A stretch of 64,000 nucleotides of DNA from Nitrosopumilus sp. GTDB lineage: Archaea > Thermoproteota > Nitrososphaeria > Nitrososphaerales > Nitrosopumilaceae. Location: the NCBI GenBank assembly GCA_965207075.1, contig CBDBLO010000002.1:1248001-1312000 (forward strand), in the 5' to 3' direction. The notes under the pieces were generated by a model. That model worked only from the letters and a program-made list of their open reading frames with translations. It did no database searches and was not told the DNA's origin. The translations under genes and the position numbers were made by a program. How positions within the stretch are numbered: position 1 is the stretch's first letter; the number at the start of each line of letters is the position of its first letter. Below, piece after piece: positions 1 to 64,000 of this stretch.

Positions 1-63
1 ATTATCAAAGTACACCACACCCCAGAGCAGACACAAACCCCCCCACGGCCTCGGCGGTAGTCA

Positions 64-339
64 TCAGTCCCAACCTCCCCATTCCGCGCAGACTAATATG
101 GCGCACGCGCCGGCGCCGTGCAGCGCAGACACATATAGTATGAGTAGCACCAGTGCGAGCGCGCCCAGGACAGCAAACGCAATAATGCTTTCAATGCGGC
201 GGCGCTCAAAGGCAAAGGCATAGCCGCGGTTTAAAAACCTCAGACATGATAGCGCGATCAGCAGCCCCGCGCCCGCGGCCAGGATTATGATCATGGCGAA
301 CTGCCACACAGTGTATGGCAGCAGCGCCTCGGCAGTCAT
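64..339 (-). CDS. Small membrane protein (2 TM), member of paralogous array
   Basis: Hydrophobic ORF, ATGA overlap with upstream gene; N-terminus LLPYTVWQFA shared with 991-1122. Confidence 0.7.
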   Translation of the reverse strand: MTAEALLPYTVWQFAMIIILAAGAGLLIALSCLRFLNRGYAFAFERRRIESIIAFAVLGALALVLLILYVSALHGAGACAILVCAEWGGWD

Positions 340-695
340 ATGACAAACGCCTCCTCGAACAGTCCGACCACCGTGTCATATGTTGACCACTGAATGCCGA
401 ACGCGGCCAGTCCGATGATAACCGGCGCACTCACAATCGACATGCGGCTGCAGTCCCGGAGCGCCATGAAGGCGGCCAGTCTGAGCGCGCTCGCTACCAC
501 GAGGGTGTTCAAAAACAAGAAAAATACAAAGATGAATGCACCGACAACCGCTTCCGGGCCGAGCCGGTACACTTGGGGCAACGCCAGCATGAGTCCGGCG
601 ACAGTTATCAGTCCCAGTAAGATTCCAACACCAATCTGAAAGACCACATCATCCACGTCCTGCGCCCCGTTTGTCACGCCGTCCGTCTTGCTCAT
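336..695 (-). CDS. Small membrane protein (3 TM)
   Basis: Three hydrophobic stretches; start/stop overlaps with both neighbours. Confidence 0.7.
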   Translation of the reverse strand: MSKTDGVTNGAQDVDDVVFQIGVGILLGLITVAGLMLALPQVYRLGPEAVVGAFIFVFFLFLNTLVVASALRLAAFMALRDCSRMSIVSAPVIIGLAAFGIQWSTYDTVVGLFEEAFVI

Positions 696-994
696 CAGCC
701 CAGCAACCCCCTGAACACAACTTCCGCATCACGCCCAAACCACATGACGCACGTCATGACGGATGCAAACGCGAGTGCGGTGAACACTATCCACCAGTCG
801 TCATGACGTCCCACATACGCAAGGATGAGAAACCCGACACTAACCAACAGGAACAATACAAAGCCTGTCCCCGCCTGCAGCATGTCAAATAACAGGAATA
901 CGATAACAGACATCCCTGCGATGGATAGAAGCACGATAAAGAGACCCGCCACCGCCGCCGCCACCGGGGCTCCATCCATATTCTCCTGTATCAA
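695..994 (-). CDS. Small membrane protein (3 TM)
   Basis: Hydrophobic ORF; TTGA overlap with 991-1122. Confidence 0.7.
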   Translation of the reverse strand: MIQENMDGAPVAAAVAGLFIVLLSIAGMSVIVFLLFDMLQAGTGFVLFLLVSVGFLILAYVGRHDDWWIVFTALAFASVMTCVMWFGRDAEVVFRGLLG

Positions 995-1122
995 CCGTTC
1001 AGCACCCCCTCAAACTTCGCCGCCACGGCATCGTACGCGAACCAGTGCGCTGCACCGGCGCATGCGCCGCCGACGATTGTGGCGAACTCCCAGACCGTAT
1101 AGGGCAGCAGCGGTTCTGTCAT
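991..1122 (-). CDS. 43-aa membrane micro-protein (MTEPLLPYTVWEFATIVGGACAGAAHWFAYDAVAAKFEGVLNG), not in ORF track
   Basis: Translated by hand; fills the gap exactly with 4-nt overlaps on both sides; similar to neighbouring paralogs. Confidence 0.7.
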   Translation of the reverse strand: MTEPLLPYTVWEFATIVGGACAGAAHWFAYDAVAAKFEGVLNG

Positions 1123-1439
1123 TCATTCCCCACCATATCCACCGGTTGCGGCAGCAACCTGTCCAGTTTTTCATTGAGCGCCCGCAGCTCGATGGCTATC
1201 TCCCAGGTGGCCTGGCATGTATGCCGGTCCAGATCACCGCCCGGGCCGGTACATTTTGAAGAATAGATGTCACGTTGGTACGACGGCGGCGGTGCGTCAT
1301 CCACTTCGTTGTCAGCGCCGGCCGGCTCCTGTACAAGTAACGCATAGGAGACCACAACCGGGCAGCAAACCGCTAGTATGATAATGCCTACGATAAACCA
1401 CGGTATTCTCCTGCCGCGGCCGTCCCCGTCGCCGCTCAC
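1119..1439 (-). CDS. Single-TM hypothetical protein
   Basis: GTGA overlap with TFB-like stop; TM IPWFIVGIIILAVCC. Confidence 0.65.
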   Translation of the reverse strand: MSGDGDGRGRRIPWFIVGIIILAVCCPVVVSYALLVQEPAGADNEVDDAPPPSYQRDIYSSKCTGPGGDLDRHTCQATWEIAIELRALNEKLDRLLPQPVDMVGNE

Positions 1440-2293
1440 CTCGACGACACCCCCGCATGCCCGCACACCTTCCGCCGGGCCATCCGCACCGCCATGCGGG
1501 CCGCCCGCCGGGGGTTCTTCTCACGCTCGGCCAGTATGGGTAGCAGCCTCTTGGCCGCGCCCGCTATCCTGCTGATTATCTCGGCCTCGTACTCGTTGGC
1601 CAGCGACTGCAGTTCGCACCCCATGGCAAACCTTATGGTGTCCTCGCCCCCGCCCTCGACCAGGTCAAGGAAGCCGCACCGCCGGAGCACCATCTCCCTG
1701 CCCCTGCCGTCGGGCGTCGGGCACATGCGCCTGCTGGCGTCCATGACGACGCGCAGGTAGGGATGGGCGTTCCTCACCCCCAGTTCCATGCGGATGCACT
1801 CCAACAGCTTTGACTCTACCAGGGGGCATCCCATGTACCTGCAGACGGCGTAGAAGCTGAGCACGAGGCACTTTGACTTGGTCAGTCCGAGTTCGCGGTG
1901 CAGTTTTTGGTACCACGTCCAGACTGACTGTCCGACGTTGTTCCGCACCCCCATCTTCTGGGCAATGTTGCTCACGACTGCCAGGTCTGTCTGCCTGTGC
2001 ACGTACTTGTCCCCCCTGAGCGTACGGTCGGGCTTGCCCCCGACCTCCATCTCCAGGTACAGGTTTGGGCGGCTGCCGGGCTGCCCCCAGTGCTGCTGCG
2101 GCGCGTGCTGCACGCCTGCGCCCGCGGACGAACTGCCGTCCCCTCCGCGCGCGGCGGCTGCAGGCACGCCGCCGTCTATGCCCGCCCCATACTTTACCAC
2201 GCCGCACGCAGAGCACACGACCTCGCCCGCGTCGGCCTCGACCTCAGCGGACGCCGGATGCCCACACGTATCCAAGACAATAACCCCCTCCAT
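1436..2293 (-). CDS. tfb: Divergent transcription initiation factor IIB (TFB)-like protein
   Basis: N-terminal Zn ribbon CGH..GEVVCSACGVV; cyclin-fold-like segment IAQKMGV...WYQKL...SFYAVCRYMGCP resembling TFB core repeat 1. Confidence 0.7.
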   Translation of the reverse strand: MEGVIVLDTCGHPASAEVEADAGEVVCSACGVVKYGAGIDGGVPAAAARGGDGSSSAGAGVQHAPQQHWGQPGSRPNLYLEMEVGGKPDRTLRGDKYVHRQTDLAVVSNIAQKMGVRNNVGQSVWTWYQKLHRELGLTKSKCLVLSFYAVCRYMGCPLVESKLLECIRMELGVRNAHPYLRVVMDASRRMCPTPDGRGREMVLRRCGFLDLVEGGGEDTIRFAMGCELQSLANEYEAEIISRIAGAAKRLLPILAEREKNPRRAARMAVRMARRKVCGHAGVSSR

Positions 2294-2506
2294 GCTTTCA
2301 GCCTCTCATTCGCTACCAGCAGAAGGTGCGATCACGTTCTTGCATGAACAGTGTTGCAATCTCCATGAGCATTTTTGTTGTACATGTGATATATTATGTT
2401 ACCTACCTTTCGGGGCGTGTACGCTCGCTCGCGCGCCTCCGGCGCGCTCGCTCGCTCTATCCTCCCCTTGCCCCCCCCCGCCAACGACCGCGCCCCCGCG
2501 CGCGGT

Positions 2507-2514
2507 CTTTTAAG
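2507..2514 (+). promoter_or_regulatory. TATA box (TTTTAAG) of leaderless AbrB-like gene
   Basis: ~25 nt upstream of GTG at 2534. Confidence 0.55.
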
Positions 2515-2533
2515 CGGCTTGACGTGTGCTGCC

Positions 2534-3307
2534 GTGGACAAGCACGTAAGGAAGGTGCGACACGTGCGCAATAATTCGTGGGCGCTGACGATACCGGACG
2601 ACCTGGTCAGGCGCCTCGGGTGGGACAACGGCGCGTACGTGGAGATGTATGTTGACGATGACGGCAGGCTGGTCGCGCGCGCCGACGGACAGCCGGGGGA
2701 CGTCGCCGTCGTGCGCGTACGCGCCGGGGTGACGGAGGCGGGCGTGCTCGCCGCTGACCCGGCGCCCGCGCCCCCGTCCCCGCCGAGCGCGCCGTCAACC
2801 GTGGGAACCGCGCCCCCGACGTACGCCGGATCCCCGGCCGCCGGCCCGGATGGCGCGCCCGAATCCAGGGAACCGGAGTCCGTCCCCCTGTGCGCCCCCG
2901 CCCATGACGGCGCGCCCGCGCGCGCCCCCGCGGAAGGCTGTCCGGAACCCTACCGGGGGATGGCCCGCCCGCCCGCCCCGGATGAACACTGTGTTGCCGC
3001 CGGACACGCGGTACGGGAAGAGGCGGCCGCCCGCCCCCCGGCGGCCGCCTCTTCTGTCGATCCCGCCGCCTCCGCCCATGATGCCGGGCTTGGAGGGCCG
3101 GAGCCACCGGCCCCCTGCCACACGCCCCCTGCTTTCACGCCCCCCGTCGACGGCGCCCGCGCGGAACCGGCGCCCCCCTGGGAGCGCCCGCGCGCGCCAC
3201 CGGCGCCCCGGGATGCGGACACGGAGCCGGCGCCCGCCCCCCCGGCCGACCCCACGGTTGACGGCGCGCGCCGGAAGCCCGGAGCGGGCGCCCCCGGCTA
3301 CTGCTAG
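2534..3307 (+). CDS. AbrB/MazE/SpoVT-family DNA-binding protein with long Pro/Ala-rich tail
   Basis: RKVRHVRNNSWALTIPDDLVRRLGWDNGAYVEMYVDDDGRLV is a typical swapped-hairpin motif. Confidence 0.75.
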   Translation: MDKHVRKVRHVRNNSWALTIPDDLVRRLGWDNGAYVEMYVDDDGRLVARADGQPGDVAVVRVRAGVTEAGVLAADPAPAPPSPPSAPSTVGTAPPTYAGSPAAGPDGAPESREPESVPLCAPAHDGAPARAPAEGCPEPYRGMARPPAPDEHCVAAGHAVREEAAARPPAAASSVDPAASAHDAGLGGPEPPAPCHTPPAFTPPVDGARAEPAPPWERPRAPPAPRDADTEPAPAPPADPTVDGARRKPGAGAPGYC

Positions 3308-3365
3308 TCCTCCTGCCGTTGTTGCTGCAGATCACGGTCGTGCCGCGGCGCCGTCACTTGGAGCC

Positions 3366-3666
<301 letters not shown>

Positions 3667-3690
3667 CCAGAACCACACCGGGGTCCCGTA

Positions 3691-4256
3691 ACGCGCGCGG
3701 ACACCGTCTTTCAACAATCAACACCCCCGCCCTCCTTCCGCGCGCGCCGCGGACACCGGGGAAACGCGCGCGCCACCACCTTACGACAAACGACGGGCCG
3801 GCGCGACAAGCCACATAACTGACGCGCGCGGACACATCTACCGGCTGACGCGCGCGTACCACATGACGCGCGCGCCACCTCCAAGACAAAAACGGGGCGC
3901 GCCGGTACCACGCGAAAAAACGGAGACCGTGCCGCGCGCGTACCCACCGCGCGCTTCAGACGGTATCTCTTCCCTCCGTCTCTCCTCCAACACTCTCCCC
4001 CCCACGCGCGCGCCACTCTAGCCACCCATTCCAACAACACGCCGCGCGAAGAAAGAGAACTGACGAACGCGCGCGACAACGCGGACGCGGGTGAAAGTGA
4101 AACGCGCGCGGACACCGGGACGCGCGCGCCCGGCTCCCCTCCAACTCCCGCGCCGTTCGTTTCTGTTAATAGGAAGTATGACGACGGTGGATGAAATACG
4201 ACGAAATTACACAATAGTATATTGCCCTTCAGCCGTCTGGAGGGAAAACGCGCGCG
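3691..4256. repeat. Dispersed ACGCGCGCG motif array
   Basis: Exact copies at 3691, 3764, 3822, 3848, 3866, 4004, 4067, 4102, 4120, 4248 plus CGCGCG variants. Confidence 0.85.
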
Positions 4257-4302
4257 CCAAGCGTTTTTCACGCCCTTTTAACAAACCCGTATTCCTGCAT
4301 TC

Positions 4303-5106
4303 GTGGAACAAACGCCACAAGACGAGGAAGCCGACCACCACGCCGGGCGCCGCGTGCTGCAGTTCTTCGTATGCCTGTCCGTCGTGATGCTGGTCGCGGC
4401 CATTGCAATCTCGATACACGGAGACCTGCCCCCCGGCGCCTCGGCGCAGACGTCGTCCGTTGACAATATGCTTGATGCCCTGCGCGCGGCGGACGACGAC
4501 GCGCGCGACAATCCGCCCACCTCCTGGCGCCTCGGCGACGGCCTGCAGTCGGGTGACTCCTTTACCTACCAAATATGTCACGACGCGCGCGCGGTGCAGT
4601 TCGCCCACCCCCACGACTGCTATATCCTGCGCATGGATTTCATCTACCGCACCATCCACCACGCGTACGGCAACGCCGGCGTGTCGGGCGGCCTGATATG
4701 GATTGTGGACGCCTCCTTTCTGACCGCCGACGGCAAGGACCGCCGCACCATACTGTTTGTAGACGAGCACTTCGGCGTGCACGCCACCACCTCGCTCGAC
4801 CGGCAGCTCGCGGCCTCCGTGGAGCATACCATCATGCGCCTCGCCGAGTATGGGCGGCAGAACCTGTCCGTGGGCTCGCACTGGGGCGACGTCAAGACGC
4901 ACTTCACCACGGTGCCGCTGTCCGTCGTATCGTGGGACGGCGACCGCACGGCGACGCTGGGATACGACGTCGGCGAATACGAGTCGCGCACCCTCATAAC
5001 GACGGACGTGCCATTCCCGACGTACAGCCTGTGGTTTGAACCGAACGACGCCCTGCCGGGGGAGCCGCGCAAGCAGCACGCGTACACACTGCTCGGGAGG
5101 GAGTGA
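4303..5106 (+). CDS. Membrane-anchored/secreted hypothetical protein
   Basis: N-terminal TM; WRLGDGLQSGDSFTYQIC resembles a recalled thaumarchaeal exported family; TATA at ~4276. Confidence 0.75.
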   Translation: MEQTPQDEEADHHAGRRVLQFFVCLSVVMLVAAIAISIHGDLPPGASAQTSSVDNMLDALRAADDDARDNPPTSWRLGDGLQSGDSFTYQICHDARAVQFAHPHDCYILRMDFIYRTIHHAYGNAGVSGGLIWIVDASFLTADGKDRRTILFVDEHFGVHATTSLDRQLAASVEHTIMRLAEYGRQNLSVGSHWGDVKTHFTTVPLSVVSWDGDRTATLGYDVGEYESRTLITTDVPFPTYSLWFEPNDALPGEPRKQHAYTLLGRE

Positions 5107-5264
5107 CAGACGCCCCCCACAATGCAAGCCCGCATTACCCCAGCTAAAAGCCACGCGCGCGCACCGGCACCCGTCCCTTCGGCCGGTTTTTGCCGGAAAA
5201 ACCCCCCAGACCCAACACAATTAAGCCACACACGCGTGGAAGAAACAGGAGATGATCACACAGC

Positions 5265-6782
5265 ATGAACCCCATAGTAGTCATTGGACTGGTGTCCGTC
5301 GTGGTAGCCGGCATGTACAGCGTGTACGACGGATTGGAGAAGCAGGCCGAACTCGCCGCCCTGCACGCCGACATGCTGGCCCGGCAGCACGCCGAGCACT
5401 CCGTCTTCGTACATGGCGAGGTGCAGGACGACGGCACGAACATCATATTTGTGAACAACGGCCCGCAGCCAGCCGAGCTCGTGCAGGTTCGCGCGTATGA
5501 CTCCAGCGTCGAGCCAGCGCCGTTAGTCAACACGTGGCAGGTGTCGTACGAACTGCCGCCGCTCGGCAGGTTCAACCTCACGGACGCGTCCTCCCCGCTG
5601 CCGCCCCCACCGTCCGACCTCAGGGGCACGACGCTGAGGAACGCGCTGGACGCCGACACGTCATACCGCGGGGTGACGTCTGCCGGCGGCATATTCGAGA
5701 TCACGTATGACCCGTCGTCCGCCATTATCACCCCGGACGGCGCGTTCGGCCCCATGTCCGCCGTGGAGTTTGACAGGGGAAGCGGTTCAAGGTCCCACGC
5801 CGGCGGCGTCACCACGACGGCCTACTATTACTCCGATCCGTCCATAACCTGCAAGACGCGATACGCAGTCGCGGGTACGTCCTATACCAAGTACTATGAC
5901 TTCATAGCCGTGTACAACCAGCCGTACAGCGTTTCCACCACCGGCCCCGGCCCCACCTACACGCACCAGCCGGCCGGCAGCGCGTCGTGGGACTACTTTG
6001 TGTTTGACCGCACTGGCAGCGACATTTCCAGCATCCTGCACTGCAGCAACTACGGCACAGTTATCGACGGCATCCCCGGCCCCCAGCAGAATGAGTCACC
6101 CCAAAACTTCCCAACGTACATCACGCAGCATTCGACATATAGCAACGTGTTCTACCGCACCCTCTCCACTACGAGCACCACCGTCAACCTCAGCCTGCCG
6201 CTTGACGGCGAGTTCACGGCACCGGCCGACGGCAAGTTTCTCCTTCGCGTCGATGCGCCTGTCACCGCGACCACCTCCGCCTCGTACGACGGCTCGAACC
6301 AGCTGATGTTCGTAAACAATGTGTGCCTGACCCAGTCCAATTACCCCCCTGTGGATTACGAGACCGTCACGGAGAACACCGTCAGCCAGTGGGAGTCCTC
6401 CCTCGGCACCCCCGCCCTCACGTCCTCGCTCAACGTCAGGATAAACGGGGTGTCCGCCGGAAGCCTCGGCCTGTCAGATGTGGTCCTGACGGACAGCAGC
6501 GGCGTGGGTGGCAGGAACTATGTCTTTGACAGGTGGGCCGACGGCGGCGGATGGGACTGCACCCTGACGCTGACCGCCGACATCGACGGCTCCTGGCTGC
6601 ACGGCGGCACCCTCACCGGCTGGACGACCGTCGATGCGCTGGACGGCGACCTCATTGAGATTGACGGCACGGTCAGGCTGCGGTACACGCCGCCGTCCGT
6701 TTCCTCCGCCACCATCGACACCACCGGCGCCAGGCTTGAACTGGACGACCCGCTGTTCACCGTGGGCCTGCTGCACAACTAG
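5265..6782 (+). CDS. Pilin/ArlF-G-like N-terminus fused to a Thr/Ser/Tyr-rich beta-rich domain (putative adhesin/minor pilin)
   Basis: MNPIVVIGLVSVVVAG TM, helix, then IIFVNNG, the same layout as 20618-21025 and 21490-21912. Confidence 0.65.
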   Translation: MNPIVVIGLVSVVVAGMYSVYDGLEKQAELAALHADMLARQHAEHSVFVHGEVQDDGTNIIFVNNGPQPAELVQVRAYDSSVEPAPLVNTWQVSYELPPLGRFNLTDASSPLPPPPSDLRGTTLRNALDADTSYRGVTSAGGIFEITYDPSSAIITPDGAFGPMSAVEFDRGSGSRSHAGGVTTTAYYYSDPSITCKTRYAVAGTSYTKYYDFIAVYNQPYSVSTTGPGPTYTHQPAGSASWDYFVFDRTGSDISSILHCSNYGTVIDGIPGPQQNESPQNFPTYITQHSTYSNVFYRTLSTTSTTVNLSLPLDGEFTAPADGKFLLRVDAPVTATTSASYDGSNQLMFVNNVCLTQSNYPPVDYETVTENTVSQWESSLGTPALTSSLNVRINGVSAGSLGLSDVVLTDSSGVGGRNYVFDRWADGGGWDCTLTLTADIDGSWLHGGTLTGWTTVDALDGDLIEIDGTVRLRYTPPSVSSATIDTTGARLELDDPLFTVGLLHN

Positions 6783-6819
6783 CGCGTCCGCCTTTTATCC
6801 TCCCCGCCGCCCTGCCGGC

Positions 6820-6954
6820 ATGGCAATCGAGACAAACGTGCCGTGCCCTGAGTGCGGCCGCATGCTCATGCAGTCCATGGGGGACGGGGACGATTACGCG
6901 TCATGTCCGGACACCGCCGGCTGCGGGTGGTCCGGGAAGCCGCCCGAGTCCTGA
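6820..6954 (+). CDS. CPxCG zinc-finger micro-protein
   Basis: CPECG...CPDTAGCGW; own TATA at ~6793. Confidence 0.7.
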   Translation: MAIETNVPCPECGRMLMQSMGDGDDYASCPDTAGCGWSGKPPES

Positions 6955-7017
6955 CTCCGGCGTAGGAGAAACCAGTTGACTGCACGGCGGTTAAATGCAA
7001 CCACGCGTCCTGCATGC

Positions 7018-7158
7018 ATGTCATCATACGGCGAATGTCCCGCGTGCGACGACAGCACACAACTCGAGAAGATGGAGGTCGACATAGGCGGCGGCCCCGA
7101 CACCCTCGTCACCGTGCAGTGCCCCAAGTGCGGGTTCAACCCGGAGGCCGGGCACTAA
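7018..7158 (+). CDS. CPxCG zinc-finger micro-protein
   Basis: CPACD...CPKCG; own TATA at ~6991. Confidence 0.7.
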   Translation: MSSYGECPACDDSTQLEKMEVDIGGGPDTLVTVQCPKCGFNPEAGH

Positions 7159-7228
7159 CCTACGGGTGTCGCGAACGCGCCGCCGCATGAAACCATCCGC
7201 CTTAAACGCAAACCCATACCCGTGTGGT

Positions 7229-7393
7229 ATGAGCGGCGAGTTTGTAAGCAGGTCAGACGCCGCCTGCCCCAAGTGCGGCGGCTGGACGTGCCGCATCGAC
7301 GACGAGAGCGCCGTCAAGGAATACTGGTCGGGTGGCGCGACGGTTGACGCCAAGTGCACCGAGTGCGGCGAGCCAGTCCATACAACGAGGTGA
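7229..7393 (+). CDS. CPxCG zinc-finger micro-protein
   Basis: CPKCG...CTECG; own TATA at ~7202. Confidence 0.7.
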   Translation: MSGEFVSRSDAACPKCGGWTCRIDDESAVKEYWSGGATVDAKCTECGEPVHTTR

Positions 7394-7475
7394 TCCTCCT
7401 GCAGTTTCGCCCGACGCCTTCCCTCCATAATCCCCTCCACCGCACCACCGCCCTGGTGCAGGAGCATGACGCCGC

Positions 7476-8111
7476 ATGATCATCGCCATCGAAGGAATAG
7501 ATAAGGCGGGCAAGCGGACGCAGGCCGTCCTGCTGCGGGACGCGCTCCAGAAGAGGCTCGTGGAATCCGCGCTCATCGACTTTCCGACAAAGGGCACGCT
7601 GACCGGCGAAGCCGTCGCCGCATACTTCAGAAACACCGCGCGCTCCGACCTCTACCCGTCGCACCACCGGCACGTCCTTCCGTGTCTGGCGGCAGCCGAC
7701 ATGTGGGCTGCCTCCGGCAGGGTCGAGTCGGCCCTCCGCATGCGCGACGTACTGGTGTTGAACCGGTCGCCGGCGTCCAACCTGGCGTACGGGCGGGCCG
7801 CTGAACTGAACCACGCATGGCTCCGCAGCCTGACGGCAGGCCACCCGGCCAACGGCACGCCGAGACTCACCGTCCTGTTGGACATGCCCGTCTCCGAATC
7901 CTTCAGGCGCGTCCCGGAAAACCGAGACGCCTTTGAGTCCGACCGTCATTTCCTGAACGACGTGCGCGCCACCTACCTGTCAGAGGCCCGCAGGCATAAA
8001 TGGACGGTCGTGCGCGCCAACCGCCCCGCCGCCGACGTACACCATACCATACTGCGCAGGGTGATGCCGCGCATACGCGAAGTGTTGCGACAGCGGGAGG
8101 CGGCGTTGTAG
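7476..8111 (+). CDS. tmk: Thymidylate (dTMP) kinase
   Basis: IAIEGIDKAGKRTQ P-loop, LVLNRSPASNLAYG, LTVLLD. Confidence 0.9.
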   Translation: MIIAIEGIDKAGKRTQAVLLRDALQKRLVESALIDFPTKGTLTGEAVAAYFRNTARSDLYPSHHRHVLPCLAAADMWAASGRVESALRMRDVLVLNRSPASNLAYGRAAELNHAWLRSLTAGHPANGTPRLTVLLDMPVSESFRRVPENRDAFESDRHFLNDVRATYLSEARRHKWTVVRANRPAADVHHTILRRVMPRIREVLRQREAAL

Positions 8112-8129
8112 CGCCTTCTGTGGCATGAA

Positions 8130-8200
8130 TAGCGAGACACGGAGTCGAACCGCGGACCTCAGGTTATGAGCCTGGCATGTTACCGTTACACCACATCGCT
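8130..8200 (-). tRNA. tRNA-Met(CAT), initiator-like (A1:U72), intronless, no encoded CCA
   Basis: Reverse complement AGCGATG-TG-GTGTAACGGTAACAT-G-CCAGG CTCATAA CCTGA-GGTC-CGCGG TTCGACT CCGTG-TCTCGCT-A folds into a cloverleaf. Confidence 0.85.
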
Positions 8201-8648
8201 GTAACTTATGGCGTCCGCAGGTTCTTATGCCTTTTGACCCGAGGTACTGGTGCAAATCCATGACCTGAGCGTCCTGACCACACACTCCGGACACAAAACA
8301 ATTCCCGCATTGCCAGTCATCACGTTCATCCTGTCCTGGTACTCCCTGCGTTCACCGTACTTCTTGATGCAGTGAACATCGGTGAACCAGACAATGCAGC
8401 ACAGCGAGATGCCGTGCCGCATCCCCCGCCAGAACTCCCTGTACTTTCCGGGCAGCATCATCATGACATGCAGCAAACCACATTTACACGTCACGGATTT
8501 GCGCCAGCATCCGACTGGATGAATCCCGGCCCGCGTGTTATGGTATGCACGTTCTAGCCAATAAATTATGGTACAGTTGTAATGGTGCATACCATATGCG
8601 CCATAATATTCATGCCATTATTGTGCGAACTGCAAAGAACCCAGCGGG

Positions 8649-8855
8649 TCAGGCCCACTTGTCAGGGCTCTTTTTCCTGACGTGCTTTCCGTCGATCGAT
8701 ACGGTGTCCCCATGCTCAAAGACCGTGTGCCACCTGCCGTTGCTGGGAAATATCCTGTCCATCTCGACTATCCTCTTCCTGGTGGGCGGCCTGTTCGTCA
8801 GGGCCCCCCACTTCATGTTGTCGATTTTTGGCATTATGTCGTTTATGTCCCTCAT
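8649..8855 (-). CDS. Small hypothetical protein (thaumarchaeal-type)
   Basis: 68-aa ORF MRDINDIMPKIDNMKWGAL..., TATA upstream; directly downstream of nrdJ. Confidence 0.7.
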   Translation of the reverse strand: MRDINDIMPKIDNMKWGALTNRPPTRKRIVEMDRIFPSNGRWHTVFEHGDTVSIDGKHVRKKSPDKWA

Positions 8856-8911
8856 TACAGCACGCCTGCCCGGTTCTCCTTAAAAACATCACTTATGCGG
8901 TTGCCATGCAA

Positions 8912-11656
8912 TCAGGCGGAGCACGCGCTGAACCCGCAGTGGTTGCAGTGCGAGCACCCCTCGGACAACACGATCTGCTTACCGCACGACGGGCAATCGC
9001 GCCCGCCGTCGGGGGCGGCTGCACCCTCGTCCTTCTCTGCGGACTCGTCCGCCTGTTTGTCACTGCCGGCGTCCTCCTTTTCATCAGCCTCAAACGCGTA
9101 CGACAGCACGTCGCGCACGTAGTCGCTGCCCCGCCGTAACTCCTCTATCACCCCGCGCGTGGCGTCGGACACCCTGCACATGCGTATGTTGTCAGCGGCC
9201 GCCGCCTTCCTGCCTCCCCCTACCTTCTGGTCGTTGCCGACCTCTCCGCCGGACTTGCCGTGGTGGAGCACCTGCTTGTCCCTCGAACCGTCGCGGTATA
9301 CGGTGATCCCCTTGAGCCCCAGTTCGTGGGCCAGCGCGTACGCCGCCCGCACGTCGTTGATGTCAGTGCTGGACGGCATGTTGATCGTCTTTGATATGCT
9401 GTTTGCAATCCAGCGCTGCCACACGGCCTGCGCCATGAGGTGGTCGGCCCAGTGTATGTCCGCCGCAGTCACGAACACGCGGCGCATGTCCTCCGGCATG
9501 TCCGCGTCGGCCCGTATGCTGCCGCCCGCCTCCGTTATGCGCTCGGCCGCCTCCTCGCTGTACAGGCCGCGCGCCTCGAGTTCCGCCTTCAGGTCGTGGT
9601 TCGCGTAGTGAAAGCTCCCCACCGCCACGTGCTTCTCATAACTCAGAGCGAACACCGGCTCCATGCCGTTCGAGCAGCTGGCGATCATCGCGATGGTGCC
9701 AGTCGGCGCCACCGTCGTGGTTACGACGTTGCGTATGCCGTGCTCCCTGACGCGCGCAGCCAGCCCCTTCCAGTCGCATGTCCGCCCGCGCAGCGGCGAG
9801 TCCTCCGGACCGATGCCGTCCTCGAACGCGCCGGCCACGGGCAGCCTCCCGTCCACGTATTCGGTCTTGTCGTACAGCCCGAACGTCCCGCGCTCCCTGG
9901 CGAGTTCGACCGACTCGTCCATCGAATAATAGGTGAGGTACTCGGCCAGCTGCGCCTGCAGGGCGAACCCCTCGCGAGAGTTGTACGGTATGCGCAGCTT
10001 GTAAAGCAGGTCGGCCACGCCCATGACGCCCAGGCCGATGCGCCTCGACTCCCTGGCGGCTACGGCAATCTCCGGTATGGGATAGAGGTTCGCGTCCACC
10101 ACGGCGTCCAAAAACCTCGTGGTCGTCCGTATGGCCCGCACGTACCCCTTCCAGTCGAACTTGCCGTCCCCGTCCAGCAGCCCCGCCACGTTTATCGACC
10201 CGAGGTTGCACGACTCGTACGGGTACAGGCTCTGCTCGCCGCACGGGTTCGTCGCCCGCAGCGGCCCGCCCCTGGCCTTGGCGAACACGTTGTGCTTGTT
10301 GCAGTTGTCCAGAAATATCAGTCCCGGTTCAGCCGACATGTACGCGCTCATGGCAATGTCGTCCCACAGCTTGCGCGCGTCGGTCTCGCCCGCGGGCTCG
10401 CCCGTGCGCGGGTTCCGAGAATGGTATTTTTCGTCCTCCACCACGCACTTCCAAAAGTCCCCCCACATCCCGACGGACACGTTGAAGTTTTCCAGCACCT
10501 TGGGCTTCTGCTTGGCCCGTATGAAGCCCTCGATGTCGGGATGCCATACCTCGAGTATCCCCATGTTCGCGCCGCGCCTCTTGCCGCCCTGCTTCACCAC
10601 CTCGGTTATCGCGTTTACGATTCCCATGAACGACACCGGTCCGGACGCCACCCCGGACGTGCTGGCCACCATGTCACCCTCCGGCCGCACGTCAGAATAG
10701 TTTATGCCGACGCCCCCGCCTGACTGGAATATCATCGTGGCGTCGGTCGCAGCCTTCATTATGCTGACAAGCGAGTCTCCCACGCCCAGTACGAAGCACG
10801 CGGACAGCTGCCCCAGCCTCCCGCCGGCGTTCATCAGCGTCGGGGAGTTGGGCATGAACTTTTGCCCCACCATCAGGTCGTAATACGCGTCAATCTTGTC
10901 GGCCACGTGGTCCAGTTCCCCGCGCTTGATCATGTCGAGCAGTTCCTTGAACGGTACGGACACGCGCGGCGCCGCGTCTGCGTACGCCCTTACCAGCGCC
11001 CGCAGGTGCCACCTGTTGAGCGCGTACCTCCCCACGCGCAGCCTGCCGTCAAAGTAGTCGGCGGTGTCGGAGTACGATACGGCCTCCTCGCGGCGCCTCT
11101 GCGCCTCCGCCCCGTCGTCCTCCCCGCCGTCAGGCAGCGCCACCTTTCCGTCATGTATCAAATCCGGAATCCCCATGAGCAGGGCCACGCGCTCGAACAG
11201 CTGCCTGGGCGTCTCTATGATCTCCCCGTCGTCATTCCGGAACAGGTACCGCGAGGCCAGCACGCGCAAACATGATATGTCGAACCTCTTTGACACGTCG
11301 CACAGCCGAACCCGCCTGCCCAGAACCTCCTGCTTTTCCGTCCTGGCCTGCCGGTGCTCGTGCCTGTACCGTATGTAGTCCCTAGCTATCTGCACGTGCC
11401 CCCCAGCGAGCAGTGCGTCCTCGACCATGTCCTGCACGTCCTCGACGGTGAGTTCCCGGTGCCTGTGGTCCACTCTCTCGATGCGCCCCATCACGGCGCC
11501 GCAGACTTCGCCGGCTATGCGGGCGGCATCCGGTTCATTCGACTCCGCGGCGGCCTTCCGGATTGCGTTCCTTATAAGACCCTGGTCAAACTCGGCCTCC
11601 GTCCCGTCCCGTTTCCTGATTGTCTGAACCGGTACGGTGGAGACAGTGGTTGACAA
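8912..11656 (-). CDS. nrdJ: Class II (adenosylcobalamin-dependent) ribonucleotide reductase with N-terminal ATP cone
   Basis: IRKRDG ATP cone, PNSPTLMNAG, SACFV, NPCGEQ, VAPTGT, C-terminal Zn ribbon; start placed at TTG ~25 nt after TTATAT. Confidence 0.93.
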   Translation of the reverse strand: MSTTVSTVPVQTIRKRDGTEAEFDQGLIRNAIRKAAAESNEPDAARIAGEVCGAVMGRIERVDHRHRELTVEDVQDMVEDALLAGGHVQIARDYIRYRHEHRQARTEKQEVLGRRVRLCDVSKRFDISCLRVLASRYLFRNDDGEIIETPRQLFERVALLMGIPDLIHDGKVALPDGGEDDGAEAQRRREEAVSYSDTADYFDGRLRVGRYALNRWHLRALVRAYADAAPRVSVPFKELLDMIKRGELDHVADKIDAYYDLMVGQKFMPNSPTLMNAGGRLGQLSACFVLGVGDSLVSIMKAATDATMIFQSGGGVGINYSDVRPEGDMVASTSGVASGPVSFMGIVNAITEVVKQGGKRRGANMGILEVWHPDIEGFIRAKQKPKVLENFNVSVGMWGDFWKCVVEDEKYHSRNPRTGEPAGETDARKLWDDIAMSAYMSAEPGLIFLDNCNKHNVFAKARGGPLRATNPCGEQSLYPYESCNLGSINVAGLLDGDGKFDWKGYVRAIRTTTRFLDAVVDANLYPIPEIAVAARESRRIGLGVMGVADLLYKLRIPYNSREGFALQAQLAEYLTYYSMDESVELARERGTFGLYDKTEYVDGRLPVAGAFEDGIGPEDSPLRGRTCDWKGLAARVREHGIRNVVTTTVAPTGTIAMIASCSNGMEPVFALSYEKHVAVGSFHYANHDLKAELEARGLYSEEAAERITEAGGSIRADADMPEDMRRVFVTAADIHWADHLMAQAVWQRWIANSISKTINMPSSTDINDVRAAYALAHELGLKGITVYRDGSRDKQVLHHGKSGGEVGNDQKVGGGRKAAAADNIRMCRVSDATRGVIEELRRGSDYVRDVLSYAFEADEKEDAGSDKQADESAEKDEGAAAPDGGRDCPSCGKQIVLSEGCSHCNHCGFSACSA

Positions 11657-11766
11657 TACGCCCAAGACGGCCTGTTGCATATAAGCGGTCGTAATTACAT
11701 GATCATGTAAAATGCAGTATCCGCGGCGCGACATATGTTGTCCGCGCCGCCACAGCCATCGTCGCA

Positions 11767-11952
11767 TCACGCGCCGCCGTCAGAGCATTTGTCACACAAG
11801 GAATCGGCGTCCAGCCCCCTGAGGCAAACCCGCCTGCCGCACTTTGAGCAGTTTTTGAGGCAGGACTCGCACGCTTGGCGGCTGCAGTCTGGGCACGACG
11901 ACGCGCAGGGCGCGCTGCACAGGAAGCATCCGCCCGTGGGCGGCTCCGGCAT
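11767..11952 (-). CDS. Multi-CxxC zinc-binding micro-protein
   Basis: Four CxxC pairs plus further Cys in 61 aa. Confidence 0.65.
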   Translation of the reverse strand: MPEPPTGGCFLCSAPCASSCPDCSRQACESCLKNCSKCGRRVCLRGLDADSLCDKCSDGGA

Positions 11953-12134
11953 TATTTACCACGCTCCCTGCACTCGCCGCATACCTTGCCGGTACCGCCA
12001 ATCTCCGACGGACAAACGTAGCGGAAGCAGCCGGAGCAGTACTTGGCGCATGAGTCACACACCAGCTTCCGGCAGACGGCGCAGATCATGATGTGGACCG
12101 GGACGGACCCGCACGCCACGCACTTTTCAGCCAT
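11952..12134 (-). CDS. Multi-CxxC zinc-binding micro-protein
   Basis: CVAC..CAVC..CDSC..CSGC..CGEC; TAATG overlap. Confidence 0.65.
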   Translation of the reverse strand: MAEKCVACGSVPVHIMICAVCRKLVCDSCAKYCSGCFRYVCPSEIGGTGKVCGECRERGK

Positions 12135-12158
12135 CACGGACTGAGCCGGCCCGCGCTT

Positions 12159-12380
12159 TTAAGACTGGGAAAACAGCTTCTTCTGGCCGCCCCAGCTGCC
12201 GCCGCACGCGTGCTCCGACTGGCCGTGCCACGCCTTGCAGATCTTGCCGCCGCACTTGCCGCACTCTACCATGCACCTGGGGCAGGCGTGCTTGCCACAC
12301 AGGGCGCACGGGGACGTGGTACCGCGCGCGTAGCAGATGGTACAACTTCCGCCACTCCCGTCATTTGCCTCCGGCATCAC
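12159..12380 (-). CDS. Multi-CxxC zinc-binding micro-protein
   Basis: CTIC..CALC..CPRC..CGKC; TATA TTTAAA at ~12401. Confidence 0.65.
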   Translation of the reverse strand: MMPEANDGSGGSCTICYARGTTSPCALCGKHACPRCMVECGKCGGKICKAWHGQSEHACGGSWGGQKKLFSQS

Positions 12381-12450
12381 ACGGGATGCCCGCGGCCGTG
12401 TTTAAAGGGCTCCGGCGGCGGCCTTTTAACCAACGCGCGCGCTTCGTATC

Positions 12451-15400
12451 GTGAATTTCCCGCCTGGCGCGGACCGCCATCACCTCCTACCACCCTTCGC
12501 GGTTACGGCCGCCATCGCGCTCGCCGCGCTCGCCGCGCTCGCCGCGCCCGACCTGCAGCATTCCATCCTTCCCGTCCCGGTACCCACCTCCGCCCAGCTT
12601 GACGAGTCCGCCCCCACCCTCTACCTGCACATACCGGGCAAGATGATTGACGGGCAGACGTATCAGGGAATTGCCGTGTCAAGCGCCCCGGCCGGCCTGT
12701 CGTCAGCGGGCGAGCGAACAGTGCACTTGGCCTCCGGTTCGCCCTCCATAATGCTGCCGCAGACCTCCGTGGAGATCCCCATCGGTAAGAACCACGCCGT
12801 CTTCACTATACATGCGGTGCAGTCTGGGGCGGTTGTGGTTCAGGCCGCGTACGGCGGGCTTATTGGTGAGGCGCACGGCGTGGTCTTCTCGCAGTCCACG
12901 GTGCCGAAAGGACTCGACATAATCACACCGGGCTCCATGACGTCCGCGTCGGACCTGCCAGCCTTCGTCTACCTGATGGACGAGCGCGGTTACCCCGCGC
13001 GCGCCCCCACCGGCGGTATTGATGTCAGGCTGGTGGGCGGCGGCCTGGTGGAGGCGCCGAGCTCCATAACCATACCCGCCGGCTCGGCGCAGGCCCTGGT
13101 GCCGCTGCGCGTGTCCGGCTCGGGCCACGTGTCCGCCGCGGCGCCCGGCCTGATGGGCGACACTGAACTGCTATCCTACGACCGGGACGCCATGCACGTA
13201 CGCCTCGAGGTGTCCCCCGACATCGTGCTGCCCGGCGGCAAGGTGTATTATTCCGTGTGGCTTGAAAGGGATCCCGTCAACTCGGGGTCGGACATAATGC
13301 AGGACGAGTCCGGAACGGAGTCCGCAAGCGCCCCCGTCGATGACGCCCCGACGCTGCCGTACCACCCGCCGCGCGCGATAGCCGCGGAACTGCAGACGAC
13401 CAATACGGACGTGCTCCGGCTCACCGAGAGCCATCCGCCAAACAAGAAGGAGGGCAGGTATTCCCCCATCACGCTGCACGGCGGGAGGGCCGCCGGCGTC
13501 CTGTACGCGGGGCACGGGACGGATGTGCTCCCGGCATCCTCGTTGCACTCTGGGGACCGAACGTCCCCCGCGGGCCCCTCGGCCGGCGGCATCGCCGTGC
13601 TGACGGTGTCGGTGCCAGGGTACGGCGTGGCGTCGGCACATGTGTGTGTCGGAACCGTGGTTACGAGCTCCACGACGGCCGCCGCGTACGACGCCAACAG
13701 CACGAGCGTCGTGGAGGGCTCGGATGGCAACTACCTGATAGTCACCGGCGCCGGCGCCGGCGACCGGCGACAGCAGCAGGGGGATGGAGATGAACAGCAG
13801 CAGGACGAGCAGCAGGACGACTCCGCCTCGACCAACCGCAGCTGCGGCTCCGGCACCGAGACGTGGGCCGCCTACGTGGACCGCATAATCCGGGCGTCCG
13901 TCGCGTCCTCCACACAGTCGGGCGGGAACACTGACGGCTCGACCATACAGTTCCCCCGCGAGACATACGGGCCGCCCGAGCCGAACAACATCCGCCTCTT
14001 CATGCAGCCCAGCACCGTCACGCCGCTGCAGCCGCACTCCGGCACGCAGGGCGTGGTCGGCTTCTACCGCGTGGACGTCCAGGAGCCGGAACAGGCGTCC
14101 TTCACCGACGGCGACCTGACGATCGTCACGTCCACCGAGTACGAGCGCGTAACCCCGGTGCGCGCGGAATACGAGAGCATAACTATAACCGCCTCTTCCG
14201 CGCCCGGCAGCGAGCGCGGGGGAGGCGGCATCGACGTGCGCCCCCACCACGTGTCCCACCCCACGTACCATACGAACGCGTACGCGTTCCCCATACAGGC
14301 AAACTTGGAGGGAATGTACAGCGTGCAGGCCGCGTCCGGCGGCCACGTGCAGAACACCACGCTCCGGGTAGTCCACCCCTATGAGACGGCGTACCACCTC
14401 CACGTGACCGAGTTGCCGCCGCGCGGGCCGGTCGGCGAGGAGCAGCCTCTGTTCATGGTGAACCTGGTCGACGACGCCGGCCGCATAATAGACGTGCTCG
14501 AGGAGTTCGGCGAGCCGCGCACGGTCAGGGCGTCGTTTGGCGACCTGTCCGCGCCATCTGCATCCAACGTTATTATGCGTGATGCCGAGATAGGCTCGTA
14601 CAATACCGCCGTCATAAACGGCCCCGTGCCGGGACCGGGCGGCACCGGCGCCATAATCACACTAGAGGGCTGGCCGCCCGCGTCCGGACCGTACGAGGGC
14701 GACGTGGTGCCCGTCGATGCGCCCGTCAGGATGGAGATGGACGCCCCGCGCATGGTACATGTCGGCGAGCGTTTCCCCGTCACGACGCACACCGTGGACT
14801 CGTTGGGCAACCCCGTCGCGCTGGTCGACGAGAGCGACAGGCGAGACACAGGGTTCACCGCCGCGGAGGACGGGACCGGCCTTGTGGGGTCGGGCGGACA
14901 GCAGCCCCTCAGCTCGCTGTACGAGGTGGGCGGGGCCGTGCAACGGGAGGTGGTGGCGTTCCTGAACAGAATGAGCGTGGACGTGGGCAGCGGCTTTGGC
15001 GGCACCGACGAGCACGGGATGCCGGTGCCCAAGGACGTAAAGGCGGGCGAACCGTTTGAGATCAGGGTCGATTCGCTCACAGTGTCGCGTTCCCAGCAGT
15101 CGGAACAGCAGGACCTGTTCGGCGGCGCACTTGACGGTTTTGACATCGGACTAGACCTTGACGGACTGACCCTCGGCGGCTTCGGCTTAAGCTCGGACGC
15201 CCTGCCAGTACCCGACGTGGCTTACGAAATAGACGCGCCGCCCGGCTGGCCGGTGGAAGAGTCGAGCCCCGGCGTGTTCGTAATTACGCCCGCAGACGAG
15301 GGCGAGTTCACCATCACCGTGAGCGGGAGCAAGGAGGGGTTCGGCTCGAAGCCCGCGACCATACTCATCCGCTCGGAGATGTCCGTGCCGCTCACGGTGG

Positions 15401-16209
15401 ACGCCGTCGTGCCGTCGCACGATACGCGCGTGTCCGTGCCGTTCACCCTGCAGAACGGCACTACGGTTACGACCCCATACCAGACCATACTGTCGAGCCC
15501 GACGGACATGTCATTTGCATTCCCCGAGTCGTTCGAGGGCGGGTACGGTTTGATCGACACGGTATACGAGGGAGGCACCCTCCTGCCCGGCGGGACCGTG
15601 CGCATATCCGCATACGACCGCACGGTCAATGTCACGGCCGTATATGACAGGCAAGTAGAGATCATTGTGCTCGGAACCGGCAGCACAGGCTCCGGGGCCT
15701 ACCAGTACGGGCAGACCGTGGTGGTGTCGGCGTCACCCGGCCACGTCATACCCTACCTGCTCCCCGAAAAGATAGCCTACTGGCAGGGCGTGCCGGGCGG
15801 GGGACTGCCCACCGACGAGGTGATCTCATTCCGCGCCGAGTCCGACGCCGTGATCGAGCCGGTGTTCGAGCCGGACTTCACGCGGCTGTACTTTGTCGTG
15901 GCGGCGGCCGCGGCGGCCGCGGGATACGCTGCGTACCGCAAGTTCGGACCGGCCCTGTCGTACAAGATTGGCGACCTAGTGGACTCGTTGAGGGGCGGCT
16001 CTGACGAAGGCGGGGAGGAAGAGGGGGACAAGGCCTCGGCGGAGGACGTTTCGGACAGTGAATACAACTCCCGCGGCAGTGAGGACGGCTATGACGGGGC
16101 GGCGTACAGCGATACCGGCAGTTATGGAGGCGGGACCGGGCAGAACCCGGACGACGACTACACGACGGCCGACCCCGCACCCCGCACCCCGGAGGACGGG
16201 CGCGCGTGA
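12451..16209 (+). CDS. Large cell-surface protein (signal peptide, Ig-like repeats, C-terminal TM, acidic tail)
   Basis: N-terminal hydrophobic SP; repeated V.IP.G...A.F/L motifs; TM LYFVVAAAAAAAGYAAY; D/E-rich tail. Confidence 0.85.
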   Translation: MNFPPGADRHHLLPPFAVTAAIALAALAALAAPDLQHSILPVPVPTSAQLDESAPTLYLHIPGKMIDGQTYQGIAVSSAPAGLSSAGERTVHLASGSPSIMLPQTSVEIPIGKNHAVFTIHAVQSGAVVVQAAYGGLIGEAHGVVFSQSTVPKGLDIITPGSMTSASDLPAFVYLMDERGYPARAPTGGIDVRLVGGGLVEAPSSITIPAGSAQALVPLRVSGSGHVSAAAPGLMGDTELLSYDRDAMHVRLEVSPDIVLPGGKVYYSVWLERDPVNSGSDIMQDESGTESASAPVDDAPTLPYHPPRAIAAELQTTNTDVLRLTESHPPNKKEGRYSPITLHGGRAAGVLYAGHGTDVLPASSLHSGDRTSPAGPSAGGIAVLTVSVPGYGVASAHVCVGTVVTSSTTAAAYDANSTSVVEGSDGNYLIVTGAGAGDRRQQQGDGDEQQQDEQQDDSASTNRSCGSGTETWAAYVDRIIRASVASSTQSGGNTDGSTIQFPRETYGPPEPNNIRLFMQPSTVTPLQPHSGTQGVVGFYRVDVQEPEQASFTDGDLTIVTSTEYERVTPVRAEYESITITASSAPGSERGGGGIDVRPHHVSHPTYHTNAYAFPIQANLEGMYSVQAASGGHVQNTTLRVVHPYETAYHLHVTELPPRGPVGEEQPLFMVNLVDDAGRIIDVLEEFGEPRTVRASFGDLSAPSASNVIMRDAEIGSYNTAVINGPVPGPGGTGAIITLEGWPPASGPYEGDVVPVDAPVRMEMDAPRMVHVGERFPVTTHTVDSLGNPVALVDESDRRDTGFTAAEDGTGLVGSGGQQPLSSLYEVGGAVQREVVAFLNRMSVDVGSGFGGTDEHGMPVPKDVKAGEPFEIRVDSLTVSRSQQSEQQDLFGGALDGFDIGLDLDGLTLGGFGLSSDALPVPDVAYEIDAPPGWPVEESSPGVFVITPADEGEFTITVSGSKEGFGSKPATILIRSEMSVPLTVDAVVPSHDTRVSVPFTLQNGTTVTTPYQTILSSPTDMSFAFPESFEGGYGLIDTVYEGGTLLPGGTVRISAYDRTVNVTAVYDRQVEIIVLGTGSTGSGAYQYGQTVVVSASPGHVIPYLLPEKIAYWQGVPGGGLPTDEVISFRAESDAVIEPVFEPDFTRLYFVVAAAAAAAGYAAYRKFGPALSYKIGDLVDSLRGGSDEGGEEEGDKASAEDVSDSEYNSRGSEDGYDGAAYSDTGSYGGGTGQNPDDDYTTADPAPRTPEDGRA

Positions 16210-16267
16210 TGGCGACCGGCCGCAGGGCCAGCCCCCTGCATAAAGAGGCACGCGCCGGGGTGGTCCC

Positions 16268-17965
16268 GTGAGACCCCCGTTTGGCAGGAAGAAAAGGGGC
16301 GGGGCCCGTGCGGGCGAACCCAAAAGGGAGGCTCCCCCTCCCACGCCGTCCGACACCCCCAAGGCCGACGAATACATCATCTGCCGCTTTGACGCGAACG
16401 TCGGCGAGGGAGTGCGCATAGAAGAGTCGTACGACGTGGGGCAGGCAAAGGTGAGCATAACCAAAGACGGCCGCTATCTGGTGGACGAGCCGAGACTGAC
16501 GCGCCGCGCGGTGGCCGCCTACCAGAGGCTGATGCGCAACGTCCACCACTCGTTCACCCTGAAAGACATATCCCGTGACGACGTGATACCTCTGCTCAAG
16601 AGCACGCTGGAGAAGGAGTCCCGCCTGACCCTCGACTTCGAGGTGTGGAAGAGGGAGAGGGAGGCCGTCGAGTACTACATGGTGCGCGACGTGGCTGGAT
16701 ACTACGTGCTTGACGTGCTCATAAGGGATCCGCACATCGAGGACATACTGTGCATCGAGTGGGACAAGCCCGTCGCCGTTGTCCACCGCGAGTACCCCCA
16801 CCACACACTGCTCGACACGAACATCAAGTTCCGCTCCGAGTCCGACATGGAGCGCCTCATACAGCGCATCTCGCAGCGGTACGGGGAACCGCCCAGCGAG
16901 ACGCGCCCCATGACCTCGTTTTCCGACGAGCGCGGCATACGCTACACGTTCACGGGCAACCGACGGATAACTCCGGACTCCCCGACCATGTCAATAAGGA
17001 AGCCGTCGGTCACCACCATTACGGTGTGCCACCTGCTGCAGAGCGGACTGCTCTCGCCGCTTGCGGGAGCGTACCTGTGGGCTACCATGGACCTCAAGGG
17101 CTTCGGCCTGGTGATCGGCGCGCCGTCGGCCGGCAAAACCACGATGATCAACGCGATATTCACCATGGCCAACCCCAGCTGGCACTACTATACTATCGAG
17201 GACGTACTCGAGCTAAATTTGCCGCACAGCCACGTCTCGCGCCACCAGACGACTATGAACTCGTCGCTGCAGGCGACGCAGGGCAAGGCGGAGGGCGGCG
17301 ACAGCTTCGGGGTGTTCGACCTGTGCAAACTCTCGTTGCGTTTCCGCCCCGACTTCGTGCTGGTCGGCGAGATACTGGGCCAGGAGGCCGACGGACTGTT
17401 CCAGGCCGCCGCCTCAGGCAGCGGGTGCATGTGCTCGTTCCACGCGAGCAACGCGGAGCATGCCATCACCAGGCTGGAGGCCCCTCCAATCTCACTGTCA
17501 AAGTCGCAGACCGCCCTGCTCACCTACGTGCTGCACATGTCCTGGGTGCTGCACGACAACAAGCGCCAGCGCAAGCTCATAGGCATCACGGAGATCGACA
17601 CCGGCGGGCATGGCGGCCTCAGCGGTGGCGGAGATAGCGACACGGCCGCGGGCGCCTCGTGCGCCACGGGAGGGCAGTCCGCGTCCGGCGCCAGCCCCGA
17701 CGCCAAGATGCTGAATACGCTGTTCTGGTACGACCCGGAGCAGAACCGCGTGCTGCCCGACAGCCTGGACGAGATCATAGAGAGGAGCACGGTCCTGCCG
17801 CGCATGAAGGTCATGATGGGCGTCAAGGACATCAGGGGCGACATGGAGCGCCGCGTGCGTGTCCTTGAGCGCATACGGGACGAGGGCATAACCGACGTGT
17901 CCGACATACACAGGGCGATAAACACGTTCTACCACCCGCCGGACGGCGATCAGGGACAGGCATAA
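16268..17965 (+). CDS. Type II/IV secretion ATPase (ArlI/TadA/VirB11 family)
   Basis: DPHIEDI, Walker A GAPSAGKTT, TIEDVLEL, RFRPDFVLVGE, SFHA His box. Confidence 0.92.
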   Translation: MRPPFGRKKRGGARAGEPKREAPPPTPSDTPKADEYIICRFDANVGEGVRIEESYDVGQAKVSITKDGRYLVDEPRLTRRAVAAYQRLMRNVHHSFTLKDISRDDVIPLLKSTLEKESRLTLDFEVWKREREAVEYYMVRDVAGYYVLDVLIRDPHIEDILCIEWDKPVAVVHREYPHHTLLDTNIKFRSESDMERLIQRISQRYGEPPSETRPMTSFSDERGIRYTFTGNRRITPDSPTMSIRKPSVTTITVCHLLQSGLLSPLAGAYLWATMDLKGFGLVIGAPSAGKTTMINAIFTMANPSWHYYTIEDVLELNLPHSHVSRHQTTMNSSLQATQGKAEGGDSFGVFDLCKLSLRFRPDFVLVGEILGQEADGLFQAAASGSGCMCSFHASNAEHAITRLEAPPISLSKSQTALLTYVLHMSWVLHDNKRQRKLIGITEIDTGGHGGLSGGGDSDTAAGASCATGGQSASGASPDAKMLNTLFWYDPEQNRVLPDSLDEIIERSTVLPRMKVMMGVKDIRGDMERRVRVLERIRDEGITDVSDIHRAINTFYHPPDGDQGQA

Positions 17966-18067
17966 TTACCGGCAGTACCGCGCCATGATGATCGTGCCAC
18001 CCCGCATGATCGCAGGGAGGTTTGACCCCACGGCGTGCGTGTCAGCCTCCCCGTACAATTATTGCCG

Positions 18068-19378
18068 CTAGCACCCGCCCCTGAGCGCCCACTCGTCGTC
18101 GCCGAACTCCGACGCCGTGCAGAACCTGCGGTCTATCTCGGCGTATCCCTTGTCCACCAGCATGGCGTTGAGCGGCGACGCGGCCTGCGTTCCGGTCGAG
18201 CCGTATCCGACGCACCACACCAGCGCGACCACCCTGCCGTACGAGCCGTCCCGCTGGCCGTCGTCCACGTCATATACGACGGTCGTACCTGCCGGGCACT
18301 TTGAGCGCGTGAACGCCGTGGCCTCCTCGTATCCGTCCTCCCCGCGCTCCGGCGTGTCTACCAGCGCCAGGCGGATGCGCACGTCGCCGTCCACCACGAT
18401 GGTGTCGCCGTCAATCACCCTGGTCATCGTCCCGGTCTGCGCGGTCGCGTACGGTATGACGTTCTCGCCGCGCGGTTCATCATCGTCATAACCGCCGGAC
18501 TGCGACGCAGCTGCCGCCGTACCCGCCTGAGCGGTCGAACCGGCCGCCCTCGCGGCGGGCGCGCCGTACTTGCAGTCCCTGCCCAGTTCGCGCACGTACC
18601 AGCCGTCCTGGAACACGTAGGGCTTCGTGCAGTCCCCGAACCCGTCGGCGTATCCGTCATTGTTGTTGTCCTCCCATCCGTCGCCGAGCCCGTTTCCGTT
18701 GTAGTCAAACGAGCACGGCTTCGGAGCAAATCCCTCCGAGGCCAGGTGGTTCGGGTCAAACCCCTTGAGCGGACCAAGCCTGGCCCCCGAGTCCTGCGGT
18801 ATCGGCGTCGGTATGCCGAATATCGTGCGGGTCTCCATGCCCATGCCGTCGAGCACCGCCGCGCACGGCGGGTACATCACGTACCGGTGCGTCAATGTCT
18901 CCCTGAATCCGGTGTCGTTCCGCACATAATACACTCCTGCCTCCGGCGTTCCGGCGTTCCCGGGTTCCGCCTCATCAACCTCAATCCACTCTGGTCCGCC
19001 CACCGAGCCCGCGGGCTCCTCCGCGCCCGGCAGCACGTCGGAAACGGCCGACCCGATGTCCTCCGCGACATACCCCAGCTCCTCGGCCGCGCCGCCCAAT
19101 TCGTCCGCCGCGCCTCCAAGCCCGCCGACCACTTCCTCCAGGCCGTCGGCCGCGCCTTCGAGTCCGGCCACCGCGCTGTCAAGCCCCTCGGCCGCGCCGT
19201 CCAGCACGCTTGACGCCCCGTCGACCAGCCCCTGCGGGTCGACCGACGACTGCTGCGGCGCGCCGTACATCCCGGGTACGACCACGTACCACATGGCCCC
19301 CATCACCACGGCGAACACGACCGCCACCAGCACGGTCATGCCCAGCCTGCGTCCAATTCCCATACCTTGGATACGCAT
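18068..19378 (-). CDS. Membrane-anchored thermonuclease (SNase family)
   Basis: C-terminal RVIDGDTI..IRLALVDTPE..DGSYGRVVA..LNAMLVDKGYA; N-terminal TM; start could be 19363. Confidence 0.88.
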   Translation of the reverse strand: MRIQGMGIGRRLGMTVLVAVVFAVVMGAMWYVVVPGMYGAPQQSSVDPQGLVDGASSVLDGAAEGLDSAVAGLEGAADGLEEVVGGLGGAADELGGAAEELGYVAEDIGSAVSDVLPGAEEPAGSVGGPEWIEVDEAEPGNAGTPEAGVYYVRNDTGFRETLTHRYVMYPPCAAVLDGMGMETRTIFGIPTPIPQDSGARLGPLKGFDPNHLASEGFAPKPCSFDYNGNGLGDGWEDNNNDGYADGFGDCTKPYVFQDGWYVRELGRDCKYGAPAARAAGSTAQAGTAAAASQSGGYDDDEPRGENVIPYATAQTGTMTRVIDGDTIVVDGDVRIRLALVDTPERGEDGYEEATAFTRSKCPAGTTVVYDVDDGQRDGSYGRVVALVWCVGYGSTGTQAASPLNAMLVDKGYAEIDRRFCTASEFGDDEWALRGGC

Positions 19379-19498
19379 GCGCCCCTTATTTATTTTTCTG
19401 ATGATTTCTCTATGATTTCTCATATTTTTTCCAAACAATGGTGGTTTAAAACGGCGCGGCGCGTGTGTGAGCATGGTAATTACGGGGGCGGCCTGGTA

Positions 19499-20296
19499 GT
19501 GGAAGCCTCGGAGGTACTGATATTCCGAGATTATACGGGCTGGGAGGAGCCCGCGCTGAGCACGCCGTTCGGCTTTTGGTCGCTGCGCAACATCATAGTA
19601 TTCGGCGTGTTCGGCATGCTGGCGGGGGCGCTTTACTGGGCGATCATACCGGACGACCTGGACATACAGAGGGACTGGGTGTCCGTGTGCATCGCGCTGT
19701 CGCCGCTCGGCATCGGCGTTCTCTTGGGCATGGCAAATCCGCCCGTCGGTACGGCCGACTCGCTGCTGATCGCGCTGGTGGTACTGGCCTGCAGGTCGCT
19801 TGCCGCGGGCGGTGCGGCCGGCGCAAAGCGCGGTGCGGCCGGCGGCAAGTCCGCCCACCGCAGGCGCAAGCGGTCGCAAGTGCTGGGGTTTCCCAGGCAC
19901 CTACCCCCACCGCGCGGGGTGGTGTCCGCCGACGAGCGCCCGATAGAGGTCAAGTGCACCGACCTCGACGAGCCCAAGTCCATACGCCTGACCATACACG
20001 GCGGCGACGGCACGCGCTACGGGGACAGGCTGGTGTCCTGCTATATCGACGACGAGCTGCTGGACGTGCTGCGCACGACACCCGACGGCTCCGCCGTGCT
20101 GAACGTGAGGCCGGGGAGGGAGGGGGCGCGCAGGCTGATAATACGCGAGTATGTTGGCGATGACGAGTACTCGGTCACCGGCGCGGTCACCGGCGACGCG
20201 CCCGCGGGAGCCGTGCTCGTCAACAGGCCGCTCCACTTCATGCGCGTGGGGGGCGGCGGAGTATCTTTGGCGGCGGCGGCAGGGGGCTCTGGATAA
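19499..20296 (+). CDS. PrgI/VirB3-like two-to-three-TM protein with C-terminal soluble domain
   Basis: EEPALSTPFGFWSLRNIIVFGVFG resembles the PrgI pattern (E..I.GLTLRQ.I..G); VirB4 nearby; start uncertain. Confidence 0.55.
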   Translation: MEASEVLIFRDYTGWEEPALSTPFGFWSLRNIIVFGVFGMLAGALYWAIIPDDLDIQRDWVSVCIALSPLGIGVLLGMANPPVGTADSLLIALVVLACRSLAAGGAAGAKRGAAGGKSAHRRRKRSQVLGFPRHLPPPRGVVSADERPIEVKCTDLDEPKSIRLTIHGGDGTRYGDRLVSCYIDDELLDVLRTTPDGSAVLNVRPGREGARRLIIREYVGDDEYSVTGAVTGDAPAGAVLVNRPLHFMRVGGGGVSLAAAAGGSG

Positions 20297-20298
20297 AC

Positions 20299-20592
20299 AT
20301 GGCCGTCCACCGCGTGCGCACGGGTGGCATCGCAGCGGAACTGGAAGTGCAGGACGGCTCAGTCAGGTGCGTCTGCGGCGCGGATGACACTCGCTTTGAC
20401 GTGAGGCTGGACGGCGGCCTGCGGTGGGCAGAGCAGGTGTCGCACGATACGATACGGCTCAACTTTATTGACGCCGCCGGGCTGCTGGTCCAGACGGCCG
20501 TCAGGTCGGACAACTGCCTCAGCGTGATGGACGACATAATGCAGAACGGCACGCCGGCCCCCGCCGCCGGCCGGAAGCGCAGCGGGCGGTAG
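20299..20592 (+). CDS. Hypothetical protein
   Basis: 97-aa ORF 2 nt after the PrgI-like stop. Confidence 0.6.
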   Translation: MAVHRVRTGGIAAELEVQDGSVRCVCGADDTRFDVRLDGGLRWAEQVSHDTIRLNFIDAAGLLVQTAVRSDNCLSVMDDIMQNGTPAPAAGRKRSGR

Positions 20593-20617
20593 GCCCGGCT
20601 GCATCCTGCCCCCTCTG

Positions 20618-21025
20618 TTATCCGCCGCGAAACTTGAACGCTTTGTCGTTGTGCGTTATGATCGCCACCACGCTGCCCGGCGCCCCCGTTTCCACGCGCA
20701 CCACCTCGCCCATCGGCAGCACGGCGGTCGTCGTGCCGTCCTTCATCAGCTGCAGCCTGTAATGGTGGGATAGTTGCCCGTCCACCAGCACGTCCCTGAC
20801 ACGCACGTCCGCAGTCCCCGTGTTTATCACGTCGACCTCAAGGGGGGACGTACCCGCGAAGCCGACCAGCGCCACGCGCTCGCCCATCTGCCGCATGCGC
20901 TTTTCCGCGTCGGCCTCCTGCGCCTTGTGCCTCTCGCCTATGTCGTCAAGTCCCGCCTGGTAGAACACCAGGAGGAACACGCCGAGCACCCCGAACATCA
21001 GCACGTACCTCGCTATCTGGTTCAT
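20618..21025 (-). CDS. Pilin/ArlF-G-like protein
   Basis: N-terminal TM, helix, ERVALV..VINTG..VLVDG; paralog of 21490-21912. Confidence 0.7.
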   Translation of the reverse strand: MNQIARYVLMFGVLGVFLLVFYQAGLDDIGERHKAQEADAEKRMRQMGERVALVGFAGTSPLEVDVINTGTADVRVRDVLVDGQLSHHYRLQLMKDGTTTAVLPMGEVVRVETGAPGSVVAIITHNDKAFKFRGG

Positions 21026-21484
21026 TCAGCCGACCACCCCCAGGCTCCACCTGTTCTCGCATATCGACGTGGACCCGTCTGTGTACGTAACCATCCCCGT
21101 TGCGAGTTCGGGACGCATGTGCGTGGCCGAAAAGCCGGCGTAGGCGGAGTCACCCGGCGTTATCATCGCCGTGGTACTCAGCTGCGTGACGGATCCCGTA
21201 ATGATTGCAAGATCGGTGATTGTGTGCGTCCCGGTGTTGGTTACGTGCAGCCGGAGGTAGTTCAGCCCCCCGCCCACGTCCTCAAACAGCGTGATGTCCA
21301 TCGTGCAGTGCCTGGCGTACTCGCCGGTGCGCCAGCCCCCCTCCTCGAATATGCCGAGCCATGTGCCGATGACCCCCACCCCCACGACCGCGATACTCGT
21401 CAGTATGAGCACCTCTATGATGCCGGAGGCGGCCGCGCGGCGGACGGGGGCTGGCCGCGCGCCCCGGCTTGGAATGGGGGGCAC
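21026..21484 (-). CDS. Archaeal type IV pilin (class III signal peptide)
   Basis: RRAAA-SGIIEVLILTSIAVVGVGVI then VTNTG; paralog of 21917-22375. Confidence 0.75.
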   Translation of the reverse strand: MPPIPSRGARPAPVRRAAASGIIEVLILTSIAVVGVGVIGTWLGIFEEGGWRTGEYARHCTMDITLFEDVGGGLNYLRLHVTNTGTHTITDLAIITGSVTQLSTTAMITPGDSAYAGFSATHMRPELATGMVTYTDGSTSICENRWSLGVVG

Positions 21485-21489
21485 GGCGC

Positions 21490-21912
21490 CTAATCATCCT
21501 CCTCTCCGAACATGAACGTCCGGTCGTTCTCCGTCACTATGAACAGCGGCGTCGTTCCGTTTGACACGCTTATGCGCGCTATCGCCCCCTCCGGCACCAA
21601 GCCGGCCGTCGAAAAGTTGCCGCTGGTGTTCATCACGTGCGTCGTCCAGCTGGACGGGGCCGAGCCGTTTGCAAACACGTGGTTGATGCTCAGGGGCGCG
21701 CCCCCGGTGTTTATGACATCGACCGCGGCGGGCGACTGAGACACCACCTCCACAACCATGATGCGCTCTAGCACCTGCCGCTCGTATTTTGCCAGCCTGT
21801 CAAGCTGCGACTCCGACCGGTCGGACAGCTCGCCGAGCCCCGCTGTATAAAACACCACGGCGAATATGCCAACTACCCCGAAGATCAGTATCCACTGCAC
21901 GAGCTGGTTCAA
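21490..21912 (-). CDS. Pilin/ArlF-G-like protein
   Basis: MNQLVQWILIFGVVG TM, ERIMVV, VINTG. Confidence 0.7.
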   Translation of the reverse strand: MNQLVQWILIFGVVGIFAVVFYTAGLGELSDRSESQLDRLAKYERQVLERIMVVEVVSQSPAAVDVINTGGAPLSINHVFANGSAPSSWTTHVMNTSGNFSTAGLVPEGAIARISVSNGTTPLFIVTENDRTFMFGEEDD

Positions 21913-21916
21913 GCAG

Positions 21917-22375
21917 TCACCCTCCCGCCACCAGCACGCTCACCCTGTCGCACGTTATGGTGGAGCCGTCGGACAGTGTGGCGACGGCCTCGGCGTACCC
22001 CGAGCTGATGGCCGCCGACGAGTTGGCCGACGTTACGCCCACGTGCTCGGACTTTCCGCCCGGCTCGATGGCTGTCGCGCCGCCGAACGTGTACGTGTCA
22101 CCGACGCGGGCCGTGAACCCGGTCAGCGTCTCGCCGCCCGTGTTCGATATGGTCACCTCGACGAAGCTCTTTCCGCCCCCTATGTCGTCCCTGCCGTCCA
22201 CGTGCAGCGTGCAGTGGGCGCTCTCCCAGGCGTCGCCCCCGCCGTACCCGCCGAACCACGCGGCCAGCGCGCCGACTCCCACGACGGAGATAGCGATCAG
22301 TATGAGCGCCTCGATCATGCCGGACACGGCGGGCCTGCCGGCGGGCGCACCGTCCTTGTTTCGGCCGGACGTCAT
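21917..22375 (-). CDS. Archaeal type IV pilin (class III signal peptide)
   Basis: GRPA-VSGMIEALILIAISVVGVGAL then ISNTG; ATGA overlap with VirB4 stop. Confidence 0.75.
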   Translation of the reverse strand: MTSGRNKDGAPAGRPAVSGMIEALILIAISVVGVGALAAWFGGYGGGDAWESAHCTLHVDGRDDIGGGKSFVEVTISNTGGETLTGFTARVGDTYTFGGATAIEPGGKSEHVGVTSANSSAAISSGYAEAVATLSDGSTITCDRVSVLVAGG

Positions 22376-24486
22376 GCCGCCGTCCCTTTCTCTGCCGCCG
22401 TAGCCGCCTCCGTCCCTGCAGCCTCCGCGGGCGCGTCCGCGCCGTCCGCGTCCGCGCCAGAGGCCGTACCCCTGTTTCCGCCCTCTTCAACGCCGGCGTT
22501 CTCCGCCGGCGCCGCTCCGTCGTCCTTCACGGCGCTTGTGTTAAAGTAATTCGAGGTCTCCTCCGCCGTCGCCTCGAACTTCAAATATATCGCGTTGTCG
22601 CTGGTCTGCATCATGCCGTATCCCGGACGGAAGTTGACTATGCGCTCCACCTCGCGGTCGGTCAGGTCGAGCGCCGCGCCCGCCAGCCTGGCGGCCGACT
22701 GCGGCATCTGCATGATTATCTTTGTGTCGAACAGCTCGGTAAGCTTGGACGCGTCCGCCAGCGCGCGGTCCATGTCGGAAAACTGCTGCGTGCTTATGGC
22801 CAGTATGAGCGACCGCTTCCTGCCCTCCCTGGACATCTCGCCTATCTTCTGCGTGCTCTGCTGCATCTTGGTCACGCGCCACGCCTCGTCGAGAAGTATG
22901 ATCTTCCACAGCCGGTCGGGCAGTTCGTTCACCCGCCGCCACGCGTACGCCAGCACGAGCATGATGAGCAGCCCCTCGTATTCCTGGTTCTCCGTCTTCT
23001 TCAGGGATATGATCATGTGGTCGGAGAACCGGGGCTCCCCCTTGAACACCTCGGCCACGCTGCCCTGCACGAGGTCGGCCAGGTACCCCTTTGCGGCGGA
23101 CGAGCTCTTCTCGTGCAGGTCCGCTATGGATTTTACGGAGTCGCATATGCTCCTCCACTCCTTCCGCACCGTGTCGGGCGCGCCGGTCGCCGAGCCCAGC
23201 AGGTCTGCCGCCTCCACGGGCTTGTCGAACAGGGCGAACGGGTCCAGGCCGAACTGCTTGCCGGCCTCCACCTCGATGGTGTCCAGTCCGAAGTATTCGG
23301 CATGCGGCAGGTACTCGCCCTGCGGGTCGATGACCGTGCACGGGGTGCGCGGACGGTTCTCCAGGAAGCGCTTGAGGAAGATCTTGTTCGTGAACGACTT
23401 GCCGGAGCCGGGCTGCCCGCACGTGAATATGTTGTGGTTCTTGCGCAGGTTCACGTCGTATATGACGGGGCCGTTGGTGTCTTGGTTGCGGCCGAGGAGT
23501 ATGCCGTTTGGCGCCTCCAGCATGTCCGCGCTTGCAAACGGGTAGAGCACGTGCATGCTGTCTATGGAGCCGAGCCACGACGCGCCCTCGCCCCCCTCGA
23601 CCATCCGGCGCTGCATGCCGTACGACGACGTTATGCGCACGTTCATCGCGGCCACGTTCCGCCTCACCTCCTTGTTGATCTTCAGCAGTTCCTTGCGCGT
23701 CCTTGCAAAGACAAAGCCGTTCACGATGAACGTGAACGCCGACGTGTTGCCAAGCTCGAGGTTCTTCTTCAGTGTGCGTATGTCGGCCAGCTTCTTCTGG
23801 ATGTCTGCCTTTGTTGTCTTCACGCCGCTGTACAGCAGTTCGCGGTTCTCCATCTTGCGCATGGCGTTGTCCGGACGGATGGGCGTCACGTGCACCTGCA
23901 GGCGGTGGAACGTGCGGAACACGCTGTGCACCCAGGCGGGCGTCAGGTACGTGGGCGCGCCGTATATCGTGTACGCCCTGCCGTACAGTTCCTGTCCGTC
24001 CACCACGCACTTGAAGTCGCGTATGCCCTGGGACAGCACCTTCAAGGCCGGGCGGGGGGCCTCGTCGATGGTATAGTTGAAGCCGAGCCGCTCAAGCGTG
24101 TCGTCAAGCGACTCCGACGAGTCGAGCTGCACGCGGACGATCTCCATGTTGCTCTCCGTCGCGCCGTCCCCGCCACCGGATTCCTTGCCGTCGGAATCCT
24201 TGCCGTCCTTGGAACCGTCATCCTTCACGCCGCCGCCACCGCCGCGCCCGCCCATCCGCACGGTAACCGGCACCTTTTCAAGCGTTATGGTCGCGGCGCC
24301 TTGTAGCATGCGCAGCAGGTCGAAAAAGTCGGCCAGCTTGCGTTTCTGCTTCTCCTCCGGCAGTATGAGAAAGTTGCTCGGCGTGATCGTGTAGGCGTGC
24401 CCGTATTCGGGCGGCGGGACCTCGCCGCATACGTACCTGAGTACCTTGTCCAGCATGCCGCCCTTCTTCTTCTTCCCAGTAGCCAC
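22372..24486 (-). CDS. virB4: VirB4/TraE-like conjugation ATPase
   Basis: PSNFLILPEEKQ N-terminus, NHNIFTCGQPGSGKS, VIDPQGEY, IILLDEAW, SREGRKRSL..STQ. Confidence 0.85.
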   Translation of the reverse strand: MATGKKKKGGMLDKVLRYVCGEVPPPEYGHAYTITPSNFLILPEEKQKRKLADFFDLLRMLQGAATITLEKVPVTVRMGGRGGGGGVKDDGSKDGKDSDGKESGGGDGATESNMEIVRVQLDSSESLDDTLERLGFNYTIDEAPRPALKVLSQGIRDFKCVVDGQELYGRAYTIYGAPTYLTPAWVHSVFRTFHRLQVHVTPIRPDNAMRKMENRELLYSGVKTTKADIQKKLADIRTLKKNLELGNTSAFTFIVNGFVFARTRKELLKINKEVRRNVAAMNVRITSSYGMQRRMVEGGEGASWLGSIDSMHVLYPFASADMLEAPNGILLGRNQDTNGPVIYDVNLRKNHNIFTCGQPGSGKSFTNKIFLKRFLENRPRTPCTVIDPQGEYLPHAEYFGLDTIEVEAGKQFGLDPFALFDKPVEAADLLGSATGAPDTVRKEWRSICDSVKSIADLHEKSSSAAKGYLADLVQGSVAEVFKGEPRFSDHMIISLKKTENQEYEGLLIMLVLAYAWRRVNELPDRLWKIILLDEAWRVTKMQQSTQKIGEMSREGRKRSLILAISTQQFSDMDRALADASKLTELFDTKIIMQMPQSAARLAGAALDLTDREVERIVNFRPGYGMMQTSDNAIYLKFEATAEETSNYFNTSAVKDDGAAPAENAGVEEGGNRGTASGADADGADAPAEAAGTEAATAAEKGTAA

Positions 24487-24552
24487 AAAAGCAGGATTCG
24501 CGGCGGTTTTTAAGGCGGCCGCGGCTTAAATCAGACCCGCCGCCCGCATGTC

Positions 24553-24990
24553 ATGAGCCCGTGGTATCACCCCCGATTCTACCACGTGTGGCTGCCGGGC
24601 GACAGGGCCAAGGAAATCCTCGACGAGCTGGCCGACAGGAGGGCCGACAAGGGGCGCCGCAAGGTCGTATACCTGGAGACTCGGGGCAGCAAGCTGGCCG
24701 CCGTGATCGAGTGCGACATGGGTTATACGCCGCGCGCCTGGCGGCGGCTGCGCAAAGGCTTCTGCCTGGGGTACCTGTGCCGCCCCGCCTCCGAGCGCCG
24801 CGACGTCATGCGGTACGCCTGCCTGCTTGCAGAGGAGGGGCGCATGCCGTGGGAGGTCGCCGGTCCCGCCCGGCTGATGCCCGAACTGAGGCGGGAGCGC
24901 GCCGCGGTAATGCACGAGCGCGCGGAGCACCTGCGCACCGCGCGGGACGACGGATGGGACATAGACGTGCCGGAGGCCGTTCTGCCATGA
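24553..24990 (+). CDS. Hypothetical protein
   Basis: 145-aa ORF after TTAAAT box; ATGA overlap with next gene. Confidence 0.65.
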   Translation: MSPWYHPRFYHVWLPGDRAKEILDELADRRADKGRRKVVYLETRGSKLAAVIECDMGYTPRAWRRLRKGFCLGYLCRPASERRDVMRYACLLAEEGRMPWEVAGPARLMPELRRERAAVMHERAEHLRTARDDGWDIDVPEAVLP

Positions 24991-25379
24991 CGCCCTCGTG
25001 CGAAGAGTACGCCCCCCGGTGGGCCGGACTGCTGCAGTCCGCAGTCAACATCCGCGACGATCTGGGCGTGATGCCGACCGTCCGCCACCTGTGGCTCGCA
25101 GGACTGGCCTCGGACTGGCTGACGTCGCCGGTAACGGAGATACTGGGCCGCCAGCTGTGGCCCGCCCGCGTGCGCGGCAGGGACGTCCCGGCATACCTGT
25201 CGTTTGACTGGTGGTCCATGGGGAAGAGGTTCGCCGACACCGTGCGGGAGAAGCGGTACATCGGCGCGGCCGGGGTGCTCGACAGGTTTGCCGAAGGGCT
25301 GAACGACGGCGTGGTGGCGGCGGAGCGCGGAGAGATCGTGAAGGCCTTGGCAGACGGCGGCAGGACGGCCGTCAGTTAG
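24987..25379 (+). CDS. Hypothetical protein
   Basis: ATGA-coupled ORF MTPSCEEYAP... Confidence 0.65.
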   Translation: MTPSCEEYAPRWAGLLQSAVNIRDDLGVMPTVRHLWLAGLASDWLTSPVTEILGRQLWPARVRGRDVPAYLSFDWWSMGKRFADTVREKRYIGAAGVLDRFAEGLNDGVVAAERGEIVKALADGGRTAVS

Positions 25380-25414
25380 TACCGGCGCCTGCCGGACTGC
25401 CCGGGCGGCTTGCT

Positions 25415-25506
25415 GGTAGGTAGATTAATCGGTAATGTAGACTAATAGGTAGACTGCCGCAAAGCCGGCAATAGGTAAAGTCAGCAGATAGGTAAATTGA
25501 TAGGTT
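25415..25506. repeat. TAGGTA motif array between convergent genes
   Basis: TAGGTA at 25417, 25446, 25472, 25489 and TAGGTT at 25501. Confidence 0.7.
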
Positions 25507-25858
25507 AGGCGCCGTCCTCGCCGACATACCATCCGGCGAGCGGCTGCCGCATGGCGTGCTCCCAGTCCGCAAGCGGCACGACCCAGCCCGGCACGGTGCT
25601 CCGGCCGTCATCCAGCCGTTCGTCGTACACGTCGGCAGCACGAGCCCCCGGCGACTTTCTGCAGAGTCCCGTGATCGTCTTGTTGACCGCGTCGCGCACG
25701 TCCGCCGGCAGCCCCGCCCGCATGTATGACGAATATGTCCGCGGGACCTCAACGTACGTGGTCCCGCGCAGAGTGGCGCAGCGGAAGTTCGGAGCCACGT
25801 CGGAGAGGCGCATCTGGCGGCGGCCCGGTTTGTATTGCGGCGTCGGTTCCTTTGGCAT
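25505..25858 (-). CDS. Hypothetical protein
   Basis: 117-aa ORF with TTATTA box upstream. Confidence 0.6.
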   Translation of the reverse strand: MPKEPTPQYKPGRRQMRLSDVAPNFRCATLRGTTYVEVPRTYSSYMRAGLPADVRDAVNKTITGLCRKSPGARAADVYDERLDDGRSTVPGWVVPLADWEHAMRQPLAGWYVGEDGA

Positions 25859-25986
25859 GCCCAACCGGCGCGTCAGTCTAATAAGTACGGATCCCGTTTG
25901 GCCGTGGCCGGGAAACCTGCCGGCCGGCCGTCAGGCCCTTGTGTCATGCGCGCGCCTGTCGGCCACCTTGTGCGTCGGCGCCCGCG

Positions 25987-26139
25987 TTATTTTTTGCCTC
26001 CGAAAAGGTGCGCGCGCAGTATGTAGTTCGCCTCGCCCGAGTTCGACCTGCCATGTTCATCTGCCCGCCTGTCGAGCTCCTCGAAGACGTCATCTTCCAG
26101 CGAGAAACTGTGGACATTCTTGGTCTTGCCCTTTGCCAT
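25987..26139 (-). CDS. Ribbon-helix-helix (Arc/CopG-like) regulator, 50 aa, not in ORF track
   Basis: MAKGKTKNVHSFSLEDDVFEELDRRADEHGRSNSGEANYILRAHLFGGKK; AT-rich promoter 26160-26185. Confidence 0.8.
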   Translation of the reverse strand: MAKGKTKNVHSFSLEDDVFEELDRRADEHGRSNSGEANYILRAHLFGGKK

Positions 26140-26237
26140 GCACCACGTACGGACTGGTACTATTTATTTCTAATAATTCCTAATAGCTATCCCGTTCCTG
26201 CCGCGCGGCGGACTGGCCGGAGTTAAAAGATTCCCGC

Positions 26238-27536
26238 ATGGTTTACAGCATGACCGCGCTGCAGACCATATACACGGGCGATGTCATGGAACAGATCGCC
26301 CGCATCCCCGACTGTTCCGTGGACGTGGTCTTCACGTCGCCTCCGTACTTTGCGCTGCGCGACTACGACACGAAGGAGCAATGGGGGCTTGAACCGACCA
26401 TCCGCGAGTACCTGGACAAGCTGATGTCCCTGATGCGCGAGTGCCGCCGCGTGCTCAAGCCGGCGGGTAACATCTGGGTCAACCTGGGGGACACGTACGC
26501 GACGAGCGCCAAGTACGGGGTGCGGCGCAAGTCCCTCATGGGCATACCGGAGCGGTTTTTTGTCCGCGCGATAGACGACGGTTTTGCCTGCCGGAACAAG
26601 GACGTCTGGCAGAAGGCCAACCCCACCCCGTCGTCGGCCTGGGACCGCCTCACCAACACCTACGAGCCGGTGTTCTTCTTCTCCATATCGGACGCGTATT
26701 TCTTCGACCTGACGCCGGTCCGCGTCGAGGCCAAGACCGAGGCCCGCCCGTTCAACATCCGGGTGAGGGAGGCGCGAAAGCCGGGGGCGAGGCAGGCCAA
26801 ACTGATCCCGGAGCTGTCCCCGGAGGAGGACGCGCAGTACGACCGGCAGGGCGTGCGCAGGAGCGGAAGGCGCGCAAACAACCCCGCCCTCAACAACCGC
26901 AACTTCAAGGAGATCAAGGAGAAGTACGGCTACCTGCCCGGGTCCAACACCGCCAGGCTGCACCGCGCCAGGCCGGGCAACCCCAACCACGTGTGCAAGA
27001 GTTCCGGCTGTCTGCGCAACACCGGCAGCGTCAGAAAGCACGATGGCGTGCTGGGCGGGTACCTCGCCGACCCCATCCCCATGGCCGGCGGGCGCCCCCG
27101 CGGAAAGAATCCCGGCGACATCGTGTCGCTGCCGCACCAGCCCCTCAAGTACGATCACTTTGCAGCGTTCCCCGTGGGGCTCCCGCTCCACTTCCTGCCG
27201 GCCGCGTGCCCGCGCTGGGTCTGCAGGGAGTGCGGGCGGCCGAGGATGCCGCGCGACGGGCTGGACACGCATTCCGGGGGGCGCACCGTGTACAGGTGCA
27301 CCGTGTACACGCCGCTGTGCAAGTGCGGCGCCGGCTGGGAGCCCGGCATCGTACTGGACCCGTTTGCCGGCGCGGGCACCACCATGGTGGCGGCCAAGCG
27401 GCTGGGCTTCCGCTACTGCGGCATCGAGATCAACCCAAAGTACGTCCGCACAATCAGGCGCCGGCTGGCCGAGACCGAGGAGCCGCCGCCCATACCGCCG
27501 CCGGCGCCGTCGCGCGACGCCGAAGGGGAGCGGTAG
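26238..27536 (+). CDS. Orphan beta-class amino-DNA methyltransferase (N4-C likely, N6-A possible)
   Basis: Motif IV TSPPY at N-terminus, HFAAFP, motif I VLDPFAGAGTT at C-terminus. Confidence 0.92.
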   Translation: MVYSMTALQTIYTGDVMEQIARIPDCSVDVVFTSPPYFALRDYDTKEQWGLEPTIREYLDKLMSLMRECRRVLKPAGNIWVNLGDTYATSAKYGVRRKSLMGIPERFFVRAIDDGFACRNKDVWQKANPTPSSAWDRLTNTYEPVFFFSISDAYFFDLTPVRVEAKTEARPFNIRVREARKPGARQAKLIPELSPEEDAQYDRQGVRRSGRRANNPALNNRNFKEIKEKYGYLPGSNTARLHRARPGNPNHVCKSSGCLRNTGSVRKHDGVLGGYLADPIPMAGGRPRGKNPGDIVSLPHQPLKYDHFAAFPVGLPLHFLPAACPRWVCRECGRPRMPRDGLDTHSGGRTVYRCTVYTPLCKCGAGWEPGIVLDPFAGAGTTMVAAKRLGFRYCGIEINPKYVRTIRRRLAETEEPPPIPPPAPSRDAEGER

Positions 27537-27644
27537 ACGACAGGTTTCTGCCGCAATGCCGCCCGCCTTTAAAATGTCACGATGGTGTGCCGGCATGACG
27601 CGTTCTCGTGCCGCCGCCCCGGGCTGCCGAATGGAGATGAGCAG

Positions 27645-27983
27645 ATGAGCGCCATCTGCGGTCCGGCCTGCCAGTCCTGCCAGTTCTACTCGGCGGAGAC
27701 CCGGTACGCCGGCAAGCTGCTGTGCAAGGTATGCGCGGGAGCCCAGCGGTCGGCCGCCGCGCAGATGGGGCGCGCCAAGCGGACGCTTCCCGCCAACCCC
27801 TGCACGTGCAAACGCTCGTGGGAGTCCAGGCCGGACAGGCCGAAGACCGCGGTGAAGTGCCGCATGTGCGGCAGGTGGCATCCGCGCATCTACGTGTTTA
27901 TCACCGGCATATGCCGCACGTGCTGGCGCGCGGTAGAACGCGAACTCGGCAAGAGGCGGGGTAAAACCCGCAGGAGGACGTGA
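27645..27983 (+). CDS. Cys-rich zinc-binding protein
   Basis: Several CxxC pairs; ATGA-type start. Confidence 0.6.
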   Translation: MSAICGPACQSCQFYSAETRYAGKLLCKVCAGAQRSAAAQMGRAKRTLPANPCTCKRSWESRPDRPKTAVKCRMCGRWHPRIYVFITGICRTCWRAVERELGKRRGKTRRRT

Positions 27984-27984
27984 C

Positions 27985-28131
27985 ATGCTGAGGTGCTCCA
28001 AGTGCCACCACGAGTGGGACGACCATTACGTGAGCGACTACGGGACGGTGCTGTGCAACGCCGCGTCCGACAACGGAGTGACCGGGTGCCAGTGCGAGAC
28101 GCAGCTGGAGAACGAGGAGGCCGGCGACTGA
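27985..28131 (+). CDS. CxxCxH-x4-H...CxC micro-protein (48 aa)
   Basis: Hand translation MLRCSKCHHEWDDHY...GCQC; GGAGG upstream. Confidence 0.65.
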   Translation: MLRCSKCHHEWDDHYVSDYGTVLCNAASDNGVTGCQCETQLENEEAGD

Positions 28132-28238
28132 TGTCAACCAGGACAACAGGATGCGACGTGTGCGGCGCCACGTACGTTACGGACGACCTGACTCAGCTGC
28201 TGTGTCCCAAGTGCAGGAAGGAGACCGCCGAAGAATGA
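28131..28238 (+). CDS. CxxC zinc-finger micro-protein (35 aa)
   Basis: MSTRTTGCDVCG...CPKCRK; TGATG and ATGA overlaps. Confidence 0.6.
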   Translation: MSTRTTGCDVCGATYVTDDLTQLLCPKCRKETAEE

Positions 28239-28657
28239 GCCGCTCGTACAAGGCGGCGCGCAAGGCCCGCCGCAAGAACACCAAGGACACCAAGGACACC
28301 AAGTTCCGCGCGTCGTCCGCGAACACACACGTGTTCGGCGTCCGCACGCTAAAGGACGGCGTGGAGGTCTTCCTGTCCCGGTACATGAAGTACTATACGG
28401 AGATACGCAAGGAGGGCGTCAACAAGGAGTTCGCCCACCAGCTCGCAATGCTGGCGATTTCCATCACCAAGGCGGTGGAGGGCGTCCACGACCGGTACCC
28501 CGTGCAGGGCAACGCCCAGAACATGGTCAACATGTGCACCGAGATGTGGTTCGCCGTCAATGATCCCGAATATCAGGAGGCGGTGCAAAGCAACACTGTC
28601 GACGAGCTGCTCCGAAGGCGGGCGGAAGAGGAGGAGGAGATGGTGGTGGAGGAATGA
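28235..28657 (+). CDS. Hypothetical protein
   Basis: ATGA-coupled 140-aa ORF. Confidence 0.7.
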   Translation: MSRSYKAARKARRKNTKDTKDTKFRASSANTHVFGVRTLKDGVEVFLSRYMKYYTEIRKEGVNKEFAHQLAMLAISITKAVEGVHDRYPVQGNAQNMVNMCTEMWFAVNDPEYQEAVQSNTVDELLRRRAEEEEEMVVEE

Positions 28658-29022
28658 AGCCCTGTATACTGTGCGGACTGCCGACGGGCCGCGAGTGGAC
28701 TCCACCGCACGCGCCGGGACACCGCGTCGCGCTCTGCATCGCCTGCCACAAGCAAATCTCGGCGGCCGCCAACACCTGCGGTGTCGTCCTTCCGGACAAC
28801 TACGACGGACCCATCGGCATCGACGACCGTAACAAGTGCGTCATGTGCAACAAGGAGGCGGAGGGGCTGATATACCGGTGCAAGTGCTCCGAACACTGCT
28901 GCATTCGCCTCTGCATGAACTGCAGAAACAACCGGATGCACATCCACAACAAGATCGGGCACTTCATCAAACACTACGATGTCGAGGGGGACGGTCGCGG
29001 ACTGCCGGAGAGGGTGGAGTAA
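28654..29022 (+). CDS. Cys-rich zinc-binding protein
   Basis: CILC, CIAC, CVMC, CKCSEHCC, CMNC. Confidence 0.7.
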   Translation: MKPCILCGLPTGREWTPPHAPGHRVALCIACHKQISAAANTCGVVLPDNYDGPIGIDDRNKCVMCNKEAEGLIYRCKCSEHCCIRLCMNCRNNRMHIHNKIGHFIKHYDVEGDGRGLPERVE

Positions 29023-29178
29023 ATGTCAAAGCACGCCGACATCCCGGCCAACAGAATCAAGTGCGCGGTCTGCCAGCACGAGAGCCGGAGCCACCACCCT
29101 GGAGGCTGCTGGGAACAGGGCTGCAACTGCCGCGGGTTCAAATCGCCCCTACGGACGCTGGAGGAGGCGACGGAATGA
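29023..29178 (+). CDS. CxxCxH-x4-H...CxC micro-protein (51 aa)
   Basis: Hand translation ...CAVCQHESRSHHPGGCWEQGCNC. Confidence 0.65.
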   Translation: MSKHADIPANRIKCAVCQHESRSHHPGGCWEQGCNCRGFKSPLRTLEEATE

Positions 29179-29480
29179 CGCGCGGCCTCATCGTCCTCCA
29201 TCCTTACGCCACACAAATCATCACCGGCGACAAGACGGAGGAGTACCGTGACCGCCCGCCGCCCCCAGGGGTCATAGGCTCGACCATCTACCTGCTGTCA
29301 GGCGGATACGCCCTCGGCAGGATCAAGATCACGTGGGCGGAGCCCGGCATCTGGCACGTCCGCGTCGTGGAAAGGTTCGATACCCCGCGCAAGTACGAGC
29401 ACCCGAATGGCGCCCAGGTGTGGGTGCGGGACGTGCGGTTCGACCCGCAGCCCACGCTCGACGGGAGGAATGCATCGTGA
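29175..29480 (+). CDS. ASCH-domain protein
   Basis: GLIVLHPYATQIITGDKTEEYR matches the ASCH signature (L...PyA..I..GxKxxExR). Confidence 0.85.
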   Translation: MTRGLIVLHPYATQIITGDKTEEYRDRPPPPGVIGSTIYLLSGGYALGRIKITWAEPGIWHVRVVERFDTPRKYEHPNGAQVWVRDVRFDPQPTLDGRNAS

Positions 29481-29596
29481 ACTGCAACAACTGCGATGCC
29501 GAGGGCACTGCTGAGAATGTCTGCCCCATGTGCAACGAGTCGTTCTGCGACGACTGCGAGCATTCCCACGGGTGCGACTTGGAGGACTACTGGTGA
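29477..29596 (+). CDS. Cys-rich micro-protein
   Basis: CNNC..CPMC..CDDC; GTGA overlap. Confidence 0.6.
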   Translation: MNCNNCDAEGTAENVCPMCNESFCDDCEHSHGCDLEDYW

Positions 29597-29748
29597 TGGC
29601 GCCCGGCAAGAGGCGCGGCCTCGTCAGCTGCGATGCCTGCGGCAGGCGCATCAAACCTAACCCCGAAAGGACCAGCGGACCGGGCTCAGCCTACCCGGAC
29701 AAATACTATTGCTCTCCGTGCTGGAAGTACTGGGAGGAGGGTGACTGA
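29596..29748 (+). CDS. CxxC micro-protein
   Basis: CDACG..YCSPCW; TGATG overlaps. Confidence 0.6.
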   Translation: MAPGKRRGLVSCDACGRRIKPNPERTSGPGSAYPDKYYCSPCWKYWEEGD

Positions 29749-29891
29749 TGCCCGCCCCGGATACCATCCCCTGCCTCTCCTGCGGCCACTCCCAGGACGG
29801 CCACGAGAAACCACGGAGCTGCACGAGCCTGACTCCATGTAAGACCGCCGGCTGCTTCTGCACGCGGTACAAAGGGGGACGGGCTGGCTGA
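29748..29891 (+). CDS. CxxCxH-x4-H...CxC micro-protein (47 aa)
   Basis: Hand translation MPAPDTIPCLSCGHSQDGH...GCFC. Confidence 0.6.
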   Translation: MPAPDTIPCLSCGHSQDGHEKPRSCTSLTPCKTAGCFCTRYKGGRAG

Positions 29892-30442
29892 CCGACAGCA
29901 ACAGGACCCGCCGGAAGCGCGGGTACGAATACGAGAAGAGTCTGGCGCTCCGGCTCAACAAGGTACCCGGGTGCCGCGCCTACAGGTTGGGCGGGACGCA
30001 GGTGGAACTGCCCGACGTGCTGTGCGTCAACAATATCACGGGTGAGATGGCCGCCATCGAGTGCAAGACCGGCGGCAACGGCCGGCTGTACGTACCGCGC
30101 GATCAAATAGAGAGATGCCGCAGCTGGACCGACGCTCTGCGGGCGTACGGCCGCCGGCACGTCATAGTCGCGTTCAGGTTCCACTCAAAGCGCGGGCGCG
30201 GGAAGACCAGGCGCGATGTAAGGGAGTACCTCTTCCAGTTGCACGACGAAGTCACGCGCGACGTGCGCTGCTCCTATGACGGCACGTTATACATGCGCGA
30301 CTGCGACGGAAATGAGGGCGACTGCGGCTGGACTGTGATATGCTCCCCCGCGGGGGCCGTACAACTGGCGCTGGCCGACAGGGTGCCCGCCCCTGGCGCG
30401 GGGGGGCTGGCCATGTGCGAATCCGCCCCGCCTGTACGCTAG
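29888..30442 (+). CDS. hjc: Archaeal Holliday junction resolvase (Hjc, PD-(D/E)xK)
   Basis: RRKRGYEYE..LPDVL..AIECK; reading frame extends upstream of the ORF-track start to a CTG overlapping the previous stop. Confidence 0.8.
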   Translation: MTDSNRTRRKRGYEYEKSLALRLNKVPGCRAYRLGGTQVELPDVLCVNNITGEMAAIECKTGGNGRLYVPRDQIERCRSWTDALRAYGRRHVIVAFRFHSKRGRGKTRRDVREYLFQLHDEVTRDVRCSYDGTLYMRDCDGNEGDCGWTVICSPAGAVQLALADRVPAPGAGGLAMCESAPPVR

Positions 30443-30452
30443 CCCGCCGCAG

Positions 30453-30569
30453 TGACATCTGAGGGCGGGCGTCAGAAAATTCCTGCTAATTGATTAAGCG
30501 GAACAAATTCTTTCCTGCTAATCGATTAGCGGTAATTTTCTCCCGTCCGCGCTGTTCCTGCAGATGTCA
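30453..30569. repeat. Nested repeats at the element's right flank
   Basis: TGACATCTG (30453) / CAGATGTCA (30561) inverted; TTCCTGCTAAT[T/C]GATTA(A)GCGG direct at 30480 and 30512; palindrome GCTAATCGATTAGC 30517-30530. Confidence 0.75.
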
Positions 30570-30885
30570 GGCGTCATTCCAGACTGCGGTGTCTCATCGA
30601 AACCTTAATTATCGGCGTACTCCTACGTTTGGTCAAATCTAAAAAGCATGGAATAAACCAACTAATCCTATTGGATTCGCTGGGGGACTGGCCGGCGCCC
30701 CGTGGCCTCCCTGCCTTCTTGACGCGCCTCTGATCCCGTGACGCGGCCACGCGTGAGTGCTGCCCTCCTGCAGCCGCTGGCGTCGACGGCGGACACTCCT
30801 GAGGTTTTCCGATGGCGCGGTTTTTGTTGCCTGCCGTCCTGCCGCGGGCAAACATCTTATTTGCGCGCCACGACGGCCTGGTTGA

Positions 30886-31617
30886 ATGGGCAAAAAGGAG
30901 GCCACGCGGGGCCGCAAGGTGTTTGCGGTGGACATTGACGGCACCATAACCGAGAACGGAGGCGGGCGCATACACCTGGGCGCCATGTCTGCCCTGAGGC
31001 GCCTGGAGGAGTGCGGGCACACCGTGATATTCGTGACCGGGCGCTCGTCGGTGGAGGGGTTCGTACTGTCGGTCTTTGGGGGCACCACCAACATTGCCGT
31101 GGGGGAGAACGGCGGCTGCATAACGGACGGGCCCGACAGCCACATACTGGTAGGCGACAGGGCCGAGTGCGAGGCGGCCTTTGACGCCATACGGCAGGAG
31201 ATCCCGGATGCGCGCAAAAAGCCGGTATTTCCACGCATGACGGAGGTGGTGCTGGAGCGCACGTTTGAGGTGGACATGGCGGTAAGAGTGCTTGAGCGTC
31301 GCGGCATGAGCGCGAGGCTTTCTGACAGCCAGTACGCGTACCACATCAACTCGCCGGGGGTCGACAAGGGGACGGGGTTCAGGCGCGTGGCGGAGATGCT
31401 GTCCGTGTCAAGAGACGACGTAATTGCCATAGGGGACAGCGCCACTGACGTCCCGCTGTTCGGGGAGGCCGGCACGAGCATAGCGCTCGCAAACGCGTCT
31501 GACAGCGTAAAGGATAAGGCTACAATGACCACGATGTCGGGCGCCGGCGACGGGGTGCTAGAGGCCTTGGACAAATTGGCCCCCGGAATACTCTCGGTGA
31601 CGGGAAGGCGGCGGTGA
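30886..31617 (+). CDS. Phosphoglycolate phosphatase (HAD-IIB, archaeal type)
   Basis: DIDGTIT, VTGR, GENG, VDKG, GDSATD. Confidence 0.9.
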   Translation: MGKKEATRGRKVFAVDIDGTITENGGGRIHLGAMSALRRLEECGHTVIFVTGRSSVEGFVLSVFGGTTNIAVGENGGCITDGPDSHILVGDRAECEAAFDAIRQEIPDARKKPVFPRMTEVVLERTFEVDMAVRVLERRGMSARLSDSQYAYHINSPGVDKGTGFRRVAEMLSVSRDDVIAIGDSATDVPLFGEAGTSIALANASDSVKDKATMTTMSGAGDGVLEALDKLAPGILSVTGRRR

Positions 31618-33653
31618 TTGGCATTATCATGACGCGAGCGTCTATGAAAGCATTGCTTGAGGAGATACGGCAGCGCCTACTGCGCGACGTCATACAGGAC
31701 GCGTGCGCCGCGCTTGACGGGGCCAGTGACGGCGGCCATCATGCCCGCACCCTGCCCTTTGACGTCTCGCTTTCAAGGCCCGGATTTGGCGACGCAAGCT
31801 CAAACGTCGCCTTTCTGCTTGCCGGACGGCTCAAGATGAGCCCCCCTGATATTGCGCGCGCCATATCTGCCAAGTACAACGAGCGCAACCCCCCCGGGGG
31901 GCTTGTGGTGCGCTCCGTACCGCACCCGTCCGGGCACGTCAACTTTGAGGCCGACTGGGCGCAGCTCTCTGAGATCATCCTGTCCGGCGCCGGGCTAGAC
32001 ACGTTCGGGGACTCGGAGATTGGGGGCGGCACCCCAGTTACGGTAGAGCATACAAGCGTGAACCCCAACAAGGCCCTGCACATAGGACATGTCCGCAACA
32101 TCATAATCGGGGACACTGTGTCCCGGATACTCAGAAAGTCGGGGCACGCGGTCAAGGTGCTCAACTATGTGGACGACTCGGGGCTACAGGTGGCCGACGT
32201 GGTCGTGGGGTTCAGGCACCTCGGGTTCCCGATGGATCCGCCGCCTGGAAAGACGTTTGCACAGTACTGCGGCGAAGAGGTCTACGTGAAAACAACGCAG
32301 AGATACGATTCGGACCCGTCCCTTGAGGGACTGAGACGCGATACCCTGAAGGAGATTGAGGGCGGCTCGACTGAGGCCGCCAAGCTTGCAGGCATGATAA
32401 CGCGCCGCGTGCTTGCCGACCAGCTTCAGACGTGCTGGCGCCTCTCCGTATACTACGACTGCCTCAACTTTGAGTCGCACATAATACGGTCCGGCATGTG
32501 GGATGCGGTATTTGGCAAGCTCAAGGACATGAACTTGGTGGATCTCGACCGTAGCGGGGGCAAGAACGACGGGTGCTGGGTGATACGGGACGCGCACGGG
32601 GCCGGCGCTGGCCGGGGCGAGGGCGACGGCACCAGTGACGGCAGCGCGCGCGACGCCAAAAAGGAGAGCCCGCCTGAGGAGAACCGTGACAAGGTCATCG
32701 TGAGAAGCAACGGGACTGCCACGTACATAGCAAAGGACATTCCGTACGCGGCGTGGAAGCTGGGACTGGTCGACGACCCGTTCGGATATGTAAGGTACGA
32801 CGCCGAGCAGCCCGGGGGCACCACCCTGTGGCAGACTGCCCTTGGCCGATCGGATTGCGCGATGAACTTTGCCGGGGAGCGCGTAATTACGGTAATTGAC
32901 TCGCGGCAGTCGGGGCTGCAGAGAATCGTCTCGGATCTGATGGGGCGCTTCAAGTCAAGCAGGTCCGCGTACGTGCATCTGGCCTACGAGTCAGTCACGC
33001 TGAGCTCTGGCACGGCAAGGACGCTCGGGATGGAGACGGACAAGCGGCAGGCCCACATGTCCGGCCGACTCGGGCTCTATGTGGACGCGGATTCCGTGTA
33101 CGAGGAGCTGCGCAAAAAGGCGGCGGCCGAGACGCTCAAGCGCCACCCTGACATGGACGATTCGGATGTCGCGCGCATATCCCGCGACATCTCTGTTGGG
33201 ACGATAAGGTATGAGATGATAAAGCAGGATCTGGACAAGATAATCACGTTTGACATGGAGCGATCGCTGAGTCTGGAGGGGGATACGGCATCCTACATAC
33301 AGTACGCGGGGGCAAGGGCGTCGAGGATCCTTGAGAAGGCGGGGCGGGAGCCTCCCGACAAAATTGACTTTGGTCTACTCGGGGGGGAGGATGCCGAGAT
33401 TGCGCTGATCAGGGCGATTGGCTCCTTTGAAATTGCAGTGGAGGACGCGGCAAGGAACCTCTCGCCCAAGGTCGTTGCAAGGTACTGCCACGACTTGGCC
33501 GTGTCGTTCAACGCGTTTTACGAGCGCAGCCGGGTGCTGGGGCTCGGTGATCCGGGCTTGGAGGACGCGCGCCTGTATCTGGTCCGCTCGTTCCGGCTCG
33601 CCGTCACGAGGGCTCTGGGCCTTGTGGGGATCTCGGCGCCGGACGTGATGTAG
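31614..33653 (+). CDS. argS: Arginine--tRNA ligase
   Basis: EHTSVNPNKALHIGH, RSNGTATY, YIQYA, DALR anticodon domain. Confidence 0.95.
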   Translation: MIGIIMTRASMKALLEEIRQRLLRDVIQDACAALDGASDGGHHARTLPFDVSLSRPGFGDASSNVAFLLAGRLKMSPPDIARAISAKYNERNPPGGLVVRSVPHPSGHVNFEADWAQLSEIILSGAGLDTFGDSEIGGGTPVTVEHTSVNPNKALHIGHVRNIIIGDTVSRILRKSGHAVKVLNYVDDSGLQVADVVVGFRHLGFPMDPPPGKTFAQYCGEEVYVKTTQRYDSDPSLEGLRRDTLKEIEGGSTEAAKLAGMITRRVLADQLQTCWRLSVYYDCLNFESHIIRSGMWDAVFGKLKDMNLVDLDRSGGKNDGCWVIRDAHGAGAGRGEGDGTSDGSARDAKKESPPEENRDKVIVRSNGTATYIAKDIPYAAWKLGLVDDPFGYVRYDAEQPGGTTLWQTALGRSDCAMNFAGERVITVIDSRQSGLQRIVSDLMGRFKSSRSAYVHLAYESVTLSSGTARTLGMETDKRQAHMSGRLGLYVDADSVYEELRKKAAAETLKRHPDMDDSDVARISRDISVGTIRYEMIKQDLDKIITFDMERSLSLEGDTASYIQYAGARASRILEKAGREPPDKIDFGLLGGEDAEIALIRAIGSFEIAVEDAARNLSPKVVARYCHDLAVSFNAFYERSRVLGLGDPGLEDARLYLVRSFRLAVTRALGLVGISAPDVM

Positions 33654-33695
33654 CGTGCGCGCGGCCGCACGCCCCCTGTTGCAACGCGCCTCCGC

Positions 33696-34211
33696 TCACC
33701 CGTATATCGACGACTCTGTGGGTCCGCCGCTTGGAGCCGCCGTCCCCTTTGCGAGGTTGCCCAGGTTGGCGCGGAGTATCTTCTGCATGTGTCCTGACAC
33801 CCTGGCCACGTTGTCCCACGCGTTGTGAAACGTCACCCTGTCAAGAACCTGCTCGTCGACGTGCGAGAATATCGCAAGCCCCACCACCTCGCCTCCGGCG
33901 TTAACCCACTGGTGTCCCACGCCGCAGGCGGTGCATATGCCGCTTATCTCGATTGCCGCCTTTGCAAACGCGGGATTGCTTGGCACCAGCAGCTTTGTGT
34001 CCTGCGGCGTGAACCTCATATTCACGTTGATGTGTATGCGGTCTTCCCTGTTCGCGTTCTTGCTTACTATGATGTTGTCGCCCACATAGAACTGCCAATC
34101 GATGGTCTGGGTCTTGGACCTGACGACCTGGGTCTGATCCTCGTACTTTACCTTTGTTATCTTGATGTATTCCTCCACCAGCTGCTTCATCTGTTCCGAG
34201 GTCTTTGGCAT
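33696..34211 (-). CDS. Conserved hypothetical protein
   Basis: 171-aa ORF with host-like codon usage. Confidence 0.75.
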   Translation of the reverse strand: MPKTSEQMKQLVEEYIKITKVKYEDQTQVVRSKTQTIDWQFYVGDNIIVSKNANREDRIHINVNMRFTPQDTKLLVPSNPAFAKAAIEISGICTACGVGHQWVNAGGEVVGLAIFSHVDEQVLDRVTFHNAWDNVARVSGHMQKILRANLGNLAKGTAAPSGGPTESSIYG

Positions 34212-34249
34212 CCTGCCGTCTCCCCCCTCATCGTCCCTCTGCCCGTACG

Positions 34250-34606
34250 TCAGGCCGACGGCACTGCAAGCCCGGCGTCGCCGCCCTTCTTTTCAAACAC
34301 CCTGTATTCGCCGATTACTGAGCCGCATCCCCCGCACTGGTACTGTCCCCTCTCGACGAGCAGGAGGTTCTCAGAGACCTGCTCGGGCCCCTCGCTGCCG
34401 CCCTCCGGGCTTATCTTGGGCGGCCCGTCAAACTCTTTCTTGCAGTCGTTGCACGCATGCCCTGACATCTTGGACTGCTCTATCTTTCCGATTGGCGCCA
34501 GGAACAGTTTGCCGACGCCCAAGTCCGCCGCCTTTGCCTGCTCCTCAGTCAGGTCCGCGACTATGCTGCCGCCGGAGCCAAACAACCTGAGTTCCGTCAT
34601 GGGCAT
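34250..34606 (-). CDS. Hypothetical Zn-ribbon protein
   Basis: CNDC..CGGC. Confidence 0.75.
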   Translation of the reverse strand: MPMTELRLFGSGGSIVADLTEEQAKAADLGVGKLFLAPIGKIEQSKMSGHACNDCKKEFDGPPKISPEGGSEGPEQVSENLLLVERGQYQCGGCGSVIGEYRVFEKKGGDAGLAVPSA

Positions 34607-35053
34607 GCTACGGACGCCATTCAATTATACGTTATGGATCCTTTTTGGGTTTCGTTCAGACTGACCCGGCCTCTGACAGATTGGTGGCGGCCGGCGTGAC
34701 TACTGGAGGCCAGCTCCCGATGATGCCGCCTGCCCTGGCGCGGCAGGCGCCGTTCGCGGGCCCGGATGCTGCACCGCGCAAACCGGGCGCGGCATCTGGC
34801 TTCTGGACGCGCAGGATCCCGTTACGTGGAAAATGACTGCAGCCCTTCGGGCAGCATTATGAGGAACCCGGCGGGAGCGCCCGTCTGTCAATCCGGGCGG
34901 CCCTGATACCGCGTCCGCGCGCAGCTACGGCGCGCATGCGCGAACACTCGGCCTTGGGCCGGGACGATTAAGGTGGGCGGGAATACCAAAAGGGGGCGCA
35001 GCCGCGGAACCGCACCAGACAAAACTAATAACAGTTGGCCGTCTTGGCACGGC

Positions 35054-35863
35054 ATGATCGAGCACCTCTGGCTTATCCCGCTCGGGTTTGCATCGGGACT
35101 GCTTGGCTCTATGACCGGGCTAGGTGGCGGGATAATTACGGTACCGGTGATGGTGTTCCTCGGGTTCCCGCACACGCTGGCGGCAAGCAACAGCCTGCTT
35201 GCCACGTTCAGCAACGCGGTCGCCTCGACCATCTCATACTCCCGGCAGAAGCGCATCGAGTACGCTTTGGGCCTCAAGCTCGGGCTGCTGTCGCTTCCTG
35301 GCACGGTGGTGGGAGCATGGGTGACGTCAGACGTGGCGCACCACAACTTTCAGTTCCTGTTCGGGCTGGTGCTCGTCGTATCGGCCGCGTACCTGCTGCT
35401 AAAGCCGAGGCTTGCGGGGAGCGCGGGGGAGTCGGCGGCCGGCGGCAGCAAGAACCCGCTGTACTCGTTTCCGGGGCTGATGATCGTGTTTCTGGCCGGG
35501 GTGAGCTTTTTTGCCGGCATGACCTCGTCCTTTTTTGGCATAGGGGGAGGCATAATATTCGTCCCCCTGATGGTCGCGGGCCTCGGGATGTCGATAAAGA
35601 GGGCCGCCCCGACGTCGCAGATGATACTGCTGTTCGCGTCGCTCTCCGGAATCACGGTGCACGGGTTCCTTGGCAATCCCGATCTCCTGCAGGCCTCGTT
35701 CATGGCGATTGGCGCCTTTGCCGGGGGAATAACCGGGGCGCGGCTGTCGATAGAGGCAAAAGAGCGCAACCTCAGACTGCTGACGTTTGGCGTGATACTT
35801 GCGGCGTCTGCAAAGATGTTCTACGACTCGGTGACTTCAACCGTGGATCCGGACCTGTCATGA
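35054..35863 (+). CDS. Sulfite exporter TauE/SafE family protein
   Basis: Duplicated GLGGG/GIGGG motifs, multi-TM. Confidence 0.9.
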   Translation: MIEHLWLIPLGFASGLLGSMTGLGGGIITVPVMVFLGFPHTLAASNSLLATFSNAVASTISYSRQKRIEYALGLKLGLLSLPGTVVGAWVTSDVAHHNFQFLFGLVLVVSAAYLLLKPRLAGSAGESAAGGSKNPLYSFPGLMIVFLAGVSFFAGMTSSFFGIGGGIIFVPLMVAGLGMSIKRAAPTSQMILLFASLSGITVHGFLGNPDLLQASFMAIGAFAGGITGARLSIEAKERNLRLLTFGVILAASAKMFYDSVTSTVDPDLS

Positions 35864-36319
35864 CTTCTTGGCCGGCGGGTTCTTCCTCACCCTGTAGATG
35901 TTGCGCCTCGAGAGCAGCACGAGCTTTCCATCCTCGCCTGCTGCCTCGTAGTCCACTGAGATCCTGCCATACTCGCCGCTTACGTCCTCCACGCCCGATA
36001 TGACATAGGTCACCCTCAGCGTGTCCCCCGTATAGACCGGGGCGAGAAACCTCGTGCCGCGGCCGTCCCAGTCAGGATCACCGTCGTAGCCGGACAGTAT
36101 GATGTGGTTGCCGTATATCTCCTCGAGCCTTGAGAACTCGCCCTCGATCCTGGAGAGGAGCGCCCTGCCGGGTATGAGGCGCCCGGCGGCTCCGCCACCC
36201 TCCTCCAAAAACGCGTTCTTTACGCGTGCAAACTCCATGTACTTGTCAAGCTCTTTCTCGGCGATGGTAAACTCGGACTGCAGCCTGTCGCCCGTGCTAA
36301 ACTCGACGAACCTCTTCAT
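35858..36319 (-). CDS. MaoC-like hotdog-fold protein
   Basis: RFLAPVYTGDTL. Confidence 0.75.
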   Translation of the reverse strand: MKRFVEFSTGDRLQSEFTIAEKELDKYMEFARVKNAFLEEGGGAAGRLIPGRALLSRIEGEFSRLEEIYGNHIILSGYDGDPDWDGRGTRFLAPVYTGDTLRVTYVISGVEDVSGEYGRISVDYEAAGEDGKLVLLSRRNIYRVRKNPPAKKS

Positions 36320-36364
36320 TTTCTATCCGCGACTGGTGGTGGCGGCAGTGAGTTGCATGTCCGG

Positions 36365-38194
36365 TCAGCGCGCCTCGTCTGTGCAGAATATGACCGTGGA
36401 CAGGGATGCTGCCGGCGAGCCCCCTTCTGCCGCCCTGCTGCCGTCGGCGGCGGGCGTGATAACCGTATCAAACACGTCTGCAACCCTCTGCGGGTCGGAC
36501 TCCGCTCCCGTCACGGAGCCTGGCAGGGCCGCGAACACCCTGATCCTGGATCCCAACACGTCGCTGAGCTCCTGGTTGACCGTGGTGACGAACGGCCGGA
36601 GCGCCCCCCTGAACACCTCTGCCTGAGCCCTCTGTATGCCCGTGGTCTTTTTTCCGGATGGCAGCCGGGGCCCCACAATCATGATCGTGCCGTCAGTATC
36701 CTTGAACCGCCTGGGGTCCTCCCCGCCCCCGGGCACGAACGCGCCCAGCACGGCCTGCGCCGATACGGCGGGCCTGATGACAAACTTTGAGACGAGCCCG
36801 TCCCACTCCTTGCGCGTAATCTTGGTCAGCTTCTCTACTGCCGGGACGCTGCCCGTGTAGTGTACGGCCCCCAGTATCTTCCCCCTCTTCTGCTGGGCTG
36901 TCCCGAGCCACCTGGAGACCTCCTCGGGGTCGGCCAGGTTTATCACGTGCGAGTGCATCTTCTTGGCGATGCGCTCCGCGGCCTCGGCGGGCGCCGCGTC
37001 TGACACGAAGCACACCACGTCCCCCCCGCAGTCGTCCTGTATGTGGGACGCCATGTGCTCTATGTGCCGCACGTCTTCCACGTCCGTGGGATCGGCCGTG
37101 ATTACAATTATGCCTTTTCCGCCTGACAGGTCGGGCCTCGCCTTTGGCGCGGGGAGCGCGCCTGCAACGTGCGGCTTTACCGGGTAAAAGACCCTGTCGC
37201 CTGGCACGACCTTGCCGTCAAGTATTGCCGACATCTCGTCGCCGCACAGGTTCAGCACCGACTCTGCGACCTGGTCCTGCGATAGAAACTCTTGGTTTGC
37301 GATCATCCGCGACGTGTTCTTCTGCACCTTCTCGGCGATGTACTGTATCTTCTCTAGCAGGCCCGTGAGGACCTTGGAGGCCTCTTCCTCTGACACCCCC
37401 TTTTCGTGCGACATCGCCCTTGCGGCCGACGCAACCCCGTCCGACACCGTCTTCTCGTCCTCGCCCAGCAGCGGCAACAGCCTTTCGGACGCGTACCTCT
37501 CCACCTCCGCGGGGCTCATGGACTCGTACCCGCTCACCCTCATGAACTCGGCCGCCGCCTTTGGGTATACGGTCTTGTATATCCTGTCAGAGTGGACGGG
37601 CCCCGGGTTTGTCGCGATGGACGCGATGCCGGTCCCGGCAAGCTCCCATGACATCATTTCAGCAAGCCTGTTCTTCGCGCCCTGGGACGCGGTGTACGGG
37701 CTTCTGAACCTGTAGGGCCGCTGCTCGAGCGGCCTCTCCTCCGTAAAAAAGGTCGATATCGTAATTATCTTGCCGCCCCGCCCCATCACCCTGAGGGCCT
37801 GGACTGAGCCCCAGAACGTCCCTGTCAGGTGTATGTTCACGGTGCTCTCAAAGTCTTTCATCGACGCGTTGGCAAAGCAGGTGACCGGCCCCGACACCCC
37901 CGCGTTGTTTATCATGTAGTCCACCGTCGTGCCGTCTGCCGCCAGCCTGTCAAACATGGAGCTGACGCCCGCCTCGTCGGCCACGTCCACCCCGGGAAAT
38001 ATCGTAACCTTGGCGTCCCCGTGGCCCTGCTGCCGCGCGATGTCCCTTAGTTCTGACGCCGCGGACTCCAGCGGCTCCTTTCGCCTTCCCAGTATGATCA
38101 CGTTTGCCCCGTGCCCTGCAAACTTTTTTGCTATTGCAAGGCCTATCCCGGTGCCACTGCCTGTGATCAGGGCGGTCTTGCCTGCAAAACCCAT
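36365..38194 (-). CDS. Two-domain short-chain dehydrogenase/reductase
   Basis: ITGSGTGIG, NNAG, PGPVHSDRI; degenerate second Rossmann domain. Confidence 0.85.
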   Translation of the reverse strand: MGFAGKTALITGSGTGIGLAIAKKFAGHGANVIILGRRKEPLESAASELRDIARQQGHGDAKVTIFPGVDVADEAGVSSMFDRLAADGTTVDYMINNAGVSGPVTCFANASMKDFESTVNIHLTGTFWGSVQALRVMGRGGKIITISTFFTEERPLEQRPYRFRSPYTASQGAKNRLAEMMSWELAGTGIASIATNPGPVHSDRIYKTVYPKAAAEFMRVSGYESMSPAEVERYASERLLPLLGEDEKTVSDGVASAARAMSHEKGVSEEEASKVLTGLLEKIQYIAEKVQKNTSRMIANQEFLSQDQVAESVLNLCGDEMSAILDGKVVPGDRVFYPVKPHVAGALPAPKARPDLSGGKGIIVITADPTDVEDVRHIEHMASHIQDDCGGDVVCFVSDAAPAEAAERIAKKMHSHVINLADPEEVSRWLGTAQQKRGKILGAVHYTGSVPAVEKLTKITRKEWDGLVSKFVIRPAVSAQAVLGAFVPGGGEDPRRFKDTDGTIMIVGPRLPSGKKTTGIQRAQAEVFRGALRPFVTTVNQELSDVLGSRIRVFAALPGSVTGAESDPQRVADVFDTVITPAADGSRAAEGGSPAASLSTVIFCTDEAR

Positions 38195-38404
38195 GGCTGT
38201 TCGGTTTTGCCTTGATATTTATTTTGATTGATTGGCGGTACTGAAGAGTCTGGGAATCATGTCGCCCCGACGCATAAGAGGGCCTACATGGAGAGGGGGG
38301 GGGGGGCCGCAATGACACTTCAGACCAGGTGTGACGAACAGGCTCTCATGCGAGAGCAAAGGGAGGGGGCCGAGCGCATACCCAAGACCGCCGGCGCGCG
38401 AGGG

Positions 38405-38630
38405 GCATGCCAAGAAGAGGCAGCGCAGGCACGGGAGGTACGGGCGGAGGCACAGCAACACACTCTGGCACGCGTACTATGCGCAGCTGGAGGACGGGAG
38501 ATGGATGATCGTATACGTGGACGTATAATCCCGGTACATCGTGGGATACGGCGTGCTTGACCACGCCACGTCCGAGGACGCCGCCGCGGTCTTCAGGCGG
38601 GCCTGCCTCGAGCACGGGACTCGCCGCCGC
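38405..38630 (+). pseudogene. IS481-family (rve) transposase remnant
   Basis: RYGRRHSNTLWHAYYAQLEDGRWMIVYVDV*SRYIVGYGVLDHATSEDA; in-frame TAA at 38526 and loss of catalytic Asp. Confidence 0.75.
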
Positions 38631-38824
38631 GACTGAACCGCCATCGGTGACATTCTGCTGTTGTCGACGCTTTGATCCCGTCTTTGTTGTTACCGCCCGG
38701 GGCCCCTGTCATGCGCATTCGGCCAGGATGCATGGCATGCAAACTCGCGGGCAGGGCCGCAGGCGCGCGCCCCGCCACCCACCAGACGACCTCCCGCCAG
38801 CTATTGCCGCACGAGGATCCGCCA

Positions 38825-39160
38825 TCATGGCGACGAACCGAGCGCGCCGTCGATCATGCCCTTGTAGGTCGCCTTTGGCGCCGAGCCGACGTGCTGTGCT
38901 GCGACGCTGCCCTTGCTGACGAGGAGGAGCGTGGGGGTGCTGTACACCTCATGCCGTGACGCCAGCTCGCCGCCCTTGTCTATGTCTACCTCGACGAACT
39001 TGATCCTTCCGCCATAATCCTCGGAGAGCTCTTCCACTGCTTGCTTTATCTTGCGGCAGTGTCCGCACCACCCTGCGTAAAACTTTACGAACACGGGGAT
39101 GTCCGACTGCAGCACTTCAGATTCCCACGCGCCTGTGTCGTTGATTGGCATGACACCCAT
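38825..39160 (-). CDS. trxA: Thioredoxin
   Basis: FYAGWCGHC, STPTLL. Confidence 0.9.
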   Translation of the reverse strand: MGVMPINDTGAWESEVLQSDIPVFVKFYAGWCGHCRKIKQAVEELSEDYGGRIKFVEVDIDKGGELASRHEVYSTPTLLLVSKGSVAAQHVGSAPKATYKGMIDGALGSSP

Positions 39161-39248
39161 ACGCACCGCTGGGATCTAAATTGCTTAAAAAACCTTCGTT
39201 AAGCCGTCGGCTGCCAATATTTATTTGTGGGAGCGCGGCAGTTTCGTC

Positions 39249-39485
39249 ATGCACGACGACGAGCCCGACACGTTTGAGGCGATGACTTGGCCCGAAAAGT
39301 TTGCCGGCATGCTTGCAGGAATCGGCGTCGAGGCGGAGGCCTGCGGCGTGGGCACGACTCCTGCGGAGTCCGGCGATTACTACTCCAGGTATGCGGCAAG
39401 CACGCCGCGCATGGTGACAAACCGCGGGTGCGCCACGCTGAAGGGGTGCAACATAGACGCGGTGCACATCGTGCAAAAGGGGTGA
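39249..39485 (+). CDS. Hypothetical protein
   Basis: 78-aa ORF after TATTTA box. Confidence 0.6.
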   Translation: MHDDEPDTFEAMTWPEKFAGMLAGIGVEAEACGVGTTPAESGDYYSRYAASTPRMVTNRGCATLKGCNIDAVHIVQKG

Positions 39486-39567
39486 CTTCAATTAGTGGCA
39501 GTGACAGATGATGGCAGTGATGATTACCGCAACGGCGGCAGTGGCGAAGGGCGGGCGATGAGCTGAG

Positions 39568-39978
39568 ATGCAGGATCCAAACGTCGCGCCGTGGGGGGCG
39601 CTCGACAGGTACCAGGCCCACTTTCTGGTGCGCATTCCGGACTACAACGAGAGGGCGCACAAGGGCGCCGACGTCTTTGCAAGGACGAAACTTGAGACCC
39701 GCGGGCATTTTGCCGCAAAGAGGGTCGAGTCGGTCAGCTGGGAGGGGCCAAGCCATCCGCTGCTGGTGCGGCTCAACCGGGACGCGGAACTCAACGAGAT
39801 GATTGCGCGGCAGTCCGTATGGGACGCGGCCATATCCGTCGAGCAGACCGGCGAGAACGTACGGATACACGGGAGGTGGAGAGACGGGGCCGCGTTTGGC
39901 GTCAGCCGCGACCTGTTTGAGATTTACGACCGCATAGCCGGGCACGTCAGGGAGTCATGCCTTCCACCAGTCAAGTGA
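39568..39978 (+). CDS. Hypothetical protein
   Basis: 136-aa ORF. Confidence 0.65.
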   Translation: MQDPNVAPWGALDRYQAHFLVRIPDYNERAHKGADVFARTKLETRGHFAAKRVESVSWEGPSHPLLVRLNRDAELNEMIARQSVWDAAISVEQTGENVRIHGRWRDGAAFGVSRDLFEIYDRIAGHVRESCLPPVK

Positions 39979-40509
39979 CACAAAGTCCACGTTCTTGCTG
40001 CTCCTCGGTATTGCCAGTATGAACTGCTTTCTGACTGTCGATGCGAGCCGGCCTGCCAGCACCACCCCCGTGGACGTTACGGGATCCGCCCTGCTGTATA
40101 CGTGCACCATGTACGGCGCGTGGTCGATGCCGGGCCCGTTCTCGTACACCGCAAAGTCGCACCCGAACTTTATGCCGGAGCTGACGACATACCCGAGATC
40201 CCTGAACTTTTTGTATACGATGTACTTTTTGTCAAACTCGTGGTACTGGCCGCGGCACATCTGGGCCATCTGCTGCGCCGACACGCGGCGCCGCGACATC
40301 GTCACCCTGATTACATTGCCCTCGAGCAGGTAGAGGCTCTCTATGAGGTCCAGCACGAGCGGCACGTCTATCTCCTCTATCCTCGGCTTTGGCATGCCCA
40401 CGGGCTTGCCGTAATACCCCATGGAGAACACCGTCTTGGCGTCGTCCCTGTCCCACACCATCACGCGGTTCTCTACAAGCTCGCAGGGTATGGCCCTTCC
40501 CTTTGCCAT
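39955..40509 (-). CDS. endA: tRNA-intron endonuclease
   Basis: LDLIESLYL, YIVYKKFRDLGYVVSSGIKFGCDFAVY..GPGIDHAPY. Confidence 0.92.
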   Translation of the reverse strand: MAKGRAIPCELVENRVMVWDRDDAKTVFSMGYYGKPVGMPKPRIEEIDVPLVLDLIESLYLLEGNVIRVTMSRRRVSAQQMAQMCRGQYHEFDKKYIVYKKFRDLGYVVSSGIKFGCDFAVYENGPGIDHAPYMVHVYSRADPVTSTGVVLAGRLASTVRKQFILAIPRSSKNVDFVSLDWWKA

Positions 40510-40611
40510 GCGTGGCGTGCGCGCAGCCTGCGTATATGGGTTGCACTCCTCCCGCTCCAGATGTGGCATAGTCCCGCCGCCACGCCCTGTCGCAAAACGC
40601 ACGAGCGGGTC

Positions 40612-41265
40612 TCAGAGGCTGAGGGCAAGCAGTATGAACGAGTCTGAGACCCTCTGGCACTTGTCGGCCATCTCCTCTATCCCCTCTATCACGTCCTTCA
40701 TCAGCATCATCTCCTTCGTGTTGGTTATCTCCGTCAGCAGCTTCATCGTGGCCTGCCTGTACTTTATGTCGATCTCCCTCTCTATGGTCTGGGTCTCCTG
40801 CGCGAGCTCTATCGCGTTTGCCGTGTTCGTAGTCAGGCTCCGTATTATCTCGTTGAGCTTGTACACCTCGTCGACCACCAGGTCGATCAGATCCGTGATG
40901 TCCTTGTCGATCTTCGCGCTTCGCAGGGTGGTGGGCTTTACGTTTGAGAGCTTGAACGATATGCCCGTGATGTATCCAGCAATCTCGTCCATCGTATACG
41001 CGGTGTTGAGCAGGTTCTCCCTGTTCATTATCAGGCCCCCGACGTCGGCGACCTCCCTTGTTATCTTCCGGCGCAGGTTCTCCACGTCCTCCTCAATGGA
41101 CGATATCTGCTCCAGCGCGGACTTGATTCCCTGCTTGTCCCTCTTCATCATCAGGTCCGGCAGGGTGGCAAGTTCTCTTGACGCGTTGAGTATGCGGTTA
41201 ATCTCGTCTTGAAGCACGGCAATCGCCTTGCGCTTTGCCTGTACCTCCAACTCGCCACTATACAT
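40612..41265 (-). CDS. DUF47/PhoU-like phosphate transport regulator
   Basis: IEEDVENLRRKI, IEREID, IEEMADKC duplicated helical motif. Confidence 0.85.
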   Translation of the reverse strand: MYSGELEVQAKRKAIAVLQDEINRILNASRELATLPDLMMKRDKQGIKSALEQISSIEEDVENLRRKITREVADVGGLIMNRENLLNTAYTMDEIAGYITGISFKLSNVKPTTLRSAKIDKDITDLIDLVVDEVYKLNEIIRSLTTNTANAIELAQETQTIEREIDIKYRQATMKLLTEITNTKEMMLMKDVIEGIEEMADKCQRVSDSFILLALSL

Positions 41266-41329
41266 AACAGAGAGTAAATGGCGATTCTGTAATTTAAGTT
41301 GTGTATGGTTGCGGCCGCAGCCCCTCCCG

Positions 41330-43087
41330 TCACTCCGCGTGCAGGGTCTTTTTCTGGCTTCTGTACATCGAGACTATCTCGCGCGTCGTAGTCGCGCTCT
41401 CCGGGTGCTTTTCATCCCTCGTACGGCCCGTATACTTTGGAAACCTGAGCGCGAGTCCCGCGCCCTTCCTTACCGCATCCCACGCGGCCCTGTGGACGGG
41501 GCTGAGCGTTATCTCCGATGCCACCGTCTCTATCACAAGCTCGGGCTCGAACCACACCTCGGCCTCCATCGCGCTGTCTATGCGCGGGTTTCTTCTTACC
41601 GTAACCTTGGGGTGGAGTATCTGGTAGAGCCTGTCAAGCTCCTCGTCGGTGAATCCGGTGCCCACCTTGCATACGCTGGGGAACGTGTCGAGCTGGTCGT
41701 CGTACGCTGCAAGCAGGAGCGTGCCGTATATGCCCGTCCTCCTGCCTTTTCCAAAAAATCCCCCGACCACCACCAGGTCGAGGCTGTCGCCGAGCTCGCT
41801 CCTGTACTCTTTTTTGAGCTTTAGCCAGTTGCTTCCGCGCGCCCCCGCCTGGTATGTGGCGTCCGGCATCTTTAGCATCAGGCCCTCGCTCCCGGCGTTT
41901 ATTGCGCTCTCCATAAACTCCGACATCTCCTGCGCGCTGGTTATCGTGGCCATTGCGACGCACCTCACGCGCTCCCCCTCCGTTATGGTGTCCTCCAGCA
42001 TGGCGCGCCTCTTTGAATACGGGACCTCCAAGCAGCTCCTGCCGTCCAGATACAGTATGTCGAAAAAGTTGACCGCAACCGGGTATTCGGACACGGCCTT
42101 TTCGATCTTGTGCTTTCTCCTGCGGTGCATGAGCTCCTGGAACGGCAGGAACTCGCCGGTCTTCTCGTTTATCGCAACCGCCTCGGCCTCCAGTATGGCC
42201 TCGCCCGCGGACACGTCCTGCGGCAGCCTCTCGGCAACGTCCGGATAGTGGGCGGTGATGTTCTCCAGCCTCCGCGAGAACATCTCGACCCTCTTGCCTG
42301 ACATGTGCACCTGCACCCGCTCGCCGTCAAGCTTGTACTCGGCGGCGAGCCCGGCGCCCATCTTCGATATGGCGTCCTCCTCGCTCTTGACGCGCTCGGC
42401 GAGCATGGGCCGTATGGGGCGGAACGGCTCGGCCCTGAACCTGCCTGCCCCCTCCAGCCCGCCCGCGGCGATGGCCTCGGCTACGGCCCCGAGGTCGCTT
42501 GACACGTTGTATGCGCGCTCGACCGCGCCGCGGTTTGCCTTGTCCCCCGTGAACGCGGCGGCCAGCGCGTCCATTATCGTGTTCTCGGCTATGCCAAACC
42601 GCAGCGTCCCGAGCAGTATCTTCAGTATGTATCCGGCCTCTGCCGGGCGCGCGTCGTTCAGCAGGCTTGATATGTACCTGGACTTCATGCCCTGCGAGCG
42701 CCCCCCCTCGAGCCCTGCAATCCTGAAGAGGGTCTCGTACACCCTCTCCACCGTAATGTCCTGCACGAAGAACGTGGTCTGCGTCTTCTGCCCCATTATG
42801 TCGACTGACGCGCGGCCCAGGTCGCCGTCCTTGCGGTACTGCTCCTCTATCCTCTTCGTGGGGACGCCGGAGGACTTTGAGAGGGCCTTTATGGCAAGCT
42901 TCTCTGCCACCCCGAGTTCGACGCCCTCAAAGTCCGGCCTGATCTTTCCCTGCAGGAGGTACACGGCCCTTGCCACCACGTCATGCGGCGTCTGCTCGAA
43001 CAGCGCTATCAGTATCTGGGTGAGCTCGTTGCGTTTTGTGGTGGACTCCATCTTCCCAAACGCGTCTGCAAGAACGGAAAACTCCAC
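41330..43087 (-). CDS. lig: ATP-dependent DNA ligase
   Basis: EYKLDGERVQVH, EGLMLK, WLKLK, LRFPK. Confidence 0.95.
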   Translation of the reverse strand: MEFSVLADAFGKMESTTKRNELTQILIALFEQTPHDVVARAVYLLQGKIRPDFEGVELGVAEKLAIKALSKSSGVPTKRIEEQYRKDGDLGRASVDIMGQKTQTTFFVQDITVERVYETLFRIAGLEGGRSQGMKSRYISSLLNDARPAEAGYILKILLGTLRFGIAENTIMDALAAAFTGDKANRGAVERAYNVSSDLGAVAEAIAAGGLEGAGRFRAEPFRPIRPMLAERVKSEEDAISKMGAGLAAEYKLDGERVQVHMSGKRVEMFSRRLENITAHYPDVAERLPQDVSAGEAILEAEAVAINEKTGEFLPFQELMHRRRKHKIEKAVSEYPVAVNFFDILYLDGRSCLEVPYSKRRAMLEDTITEGERVRCVAMATITSAQEMSEFMESAINAGSEGLMLKMPDATYQAGARGSNWLKLKKEYRSELGDSLDLVVVGGFFGKGRRTGIYGTLLLAAYDDQLDTFPSVCKVGTGFTDEELDRLYQILHPKVTVRRNPRIDSAMEAEVWFEPELVIETVASEITLSPVHRAAWDAVRKGAGLALRFPKYTGRTRDEKHPESATTTREIVSMYRSQKKTLHAE

Positions 43088-43120
43088 TGCCTTTTTGCGG
43101 CGGGGCCGAATAAAAACAGT

Positions 43121-43534
43121 TCAGATGTACCTGAGTATGGTGGGCTTGCTGGGCCCCGGCGTCATGTCGGAGACGAGCGCAAAGTTGTGCAGCGGGTACG
43201 CCGCCTTGTATTGCTTCATGTAGCTCCATGCCACGTCGTGCGTCTTGAACTCGGTGCGTATCCCGTCGACGACCACCTGCTTGCCGTACACGTCAAAGAC
43301 CACTATGCGGTACGCCTTTGGACGGTTGTGGGGCTTTGCCTTTAGGAGCCAGGCCATGGCGAACACGAAGACGGCGCCGAGCACCACGTACTCGCCTGCC
43401 ACCCTGAAAAAGTCGACGACCACGCCGGGTATGGTCTGTCCGAACAGCACCGCCATAAAGTTTGAGAATGAGATCACGGCCAGTGCGGTGGCAAGGTACG
43501 TCCTCCACTCGAAGATCCAGCCGACCCTGCTCAT
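43121..43534 (-). CDS. Conserved hypothetical membrane protein
   Basis: Two TM segments. Confidence 0.75.
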   Translation of the reverse strand: MSRVGWIFEWRTYLATALAVISFSNFMAVLFGQTIPGVVVDFFRVAGEYVVLGAVFVFAMAWLLKAKPHNRPKAYRIVVFDVYGKQVVVDGIRTEFKTHDVAWSYMKQYKAAYPLHNFALVSDMTPGPSKPTILRYI

Positions 43535-43725
43535 CAGATGGCCTTTGTGCCTTTTTGATTTAACTATTTCCCGCATTTTCTGCCGATCTGCCCGCCGAAT
43601 CCCGGCATCCTGCCCAAAGACGGGCGGCGCGGCGCAGGGGCCGCCGATCTGCGGGGGCTCGTGAACCGGTTCTGGCGCGCGCCGGGGCGGATGCCGCCGG
43701 ATGACACGCACCTGCCCTGCTGCCC

Positions 43726-44880
43726 CTAGTCGGGATCCTCGTACCTGGCCCCGCTGCCGTCCTCGCCGGCCTTGCCTGCGCCGGCCGACGCGTTGTCCAT
43801 TGGAACCATCTTCTCGTCCAGCGAGCTGATGACTGCCTTGTAGCCCTCGGCGTATTCAAGCTCGGAGGGGACCAGCGTGGCCGGGTGTATAAAGCCCTGG
43901 CTCCTCATCTCGAGCGCCTTTGTCGTGGCGCGCTCCCTGACAAGATCCCAGTCCGGCGTGGAGAACCCATCAAACGGCCCCGTCAGCCTCCCCTCGTGCA
44001 TGCTGAACACCAGGGCCTCTACAATTGGAATGCAAAAGTTGATCGTGGCCGCCGAGTTGAGCCTTACCGGCATCAGCGGCATGTTGTGGCTGCCGCGCGT
44101 GTTCCCGGCCACGTAGTGCGGGTTGTTGAATACGCTGCCGACCTCTTCTGTGGCGGGGAACATCTTTTGCGTCCTTACCATGCAGATGGGATCGTCCTTG
44201 CCGACATACGTGCCGGCTATGTTGTGCAGCCGGTCGGTGGATGCCGAGAGTATCGGCTCGCCGTCCTTTGTGTACACGGAGTCCACCACGTACCTGCCGG
44301 GGTACATCAGGGCCGCCTCCAAGAGCGGCTTGTCCTGCCACATCTCAAGCTCGGCAATCCTGCCCCCCTCCACGTCCATCACGTTTATCACGACGCCCCT
44401 TGCCAGGCTCTTGTTGACTATGAGTCCGGTGTTGCTGAGCGCGTCCACAAACATCCTGTATATGGGGTAGTTGAACGCCCCCGGCTCGGTCTTGTCCGCC
44501 GCAAATATCGTAAACGCCTCGTTGGGCCTCTCCTCAAACTCCATCTCGGCCACGCCGGGACCCATGCCTTTTACGTTCCCGGAAAACGAGTCCTTCAGCA
44601 GGTCCTGGCCCGCTCCGTAGAGCCCCTCGGCCCTTGCGACCTCTGTGCCCGCCATGAACGCGTCCCATGCAAGCTTGTGTATCCCCTCGCTGTCGGTCCC
44701 GTGCGTGTGGGACATTACAATGTGGACGTCGTCGCCGCAGTATCCTATGTAGTGGTCAAGGAGCATGTCACTTGAGGACTGCACCACGCCCCTTACTGCC
44801 GCAATCAGCCCGTCGCTGGGCCTCGTGTGCCCGCCGACGCCGCCCACGTCGGCCTTTATGGCCGATACCGTAACCTTCAC
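43726..44880 (-). CDS. fbp: Fructose-1,6-bisphosphate aldolase/phosphatase
   Basis: IKADVGG, GDD, YGAGQDLL, DKTEPGAFN, YVGKDDP. Confidence 0.95.
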   Translation of the reverse strand: MKVTVSAIKADVGGVGGHTRPSDGLIAAVRGVVQSSSDMLLDHYIGYCGDDVHIVMSHTHGTDSEGIHKLAWDAFMAGTEVARAEGLYGAGQDLLKDSFSGNVKGMGPGVAEMEFEERPNEAFTIFAADKTEPGAFNYPIYRMFVDALSNTGLIVNKSLARGVVINVMDVEGGRIAELEMWQDKPLLEAALMYPGRYVVDSVYTKDGEPILSASTDRLHNIAGTYVGKDDPICMVRTQKMFPATEEVGSVFNNPHYVAGNTRGSHNMPLMPVRLNSAATINFCIPIVEALVFSMHEGRLTGPFDGFSTPDWDLVRERATTKALEMRSQGFIHPATLVPSELEYAEGYKAVISSLDEKMVPMDNASAGAGKAGEDGSGARYEDPD

Positions 44881-45292
44881 GAGGCTGCTGTACGTGCCTT
44901 TGATTTATGTGCTTTTAGTGGAAACGGCTAGTGCCGCCGGGCAGGTCTTTGCCGGCTTTCTTTCACGCGCATCATTCTGTACGTGGGCGCCGCCACCACT
45001 GGTTGCATCCTATATCCTGTCCGCCGCCGCTCGCCCTCATGCGATCGCGGTGTGCGGAGCCTGTCCGCCACCGCCACCGCCACCACCCAACACCGTGATC
45101 CCCTTTGACGATCTCCAAGATATGCGGTGTTATGGTGTGATTTTTTGGCATATTTGGTATGTGCTTCCATAACATGTAACTGCACTCCGCATGAAATGAA
45201 ATTTTTTATGATGCCGCATCTTCTAAAATCCGCCTTGGAAATCGCGGTTTTTTTCATAACAGTAATAAATACCCCCCAAGAGGACTCCCAAT

Positions 45293-46591
45293 ATGGCAGA
45301 CAAGCCCCACCTGAACATGATAGTGACAGGGCACATCGACAACGGCAAGTCCACTACGATGGGACACTTTCTGATGGACCTGGGGGTGGTTGACGAGAGG
45401 ACCATAGCGGCCCATGCGACTGAGTCTGAAAAGACCGGCAAGGGTGACACATTCAAGTATGCCTGGGTCATGGACAACATAAAGGATGAGCGGGAGCGCG
45501 GCATTACGATTGATCTTGCATTTCAAAAATTCGAGTCGACAAAGTACTTTTTCACCCTGATTGACGCCCCGGGACACCGGGACTTTATCAAGAACATGAT
45601 CACGGGTGCGTCGGAGGCCGATGCCGCCATCTTGGTGCTCTCCGCCAAGGAAGGCGAGACTGACACCGCGGTCGCGGCAGGCGGGCAGGCCAGGGAGCAC
45701 GCGTTCCTGCTAAAGACGCTTGGCGTAAACCAGCTCATCGTTGCAATCAACAAGATGGATGACAGCAGCTATTCGGAGGACGCATACAAGGCGGCCAAGG
45801 AAAAGGGCGAAAAGCTAGTCCGTTCTGTAGGCTACAAGTTGGATTCGGTCCCGTTCATACCCGTGTCGGGATGGAAGGGCGACAACCTGGTGAAAAAGTC
45901 CGAGAACATGCCGTGGTATACGGGCAAGACCCTGCTGGAGGCGTTTGACGACTTTGCCGTGCCAGAAAAGCCGGTCGGAAAGCCGCTGCGCGTGCCCATC
46001 CAGGACGTCTACACCATCACCGGGGTCGGCACAGTCCCCGTCGGAAGGGTCGAGACTGGCACCATGAAGACCAATGACAAGATCATCGTCATGCCTGCGG
46101 GCGCCACGGGCGAGATAAAGTCCATCGAGACGCACCACACCGAGATGCCGTCTGCCGAGTCCGGCGACAACATCGGCTTCAACCTCAGGGGCATAGAGAA
46201 GAAGGACATCAAGCGGGGCGACGTCCTTGGCACGCCCGACGCGCCTCCGATGGTCGCAAAAGAGTTCAAGGCGCAGATTATCGTCATACACCACCCGACT
46301 GCGATTGCGCCTGGGTATACTCCGGTCATGCACGCGCACACGTCCCAGGTCGCCGCAACCGTGACGGAGTTTCTTCAAAAGATAAACCCTGCAACGGGCG
46401 CCGTGGAGGAGGAGAATCCAAAGTTCCTCAAGGTCGGCGACTCTGCAATTGTAAAGATCAGACCCGTCAGGCCCACGTGCATCGAGACGTTTCAGGACTT
46501 TCCTGAGATGGGAAGGTTCGCGCTCAGGGACATGGGCGCCACCATTGCGGCGGGGATTGTAAAAGAGATTACAGAGGAATACAAGCCCTAG
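45293..46591 (+). CDS. tuf: Translation elongation factor EF-1 alpha
   Basis: GHIDNGKST, ERERGITID, DAPGHRDF, NKMD. Confidence 0.97.
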   Translation: MADKPHLNMIVTGHIDNGKSTTMGHFLMDLGVVDERTIAAHATESEKTGKGDTFKYAWVMDNIKDERERGITIDLAFQKFESTKYFFTLIDAPGHRDFIKNMITGASEADAAILVLSAKEGETDTAVAAGGQAREHAFLLKTLGVNQLIVAINKMDDSSYSEDAYKAAKEKGEKLVRSVGYKLDSVPFIPVSGWKGDNLVKKSENMPWYTGKTLLEAFDDFAVPEKPVGKPLRVPIQDVYTITGVGTVPVGRVETGTMKTNDKIIVMPAGATGEIKSIETHHTEMPSAESGDNIGFNLRGIEKKDIKRGDVLGTPDAPPMVAKEFKAQIIVIHHPTAIAPGYTPVMHAHTSQVAATVTEFLQKINPATGAVEEENPKFLKVGDSAIVKIRPVRPTCIETFQDFPEMGRFALRDMGATIAAGIVKEITEEYKP

Positions 46592-46613
46592 ACTTGCGTG
46601 GCTGTTGGTTGCT

Positions 46614-46922
46614 ATGACGCAGACTGCCCGTGTAAAGCTTACCTCCACCAGCCTCCCAAAACTGGACGGGGTCTGCGACGAGATAATGAGCATAAAAAAG
46701 ACCGGCGTAAAGGTAAAGGGCCCCACCCCGCTTCCGGTAAAGCGCCTCCACGTCGCGACCCGCAAGTCGCCGTGCGGCAACGGCACCGAGACCTATGAGA
46801 AGTGGGAGATGAAGATGCACCGGCGAATCATCAACATCAACGCGGACGACAAGGCCATCCGCCAGCTTATGAGGCTCAAGATACCCGACGACGTGTACAT
46901 AGAGCTCTCGCTTACGGGATGA
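46614..46922 (+). CDS. rps10: 30S ribosomal protein S10
   Basis: GPTPLP, RKSPCGNG, MHRRII. Confidence 0.95.
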   Translation: MTQTARVKLTSTSLPKLDGVCDEIMSIKKTGVKVKGPTPLPVKRLHVATRKSPCGNGTETYEKWEMKMHRRIININADDKAIRQLMRLKIPDDVYIELSLTG

Positions 46923-46955
46923 CTGGGAATTCTTAAATTATGACTGGAACAAGGT

Positions 46956-47219
46956 GTGTTGATTATGACCCTTAACGCCGGAGAATCTGCAGTGCTTGCC
47001 AGAAAGGCGCCGGATGATGACAATGACAGCGACGACGGACTGGCCGTCGCGGACGATCCTGCCGTGGAGCGCTTTGACGTACACTACTCGTGCCTGAGGT
47101 GCGGGACCGTCACGTCCGGCACCGAGATATCCAGGCTTCCCGAGATAAAGTGCATCTGCGGGTTCAAGGTGTTTACAAAGGTGCGCCCCCCGGTAGTAAA
47201 GTCGATCCGGGCCATCTGA
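46956..47219 (+). CDS. rpo12: RNA polymerase subunit Rpo12 (RpoP); start uncertain
   Basis: YSCLRCG..IKCICGFKVFTKVRPPVVK. Confidence 0.85.
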   Translation: MLIMTLNAGESAVLARKAPDDDNDSDDGLAVADDPAVERFDVHYSCLRCGTVTSGTEISRLPEIKCICGFKVFTKVRPPVVKSIRAI

Positions 47220-47321
47220 TCGGCCGGCGCGTCCTGCGTTGTTCTCCCCGCCCACTCCTCTCTCCGCCCGTTGCTGCGCCCAGATTGAACGCGGCGCACG
47301 CCGTCCGTGCAGAATGTGCTG

Positions 47322-47546
47322 CTATCTGCCCCCCTCGTATTTGTGCTCGCGCTGCAGGTGGGTTCTCATTTCCTCCATGCTTGCAAAGTATTTGCCGCAC
47401 TTGCGGCAGTCGTACTTGAGGTCCTTGCCGTGGAACACCTGCTTGTGGTTCATGAGGTCCGCGTCTGACGCAAACGCTCTGTTACATGCGTCGCACCTCT
47501 TCTTTTTCCTCCCGCCTTTCTTTATCTTGAAAATGTCGCCGATCAT
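47322..47546 (-). CDS. C2H2 zinc-finger protein
   Basis: CDAC..H..H and CRKC..H..H. Confidence 0.85.
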   Translation of the reverse strand: MIGDIFKIKKGGRKKKRCDACNRAFASDADLMNHKQVFHGKDLKYDCRKCGKYFASMEEMRTHLQREHKYEGGR

Positions 47547-47579
47547 GCCACCTGCCTCCTGGTCCGAACCGCGCGTACG

Positions 47580-48002
47580 TCACTGCCGCCGCTTTCCGTA
47601 TCCTGCCTTTTCGTCCCAGCAGTCGCGGCACAGCTGGCCGTCTATCTTCCAGCCGCTCTTTGGGTTGTGTCTTATGAAGCCCAGCTCCGCGTTGCAGATG
47701 GCGCAGTGGCCCTTCTTCCTCTTGTGGTCTTCCTCCTTTTTGTCAAAGCACTTTTTGCACAGCAGCCCGTCCATGTCCCACTGCCATCTGGGTTCCCAGA
47801 GGTCGTTGATCTGCCTGGTGGTGCCGCACATGGTGCACGGCTGGCGCACCTTGCCCTCGTAGTACTCTACTGACTTTTCATAGTGGCAGTTGCCGCACAG
47901 GCGCCCCTTGATGCCCCATTCGCGTTTCGGCTTGTGCTTGTGCTTGAGCTGTACCTTGCATACGGCGCAGTACGTGGGCTTTCTGCCAAACAGGATTCCC
48001 AT
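47580..48002 (-). CDS. Hypothetical triple-Zn-finger protein
   Basis: Three repeats of CxxC..W..G.LC..C. Confidence 0.8.
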   Translation of the reverse strand: MGILFGRKPTYCAVCKVQLKHKHKPKREWGIKGRLCGNCHYEKSVEYYEGKVRQPCTMCGTTRQINDLWEPRWQWDMDGLLCKKCFDKKEEDHKRKKGHCAICNAELGFIRHNPKSGWKIDGQLCRDCWDEKAGYGKRRQ

Positions 48003-48184
48003 GCCGTGTCGCGTGCTGGATTCTATAAATTTCAATGTGAATTATTTTGGCCTCGACCCCCCCAACCCGGCCTCCTGCGTGCGCACTGGCTGTCGTACGG
48101 GCTTGATTGGGCCGCCATTGCCCGTACTGGGTGGGCGATTTGTCGTATGACGCGTACATGCAGTCGAGGAATGGCTGCTGGATC

Positions 48185-48313
48185 CTAGGCGCGGCCGTCT
48201 AGGATCTTTTCGAGGGCCTGGCCTGCATTGAGCATTCCGTGCCTCCTTGCGTATTCCTCGATCGCACTGTACTGGTCCTTTGTAAAGCAGACCGGCATTG
48301 ATCGCTTGCTCAT
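48185..48313 (-). CDS. RHH-like micro-protein (42 aa), not in ORF track
   Basis: MSKRSMPVCFTKDQYSAIEEYARRHGMLNAGQALEKILDGRA. Confidence 0.65.
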   Translation of the reverse strand: MSKRSMPVCFTKDQYSAIEEYARRHGMLNAGQALEKILDGRA

Positions 48314-48528
48314 GACTTGGCTCGAGATGTACCCGTAATTATGTGATTTGGCGCCGATGCTGCCGGCATTGTTACCCGCGACTCGTTAGTACGGTCCCTG
48401 CGCCGCGCCGACCCGCGGGACGCAGGCGTCTGGCATCGTCATGTGAGGCCCCGGCCTCCGCCTGTGCCCCTGGCTCTGGACCTCTCCAGGCCCCGCGCCG
48501 CTCGGATGTGCGGCAGGCCCGCCTGGAG

Positions 48529-49083
48529 TCAGGGTTCCATAATGGAGCTTGCAAACCGCTTGTGCAGTATGGGGAGCTCTTTACACAGCCATGCAAAGAA
48601 TCTTACAAACTCCCTCGCCTCGTCCTCTACATACTCTGTGATTTTGCCATAATTGCCATCCGCGTACCACCGGCTCACCATTGAGCCGCTCTGCGCCTTG
48701 CCCGTCATGCGGTCAAGGCCTGAGCCTTTGAACTCGCAGCCGTTCATTATGATGCCAGTTGTGTGGAGGTCCATCATGGGCCTGTCCCTGATGTTTATTG
48801 TCTGCAGTCCGTGTATTTCCGACCTGCGGCTTAGAAACCTGTGCTCGAATCCCAGGTTGTATCCCACCGGTACAAAATCAAAGACACTATCGCTTGACAC
48901 GCCTGTGTTTTCGACGAACCTCCTTAGAATCTCTTGCTCTCCGTGTTCCCACTCCTTTAGTACTACAAGCGGGCCCGCGGGGGTTCCGTTGTTCCTGTCC
49001 AGCGCTTGATATTGCACGGTGACTATCTTCGAGGACCCCTCATCCAGTCCGGACGTTTCGATATCTAGGTAATACGTTCCCAT
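48529..49083 (-). CDS. RNase H-like / DnaQ-like 3'-5' exonuclease domain protein
   Basis: YLDIETSG, VGYNLGFE. Confidence 0.8.
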   Translation of the reverse strand: MGTYYLDIETSGLDEGSSKIVTVQYQALDRNNGTPAGPLVVLKEWEHGEQEILRRFVENTGVSSDSVFDFVPVGYNLGFEHRFLSRRSEIHGLQTINIRDRPMMDLHTTGIIMNGCEFKGSGLDRMTGKAQSGSMVSRWYADGNYGKITEYVEDEAREFVRFFAWLCKELPILHKRFASSIMEP

Positions 49084-49149
49084 GCGCATGTGCGCAAATG
49101 TGCAGTATTAATTATTGCTGGCGCCCGTCGGCACCTGCTGCTTGGCATA

Positions 49150-49632
49150 TTACACTGCGGCCCATCTTGCCAGGGCCTTGTCCGGACTGCTTATCTCGTC
49201 CACGCTCGTATAGTAGCTGTTGGTCCAGTCGTCGTATCCGAGCCCTGTGAACAGCATGAGGTTGAGCGGGTAGGAAGCGCTGTCGGTGCACCTCCTAAAG
49301 TCGTCCCTGAACAGGAAGACCTTCTTGCCCCATGCAATCGCCATTCCGAGCTCCACCATCACGCCTTCGTCAGGCGGCGTGCCGTTGACTACTGCGAATA
49401 TGCCGTCGGAATTCCTGACATCGCTCATGTCGGCCTGCCCAACCGTATATGCGGCCCTGTCCTTGGACATGTCTGCTTGGTTGTTGCGCTCAAACGGCTC
49501 CCACACCTCCAAATTCATTTCACTCAAGGCGCCGACTATCTCTTGCAGCGGGCCCGCCTTCTGCTGCTTGGAGAATCCGTACGGGTTTGCCAGATAGATG
49601 ATCTTTCTGCGGCTGTTTTTGCTGTTGTCCAT
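49150..49632 (-). CDS. Nucleoside 2-deoxyribosyltransferase family protein
   Basis: IYLANPYGF, PDEGVMVELGMA. Confidence 0.88.
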   Translation of the reverse strand: MDNSKNSRRKIIYLANPYGFSKQQKAGPLQEIVGALSEMNLEVWEPFERNNQADMSKDRAAYTVGQADMSDVRNSDGIFAVVNGTPPDEGVMVELGMAIAWGKKVFLFRDDFRRCTDSASYPLNLMLFTGLGYDDWTNSYYTSVDEISSPDKALARWAAV

Positions 49633-49780
49633 GCGGCCGGATACCTGCGCTTGCCAGTCCTTGGACTGCAATATACCTTGCTGTGCTCGTGTCGTGTGCA
49701 GTTGGCTTCCTGCAGGCGCCGCGCCGGCACTGGCTCGGGCGGCCGGAAATCTTTAAAGAATGTCCGCGCGGCCACGGGCC

Positions 49781-49966
49781 ATGGGTACGCCGACTGAGTC
49801 CAAAATCCGGGACTCCGGCATAGGGCTGCCCGAGCTTATCTCGCACTTTAGGGAACGATGCAGGGAGTGCGGCCACCACCGCATAATGCACGATGCCGGT
49901 GGATATTGCGAGGGCGTGATGAACAAGCCGTGCAATTCCGGCTGCGAGTCTTTCGAGGCTGAATGA
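49781..49966 (+). CDS. Small Cys/His-rich hypothetical protein
   Basis: CRECGHHRIMH; BRE-TATA gaaatcTTTAAA upstream. Confidence 0.7.
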   Translation: MGTPTESKIRDSGIGLPELISHFRERCRECGHHRIMHDAGGYCEGVMNKPCNSGCESFEAE

Positions 49967-50160
49967 TCTGGGCCTTGCCGCCATGCGTGGACCCGATGTC
50001 GGGCGTGACGTCCGTGATGGGTGGAGGATCGAGGGGCGGCACGCCCGGCATCCGTTAGGCCGCGCCCGCAGGAAGCCATGCGGGGGCAAATCATTCCAAA
50101 ATGGAGTCTGTACGCGGAATGCTGCCAAATATTTAAACGCCCATTAGCCGTCGTATTGAC

Positions 50161-50394
50161 ATGACTGTTGCGTACGTGATGCTCAACTGCGATCTCGGGG
50201 CCGAGGCCGAACTTGTGGAAAAACTCCGTGAGCTGGAGAACGTGTCGCATGTGTCTGAGACGATGGGGGCCCACGACATGCTGGTCAAGCTGGAGGCGGA
50301 GAATTTTGAAAAGATACGTGAAATCGTGGCATGGAGCATAAAGAACCTGCCAAAGGTGCGCTCCACCACCACGCTTATTGAAAAAGATGCCTGA
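50161..50394 (+). CDS. Lrp/AsnC ligand-binding domain protein
   Basis: AYVMLNC..MGAHDMLVKL..VRSTTTL. Confidence 0.88.
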   Translation: MTVAYVMLNCDLGAEAELVEKLRELENVSHVSETMGAHDMLVKLEAENFEKIREIVAWSIKNLPKVRSTTTLIEKDA

Positions 50395-50515
50395 CGCGCA
50401 CCATTACTGCATTGACGGTGGCGGTGGTGGTGGTGGTGATGATGATGACAATGATGTTCGCAGGAGATCCATCTGCATGTATGGCCGGTGACGCGTAGTC
50501 GGAGCCCCTGCCCGC

Positions 50516-50950
50516 CTAATCCTGGAGCCCCCCGCCGTGCCTTTTTCCGCCGCCGTCGCCAGCATCCCCCACCCTGACGTTCCCTTTTCTGGCGCCACTG
50601 TCCTTATCCTCGTCCTCGTGGTGTCCGGCCGCATCGCCCCCTCTGCTGCTTGGGCCTACCATGTCTTCCGGCCTGACCTTGCTGTCCCAGTCGCCCCTTG
50701 CGCCCTTTACCAACGCTGCAATTCCTGCCGCGATAAGGGCCGTTACCCCCCCAAGGAATCCGGCCTGTTCGGCCATTGCATCGGCGCAGCTCACACTGAC
50801 AGGCTCCATGTCCTCAGAGTACCTGTAGCACGTGTCGAATTCCTCCGACTCGATGGAGGCCGACTGGTAGTTCCCGCCAAATACGCCGAGCACGATAAAC
50901 CCCGCAAAGATCAACCCTATGCCGATCATGGAGAACCTGATGTCGCCCAT
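50516..50950 (-). CDS. Hypothetical membrane protein
   Basis: Two TM, KGARGDWD. Confidence 0.7.
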   Translation of the reverse strand: MGDIRFSMIGIGLIFAGFIVLGVFGGNYQSASIESEEFDTCYRYSEDMEPVSVSCADAMAEQAGFLGGVTALIAAGIAALVKGARGDWDSKVRPEDMVGPSSRGGDAAGHHEDEDKDSGARKGNVRVGDAGDGGGKRHGGGLQD

Positions 50951-51000
50951 CGCCACAGCATGTATGCGACATGCCATATTTAGTCTAGTTGCGCCGGGTG

Positions 51001-51507
51001 TCACTTGCGGCCCTGAAGCATCCCCGCAAGATTGGCAAGGGAGTCATCGTAGAACCTGCCCATGTCATCTAGCAGCCGGGCAAACTCCCCCCTTGGCATC
51101 CTGATGCTGTTCATGTATGACTGCCAAGTTATGGTTATGGTGCCGTCCTTCTCGTTTGAGTTGATGGTGATTGTGGCCACGTACGCGCGCAGGGGGAGCC
51201 CGTCCGTCGCAACGTACGTGAAGCTCCTGCCGGCGCTCCATGACACTATGTGCTCCTCTATGGTTTTTCCGTCCTCAAACGCCACGTTCCTGACCGCCCC
51301 CACGCCCCTCCTGGAGTCTGACGTGATGTCGACCCTGCTGACGCCTGGAGCCCACCGCGGCATGGATGCAATGTCCCCTAGTATCTTCCATGCCTTTTGG
51401 CGGGTTGCCCTTATCCTTGGCGACCTCCTCTTGAGAGTGGCGCTGTGGTGTGCTCTACTGCCCGCCGTCGTGCGGGCCTTGGAACCCTGCATTTGCGTGA
51501 ATGCCAT
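51001..51507 (-). CDS. SRPBCC/polyketide cyclase family protein
   Basis: AWKILGDIASMPRWAPG..GVGAVR..IEEHIVSW. Confidence 0.8.
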   Translation of the reverse strand: MAFTQMQGSKARTTAGSRAHHSATLKRRSPRIRATRQKAWKILGDIASMPRWAPGVSRVDITSDSRRGVGAVRNVAFEDGKTIEEHIVSWSAGRSFTYVATDGLPLRAYVATITINSNEKDGTITITWQSYMNSIRMPRGEFARLLDDMGRFYDDSLANLAGMLQGRK

Positions 51508-51568
51508 CCGTCTGGTTATATGCCTTGCTTGGCGACAATTTTTAATCATGTGTGCCTCAGAGGCATAC

Positions 51569-52945
51569 ATGGTATTCGGGTTTGGAAGAAAGAAAAAGAC
51601 GAGTGACGGACGCGCCCACGGTGACAGCCGAATCCTGCGCGACGAACCGTATGGCCCCGTTGATGTCGCCGGCGGCGGCAGCGACGATAACCGCGGCGAC
51701 GCTCCTGACTTGCGCATTCCGCCTGACAGGGCCTCCAAGATTGTATCTGAGTATGGCCGGCGCAGGCGGCAGCGGGCCGTATCCGAGATCAGGGACATAC
51801 GCGACTCTGTCGAGCCCATGATCGAGGAACTCGTGGAGCTGGGACGGATCCTTGAGCACGACGACCTCAACGTGGACTCTATTGACAAGCACCTTGGCAT
51901 TATAGTGGTGCGCGGAAAAAAGCAGGTCATTGACGTAATAAGGCGCAGTGTGGCCCCCCTTCCCACGGTGGACTCGATTGAGAGCGCCGCAAAGGCCGAG
52001 TCAGAACTCCGACAGCTCTTGAAAAAGATGGGAGACGTGCTCGGCAGGCAGACGCGCGTCATACACCTGTTTGCAAAAAAACATGCAAACCGGCTCAAGA
52101 GCAACCTTGAGGTGATGAACTCCCGGCATTCGGAGATGCGTGACATCCTGAACCGGTACAACGAGGCCGACTCGGAATCCGGGGAGATCGTCGCAATTGC
52201 AGACGGGCTGGCCAGGCGCCGCGACGATCTGCGCAAGAAAACGCAGAGGGTACGCGACATGTCTGCCGAGTTTGAGCTGCTCGAATCACGCGCCTCCGAA
52301 TCAAGATCAGAACTCGCCAGGATAAAGTCGTCCAAAGAACACGCCGAATACCTGAGACTGCTGTCTGACATTGAAAAATGCGACACCCAGATGTCGCAGA
52401 TACGCGCCGAGATAGGCGCCCAGTTCTCGAAGATATCCCGGCCGCTTGGCAGGTACGAGTACGGCTCCTCGCTTGACAAGGCACAGCAGAAGATACTTGC
52501 CGGACTGGTGGCCGACCCTGCCAGCACCGTGCACCTTGGGAACGTGGAGACCATATCCGTGATATTCTCAAACGTGAGGCGTGCGGTGGCAACTGGCTCC
52601 ATCTCGGCCAAGGACGTGGAAAAGACGATCGCCCTGCTCGCGGAGACGGCGGACATGGTAAGGCCCCTTGCCGGCAGGGTGGCCGAATGCGACGGGCGCC
52701 GGGGGGATCTTGCAGGCAGGGCCCGCGCCGCAAAGCCGGCCGGCCTTGATGAATGCGAGGCCAAACTGTCAAAAGCCGTCTCGCAGCACAAGGATACGGG
52801 ACGTAGGATGGACGCCCTACGGGCCCAGATCAAAGACGACAGCTCTGCCATCTTGGATATGTCTGCCGGCCTCCAGACGCGGCTACGCCAGCACACCGGA
52901 GTCAGGTATGAGGTCGACCCGCCACGCATAGAACCCCCCACATGA
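51569..52945 (+). CDS. Coiled-coil hypothetical protein
   Basis: MVFGFGRKKK start; extensive heptads. Confidence 0.8.
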   Translation: MVFGFGRKKKTSDGRAHGDSRILRDEPYGPVDVAGGGSDDNRGDAPDLRIPPDRASKIVSEYGRRRRQRAVSEIRDIRDSVEPMIEELVELGRILEHDDLNVDSIDKHLGIIVVRGKKQVIDVIRRSVAPLPTVDSIESAAKAESELRQLLKKMGDVLGRQTRVIHLFAKKHANRLKSNLEVMNSRHSEMRDILNRYNEADSESGEIVAIADGLARRRDDLRKKTQRVRDMSAEFELLESRASESRSELARIKSSKEHAEYLRLLSDIEKCDTQMSQIRAEIGAQFSKISRPLGRYEYGSSLDKAQQKILAGLVADPASTVHLGNVETISVIFSNVRRAVATGSISAKDVEKTIALLAETADMVRPLAGRVAECDGRRGDLAGRARAAKPAGLDECEAKLSKAVSQHKDTGRRMDALRAQIKDDSSAILDMSAGLQTRLRQHTGVRYEVDPPRIEPPT

Positions 52946-53254
52946 CGCTTGCCTGCTGGAAATCCGTGCGTTTGACGGTGAAAAAGCCTGACGAATCTGA
53001 CATAGCGCGCATTTGCAAATGCCAAGGTGTGGATGTGCAGGGCGCCTGATGCTTGCCCCACATCTGTTGATTCGTCTTGCTCCGAAAGCCTGCAAATGCT
53101 GAGTCTGCCGTCGATGATCCCTCGACAGTTGTCATACCTTCGGCCTTGGGGGGTATCTTGTGCGCCTTTCATACGTACCGATGTAGTGGCGATGGGACGC
53201 CGTTTTGGCCTGGCATTGCCGCGCACGGTGTGTCTGGTGCTGCTCCAAATTACC

Positions 53255-53314
53255 TGCACGCATCCTTGCTGCACGCATCCTTGCTGCACGCATCCTTGCT
53301 GCACGCATCCTTGC
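53255..53314. repeat. Tandem repeat (TGCACGCATCCTTGC)x4
   Basis: Four perfect 15-bp units. Confidence 0.95.
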
Positions 53315-53352
53315 AGCGCCATACTCTTAAACTCGCACTGTCTACTGCCTGC

Positions 53353-53754
53353 ATGTTCTTCAAAAGGACAAAATACGAGCGACGCGTGGTGTTGCACCGC
53401 GAAGTACTCGACAGCATACTGTCGTACTGCCAGATGAAGCACCCAAACGAGGGCGTCCTGATACTAAAGGGCAAGTCAAAAAACGGCGTCATCACAGTGG
53501 ACGGACTTGTGATTCCTCCGTTCAGCCACTCGGGGCCCACGTTTGCGGGGTTTCCACACTCCTTTCTGCCGTTTGACATGAGCTATATAGGCATGGTCCA
53601 CTCGCATCCGAGTGGGCCTGCCACGCCGTCCGTGACAGACCTGCACAACTTTTTTGGGCTTGTCTCCGTGATTGTGGGCTTCCCGTACGAGGACAAGTCG
53701 GTGTTTGCATGGGACAGCGGCGGAAAGCAAATTCCACTCGAGATAGGGCCGTAA
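53353..53754 (+). CDS. JAB/MPN (JAMM) metalloprotease
   Basis: HPNE..VHSHPSG..PSVTD. Confidence 0.9.
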   Translation: MFFKRTKYERRVVLHREVLDSILSYCQMKHPNEGVLILKGKSKNGVITVDGLVIPPFSHSGPTFAGFPHSFLPFDMSYIGMVHSHPSGPATPSVTDLHNFFGLVSVIVGFPYEDKSVFAWDSGGKQIPLEIGP

Positions 53755-53975
53755 CTGCGTGCTTTGGCCCTCGCCCCCTGCCGTCTCCCTGAATTCCCCG
53801 CCGCTCTTCTGCAGCGCCTGCACGACGGGGGCATGCATGCGTCGTATGCTATCCTGATCTTGGTTCTGCCGCGGCCCCTGCGACGGATTGCACGCGTGGC
53901 TTCGCAGGATCCGATTCCTGAGCCAATCCGCAACGCTAAAAAGTAAACCCATGGCACGACACTTGCTTGGACTTT

Positions 53976-54263
53976 ATGCTTGAGGAGGAGCTTGTGGATC
54001 TGTTTACGCAGTGCCTGCAAGCGCCGGATTCAGCAGACGCCGCCGCGCAAAAGTCGCGCATAACTGAGATTGGACGCGAGATCCATTCTGACGGGGGGCT
54101 TGACGCTATGGTGAACTTTTTCTTTGCGGTGCGAAACAGGGTGCTGGGCGAGACCAGACTCGATCCTGCGACGCTCAGCTCACTCTGGGACCAAGTCGAT
54201 CCGAAGTGGGCCGAGGAGTCAAAGAACATCCCCGACGAGTCGGATGCGCCTACCGCCGAATGA
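53976..54263 (+). CDS. Hypothetical protein
   Basis: 95-aa ORF. Confidence 0.7.
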   Translation: MLEEELVDLFTQCLQAPDSADAAAQKSRITEIGREIHSDGGLDAMVNFFFAVRNRVLGETRLDPATLSSLWDQVDPKWAEESKNIPDESDAPTAE

Positions 54264-54492
54264 CGTGCCGCACAACTGCCAAGGCCTATACGCGACGTTC
54301 GTGCATATTCTGCAGCAGGTTCCTCTGCGCACCGTTGGGAAGCCGTGACTCGGCCGCCGCGCGCCGCGTTTGTGGTGTCACTCTTGCAGCCTGAGGACTT
54401 CGCTAAATGGGTACATTTCGGGCATACGTATGGGGCTGGGTGCCACCGGGGTTTGACAAAACTTTATAACCTTTTTTGGACGTGTCACATCT

Positions 54493-54831
54493 GTGTTCAA
54501 CTATAAGACGTACCTGATATTCCTGTTCGTGTCACTGGGTGTCAGCATAGGGCTGCAGATGGTGCTTCCGTTTCCGTGGGGGCTTGTGGCGGCCATCGGC
54601 CTGTTCATCGCGTTTCCGCTGATGCTTCGGAGGCAGTACCTCAACCGCATGCGCGGGGGCTACGGCGGGGGCGGCCCGTCCGGTACGGGAAGTCGCGCCG
54701 GCGGATTCTTCGGGCTGGGCTCGCAGGGAGGTTCTGGCGGCGTGAGGTACGTCTGCCTCGTGTGCAACAACAGGCACAAGGGAGGATCCTGCCCCAGGTG
54801 CGGCTCCAAGATGCAGCGAGCCGATTTCTGA
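54493..54831 (+). CDS. Membrane protein with C-terminal Zn ribbon
   Basis: 2 TM, CLVC..CPRCG; caaacTTTATA promoter. Confidence 0.75.
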   Translation: MFNYKTYLIFLFVSLGVSIGLQMVLPFPWGLVAAIGLFIAFPLMLRRQYLNRMRGGYGGGGPSGTGSRAGGFFGLGSQGGSGGVRYVCLVCNNRHKGGSCPRCGSKMQRADF

Positions 54832-55148
54832 TGTCCCTTGACGACCTGCGCCAAAAGGTGGCGTTTCATAATTCAGTCGACGTCTGGATAGCTGCATGCG
54901 GCGAGCGCGGGGAGAAGTGGGACGACCCCGAGGGGTACAAAAAATTCATCGCATACCTGCTGGAGAAGGGACTCAACCTCAAGGCGTTCAACCTGTGCGC
55001 CCATGAGGCGGGGGCAGTCGATGAGAAGAAGACACAGTTTGTCGAGACCCTTGCCCAGTCAAAGGACTCGGATCCCAACTCCGGGAACTATACGATACGG
55101 CTCAGCAGCTCTGCAATCTCTGCTATACGCGCGTATCGCGACCGCTGA
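54831..55148 (+). CDS. Hypothetical protein
   Basis: TGATG-coupled ORF. Confidence 0.75.
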   Translation: MSLDDLRQKVAFHNSVDVWIAACGERGEKWDDPEGYKKFIAYLLEKGLNLKAFNLCAHEAGAVDEKKTQFVETLAQSKDSDPNSGNYTIRLSSSAISAIRAYRDR

Positions 55149-55155
55149 TCCGGTG

Positions 55156-56754
55156 CTAATGCCGCCTGAGCCGCGGATTTACTATGCTGTCTAGGGCGTT
55201 TCCTATAAACACAAAGGCGAGCCCTGTTATCGCTATCATGACGCCGGGCGGCACCATCCACCACCACAGCCCCCTCGCCGCAGCGCCAAACGTGTTTGCG
55301 TCGTGCAGTATCTGCCCCCATGTGGGGAAGCTCGGGTCGCCCAGCCCCAGGAAGCTCAGGCCCGCCTCCGTCGTGATGGCGGCCGGGACCGATATCGCTA
55401 TGCTTGCAAACGCGTACGGCAGCAGCTGCGGGACTATGTGCCTTGTTATTATTTTGGAGCGGCTCTGGCCCATCGTCTCGGCCGCGTCCACGTATCCCCT
55501 GGTCTTTATCTGGAGTGACATGCTGCGCGCCACCTTTGCGACCCCCACCCATCCGAACATGGCGAGGAATCCAACCATGAGCAGTATGCTGTTGCTGATC
55601 GTAACCGAGAGTATGATTAGAAACGGCAGCGCCGGCAACGCGTATATCACGTCGTTGAACCTCATCATGGCCTCGTCGGTCCTCTTGCCGCGGTATCCCG
55701 CGTAGACCCCGTACAGGAGCCCCGCGACCACCGACGCCACGGCCACCGTGATTCCGATGAATAGGGCAAGCGGCGTTCCCCACAGCAGCCCTACTGCAAG
55801 GTCGCGCCTCAGCTCGTCGGTGCCCATTATTCCAAATGCCTTGCCGCCTACCACGAGCCGCGACTCGAGCATGTCGAACCCCTCCAAACTAGACACGGTT
55901 ACGCGGAACGTGTACACGCCCCGCAGCACGGAGCCGTCCGCGGCGTCAGAGAACAGCACGTCTTCGGCCGACGCGCCCGACGTGTCGTGCCCGTATATGG
56001 AGGGCGCCTGCATCGCAATGTTCTTCCGCATTGTGCTGTCAGTCGAGAATATGCGCTCCGAATGCGTCGCGGAGCCGCCGCCGTAGTCTGCCCGCCCCTC
56101 CGCACCCCCACGATCCGCCGCAAGGCGCGGCAGGGCTTTTGAGAGCAGCAGGATCGTGCTCCCGTCGGGCCTGTCCACCGACACCTCCAGGAGCGGGGAT
56201 CCCCCATACCCCGCCGAAAAGCTGTAGATGAAGTCGCTTGGAAAGTCGTCGTACCCGTAGTCCACCGTGAACTCGTGCTCAGTGACAGTTATCGTACCTG
56301 CGGCGCCGTCCACGGCCACGGCGCGCTCTGACACTGCGGGGTCATCAAGCATCATATGCTCGGGTATCTTTTGCGGCAGGATGGCGTTGGTCCACGCGGG
56401 GACGGCGGCCTTTGGGTATGATATCCAGCTCTTCGGGTTGTTCCATTCCTGGAGGGTCTCGACTGGGATGGCAACTATGGTGGCCGCCGATGTGATTATC
56501 AGGGCCGCGAGTATTGCGACGCCTGCCACCCCCATGCGGCTTGACAGGATCTCGCGCCACGTGTCGCGCAATCCTCCCGCGTCTGTTGCCGCATGCGGTG
56601 CCTCCGGCGGCTGCCGCGTCGGGTGCGACGGTGACGTGGGAGACGGCCGCGGCCCCGCGGCCGGCGCAGGTGCCGCGTACTCTGCTTTTCCTTCTTTTTC
56701 GTGCGGCCCCTCCTTTCCCGGAGGCCCCGCCGCCCTGTCGCCACTCGCGTTCAA
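55156..56754 (-). CDS. dppC: Peptide ABC transporter permease (DppC/OppC)
   Basis: MGTDELRRD, YVDAAETMG, EAGLSFLGLG. Confidence 0.9.
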   Translation of the reverse strand: MNASGDRAAGPPGKEGPHEKEGKAEYAAPAPAAGPRPSPTSPSHPTRQPPEAPHAATDAGGLRDTWREILSSRMGVAGVAILAALIITSAATIVAIPVETLQEWNNPKSWISYPKAAVPAWTNAILPQKIPEHMMLDDPAVSERAVAVDGAAGTITVTEHEFTVDYGYDDFPSDFIYSFSAGYGGSPLLEVSVDRPDGSTILLLSKALPRLAADRGGAEGRADYGGGSATHSERIFSTDSTMRKNIAMQAPSIYGHDTSGASAEDVLFSDAADGSVLRGVYTFRVTVSSLEGFDMLESRLVVGGKAFGIMGTDELRRDLAVGLLWGTPLALFIGITVAVASVVAGLLYGVYAGYRGKRTDEAMMRFNDVIYALPALPFLIILSVTISNSILLMVGFLAMFGWVGVAKVARSMSLQIKTRGYVDAAETMGQSRSKIITRHIVPQLLPYAFASIAISVPAAITTEAGLSFLGLGDPSFPTWGQILHDANTFGAAARGLWWWMVPPGVMIAITGLAFVFIGNALDSIVNPRLRRH

Positions 56755-57806
56755 CTCGACGTCCTCACCCTGGGGTCGAAGTAGCCGTACAGTATGTCTG
56801 CGGTGAATATGCTGGCAAGAAAGAACACCGTGAGCATGTACGTGGCCCCTATGATTACCGGCAAGTCCATTACCGTTATGGCCTCAAAGTAGAGCCGCCC
56901 CATGCCGGGCCAGTCAAACACCGCCTCCGTTATGATGGCGCCGCCAAGCGAGCCGGACAGGCTGAGGGCCAGTATGGTGACTATGGGCGGGGCGGCGTTC
57001 TTCAGGGCGTGCGTGTATATGATCTTCCTACGCCTTACGCCGATGGCCTTCTTTGCCGATATGAAGTCCTCCTGCATTATCCCCGCCATAAAGTTCCTGA
57101 CAAGGTACGCCCATGCCCCGAACCCTATCAGCACTATGGTGATGAGGGGAAGCGCCATGTGGTACAGCAGGGCCGCGGCGTATCCCGGTTCGTCTGGCAG
57201 GATCTCCGGCGTCGCCCTTGCCGGAAACACCTGGTATGTGAACGCGAACAGGAATATCATGATCATCCCCACCCACCATACCGGAAAGCTCGAGCTGATG
57301 ACGGCAAAGCTGGACGTCAGCTTGTCTATTGCGGAGCCCGTCCTGCTCCCCGCCAGTGCCCCTAGGAATATGCCCACGATGGAGATTACAACAGTGGCCG
57401 TCGTGAACAGTAGTATGGTCCTTGGGAGCTTCTCAAGTATTATCTCCCTGACGTCCGAGGAGCCCGCGTCGCTCGTGATGAAGGTGGCCTGTCCAAAGTC
57501 GAGCAGCATTATCTTGTACATTGTGATCCCTATGCGCTGCGGCGAGTACCACGGCTCGTCAAGCCCCAGCAGGGCCGTCCTGGCCTCTATCTGCTCCTGC
57601 ACGAACGCCTCAAACTCATCCACTGACGTGAACCTCTCTGCAGTGGCCGGGCTCTCTGTAATCTCGCTCCGTACCTGAAACGCAATCCCCTGCTTTAGTA
57701 TGCTGTCCATGTTGGAGCCTACAAGCGCGATTGTGATGAGTAGCGTTATCATCAACACGCCGAACATGGTGGCAACCCTGGTGGCGGCGTATCTCTTGAG
57801 GCCCAT
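56751..57806 (-). CDS. dppB: Peptide ABC transporter permease (DppB/OppB)
   Basis: HALKNA, GAIITEAVFDWPGMG. Confidence 0.9.
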   Translation of the reverse strand: MGLKRYAATRVATMFGVLMITLLITIALVGSNMDSILKQGIAFQVRSEITESPATAERFTSVDEFEAFVQEQIEARTALLGLDEPWYSPQRIGITMYKIMLLDFGQATFITSDAGSSDVREIILEKLPRTILLFTTATVVISIVGIFLGALAGSRTGSAIDKLTSSFAVISSSFPVWWVGMIMIFLFAFTYQVFPARATPEILPDEPGYAAALLYHMALPLITIVLIGFGAWAYLVRNFMAGIMQEDFISAKKAIGVRRRKIIYTHALKNAAPPIVTILALSLSGSLGGAIITEAVFDWPGMGRLYFEAITVMDLPVIIGATYMLTVFFLASIFTADILYGYFDPRVRTSS

Positions 57807-58411
57807 GCACGCGGTGCGGCGCCTGCATATAATAACAGTCTCGATGTAGCGGCGTCTATGCCGGCGCCTGCATGCTTGCCGTACTGCCCGCATTGTGCGC
57901 GCAAAGCCTCGTGTCTTGCTACGTCGGCCGACTGTACTGATCCCGAGCGCCGGCCTTTTCAAAGGCATACATTCCGACCTTTTGCACATGACACTTGATT
58001 GGCGGGGCAGAGCTCCGAGGGCTGGGCCGGTGGTTTGCAACGTGTTTGTCCTGGGCGCGGTGCGTCCGCGCGCGGCTTGAACCGACGAGGAATCGTTCAA
58101 GGATATGTCCCGCGAGATCACGTTCCGGACATTTGGGATTCTGTACGAGAGCACAATGGCGCAAGGCCCCTACCTGTAATGGGCCGACGCTATGCAACAA
58201 GTTAGGGGTGGCCGCCTCCGCGTCTTTGGCATGAATGCGGCAAACAGCTTGCCTGCATGCAGTATCCGGCGCGTCTGCTCGGCGGATTGCACCTTTTTTT
58301 CTCCCTTCGGCCTGGCGTGTGGGTGACGTTCGCGCCCTCGCTGACGGCCCCCCATCCACCGCTGTAGCTACCCTAGAAAAGCTAAAATTCAAAGCGTACG
58401 TAGAGCAAGCA

Positions 58412-58540
58412 ATGATCTGCGCCGCATGTGAGGCCCGCAAACACTACGAATGCATAGACTGCAAGAACAACCACTCCACATACCTGTGCTCATGCGACTG
58501 CCATGATGAGAACACAAAACCGCACGATACGGTGGAGTGA
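58412..58540 (+). CDS. Cys-rich micro-protein
   Basis: MICAAC..H..C..CSCDCH. Confidence 0.6.
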   Translation: MICAACEARKHYECIDCKNNHSTYLCSCDCHDENTKPHDTVE

Positions 58541-58962
58541 CGCGAACACCCCTCCCCCACACGCGTCCTGATCTAACATCTGCTATCCGTACGGGGTACC
58601 GCAGAAAGGAGACCCGTGCAGGCACCGCATGTATTGCATGAACCCCGTTGACGCACGCATTTGTCCGCTGGCCCCGTACCGTTGCATGGTCGCGTATTCC
58701 TTGGAAACCCGCGCCTGTAGGTCTGCATTTTAAGATTTCAGGCAGGGACCACGTTGCCGCCAGAACGCCTTGTAAAATGCGAGGGTGGTGCAAGGCCGGT
58801 GCCAGGTATCCCGAGGCCGCGTCATGCGCGGCGGTTATATCGCGTACTGCCGTGGCTCTGCAATGCGGACATGCCGTGCCGGCTTGCCTGGGACTCCGCC
58901 CGGGCACGGCACAGGTACGGGCGCGTAACCACGCACGGGGCCCTGCCCGCGCCAGCGCAACG

Positions 58963-61752
58963 CTAGTTTAGAAACTCCGTCGTGTATGACTCGCTTACGT
59001 CAAGCTCAGAGTCGATGATTTTGGAGTCCAGCAGGAGCTCGTACGACTCCGTCCATTTGTCGTGGCTCATCTGTCCGACCTCCATGCCCCCTGGCTTGAT
59101 CAGCGGGATGGAGGCCTGCAGCATCCTTTGCTGGTAGGACTCGGACATGCCGACATCGTCTTCCACATAGAGCAGCGTGTGGCGGACTGACTCGTCGACG
59201 TTTTCCAGTGCGTACTCCCATCCGGCCAGCGTCGCATCGACGAATCCCTGCACCAGATCCGGATTGTTTTGAATCAGATCGTTGCTCGTGAACAGGACGT
59301 CGCCGTAAAAGTTTACCCCGTAATCGGCCGGGCGTATTATGGTAGTCTCGTGTCCGCGATCCTCTGCGATGAGCGGCTGGTCGATCAGGTATGCGGCCAT
59401 GACGTCCAAATCGCCGTCTAGCAGCGGTGATATGTCAAACTCCAAGGGAACAACGGTTATGTCGTTGTCATAGTCTACGTCCTGGCTGGCCAGCATGCTC
59501 CTTATGATGAATTCCGACTCGCTTCCGGGCGCCCCGAACTTCATTCCCACAAAGTCCTTTGGCTCCGTGATCCCGGACTCTTCCAGCGCCATCGCCACAA
59601 GCGGGCTCTGCTGGTATATGACTGCCAAGGCGCGCACGTCCGATCCGTTGGACTGCGCTACCAAGAGCTCGTCGGCGCCCGTAACGCCAAAGTCTGCCGC
59701 GCCGGAAACCACGTCCTCTATGGACGTGCTCTCGAACCCAAACGGCTCTATGGCGACTGTCATGCCGTTGTCCAGATAATACCCGTTCTGGTCGGCCGTG
59801 TAGATGCCGGCAAACTGAGCCGAGTCGGTCCACTTGAGCTTTACTACCACCGTCTCGTCGGCCGAGGCCATGCTGTCGTCAGTAAAATACCCGGCGCCGA
59901 ATATGTAGCCGTCATACATCTTTAGCAGCGCGGATTTTTCCGCGTCCGCGCCGGTCTCCGGGTTGGCTAGCATGTACTTTACCCACGTCGTGGCGCCGTC
60001 ACCGCCTGACAGGTCGGCCATGATCTGATCCCTATCCTTGTCCGGGGCGACCAGGTCAAAGACGTTGGAGCCGACCAGGCTCGGGTCTGCCCCGTGGGCC
60101 ACAAGATCAAAGCTGTCCGAGTCTATGACAAACGTATATGATTCAAAGGCAGACTCCATTGCAGTTATGGCCGCAAACGCGTCATCTGCGCCCTGCAGTT
60201 TGTACAGCTCGACTGAAGTGTCTATCGACCACTTTACGGCCGTGACATCCCCGTGCACGCCCGTAAGGTAGAACCCGGCTCCAAAGATGTACCCGTCGTG
60301 AAGGACGATCCAGGCCTTTTTGGCCTGCTGCATGCCGGTTTCGGGGTTTAGGAACACGTACGACATGTACGCCCCGTGTCCGGATTCCAGTATGTCCATC
60401 ACGGGCCCGTATGCCGCGTTAAACTCGTGCGCTTCCCAGTACAGGACGCCGGTCCTGTCCAGAATCGAGCCGTCTGCTATCTCGAGTCCGATTTCGTCAT
60501 CACTGACAAACGGGTACCATTCCTCCGTCACGTTCAGGGCGGTGATCTTTGGGAATGCGTCCTCGCCGTACTGCGCGTACAGGAAGAGGGCGTTGTCAGT
60601 CGACATCATGGCGTGCACCTTGGGGGCCTGGTACTCGTCTGGGTAGAAGCCGGCTCCAAGGATATAGTCATCCCGGGCTACAACCCAGGAAAGCTTCGTC
60701 TCCTCGGCGCCTGTCTCAAAGTTGTTAAAGGTATAAGCTACCCATGTCCCGCCATTCATCTCAGACTCCAGCAGTATGCGCTCAAGATCCTTGTTGGCGT
60801 CAGTCAGCACCACGGACTTGTCCCCGACGCGGCTCGGGTCTGCCCCGTGCGCAACCACGTTCATCGTAGTGAGGCTGGACGCAAACGGATAGATGTCGCC
60901 GGGCACATAGTCGGCGGCGGCATCGTTTATCATGCCGAACGCGTCAGTGCCGGACTCGTCGTACGCCTCGGCGGCATTGCTGGCAACCCACATGGTCTTC
61001 ATCATCTGCACCTCTAGGCCATCGGGATAAAACCCGCTGCCAAAGATCAGTCCGTCGTGCAGCTCAAGGTATGCCTTTTTGGTCGCATTGTGCGAGGACT
61101 CGGGGTCTATGAACGTGTACATCAGCCAGAGGCTGCCCTCAGATTCCAGCTCGGACCTCAGCTCGTCAAACGTCATTCCGCTGGTTAGGAACGGCTCGGC
61201 GACCATCCCGACCCTTTCGGGTATGAACCCGTGGGCCGCAATGATCATGGTCTCAGAGTCGACCACAAACGGATACGGGTCGCTGACGTCATATGCCGAC
61301 GAACCCGCAGTCATTGCATCCAGGGACGCGTCACCGTCGGACTCGTACGCCGCAATGGCGTCGCGCGTGATCTTGACTACGTCCTCTTTTATTACGGCAA
61401 ACCGGTCTGAGAATACGGTCGTCGAGACCAGCAGGTCGGAGGTTAGCGGGTCGGATTCAGCGGGCGCCTCATCTGCCGGATCGCGCTCCACCACGGCTGC
61501 GATGCCGCGCTCGACGATCATGTCCGCGGATCCCGGTAGTGCGCAAATCGGCGCGCCGTTTGTCCTGAGCAGCAGCACGCGCTCACCCTGGCATGTCACG
61601 TCTTCTGGGTCCACACCCATCTCAACCTGCTTTGCAGGAGGGAGGTAATCGGCGGCGGCGTGTGCCACGGACGAGCTTGAAAATGCCACGCTTAAGATGC
61701 CAACGGCCAGCATGGTTGCAAGAAGCGATATAGTCGTTATTTTCAACGACAC
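58963..61752 (-). CDS. Secreted protein: four single-Cache domains fused to an NMT1/THI5-like substrate-binding domain
   Basis: Four repeats ending in (I/L)(F/L)G(S/A)G(F/Y)(Y/F) with YPFV/AHG motifs; C-terminal LKWTDSAQFAGIY..GYY..YQQSP. Confidence 0.85.
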   Translation of the reverse strand: MSLKITTISLLATMLAVGILSVAFSSSSVAHAAADYLPPAKQVEMGVDPEDVTCQGERVLLLRTNGAPICALPGSADMIVERGIAAVVERDPADEAPAESDPLTSDLLVSTTVFSDRFAVIKEDVVKITRDAIAAYESDGDASLDAMTAGSSAYDVSDPYPFVVDSETMIIAAHGFIPERVGMVAEPFLTSGMTFDELRSELESEGSLWLMYTFIDPESSHNATKKAYLELHDGLIFGSGFYPDGLEVQMMKTMWVASNAAEAYDESGTDAFGMINDAAADYVPGDIYPFASSLTTMNVVAHGADPSRVGDKSVVLTDANKDLERILLESEMNGGTWVAYTFNNFETGAEETKLSWVVARDDYILGAGFYPDEYQAPKVHAMMSTDNALFLYAQYGEDAFPKITALNVTEEWYPFVSDDEIGLEIADGSILDRTGVLYWEAHEFNAAYGPVMDILESGHGAYMSYVFLNPETGMQQAKKAWIVLHDGYIFGAGFYLTGVHGDVTAVKWSIDTSVELYKLQGADDAFAAITAMESAFESYTFVIDSDSFDLVAHGADPSLVGSNVFDLVAPDKDRDQIMADLSGGDGATTWVKYMLANPETGADAEKSALLKMYDGYIFGAGYFTDDSMASADETVVVKLKWTDSAQFAGIYTADQNGYYLDNGMTVAIEPFGFESTSIEDVVSGAADFGVTGADELLVAQSNGSDVRALAVIYQQSPLVAMALEESGITEPKDFVGMKFGAPGSESEFIIRSMLASQDVDYDNDITVVPLEFDISPLLDGDLDVMAAYLIDQPLIAEDRGHETTIIRPADYGVNFYGDVLFTSNDLIQNNPDLVQGFVDATLAGWEYALENVDESVRHTLLYVEDDVGMSESYQQRMLQASIPLIKPGGMEVGQMSHDKWTESYELLLDSKIIDSELDVSESYTTEFLN

Positions 61753-62103
61753 GGTCTTATATGCTATGTATATTAATATTCAGAATTCTGGCTGTTGCTA
61801 ATTCGGGGGCCGACATAATAGTACAAATAACAAACACCATAATAACAGCGCCCGGGCGCATTGATCCGCGTGTGTACAATAATGCAGCTCTGCCGTTTGG
61901 CAGATTCCGAATTCGCGACAGAATGTATGATGGCGCCTGCGCAGTGCGCGCCGCGATGGGGCGACCCCTGGGGTGCTGTGGGCCGAGCGCCCCTGAGGCA
62001 GAATGGGAAAGTCCGAGCTACTGCATGGCTGGGCCGCGCGCCTTGGTGATTCATGCAGCTTCCGTTTCATCAGAAACATCTGCAAGGGAGGTGAGATGAA
62101 AGG

Positions 62104-62440
62104 ATGAGGATAAGCATGGGAATCGACATTGAAAAGAGAGTACGTGATTACTGCATAACAAACGGAAGGGGAGGGGTCTTGGAGCGAGGACAGTGCCTCA
62201 ACACGCAATCGGACGCAAGGCGGTGCGCGCGGCCAACGTGTACTCGTACAGGGTGCTGCTCCGGATGTACGCGCTCAGTCCTGGCGACGCGCAAGACGAC
62301 CTTGTGCTGAGGAAGTACGTCAGAAGGATAAGGCACTGCAGGCGAGATTGTGGAGATTGACAAGCATGGAGGCCGAAGCCGTCCAAAGCGAGGATCCGTA
62401 CATGCGCAAGCTGTCCGGGATACAAAAAAGGCACCGGGGC
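62104..62440 (+). pseudogene. IS110-family transposase remnant
   Basis: MRISMGIDIEKRVRDYCITNGRGGVLERGQCLNT matches the IS110 DEDD N-terminus; frameshifted downstream. Confidence 0.6.
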
Positions 62441-62647
62441 AAGGACTGGCCATTGCGCGTGCACATGTACGGACTGACCCCGGCGTTAGCTGTGAACAGC
62501 ACCCCGCCCAGCCTAGGCGTGAACCGGACGCAAGATTGGAAAAACCGGCAGGCACGTCCCGGTGTTACCATGGGAGTACGGGCAGGGGCTTAACCCGAAC
62601 TTTTATGTCAAGATTCATAAGGCAATAATTCTTCCATTCTCCAAACT

Positions 62648-64000
62648 ATGAAAACGTCTTTGGAATCCATCGGCACCTTGGAGTATGTGCTTGATCGGTA
62701 CTCCAAAGACTGGACGTGGAAGGTCACAGGCGACAGGGCCGTCAGCATGATCTCAAGGCTTGTTCCAAACGCGTGGTATGGCGAAAACGCAAGCGAGGTG
62801 ATCATACCCGATACGGCCGAGAGCGTGCGCCACATCAAGATGATGCTTGACAGATACCCTCTTGTCATACGGTCAAAGTCCGCATGGCAGCGAAAGCTGA
62901 CGCGTACCCTGTCTCCGCGCCCCGTGCTGAAGCCCATCTCGCACAAGCTCAAGCGTGCAAAAGCCGGCCAGCAGTTCAGGGGCAAGCTGCTGAACTTTCA
63001 AAAGGAGGGGCTGGACTTTCTGCTAAAATCATCGGGAAACGCGCTTCTTGCCGACGAGATGGGGCTTGGCAAGACGGTCCAGACGCTGGCATACGCGGCA
63101 ACTGAGAAGCAGTCGTTTCCGGTGCTGGTGGTGGCCCCCCTGGTCACGCTCAACAACTGGGAGGCCGAGATCGCAAAGTTCCTAAAGAGGAAGAGCCGAA
63201 ACGGCCGGATTGTAGACGGCGACTCGCCCTCTGTTGCAATGATAAGGACGGGCAAGCGCGACGCGCTTCCGAGATCCGACATTTACCTGATAAACTACGA
63301 GCTCCTCTACAAGCGGCGCGCCGACCTTGCCGAGACGGGGCTGCGTATGATAGTGTGCGACGAAGTGCACAACCTGCGCTCAAAGACCACCCAGAAATAC
63401 AAGGCAGTCAAGGAGCTTGCGGCGCTCGACTCTGTCAAGTACCGCATAGGGCTCTCCGGCACCCCGATATACAACCACGGCTCGGAGATATGGCCGATCG
63501 TCAACATCATAAAGCCCGGGCTGCTTGGCAGCTTCAAGGAGTTCTGCGAGTACTTCTGCTACGTCGACACGAAGGGAAAGGCGATCGTCCTCGAGAGCAA
63601 GCGGGCCTCGCTCCGAAACGAGCTGCAAAAACACGTCATGCTGCGCCGCAAAAAGTCCGACGTGCTCAAGGAGCTGAAGGACAAGGTGCGGTACAAGGAG
63701 GTGGTGGCGTCAAACTCGGACTACTACTTGGAGGAACTCGACAAGATATGGGCAAAGCTCACGGCCGAGCAGAAGGTCGCAAAGGACGAGTTTGAGCGTT
63801 CGGCCTCATACCAGCGCGCAATCAAGAGCGAGCGGCAGGTTGCAGGCATTGCCAAGCTGTCGCACGTCATAAACTTCGTCAAGAACATCATGGAGATCGA
63901 GGAGAGCGTGGTGGTGTTCTGCCACCACAAGATAATTCACAAGATGCTCAACGACAGCCTCAAAGAGTTCTCGCCGGTCTCCATAATCGGGGGACAGACT
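62648..64000 (+). CDS. SNF2-family helicase (3'-truncated by window)
   Basis: LLADEMGLGKT, VAPL..NW, CDEVH, LSGTPIYN, MLRRKKSDV. Confidence 0.93.
   Translation, partial: MKTSLESIGTLEYVLDRYSKDWTWKVTGDRAVSMISRLVPNAWYGENASEVIIPDTAESVRHIKMMLDRYPLVIRSKSAWQRKLTRTLSPRPVLKPISHKLKRAKAGQQFRGKLLNFQKEGLDFLLKSSGNALLADEMGLGKTVQTLAYAATEKQSFPVLVVAPLVTLNNWEAEIAKFLKRKSRNGRIVDGDSPSVAMIRTGKRDALPRSDIYLINYELLYKRRADLAETGLRMIVCDEVHNLRSKTTQKYKAVKELAALDSVKYRIGLSGTPIYNHGSEIWPIVNIIKPGLLGSFKEFCEYFCYVDTKGKAIVLESKRASLRNELQKHVMLRRKKSDVLKELKDKVRYKEVVASNSDYYLEELDKIWAKLTAEQKVAKDEFERSASYQRAIKSERQVAGIAKLSHVINFVKNIMEIEESVVVFCHHKIIHKMLNDSLKEFSPVSIIGGQT

Follow-up and report, generated by a model that had tools for sequence, protein, structure and literature searches.

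The closest described systems are the thaumarchaeal integrative-conjugative elements (ICEs), whose gene set is given in the main text of Krupovic et al. 2019 (PMC6563490) as VirB4 and VirD4, a TadC-like protein, a FlaI/PilT-type ATPase, a prepilin peptidase, and pilins. These ICEs also carry an integrase and, next to a ParB-like gene, a TFIIB homologue, reach 140 kb, and include auxiliary metabolic genes (PMC6563490). According to the same text, integration is intergenic in 15 of 68 iMGE, and NitEve-E7 is nested in NitEve-E6, a precedent for a composite element. The att cores of 29–69 bp that it quotes follow a range from She et al., 2002 and not its own thaumarchaeal set. The window analysed here, 64,000 nucleotides of contig C2 from a high-GC member of the Nitrosopumilaceae of sponge-associated type, likely holds the right end of one such ICE of 150.9 kb. 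Positions with the prefix C2 refer to the contig and all others to the window.

The DNA at 1–30677 is integrated accessory DNA, confirming what an earlier note had read from the window's letters; relatives lack the region and an empty-site contig exists. The note placed it at 1–30600, and its right limit is close to the one found here (30677), whereas the left limit lies 120,219 bases upstream of the window edge. The integrated element comprises 150,897 bp (C2:1127781–1278677, or window −120219 to 30677), of which the window shows the right-hand 30.7 kb, about one fifth. It is flanked by a DRG GTPase gene on one side and a HAD hydrolase and arginyl-tRNA synthetase (ArgRS) pair on the other (30886–33653, + strand), the latter identified by Pfam and by synteny with DRG in relatives. 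In the comparison with close genomes that the note had proposed, the region was absent at this site from 17 of 18 same-genus genomes, where DRG and ArgRS lie 0.86–3.3 kb apart on a single contig versus 151.9 kb here. The order DRG, HAD, ArgRS was present in all eight relatives' loci fetched.

Extension to the left and a search for att repeats and an integrase, also suggested in the note, yielded 120 kb more of the element, 10-bp repeats, and an integrase-like gene. Inspection of the sequence revealed the direct repeat CTATTGGATT at both ends, the left copy at C2:1127771–1127780 and the right copy, a candidate att core also marked by the empty-site contig, at 30668–30677 (+ strand). That contig, from public run X1, fuses the 30 letters preceding the left repeat to window 30668 onward; it matches both flanks to the base and derives from a strain ~97% identical. 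A similar loose end, 20 letters long, is present in run X19. The element's integration is thus directly visible, while its enzyme is a candidate: a tyrosine-recombinase-like integrase at the left end (C2:1127833–1129134, + strand), 93 bp from the DRG start. Its match to Pfam Phage_integrase (E 1.2e-4) is below cut-off and its profile match is to archaeal XerA (4a8e; E 0.0075), with R, R, H, and Y invariant across four integrase paralogs. The paralogs adjoin tRNA-Lys and tRNA-Leu genes, and one heads a 26-kb insert, which a duplicate of that region lacks. Neither transfer of the element nor an excision circle or episomal copy of it was observed.

The genes listed in the earlier note were all recovered by Pfam and ARAGORN, namely an NrdJ-type ribonucleotide reductase (RNR), thymidylate kinase (Tmk), tRNA-Met, TFB-like protein, DNA methylase, Hjc, ASCH, VirB4-like protein, and pilins. 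The combination it reported, in which conjugation genes stand alongside genes for replication, nucleotides, and tRNAs, is likewise found in the island. The window part encodes a VirB4/HerA-like ATPase of 704 aa (22372–24486, − strand; Pfam AAA_10 E 2.3e-10, DUF87 E 5.9e-6) and a T2SSE/FlaI/PilT-type secretion ATPase (16268–17965, + strand; Pfam T2SSE E 1.5e-17). Four mutually paralogous pilin-like genes (135, 152, 136, and 152 aa; 20618–22375, − strand) all encode an N-terminal hydrophobic helix, and one of them (21917–22375) matches Pilin_N at E 0.001, below the Pfam cut-off. Further left are a VirD4/TraG-like coupling protein (C2:1147414–1151442, + strand; Pfam E 1.2e-9), a TadC/T2SSF-like protein (C2:1201593; Pfam), and a prepilin peptidase (C2:1244887; a weak Pfam match, below cut-off), along with a 6-TM protein (C2:1155013) and a 1141-aa anchored protein (C2:1203460). 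The non-pilin components occur once each in the island, spread over C2:1147–1272 kb.

This conjugation module is present three times in the genome, in the island (E1), in E2 at C2:710–761 kb, and in E3 at about C2:1717–1784 kb. E2 and E3, at about 50–66 kb compared with 150.9 kb for the island, are 75–92% identical to each other, and share with the island VirD4, VirB4, TadC-like, FlaI-like, peptidase, pilins, TFB-like, ParB-like, and two proteins of >1000 aa, at 32–73% identity. Both lack RNR, and no tRNA genes were called inside either copy. A 1252-aa protein with an N-terminal anchor (12451–16209, + strand) is conserved in the module, with paralogs at 38–39% identity in E2 and E3 and an 84% identical copy in L007; it returned no Pfam family and no PDB match. 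Also paralogous in E2 and E3 are two membrane-anchored proteins of 267 and 505 aa (4303–6782, + strand), each with one N-terminal hydrophobic segment and no Pfam family above cut-off, and a 3-TM protein (265 aa; TM scan) with a 97-aa module protein (19499–20592, + strand). The VirB4 family has a patchy distribution (24/151 genus genomes), and the E1 type is rarer (3/151 at at least 76% identity).

Between the 505-aa and 1252-aa genes, within the conserved module, lies a block of nucleotide and tRNA genes: a second thymidylate kinase (7476–8111, + strand; Pfam E 1.4e-24), a second tRNA-Met(CAT) (8130–8200, − strand; ARAGORN), and an ATP-cone RNR of NrdJ type (8912–11680, − strand; Pfam E 1e-143). 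That nrdJ and tmk might be the host's only copies, a caveat of the earlier note, is ruled out by host paralogs at C2:394226 (55–58% identical to the island RNR, 55% by tblastn) and C2:79344 (41% identity by tblastn). NCBI lists an RNR relative (53% identity) as adenosylcobalamin-dependent. Among the 120 best matches listed from a 5.8-billion-protein collection, only six were closer (67–88%), all on metagenomic contigs, and IMG/VR held no close relative. In a quick tree, none of the sampled thaumarchaeal cellular copies falls within the separate, long-branched clade of the island RNR. The tRNA-Met shares 41 identical positions with the host tRNA-Met of 75 nt, and has A as first base and T as last stem base, the initiator tRNA signature. 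With tRNA-His/Thr/Cys (C2:1186525–1186747, + strand) and tRNA-Arg (C2:1216192–1216268, − strand), both from a tRNA search, the island has five tRNAs, each duplicating a host anticodon at 55–75% identity to the host's. Three of the five fit TGC, CGC, and CAC, which rank among the four codons most over-used in the island and are much more frequent there than in the host. The separate RNR clade and the tRNA divergence argue that these are old lineage-specific genes rather than recent host-gene copies, so the earlier description of host-derived core genes holds only loosely.

Other cargo includes HMG-CoA reductase (C2:1212927), NAMPT (C2:1214731), and RNA ligase (C2:1216270). Genes for nucleic acid processing in the window part encode a membrane-anchored staphylococcal-nuclease-domain protein (18068–19363, − strand; Pfam SNase E 4e-6, N-terminal hydrophobic segment), an N6/N4 DNA methyltransferase (26238–27536, + strand; Pfam E 1.1e-34), an ASCH-domain protein (29175–29480, + strand; Pfam E 4e-5), and a second Hjc-like resolvase (30002–30442, + strand; Pfam Hjc E 2.5e-4), with a paralog at C2:1363069 (42% identity). 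Upstream are an RNaseH-like exonuclease (C2:1162239), type IIG RM (C2:1164599), PD-(D/E)XK (C2:1199246), ArdC-N (C2:1200634), Mrr (C2:1235205), and DnaJ (C2:1242616) proteins. About 15 zinc micro-proteins had been noted earlier; this was reproduced in part, with a strict CxxC...CxxC pattern in five small proteins of the window part and 48/135 in the whole island. Gene calls came from a simple in-house caller, and most of the 239 island genes lack annotation.

Replication and regulation genes include a PrimPol-D5 helicase (C2:1174951–1177263, − strand; PrimPol, D5_N, and DUF5906 in Pfam), an SF2 helicase (C2:1132619), and a 285-aa TFB/TFIIB-like protein (1436–2293, − strand). The latter matches Pfam Zn_Ribbon_TF at E 0.0035 (17.3 bits vs. 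a cut-off of 29), is conserved in both other module copies, and has paralogs of 42–44% identity at C2:752452, 1731926, and 2055275. A ParB-like candidate (C2:1246207–1247739, − strand) is a language-model lead, with a predicted structure at pLDDT 32 and no match in PDB searches. A 65-bp AT-rich repeat with two ~22-bp near-palindromes (30476–30540, + strand) recurs at −47529 and −95841 (blastn, 97% and 90% identity) and nowhere else in a genome-wide pattern search.

From these homologies, the left-end tyrosine recombinase would integrate and excise the element at CTATTGGATT between the DRG GTPase and HAD hydrolase genes. After excision the PrimPol-D5 helicase would replicate it, and the ParB-like protein, whose gene lies close to that for the TFB-like protein, may partition it, with the three 65-bp double palindromes as speculative candidate binding sites. 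A VirB4 and VirD4 machine could then move the element to another cell, joined with a type-IV-pilus-like apparatus comprising the TadC-like platform, FlaI-type ATPase, prepilin peptidase, four pilins, and two anchored proteins of >1100 aa. The large cargo of RNR, Tmk, NAMPT, HMG-CoA reductase, RNA ligase, methylases, restriction enzymes, nucleases, and five tRNAs may lower dependence on the recipient cell. As judged from sequence, the element can probably transfer itself between ammonia-oxidising archaea.

It is scarcely credible that the assembler joined foreign DNA to the chromosome. The assembly does hold strain variants (contig C1 is a 94–97% variant of C2:41–72 kb, and C2 begins with a repeat of its own end), short-read contigs stop at window 30668, and none of the contig pieces shown bridges the right end. 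However, the direct repeats at both ends, the integrase at one, and the base-exact empty-site contig argue against a chimera, as does the island's right part, found at 100% identity and flank-like depths in runs from two studies. Contig depths of the island are about those of the flank, though depths are not copy numbers. This similarity, the three module copies, and the module's recurrence in several sponge-type relatives would also suit a fixed DNA-transfer locus that has lost mobility. The crenarchaeal Ced system is described as such a domesticated chromosomal locus. This reading is nonetheless unlikely given the patchy VirB4 family, the island's absence from 17/18 relatives and the X1 strain, the integrase and repeats, and the start of E3, where a tRNA-Leu gene is succeeded by an integrase.

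A new virus-plasmid hybrid, large and self-replicating but neither ICE nor provirus, with its capsid lacking or unrecognised, is very unlikely. Its phage-like cargo of codon-matched tRNAs, RNR, Tmk, NAMPT, RNA ligase, HNH endonucleases, NinG, and DUF5131 speaks for it, and a divergent capsid could hide among the many unannotated genes. Yet, as the earlier note had it, no capsid, portal, or terminase appeared, either in Pfam scans of 229 of the 239 island gene calls plus the 190-aa call at C2:1185836 or, for any virion gene, in PHROGs scans of 120 island proteins. Six-frame searches of the whole genome gave 0 matches each to TerL_ATPase, Terminase_6N, and the HK97 capsid family. The full ICE gene set and the IMG/VR result also oppose a hybrid, and for this class of ICEs sizes up to 140 kb and auxiliary metabolic genes are already on record (PMC6563490). 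A composite island is a tentative possibility, in which the arrays of tRNA, NAMPT, RNA-ligase, and small genes at about −62000 to −12800 stem from a replicon other than that of the conjugation genes, nested or piggybacking in the ICE as cryptic element(s) or a virus-derived block. NitEve-E7 in NitEve-E6 (PMC6563490) is its precedent. GC steps within the island are compatible with it, only one 5-kb bin of C2:1130001–1185000 reaching the 63.5% listing threshold compared with most bins of C2:1185001–1279999, as are the three 65-bp repeats, which split the island into 24, 48, and 78 kb pieces. Extended arrays in which small unannotated genes share one strand, accompanied by HNH endonucleases, point the same way, and the E1-type module of RHO2_bin_25 lacks the RNR block, suggesting modular cargo. 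Conversely, only one integrase-like gene and no second set of conjugation genes were seen in the island, its tRNA-cluster zone is not repeated elsewhere within it, the RNR/tmk/tRNA-Met block is embedded in the conserved module, and the empty site lacks the entire 151 kb.

Jumbo phages and other large viruses carry tRNAs, RNR, Tmk, NAMPT, and RNA ligase. The element resembles these viruses in tRNAs matching its own codon use and in having nucleotide and NAD salvage genes of its own, but differs in its conjugation apparatus, with no capsid, portal, terminase, or tail gene found. Sulfolobales conjugative plasmids of the pNOB8 type are 25–45 kb and crenarchaeal. By description they share a VirB4-/VirD4-like ATPase pair, no typical relaxase, and tyrosine-recombinase integration; to our knowledge they have neither a pilus-type TadC/FlaI set nor comparable cargo. 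Plasmids of this type are among those cited in PMC6563490.

The thaumarchaeal ICEs described in the main text of PMC6563490 (e.g. NitEve-E6, NCAV2-E1/E2) share more: the VirB4/VirD4 pair, the pilus-type set (TadC-like protein, FlaI/PilT ATPase, prepilin peptidase, and pilins), a tyrosine integrase, replication proteins of MGE type, and a TFIIB homologue encoded close to a ParB-like gene. In both, a relaxase is not recognised, auxiliary metabolic cargo is present, and conjugation genes are not syntenic between elements; intergenic integration is known for the class. Unlike those ICEs, the element has conjugation genes scattered over 125 kb, no recognised VirB6 or VirB3 in the island, and a host of the high-GC sponge-associated type. 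Its 150.9 kb slightly exceeds the 140 kb of the largest reported, and its att core is only 10 bp compared with the 29–69 bp quoted. Its cargo differs as well, with five tRNAs, NrdJ and Tmk in second copy, NAMPT, HMG-CoA reductase, and RNA ligase; 'ribonucleotide reductase', 'thymidylate', and 'carry tRNA' are absent from that main text. The earlier note had proposed a new class of element, but with the 120 kb it had not seen the gene set matches the thaumarchaeal ICEs of Krupovic et al. 2019. This makes the element a large new representative of a known class, unusual for an ICE in its size, its own tRNAs, and its own nucleotide-synthesis genes.

The accessory DNA at the left of the window belongs to a much longer island. 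Raised GC and dense arrays of short same-strand genes extend far leftward, and the window edge was ruled out as the left end because high-GC small-gene DNA and conjugation genes run 120 kb beyond it. The element occupies positions 1127781-1278677 of the main contig (C2) and measures 150,897 bp; coordinates without a contig name are those of the window, negative to its left. Its genome, G000, is archaeal and comprises 2.23 Mb at 60% GC in two contigs. The closest named relatives of the window's proteins come from metagenome-assembled Nitrosopumilaceae and 'Thaumarchaeota archaeon' genomes, in keeping with a thaumarchaeal source, and parts of the stretch are found in runs labelled sponge, coral or marine metagenome. 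The GC content of the island is 63.3% versus 60.0% for the rest of the contig. Genes were called with a home-made simple codon-usage caller, giving 239 in the island with a median length of 115 aa (median from 240 calls), and were then scanned against Pfam and PHROGs; the batch scans return family counts without naming the matching protein.

The earlier note had called the region a large integrated element of accessory DNA and proposed comparing close genomes and looking for an integrase and att repeats; each of these checks bore it out. A DRG-type GTPase gene lies immediately left of a tyrosine-recombinase-like gene at the left end of the island (C2:1127833), and to the right of 30677 follow a HAD hydrolase and then arginyl-tRNA synthetase (ArgRS). 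DRG and ArgRS are 0.86-3.3 kb apart on one contig in 17 of 18 same-genus genomes and on separate contigs in the 18th; in G000 the distance is 151.9 kb. The order DRG(-), HAD(+), ArgRS(+) is kept in all eight relatives' loci that were fetched; DRG and HAD are separated by ~70-235 bp in four of them and by ~1.0-2.5 kb in the remaining four. The 10-bp direct repeat CTATTGGATT is present at both junctions, at C2:1127771-1127780 and 30668-30677.

Logan contigs of four public sequencing runs were aligned to 21001-41000. Run X1, a marine metagenome, yields contigs ~97% identical to the host flank, including one of 1112 letters whose alignment starts at 30668 and runs to the right. Just before this point, the 30 letters displayed are exactly those preceding the left repeat beside DRG. 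This contig is the unoccupied site of a close relative, joined at the 10-bp repeat; it is the join that counts, and mere missing X1 cover over the island was given no weight. Run X19 contains the island at 0.98 of words together with a 20-letter loose end at 30668 of the same sequence as the X1 join, and contigs of both X19 and X23 start exactly at 30668. We infer that occupied and empty forms coexist in these samples. X23, from a different study than X19-X22, carries the right part of the island with zero differences. Contig depth is unusable as copy number here, giving neither episomal copies nor the share of island-free cells. Flank synteny, the shared repeat and the X1 contig therefore define the bounds of the element, and the insertion, its ends and its empty site are directly observed.

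The four longer DRG-HAD gaps (loci L027-L030, from relatives G018, G006, G010 and G016) hold ~1.0-2.5 kb of unrelated DNA, with 30-31% GC in three of the four inserts. They show no similarity to any G000 protein and no copy of the island's core, and the gap may therefore be a recurrent insertion spot.

The integrase-like protein scores below the Pfam cut-off, its profile matches archaeal XerA at E 0.0075, and an R...R...H...Y pattern is kept across four paralogs. Its paralogs adjoin tRNA-Lys and tRNA-Leu genes. A 26.2-kb insert headed by one of them occurs in one copy of a duplicated assembly stretch and is missing from the other, which fits an active integrase family. In this stretch the contig start (C2:1-33000) repeats the contig end (C2:2120787-2179734) at 92-99% identity except for those 26.2 kb (~2129175-2155409). 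The insert follows tRNA-Lys(CTT), its first gene is an integrase 59% identical to that of the island, and the alignment blocks flanking it overlap by 21 bases at the tRNA 3' end. From sequence, the repeat looks like an untrimmed overlap of a circular chromosome, with the occupied and empty site of a small element apparently captured in one assembly.

A 359-aa ORF, an insertion sequence, has at least seven copies in C2 at 96-100% identity (e.g. C2:761047, 1314876 and 1336445); part of it, 43 aa long, falls within the host flank of the window at 38331-38528, where short-read contigs break. For most of its length, the second contig, C1 (45.9 kb), is a variant of C2:34-72 kb at 80-97% identity, with a second tmk and tRNA-Arg(TCG) as part of this stretch. 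It probably represents a variant strain and not a plasmid. At C2:712737-713009, ARAGORN made four overlapping tRNA-like calls with a 4-base anticodon and 60-base spacing, probably a tandem repeat and not tRNA genes. VirD4-like paralogs also occur at C2:1919690 and 1941413, not far from an integrase beside tRNA-Lys(TTT) at 1912214. G000 is heavily loaded with DNA resembling integrative-conjugative elements (ICEs).

The genes listed in the earlier note (TFB, tmk, tRNA-Met, RNR, VirB4, pilins, methylase, ASCH and Hjc) were all recovered near their implied places. Pfam assigns a thymidylate kinase (7476-8111) and an ATP-cone ribonucleotide reductase (RNR; 8912-11680, minus strand), with tRNA-Met at 8130-8200 (minus strand). 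Between tRNA-Met and RNR, a 68-aa ORF without a Pfam match (8649-8855, minus strand) is 81% identical to the host ORF at C2:372277, far closer than any other island-host pair. To the right are a DNA methylase (26238-27536), an ASCH protein (29175-29480) and an Hjc-like protein (30002-30442) whose match is weak, near or below cut-off. A membrane-anchored SNase (18068-19363) and a FlaI/PilT-type ATPase (16268-17965) had been missing from that list. The left part of the island encodes a PrimPol-D5-type primase-helicase (C2:1174951), an RNaseH-like exonuclease, a type IIG restriction-modification enzyme, ArdC-N and PD-(D/E)XK proteins, two Mrr nucleases, three nucleotidyltransferases, DnaJ, HMG-CoA reductase, NAMPT and RNA ligase. 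Matches at the family level, with the member not located, comprise HNH endonucleases, Fic/Doc, GNAT, phosphoribosyltransferase, NinG, DUF5131, ThiF, dihydroorotate-dehydrogenase-like, PfkB, NucS-like and PIN. Roughly 150 island proteins are unannotated. Two large proteins of 1252 and 1141 aa have no Pfam family and no PDB match.

Thaumarchaeal ICEs, as described in passages of Krupovic et al. 2019 (PMC6563490), are defined by features including VirB6, VirB3 and TadC homologues. The same passages describe a TFIIB homologue, usually directly upstream of a ParB-like gene, varied replication genes of mobile-element type and many auxiliary metabolic genes. By their account no relaxase is present, synteny is low, and 15 of 68 integration sites are intergenic. 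Against this description, the island encodes a VirB4/HerA-like ATPase of the VirB4/TrbE type (22372-24486, minus strand; AAA_10 E 2.3e-10, 40.5 bits against a cut-off of 27.5; DUF87 E 5.9e-6). A 1342-aa VirD4/TraG-like coupling protein is found at C2:1147414-1151442 (TrwB_AAD_bind E 1.2e-9, 38 bits against a cut-off of 20.5, with TraG-D_C and T4SS-DNA_transf). A TadC/T2SSF-like membrane protein (C2:1201593; T2SSF E 3.1e-13) accompanies the FlaI/PilT-type ATPase (T2SSE E 1.5e-17). The integrase-like gene, the site-specific integration with direct repeats and the empty site in relatives also correspond to this class.

The remaining parts of the machinery are less distinct. Four small pilin-like genes (20618-22375, minus strand) encode proteins each with an N-terminal hydrophobic helix; one of them matches Pilin_N weakly (E 0.001, 20.3 bits against a cut-off of 25.2). 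A prepilin peptidase also scores below its cut-off (Peptidase_A24 E 4e-4, 21.2 bits, below 26.5). VirB6 and VirB3 have no Pfam match in the island; candidates are a 579-aa protein with six hydrophobic segments (C2:1155013) and a 265-aa protein with three transmembrane segments. A TFB-like zinc-ribbon protein (1436-2293, minus strand; Zn_Ribbon_TF E 0.0035, below cut-off) has as its conserved neighbour a 510-aa ParB-like candidate, with five small ORFs between them in the island; in E2, another copy of the conjugation module, the two are adjacent. The 510-aa protein has no Pfam family, PDB searches (phmmer and profile) were blank, and an AlphaFold2 model on a 4-sequence alignment reached a pLDDT of 32.5. 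Its 43%-identical homologue from a relative (L011) has 21 of 30 named Atlas matches in ParB_N clusters (score 0.93, 127 shared features), a lead towards a ParB-like protein. Save for recognisable VirB6 and VirB3, and with the ParB-like assignment as a lead only and the TFB, pilin and prepilin-peptidase matches below cut-off, the island fits the ICE traits in the passages of PMC6563490.

Other classes of integrated element agree poorly with these data. A provirus would carry an HK97 tailed or double-jelly-roll capsid and a packaging ATPase or terminase. Pfam and PHROGs sequence-family scans of the island proteins returned no capsid, portal or terminase, and whole-genome searches for TerL_ATPase, Terminase_6N and Phage_capsid gave no match each, in line with the earlier note, which had seen no capsid. 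A plus-strand block at -60567 to -55204 was considered as a structural module and rejected, with PHROGs giving an HNH endonuclease and one chance-level match, and Pfam blank for the three larger proteins. Casposons are marked by a Cas1-type casposase, a polymerase of family B and inverted repeats at their termini; the families listed in the island Pfam scans include neither Cas1 nor PolB, and the island ends in a direct repeat. Ced-type domesticated DNA-transfer systems are chromosomal genes conserved throughout a lineage, off mobile elements. Here, the VirB4 family was found in 24 of the 151 genus genomes; the site lacks the island in 17 of 18 relatives and in run X1.

A further question is whether the island is one element or several. 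Two further conjugation-module copies, E2 (C2:710-761 kb) and E3 (C2:1717-1784 kb), lie in opposite orientation; their proteins share 75-92% identity between the two copies and 32-73% with those of the island. E3 begins at tRNA-Leu(CAA) (1717730-1717826), followed by an integrase at 1717876. The midpoint between E2 and E3 falls within the island, which was judged coincidence. A nested or composite origin would fit the uneven GC within the island and for its three copies of a 65-bp repeat. Against it, each E2 gene type, pilins excepted, has exactly one island counterpart, scattered over C2:1146-1272 kb, and the RNR/tmk/tRNA-Met block is embedded in the conserved module, flanked by the 505-aa and 1252-aa genes. 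On these grounds the island is better read as one ICE swollen by cargo than as two in tandem; a nested or composite origin is considered unlikely. An E1-type module, that is, of the island's own type, is found on one contig each of RHO2_bin_25 and 277c_18 at 62-91% protein identity, and VirB4 of this type (at least 76% identity) occurs in 3 of the 151 genomes. RHO2_bin_25 and 277c_18 have only host-type RNR, which marks the RNR block as variable cargo.

The 65-bp repeat is AT-rich with two near-palindromes, and its copies at 30476, -47529 and -95841 are the only ones in the genome. It was rejected as the outer att site because the leftmost copy is 24 kb inside the element, right of VirD4, and the empty-site contig sets the right end at 30668-30677, which is 128 bases beyond the right copy. 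Speculatively, the repeats could be protein-binding sites for partition, origin or regulation.

Besides tRNA-Met, the island carries a His-Thr-Cys tRNA cluster (C2:1186525-1186747) and tRNA-Arg(GCG) (C2:1216192-1216268). The cluster was dismissed as a nested integration target, with blastn finding no repeat of the tRNA zone elsewhere in the island. All five tRNAs duplicate a host anticodon and are only 55-75% identical to the host genes. Relative to the rest of the chromosome, the most over-used codons per 1000 are TGC (+15.1), CGC (+12.1), CCG (+6.6) and CAC (+5.6), and three of these four are read by the island tRNAs Cys-GCA, Arg-GCG and His-GTG. CxxC...CxxC is present in 48 of 135 small island proteins, and the Cys excess is consistent with these many zinc-ribbon micro-proteins. 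The island tRNAs would serve translation of its own genes.

With the host copy, and with copies in 56 of the 60 genus genomes searched, the island RNR shares 55-59% identity. Among the best 120 matches listed from a 5.8-billion-protein collection, six are closer (67-88%), on contigs of up to 158 kb, and the rest reach at most 55%. In a quick tree with SH-aLRT support, the island RNR groups with these six in a clade that has full support and a long stem and falls outside every thaumarchaeal cellular copy sampled. The six are absent from JGI metagenome contigs (best match 54%) and from IMG/VR (one 37% fragment). The short HMG-CoA reductase likewise has a separate set of relatives (52-71% identity), among them one named from a Cenarchaeum MAG; typical Nitrosopumilus enzymes reach 48-49% and the host's own copy 46%. 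At 93,158 bases, the contig of one of the six RNRs (P0003, 80%) is exactly as long as the longest contig in the cluster of the island's HMG-CoA reductase (P0121), an equality that hints at one related contig bearing both genes. At the sequence level, the core-like genes of the island are redundant with those of the host and divergent from them. Elsewhere in the genus, RNR frames of ~1240-1270 aa in two relatives (G002:C1:1106429-1109827 and G033:C1:2043463-2046906) match in two pieces with a gap between, which would fit an intein or other insertion.

In the proposed life cycle, the integrase would excise the island, the PrimPol helicase would replicate it and the VirB4/VirD4/pilus machine would transfer it. 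A bolder reading, which we consider quite unlikely, builds on the match between tRNAs and codons and on RNR and HMG-CoA reductase lineages private to the island: a distinct, long-lived 'mega-ICE' lineage of sponge-associated ammonia-oxidising archaea, with virus-like autonomy without a capsid and existence as a large episome. The codon-matched tRNAs would then serve a Cys/Arg/His-rich zinc-ribbon micro-protein proteome. Autonomy would extend to NrdJ, Tmk and HMG-CoA reductase lineages that diverged long ago and to genes for NAD salvage and RNA repair, and the three 65-bp double palindromes would act as centromere or origin sites in large-episome replication.

Element-matched tRNAs are a trait mostly discussed for phages. 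Together with the element-specific RNR lineage, they suggest that large archaeal conjugative elements, too, can in evolution become partly independent of the host for translation and nucleotide supply. The natural empty site opens excision and transfer to direct testing. Counting the island, both additional ICE copies and other inserts linked to an integrase, a large part of this 2.2-Mb symbiont-type genome is mobile DNA, which bears on gene exchange among such symbionts inside their host. The element is also a possible starting point for genetic tools in ammonia-oxidising archaea, following a general suggestion for ICEs by Krupovic et al. (PMC6563490).

The earlier note had proposed a new class of element, a proposal that does not stand, as the gene set is that of the known thaumarchaeal ICE class. 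A literature search found no paper on a giant ICE in sponge Thaumarchaeota or on ICE-borne RNR or tRNAs in Nitrosopumilaceae, with the proviso that ICEs in PMC6563490 may carry either. Under the mega-ICE reading, the island would be the conjugative counterpart of jumbo phages. Judged against the passages of PMC6563490, where thaumarchaeal ICEs have a median size of 64 kb and a maximum of 140 kb, the 150,897-bp island is a very large member of the class. It extends the class to 151 kb in size and, among hosts, to sponge-type Nitrosopumilaceae, with ends resolved to the base.

Follow-up and report, generated by a model that had tools for sequence, protein, structure and literature searches.

Many promoters of an integrative-conjugative element (ICE) in the high-GC Nitrosopumilaceae genome of an ammonia-oxidizing archaeon form a real, separate class: a short G/C block directly precedes the TATA box, and the start codon lies exactly 27 nt from this box, against 28-30 nt in the A-rich class. 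The consensus of the GC class is SSGSC (C at -1), followed by a strictly six-base TTWWAW, again G/C at +6/+7 and a weak CCG at +11..+13, while host promoters are A-rich at -6..-3. The sites come from an ORF-anchored promoter scan, with the distance to the start codon counted from the first T of each TATA box. Genes and starts were called by a simple codon-usage finder written for this analysis, and transcription start sites are taken from start codons only.

The window, the whole 64,000-nt stretch of DNA analyzed here, holds in its first ~30 kb the right end of the ~150-kb ICE, which is bounded at about C2:1,127,800-1,278,500. The initial annotation covered 1436-27575; GC-class promoters are indeed found there, but this range is only the right end of the larger element and also contains cargo genes, whose promoters lie mostly outside the class. 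The element encodes VirB4-like and VirD4-like ATPases, a TadC/T2SSF-like membrane protein, a FlaI/T2SSE-like ATPase, a prepilin peptidase and a TFIIB-like protein. Three related ICEs, the ~150-kb one and two smaller relatives, together account for 11.9% of the genome. Two of the three, ICEs A and B, are copies with 77-91% identity, so their promoter counts are not independent. The cargo includes a second copy of a class II-like ribonucleotide reductase (8912..11770, minus strand; the other copy lies at C2:395 kb), for which the scan gives two candidate boxes, one at 11684 (28 nt; passing the loose GC-class filter) and one at 11712 (32 nt; not GC class). A 68-aa gene at 8855 likewise falls outside the GC class.

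All seven element sites and four host sites of the initial annotation exist as written. Its element boxes had been placed about 25 nt upstream of genes, and six of the seven lie exactly 27 nt before an ORF that scores as coding. On the plus strand, CGCCC-TTTTAA (4271..4281) precedes a 267-aa gene (4303-5106), and three small zinc-ribbon genes each carry their own site: CCGCC-TTTTAT (6788..6798) for 44 aa (6820-6954), GGCGG-TTAAAT (6986..6996) for 46 aa (7018-7158) and CCGCC-TTAAAC (7197..7207) for 54 aa (7229-7393). Two back-to-back pairs serve both strands. In the first (12401..12429), a 17-nt G/C block separates the boxes; CGGCC-TTTTAA (12419-12429, plus strand) lies 27 nt before a 1252-aa gene (12451-16209), and GAGCC-C-TTTAAA, on the minus strand, 26 nt before a 73-aa Cys-rich gene (12159-12380). 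The second pair (24508..24531) has 12 nt of G/C between its boxes, with CCGCC-TTAAAA (24508-24518, minus strand) 27 nt before the gene of the VirB4-like ATPase (22372-24486) and GCGGC-TTAAAT, on the plus strand, 27 nt before a 145-aa gene (24553-24990). A further plus-strand site, CGGAG-TTAAAA (26218..26228), stands 27 nt before the ATG at 26250 of a DNA methylase gene ending at 27536. The exception among the seven is the box at 27568, in the exact motif CCGCC-TTTAAA (27563..27573, plus strand): the frame that begins with the ATG at +27 (27595) has just 17 codons, and the start of the long ORF lies at +14 or further downstream. This site would either drive the Cys-rich gene 27582-27983 through a leadered transcript or have arisen by chance. 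The A-rich host promoters are present as well, at 49752, 50132, 51539 and 54463, 29-30 nt from their starts.

The G/C block is not a mere reflection of the element's base composition. For the promoters in 1436-27575, the GC fraction is 0.87 at -5..-1 and 0.63 in the flanks (-20..-8 and +6..+20), against 0.58 at -5..-1 of the 28 non-promoter TATA-like hexamers of the same range. At least four G/C at -5..-1 occur in 12 of 14 promoters in this range versus 188 of 909 outside it (Fisher p 5e-7). In the window, SSGSCTTWWAW is found five times where 1.01 are expected, a number reached by 2 of 100 shuffles. The G/C fraction per position at -5..-1 is 0.59-0.83 in 143 ICE promoters versus 0.36-0.66 in 780 outside, and the flank GC at -20..-8 is equal to or lower in the ICE promoters. 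The pattern also appears when promoters are not filtered by composition: among ICE promoters at 27 nt (n = 52), 83% have C at -1 and 58% have G at -3, with A at 12% or less over -5..-1. The pentamer itself varies: the 21 strict sites contain CCGCC (seven), GCGCC (four) and six others, and these two commonest forms resemble the eukaryotic upstream BRE consensus, SSRCGCC.

The spacing also sets the class apart. Among 45 SSGSCTTWWAW sites genome-wide, 21 have an ATG or GTG at exactly +27, and every other distance is represented five times or fewer; the reversed pattern, used as a control, gave 0 of 46. For A-rich sites (WWANV-TTWWAW, n = 161), starts fall at +28, +29 and +30 in 23, 24 and 17 cases and at +27 in one. 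Read from the start codons, the GC class is a putatively leaderless promoter type dedicated to many ICE genes.

Nearly all of the strict sites with a start at +27 (19 of 21) fall in the three ICEs. Under a looser definition, the class takes in 53 of 143 ICE promoters and 22 of the 780 found elsewhere (odds ratio 20, p 4e-30), and its members precede non-homologous genes across the whole 150-kb element. The VirB4-like promoter, CACATCCGC-TTAAAA-GCCGCACGGCGCA, is kept in six loci of other genomes and in two copies of this one. Its orthologues are unalignable over -70..-10, with a sharp conservation boundary at -9/-6, and the conserved footprint reaches past the G/C block to +13; the promoter of a ~1100-aa gene has the same conservation pattern.

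The gene at 1436..2293 (minus strand) was described as encoding a divergent TFB. Profile and structure comparison of the 285-aa product agree with a TFB-like protein, the best matches of both kinds being TFB/TFIIB. The top Foldseek match of the AF2 model (pLDDT 74) is TFIIB in 7nvu (E 9.4e-4), and rows 1-19 are all initiation-complex or TFB/TFIIB-TBP-DNA entries. With VIA, the top match is P. woesei TFB (1ais_B; Z 8.8, rmsd 5.9, 152 residues aligned), although the fold scores are modest, with a TM of 0.28 over the whole chain, and a Z below ~13 can be non-specific for helical folds. Comparison by hhalign with the four host TFBs gave an E of 9.4e-5, over repeat 1. Among 49 remote relatives scanned, 15 matched the TFIIB zinc ribbon and six a single TFIIB repeat. 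Taken together, these results support a predicted TFB/TFIIB-like architecture in which a zinc ribbon is combined with a cyclin fold.

The protein has a zinc ribbon C-x-H...C-x2-C (residues 10-30), a conserved but unstructured linker (75-99), cyclin repeat 1 (101-187) and helices 1-3 only of cyclin repeat 2 (216-277), the last of which is arginine-rich. Thirteen invariant columns of the family lie within the low-pLDDT linker region 77-103. [quoted passage not shown] The present family lacks this last module. In 16 of 18 members with the motif found, the chain ends within five residues of the repeat-2 helix-3 equivalent, after which host TFB1 continues for 31 further residues, and the helix-3 segment contains 4-9 K/R (7-9 in 14 of 18) versus 2 in host TFB1. 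The C-terminal HTH that was to be modeled is therefore absent. Canonical reading of a new BRE by this protein is unlikely because it ends before the BRE-reading HTH, and in that form the argument from a divergent TFB to its reading of a divergent BRE fails.

The TFB-like gene is the first of an operon that goes on with genes for small membrane proteins and then a prepilin peptidase. About 95 nt upstream of its start codon lies an AT-rich block, GGTAACATAATATATCACATGTA (2381..2403, minus strand), which in an alignment is invariant between the window and three related loci, while the flanks diverge. It is likely the host-type promoter or an operator of this gene and is not of the GC class; the blocks upstream of the paralogues are likewise AT-rich. 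The genome has four TFB-like paralogues, three of them inside ICEs rich in GC-class promoters, with one in each ICE; around the fourth, at 2055 kb, none of these promoters occurs within 30 kb. No other homologue of a general factor turned up in the ICEs, and the genome encodes its four canonical TFBs and two TBPs elsewhere. The link between paralogue and promoter class is circumstantial. In the genus survey (30 genomes), a 69% complete genome with a close homologue (G177) has a start at +27 for 0 of 9 motif sites, and one lacking a homologue (G152) for 4 of 23.

Our best guess, put forward tentatively, is that the TFB-like paralogue is a dedicated activator or initiation factor for the GC-class promoters of the ICEs. 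The G/C block would be a poor BRE for the host TFBs, which would keep the transfer genes quiet. The paralogue itself would be made from an ordinary AT-rich promoter and could then occupy the TFB position on TBP at GC-class promoters with no BRE needed; alternatively, it could assist the host TFB there, as Sulfolobus TFB3 does. It would then recruit the polymerase, its own linker geometry putting the start 1-3 nt closer to the box. Of the earlier proposal that the TFB is dedicated to element genes, the TFB-like build, the separate promoter class and the placement of three of the four paralogues in class-rich ICEs speak for it; the missing BRE-reading HTH speaks against it. A precedent exists in TFB3, which is HTH-less and activates the ups/ced DNA-transfer genes (PMC6101594, PMC6101591). 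Several points weigh on the other side: no known mechanism connects an HTH-less protein with a G/C block, the class covers only part of the ICE promoters and has members outside the ICEs, and the fourth paralogue has no class promoter nearby.

A less likely reading is that host TFB and TBP serve these promoters, the G/C block being a deliberately weak BRE that needs another DNA-binding activator or anti-repressor of the element. Candidates are encoded nearby: an AbrB/MazE-fold protein with a long Pro/Ala-rich tail (2534-3307; Pfam PF04014, E 2e-5), an ArsR-type protein encoded upstream of the window, or the small zinc-ribbon proteins. The AbrB-fold gene (2508..3307, plus strand) and the TFB-like gene are transcribed divergently. 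The former has a TTTTAA box at 2508, which is preceded by GCGGTC and lies 26 nt before the GTG at 2534. The TFB-like protein would then do something else, e.g., in a role tied to the adjoining pilus/secretion genes, in line with its missing HTH and its place at the head of the prepilin peptidase operon; in other archaea, TFIIB homologues are encoded at type IV pilus loci, and the available part of that source shows no function for them (PMC4858521). The conserved footprint to +13 could be an operator, and TFB-RF1, as far as its description was available, offers a precedent at weak-BRE promoters (PMC5937170). However, a different factor in the TFB position explains the fixed, shifted spacing more easily than an upstream recruiter would. 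The sequence of the G/C block is variable, unlike that of a specific operator, and a non-systematic look at the annotation shows no single regulator common to all three ICEs.

It is doubtful that the TFB-like protein is a decoy or repressor, which would engage TBP and/or RNA polymerase and, being unable to hold promoter DNA, lower the transcription of host or element genes. Such a protein could keep the ICE silent or redirect the polymerase, the promoter class being unrelated to it, and a TFB that has dropped its DNA-reading module but kept zinc ribbon, linker and repeat 1 has the expected dominant-negative build. Yet the basic residues gained by the conserved C-terminal helix speak for a newly acquired contact with nucleic acid and against simple loss, and TFB3, the closest HTH-less TFB that has been studied, works as an activator (PMC6101594). 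Finally, a G/C block and 27-nt spacing merely inherited in the ICE lineage, e.g., from a donor TFB preference, and tolerated by the host with no special factor is improbable: the elements are related, so ancestry could explain common features, and 22 class promoters lie outside ICEs, but the sharp boundary against fully diverged upstream DNA indicates selection on the block, the class occurs on non-homologous genes and the host pattern is the opposite one.

Compared with the canonical archaeal BRE/TATA arrangement (P. woesei TFB-TBP, PDB 1d3u/1ais), upstream block, TATA box and start (some 25-30 nt further on) come in the same order, and repeat 1 has the same fold. The block here is G/C rather than purine/A-rich, and the box has G/C on either side. 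The start lies 1-3 nt closer, and helices 4-5 of repeat 2 are missing from the factor. Phage and plasmid sigma factors, the analogy drawn in the initial annotation, likewise combine a mobile-element paralogue of a host basal promoter-recognition factor with distinct element promoters. They read promoter elements directly, whereas the present protein, devoid of a reading module, would achieve recognition, if any, another way.

Sulfolobus/Saccharolobus TFB3 is similar in build: both are TFB paralogues with a zinc ribbon and no BRE-reading HTH, and both are tied to DNA-transfer/pilus genes. TFB3 activates in trans with TFB1/TBP (PMC6101594, PMC6101591). Unlike TFB3, the present protein retains the whole of cyclin repeat 1, helices 1-3 of repeat 2 and a linker that is conserved. 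TFB3, according to the available text, is chromosomal and UV-induced, and its linked motif lies 30-80 bp upstream instead of adjoining the TATA box. The one-cyclin TFIIB variant arCOG05559 of Thermoproteales (Makarova et al. 2016, PMC4858521), similar by description, also has a zinc finger and a reduced cyclin part and is likewise found inside a pilus/secretion ATPase operon. It belongs to another phylum and a chromosomal locus, and the accessible portion of that paper describes no promoter class.

TFIIB homologues on thaumarchaeal ICEs have already been published, their usual position being upstream of ParB (Krupovic et al. 2019, PMC6563490). Host phylum and kind of gene set are those of the present element; here, small membrane proteins follow the TFB-like gene, and no ParB domain was found adjoining it. 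Truncation, target promoters and an element-specific promoter class are not described in the part of that source at hand, and a literature search, based on partial texts, found no published description of such a class. The class reaches beyond the sites first noticed in the window to three ICEs of this genome, in which it differs from the host promoters in both sequence and spacing.

This genome, 2.23 Mb long with 60% GC, uses two promoter grammars, one of which is concentrated in its integrative conjugative elements (ICEs). In the host class, the DNA upstream of the TATA box is A-rich and the start codon lies 28-30 nt away; in the GC class, a six-base TATA box is preceded by G/C at -5 to -1, and the start codon lies 27 nt from the first T. 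Over the whole genome, TATA-like hexamers concentrate 27-32 nt before predicted start codons, and leaderless or near-leaderless transcripts would therefore be common. The seven element sites and four host sites listed by the initial annotation were all found in place. Candidate promoters were collected by a gene-independent scan for TATA-like hexamers followed, at 26-34 nt, by the start codon of an ORF that has 35 codons or more and scores positive in codon usage. The gene model behind the counts is our own codon-usage finder, for which three extra loci of other genomes (L028-L030) are too short or AT-rich.

The scan returned 923 candidates genome-wide, 14 of them in window 1436-27575. At least four G/C at -5 to -1 are present in 12 of these 14 against 188 of the 909 elsewhere (p = 5e-7). 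Regional GC was rejected as the cause of the motif because the flanks are not enriched in GC: for the 14 promoters, the GC fraction is 0.87 at -5 to -1 and 0.63 in both flanks, and it is 0.58 at non-promoter TATA-like hexamers of the same range, so the motif does exceed the GC background of the element.

The difference extends to all three islands of the genome, A, B and C, which hold 143 promoters, the other 780 lying outside. From -5 to -1, the GC fraction is 0.70, 0.65, 0.59, 0.68 and 0.83 in the islands vs. 0.41, 0.36, 0.42, 0.53 and 0.66 outside, and at +6 it is 0.64 vs. 0.39; in the flanks (-20 to -8), GC is no higher inside than outside. The modal distance from box to start is 27 nt in the islands and 29-30 nt elsewhere. 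When the 52 island promoters at 27 nt are taken without a filter on composition, their consensus is S S G S C - TTWWAW - S C ... C C G (+11 to +13), with C at -1 in 83% and A at no more than 12% from -5 to -1. A canonical purine/A-rich BRE at about -6 to -3 is not seen in these 27-nt promoters; A occupies -4 in 47% of all 643 promoters of the first scan and in 57% of the A-rich subset.

The spacing is also apparent when ORFs are ignored. An ATG or GTG stands exactly at +27 in 21 of the 45 genomic SSGSCTTWWAW sites, any other distance from 18 to 41 being represented at most five times, and in none of 46 sites of a reversed-pattern control. Sites with an A-rich block (n = 161) have their start at +28, +29 or +30 in 23, 24 and 17 cases and at +27 in one. 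The three islands account for 19 of the 21 strict sites, and the remaining two stand before a paralogous pair of 278-aa genes. The commonest pentamers among the 21 are CCGCC (seven) and GCGCC (four), which recall the eukaryotic upstream BRE consensus. With a looser definition (26-28 nt, at least four G/C of five, S at -1 and +6), the class includes 53 of the 143 island promoters vs. 22 of the 780 outside (odds ratio 20, p = 4e-30), counts that are not independent because A and B are near-copies. The GC class thus makes up about one third of island promoters; the promoter of a 68-aa gene at window 8855, for instance, falls outside it, and the second ribonucleotide reductase (RNR) copy has two candidate boxes, of which one passes the loose filter. 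The GC-class element promoters noticed initially are hence confirmed, and their occurrence is broadened beyond the range first described.

Eleven related loci from four other genomes were compared. The promoter of the VirB4-like gene, CACATCCGC-TTAAAA-GCCGCACGGCGCA, is kept in six of these loci as well as in islands A and B, while the region from -70 to -10 cannot be aligned. The promoter of a gene of about 1100 aa (GCCGCC-TTTTAT-CARATTCGGAAT...) shows the same pattern, a kept block next to diverged upstream DNA; in the third promoter compared, it is CTGAAAAT that is kept, at -14 to -7. The loose definition covers 21 of the 58 promoters scanned in the 11 loci. Because conservation ends sharply right beside the block, these alignments argue for selection acting on the G/C block itself.

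The limits of the islands on contig CBDBLO010000002.1 (C2) were set by homology and gene content: A (C2:710,376-760,626), B (C2:1,719,374-1,783,815) and the large island C, with presumed ends at about C2:1,127,800 and 1,278,500. Together, they make up 11.9% of the genome. A and B are 77-91% identical, and the core genes they have in common with C are at 66-74%. The range 1436-27575 was correctly taken for element DNA, but it is only the right end of island C: Pfam annotation revealed a very large conjugative island over the first 33 kb of the window and, ahead of the window, over the adjoining 20 kb and another 108 kb. The window proteins have their nearest named relatives in Nitrosopumilaceae/Thaumarchaeota MAGs. 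Window 1-20000, or relatives about 90% identical, is present in the contigs of several of four runs.

Island C carries both ATPases expected of an ICE together with pilus/secretion parts: a VirB4-like ATPase (window 22372-24486; AAA_10/DUF87/TraG P-loop) and a VirD4/TraG-like protein of 1345 aa (L018:7405-11439, in a stretch further upstream; TrwB/TraG-D domains). Pfam also identifies a T2SSE/FlaI-like ATPase (window 16268-17965), a TadC/T2SSF-like gene (L021:1530-3422, also upstream; T2SSF domain), a DNA methylase (window 26238-27536) and a primase-polymerase/D5-type replication protein (L019:14954-17275, likewise upstream). A prepilin-peptidase-like gene is found in the 20 kb before the window (L005:16890-17633), with a Peptidase_A24 match below cut-off (E 4e-4). 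The island further holds metabolic cargo and genes of the restriction, methylation and toxin types. The TGA codons flagged in the VirB4-like copies proved on translation to be their regular stops, so these genes are not broken. At its presumed left end, a weak Phage_integrase match lies at C2:1128265 (18.9 bits, below cut-off); the longest direct repeat that a search detected between its presumed ends measures 13 nt.

The cargo includes genes of nucleotide and cofactor metabolism (window 7476-8111 and 8912-11770; L018, L020 and L021, all upstream): thymidylate kinase, a second ribonucleotide reductase, dihydroorotate dehydrogenase, a PfkB kinase, an NAMPT-type phosphoribosyltransferase, HMG-CoA reductase, RNA ligase and ThiF. 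Such a set is more usual in large viruses. The other RNR copy is located at C2:395 kb. A reading of tmk, tRNA-Met and RNR as host DNA splitting the element was dropped, the RNR being a second copy and element-type genes and promoters extending to either side. The tRNA genes of island C, a tRNA-Met of 71 nt (window 8130-8200, minus strand) and a tight tRNA-His/Thr/Cys cluster of 72-73 nt each (L020:6525-6747 = C2:1186525-1186747), are 71-73 nt long vs. mostly 75-77 nt for the chromosomal tRNAs called by ARAGORN. In island A, four overlapping ARAGORN "tRNA-???" calls with a 60-nt period (C2:712737-713009) are a tandem repeat and were rejected as tRNA genes.

Several repeats were also observed. 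A non-coding stretch of 565 bp with about 76% GC (window 3692-4256), flanked by an AbrB-like gene and a 267-aa gene, contains twelve copies of CGCGCGCG, mostly as ACGCGCGCG followed by GACAC/CCAC. The whole window holds 27 copies against 10.7 expected, a number that none of 100 shuffles reached; this array of the element resembles iterons or centromere-type repeats. At window 3488-3518 there is a (GCCA)x7.8 microsatellite. A palindromic AT-rich block of about 30 nt, AATAACCTAACA-TTTATA-AATAATAGGTT, has four copies in the genome, all in island C (L017:10226, L021:12687, L021:17742 and L005:5953 = C2:1130226, 1212687, 1217742 and 1233953). The three copies caught by the promoter scan lie about 29 nt before a start codon. 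The block would represent a third type of promoter, whose box is overlapped by an operator; its copies might also mark joints between sub-elements.

The TFB-like protein of 285 aa (window 1436-2293, minus strand) was called a divergent TFB in the initial annotation. The zinc ribbon is its sole Pfam match (PF08271, E 0.0035, 17.3 bits, below the 29-bit cut-off); the ligands C10, H12, C27 and C30 each reach at least 90% conservation, the first pair being C-x-H rather than C-x2-C. The AF2 model (pLDDT 74) has a three-stranded ribbon (short strands at 17-35), a low-confidence stretch of 60 residues, five helices at 101-187, a small hairpin and three helices at 216-277. Within the low-confidence stretch, the linker, a candidate B-reader/B-linker at 75-99 (77-103 for the count of invariant columns), has 13 invariant columns and is modelled at pLDDT below 50, as expected of a part predicted to become ordered only on the polymerase. 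It bears no sequence likeness to the host TFB linker, hhalign having aligned repeat 1 only.

The five helices form a first cyclin repeat. Against the four canonical TFBs of the genome, hhalign places repeat 1 in register (E 9.4e-5, probability 59%, 60 columns). Foldseek ranks TFIIB first (E 9.4e-4), each of its top 19 rows being an entry of an initiation complex or of TFB/TFIIB-TBP-DNA; VIA-align puts Pyrococcus woesei TFB first (1ais_B, Z 8.8, rmsd 5.9, 152 aligned), although such a Z may be unspecific for helical folds. A phmmer search against solved structures gave two irrelevant matches (E about 0.8), and the family profile gave none. A profile search of 1.84 billion representatives found only 59 relatives. 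Among the 49 scanned, 15 match PF08271 (E up to 0.01) and six match PF00382, two of them above cut-off, and a second PF00382 repeat occurs in none; 19 close relatives have no Pfam domains on record. A language-model atlas places the protein among archaeal clusters partly bearing zinc-ribbon/TFIIB-repeat domains. Because the structural matches, hhalign, the ribbon and repeat matches of the relatives and the atlas placement agree, we accept it as a predicted TFB derivative, not a canonical TFB.

What is missing is the module that reads the BRE. After repeat 1, the model has only three helices (216-229, 237-257 and 261-277) before the chain ends at 285, hence no complete second repeat with the BRE-contacting helices 4'-5'. 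The segment KNPRRAARMAVRMARRKV aligns in position with helix 3' of the host TFB (KDPMGLAAAALYVA). Of 18 family members scanned, 16 end within five residues of the helix-3' equivalent; host TFB1 has 31 more residues, which form the helix-turn-helix. The chain thus stops short of the C-terminal helix-turn-helix. The last helix of the family is rich in basic residues, 4-9 (7-9 in 14 of the 18 members scanned) vs. two in the host.

Four such paralogues are encoded in the genome: one truncated copy in each ICE and one at C2:2055269-2056105. The neighbourhood of the latter is chromosomal, is conserved in another genome (L016) and has host-type promoters only, no GC-class promoter being present within 30 kb; this copy may be domesticated or a relic. 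The TFB-like gene of island C heads a minus-strand string of overlapping ORFs for small hydrophobic proteins (43-119 aa, window 64-1466), which continues before the window start with 527-aa and 199-aa proteins and the prepilin-peptidase-like gene (L005:16890-19790), possibly a pilin/assembly operon co-transcribed with it. Very small Cys-rich zinc-ribbon proteins of 44-133 aa are encoded at window 6820-7393, 12159-12380 and 27582-27983; three of the genes are in tandem with one promoter each, and most are driven by a GC-class promoter. Just outside island B lie the most divergent canonical TFB (30% identical to TFB1; C2:1715247-1716218) and a second TBP gene (C2:1702780-1703298); the tRNA-Leu between this TFB and the island edge (C2:1717730-1717826) is a likely integration site.

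The initial annotation had compared the protein to a sigma factor. This reading is supported in part: the distinct promoter class and the TFB derivative stand; the BRE-reading module on which the comparison relied does not. That the paralogue acts at GC-class promoters is a tentative reading, to which we give somewhat less than an even chance. The G/C block would be a poor BRE for the host TFBs, whose recognition helices are all of the VTEVTIRNR type. The paralogue would be produced from ordinary AT-rich promoters, and AT-rich blocks upstream of it are conserved in two alignments (A3 and A4). It would then occupy or assist the TFB position at G/C-clamped boxes, its different linker possibly making the spacing 1-3 nt shorter; the B-reader is known to help set the start site. 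Alternatively, a host TFB with another activator could serve these promoters, an explanation that we rank below action of the paralogue and consider rather unlikely. Against a link between paralogue and promoter class stand the other DNA binders encoded in the element and the fourth paralogue, near which such promoters are absent. Outside this genome, RTG stands at +27 in six of 302 motif sites of 30 same-genus genomes, which is near chance, only one genome among them, a fragmentary one, having a close homologue; a family-level search found the TFB-like family in four of 150 other genomes, all as weak matches. The strongest form of the paralogue reading, orthogonal initiation, is doubtful: the arginine-rich terminal helix would replace the BRE-reading helix-turn-helix, the factor would work with host TBP only on G/C-clamped boxes with a start 1-3 nt closer, and element genes would come on together, out of reach of the host TFBs.

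Descriptions of promoter choice in archaea usually give a single grammar (BRE and TATA box) tuned by repressors and activators, and to our knowledge the evidence for alternative TFBs defining separate promoter classes is thin. An element-borne TFB is not new, because PMC6563490 and PMC4858521 already report TFIIB homologues. According to the former (Krupovic et al. 2019), all thaumarchaeal ICEs identified there encode them, mostly upstream of ParB. Island C resembles those ICEs in its VirB4-like and VirD4-like ATPases, pilus/secretion parts and TFIIB-like gene, but differs in that the latter is not directly upstream of ParB: small hydrophobic proteins are encoded downstream of it, and none of the ORFs scanned, whether in window 1-33653 or in L005, matched a ParB domain. 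Makarova et al. 2016 (PMC4858521) also list TFIIB homologues, including a one-cyclin form, for type IV pilus loci of archaea. The nearest studied case is Sulfolobus TFB3, which, as described in PMC6101594 and PMC6101591, lacks the helix-turn-helix and activates pilus and DNA-import genes with TFB1/TBP. It shares the kept zinc ribbon and the lost helix-turn-helix with our protein, but has no B-finger, no cyclin core and a C-terminal coiled coil; in the TFB-like protein, unlike in TFB3, the linker is conserved, repeat 1 is complete and repeat 2 is present in part. Full-text searches of openly accessible articles found no paper that describes a promoter class particular to ICEs or that connects a GC-rich BRE with a TFB carried by an element. 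As far as these searches show, both the element-specific promoter class with its own spacing and the lack of the BRE-reading module in an element-borne TFB family are new.

Two grammars thus stand side by side in one genome, differing both in the block that adjoins the TATA box and in the distance from box to start, and the element adds an unusual TFB derivative. Even if factor and class are unlinked, the signature SSGSC-TTWWAW, its box followed by a start codon 21 nt later, is of practical use for finding such elements in these genomes. If factor and class are linked, this would explain how archaeal conjugative elements silence their transfer genes and then fire them together; a TFB scaffold could specify promoters even after loss of its DNA-reading module, and the factor with its promoter of roughly 35 bp would be a compact pair for orthogonal gene expression in archaea. 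Orthogonal initiation, if true, would make this the first archaeal mobile element described with a promoter-class switch of the sigma-factor kind.
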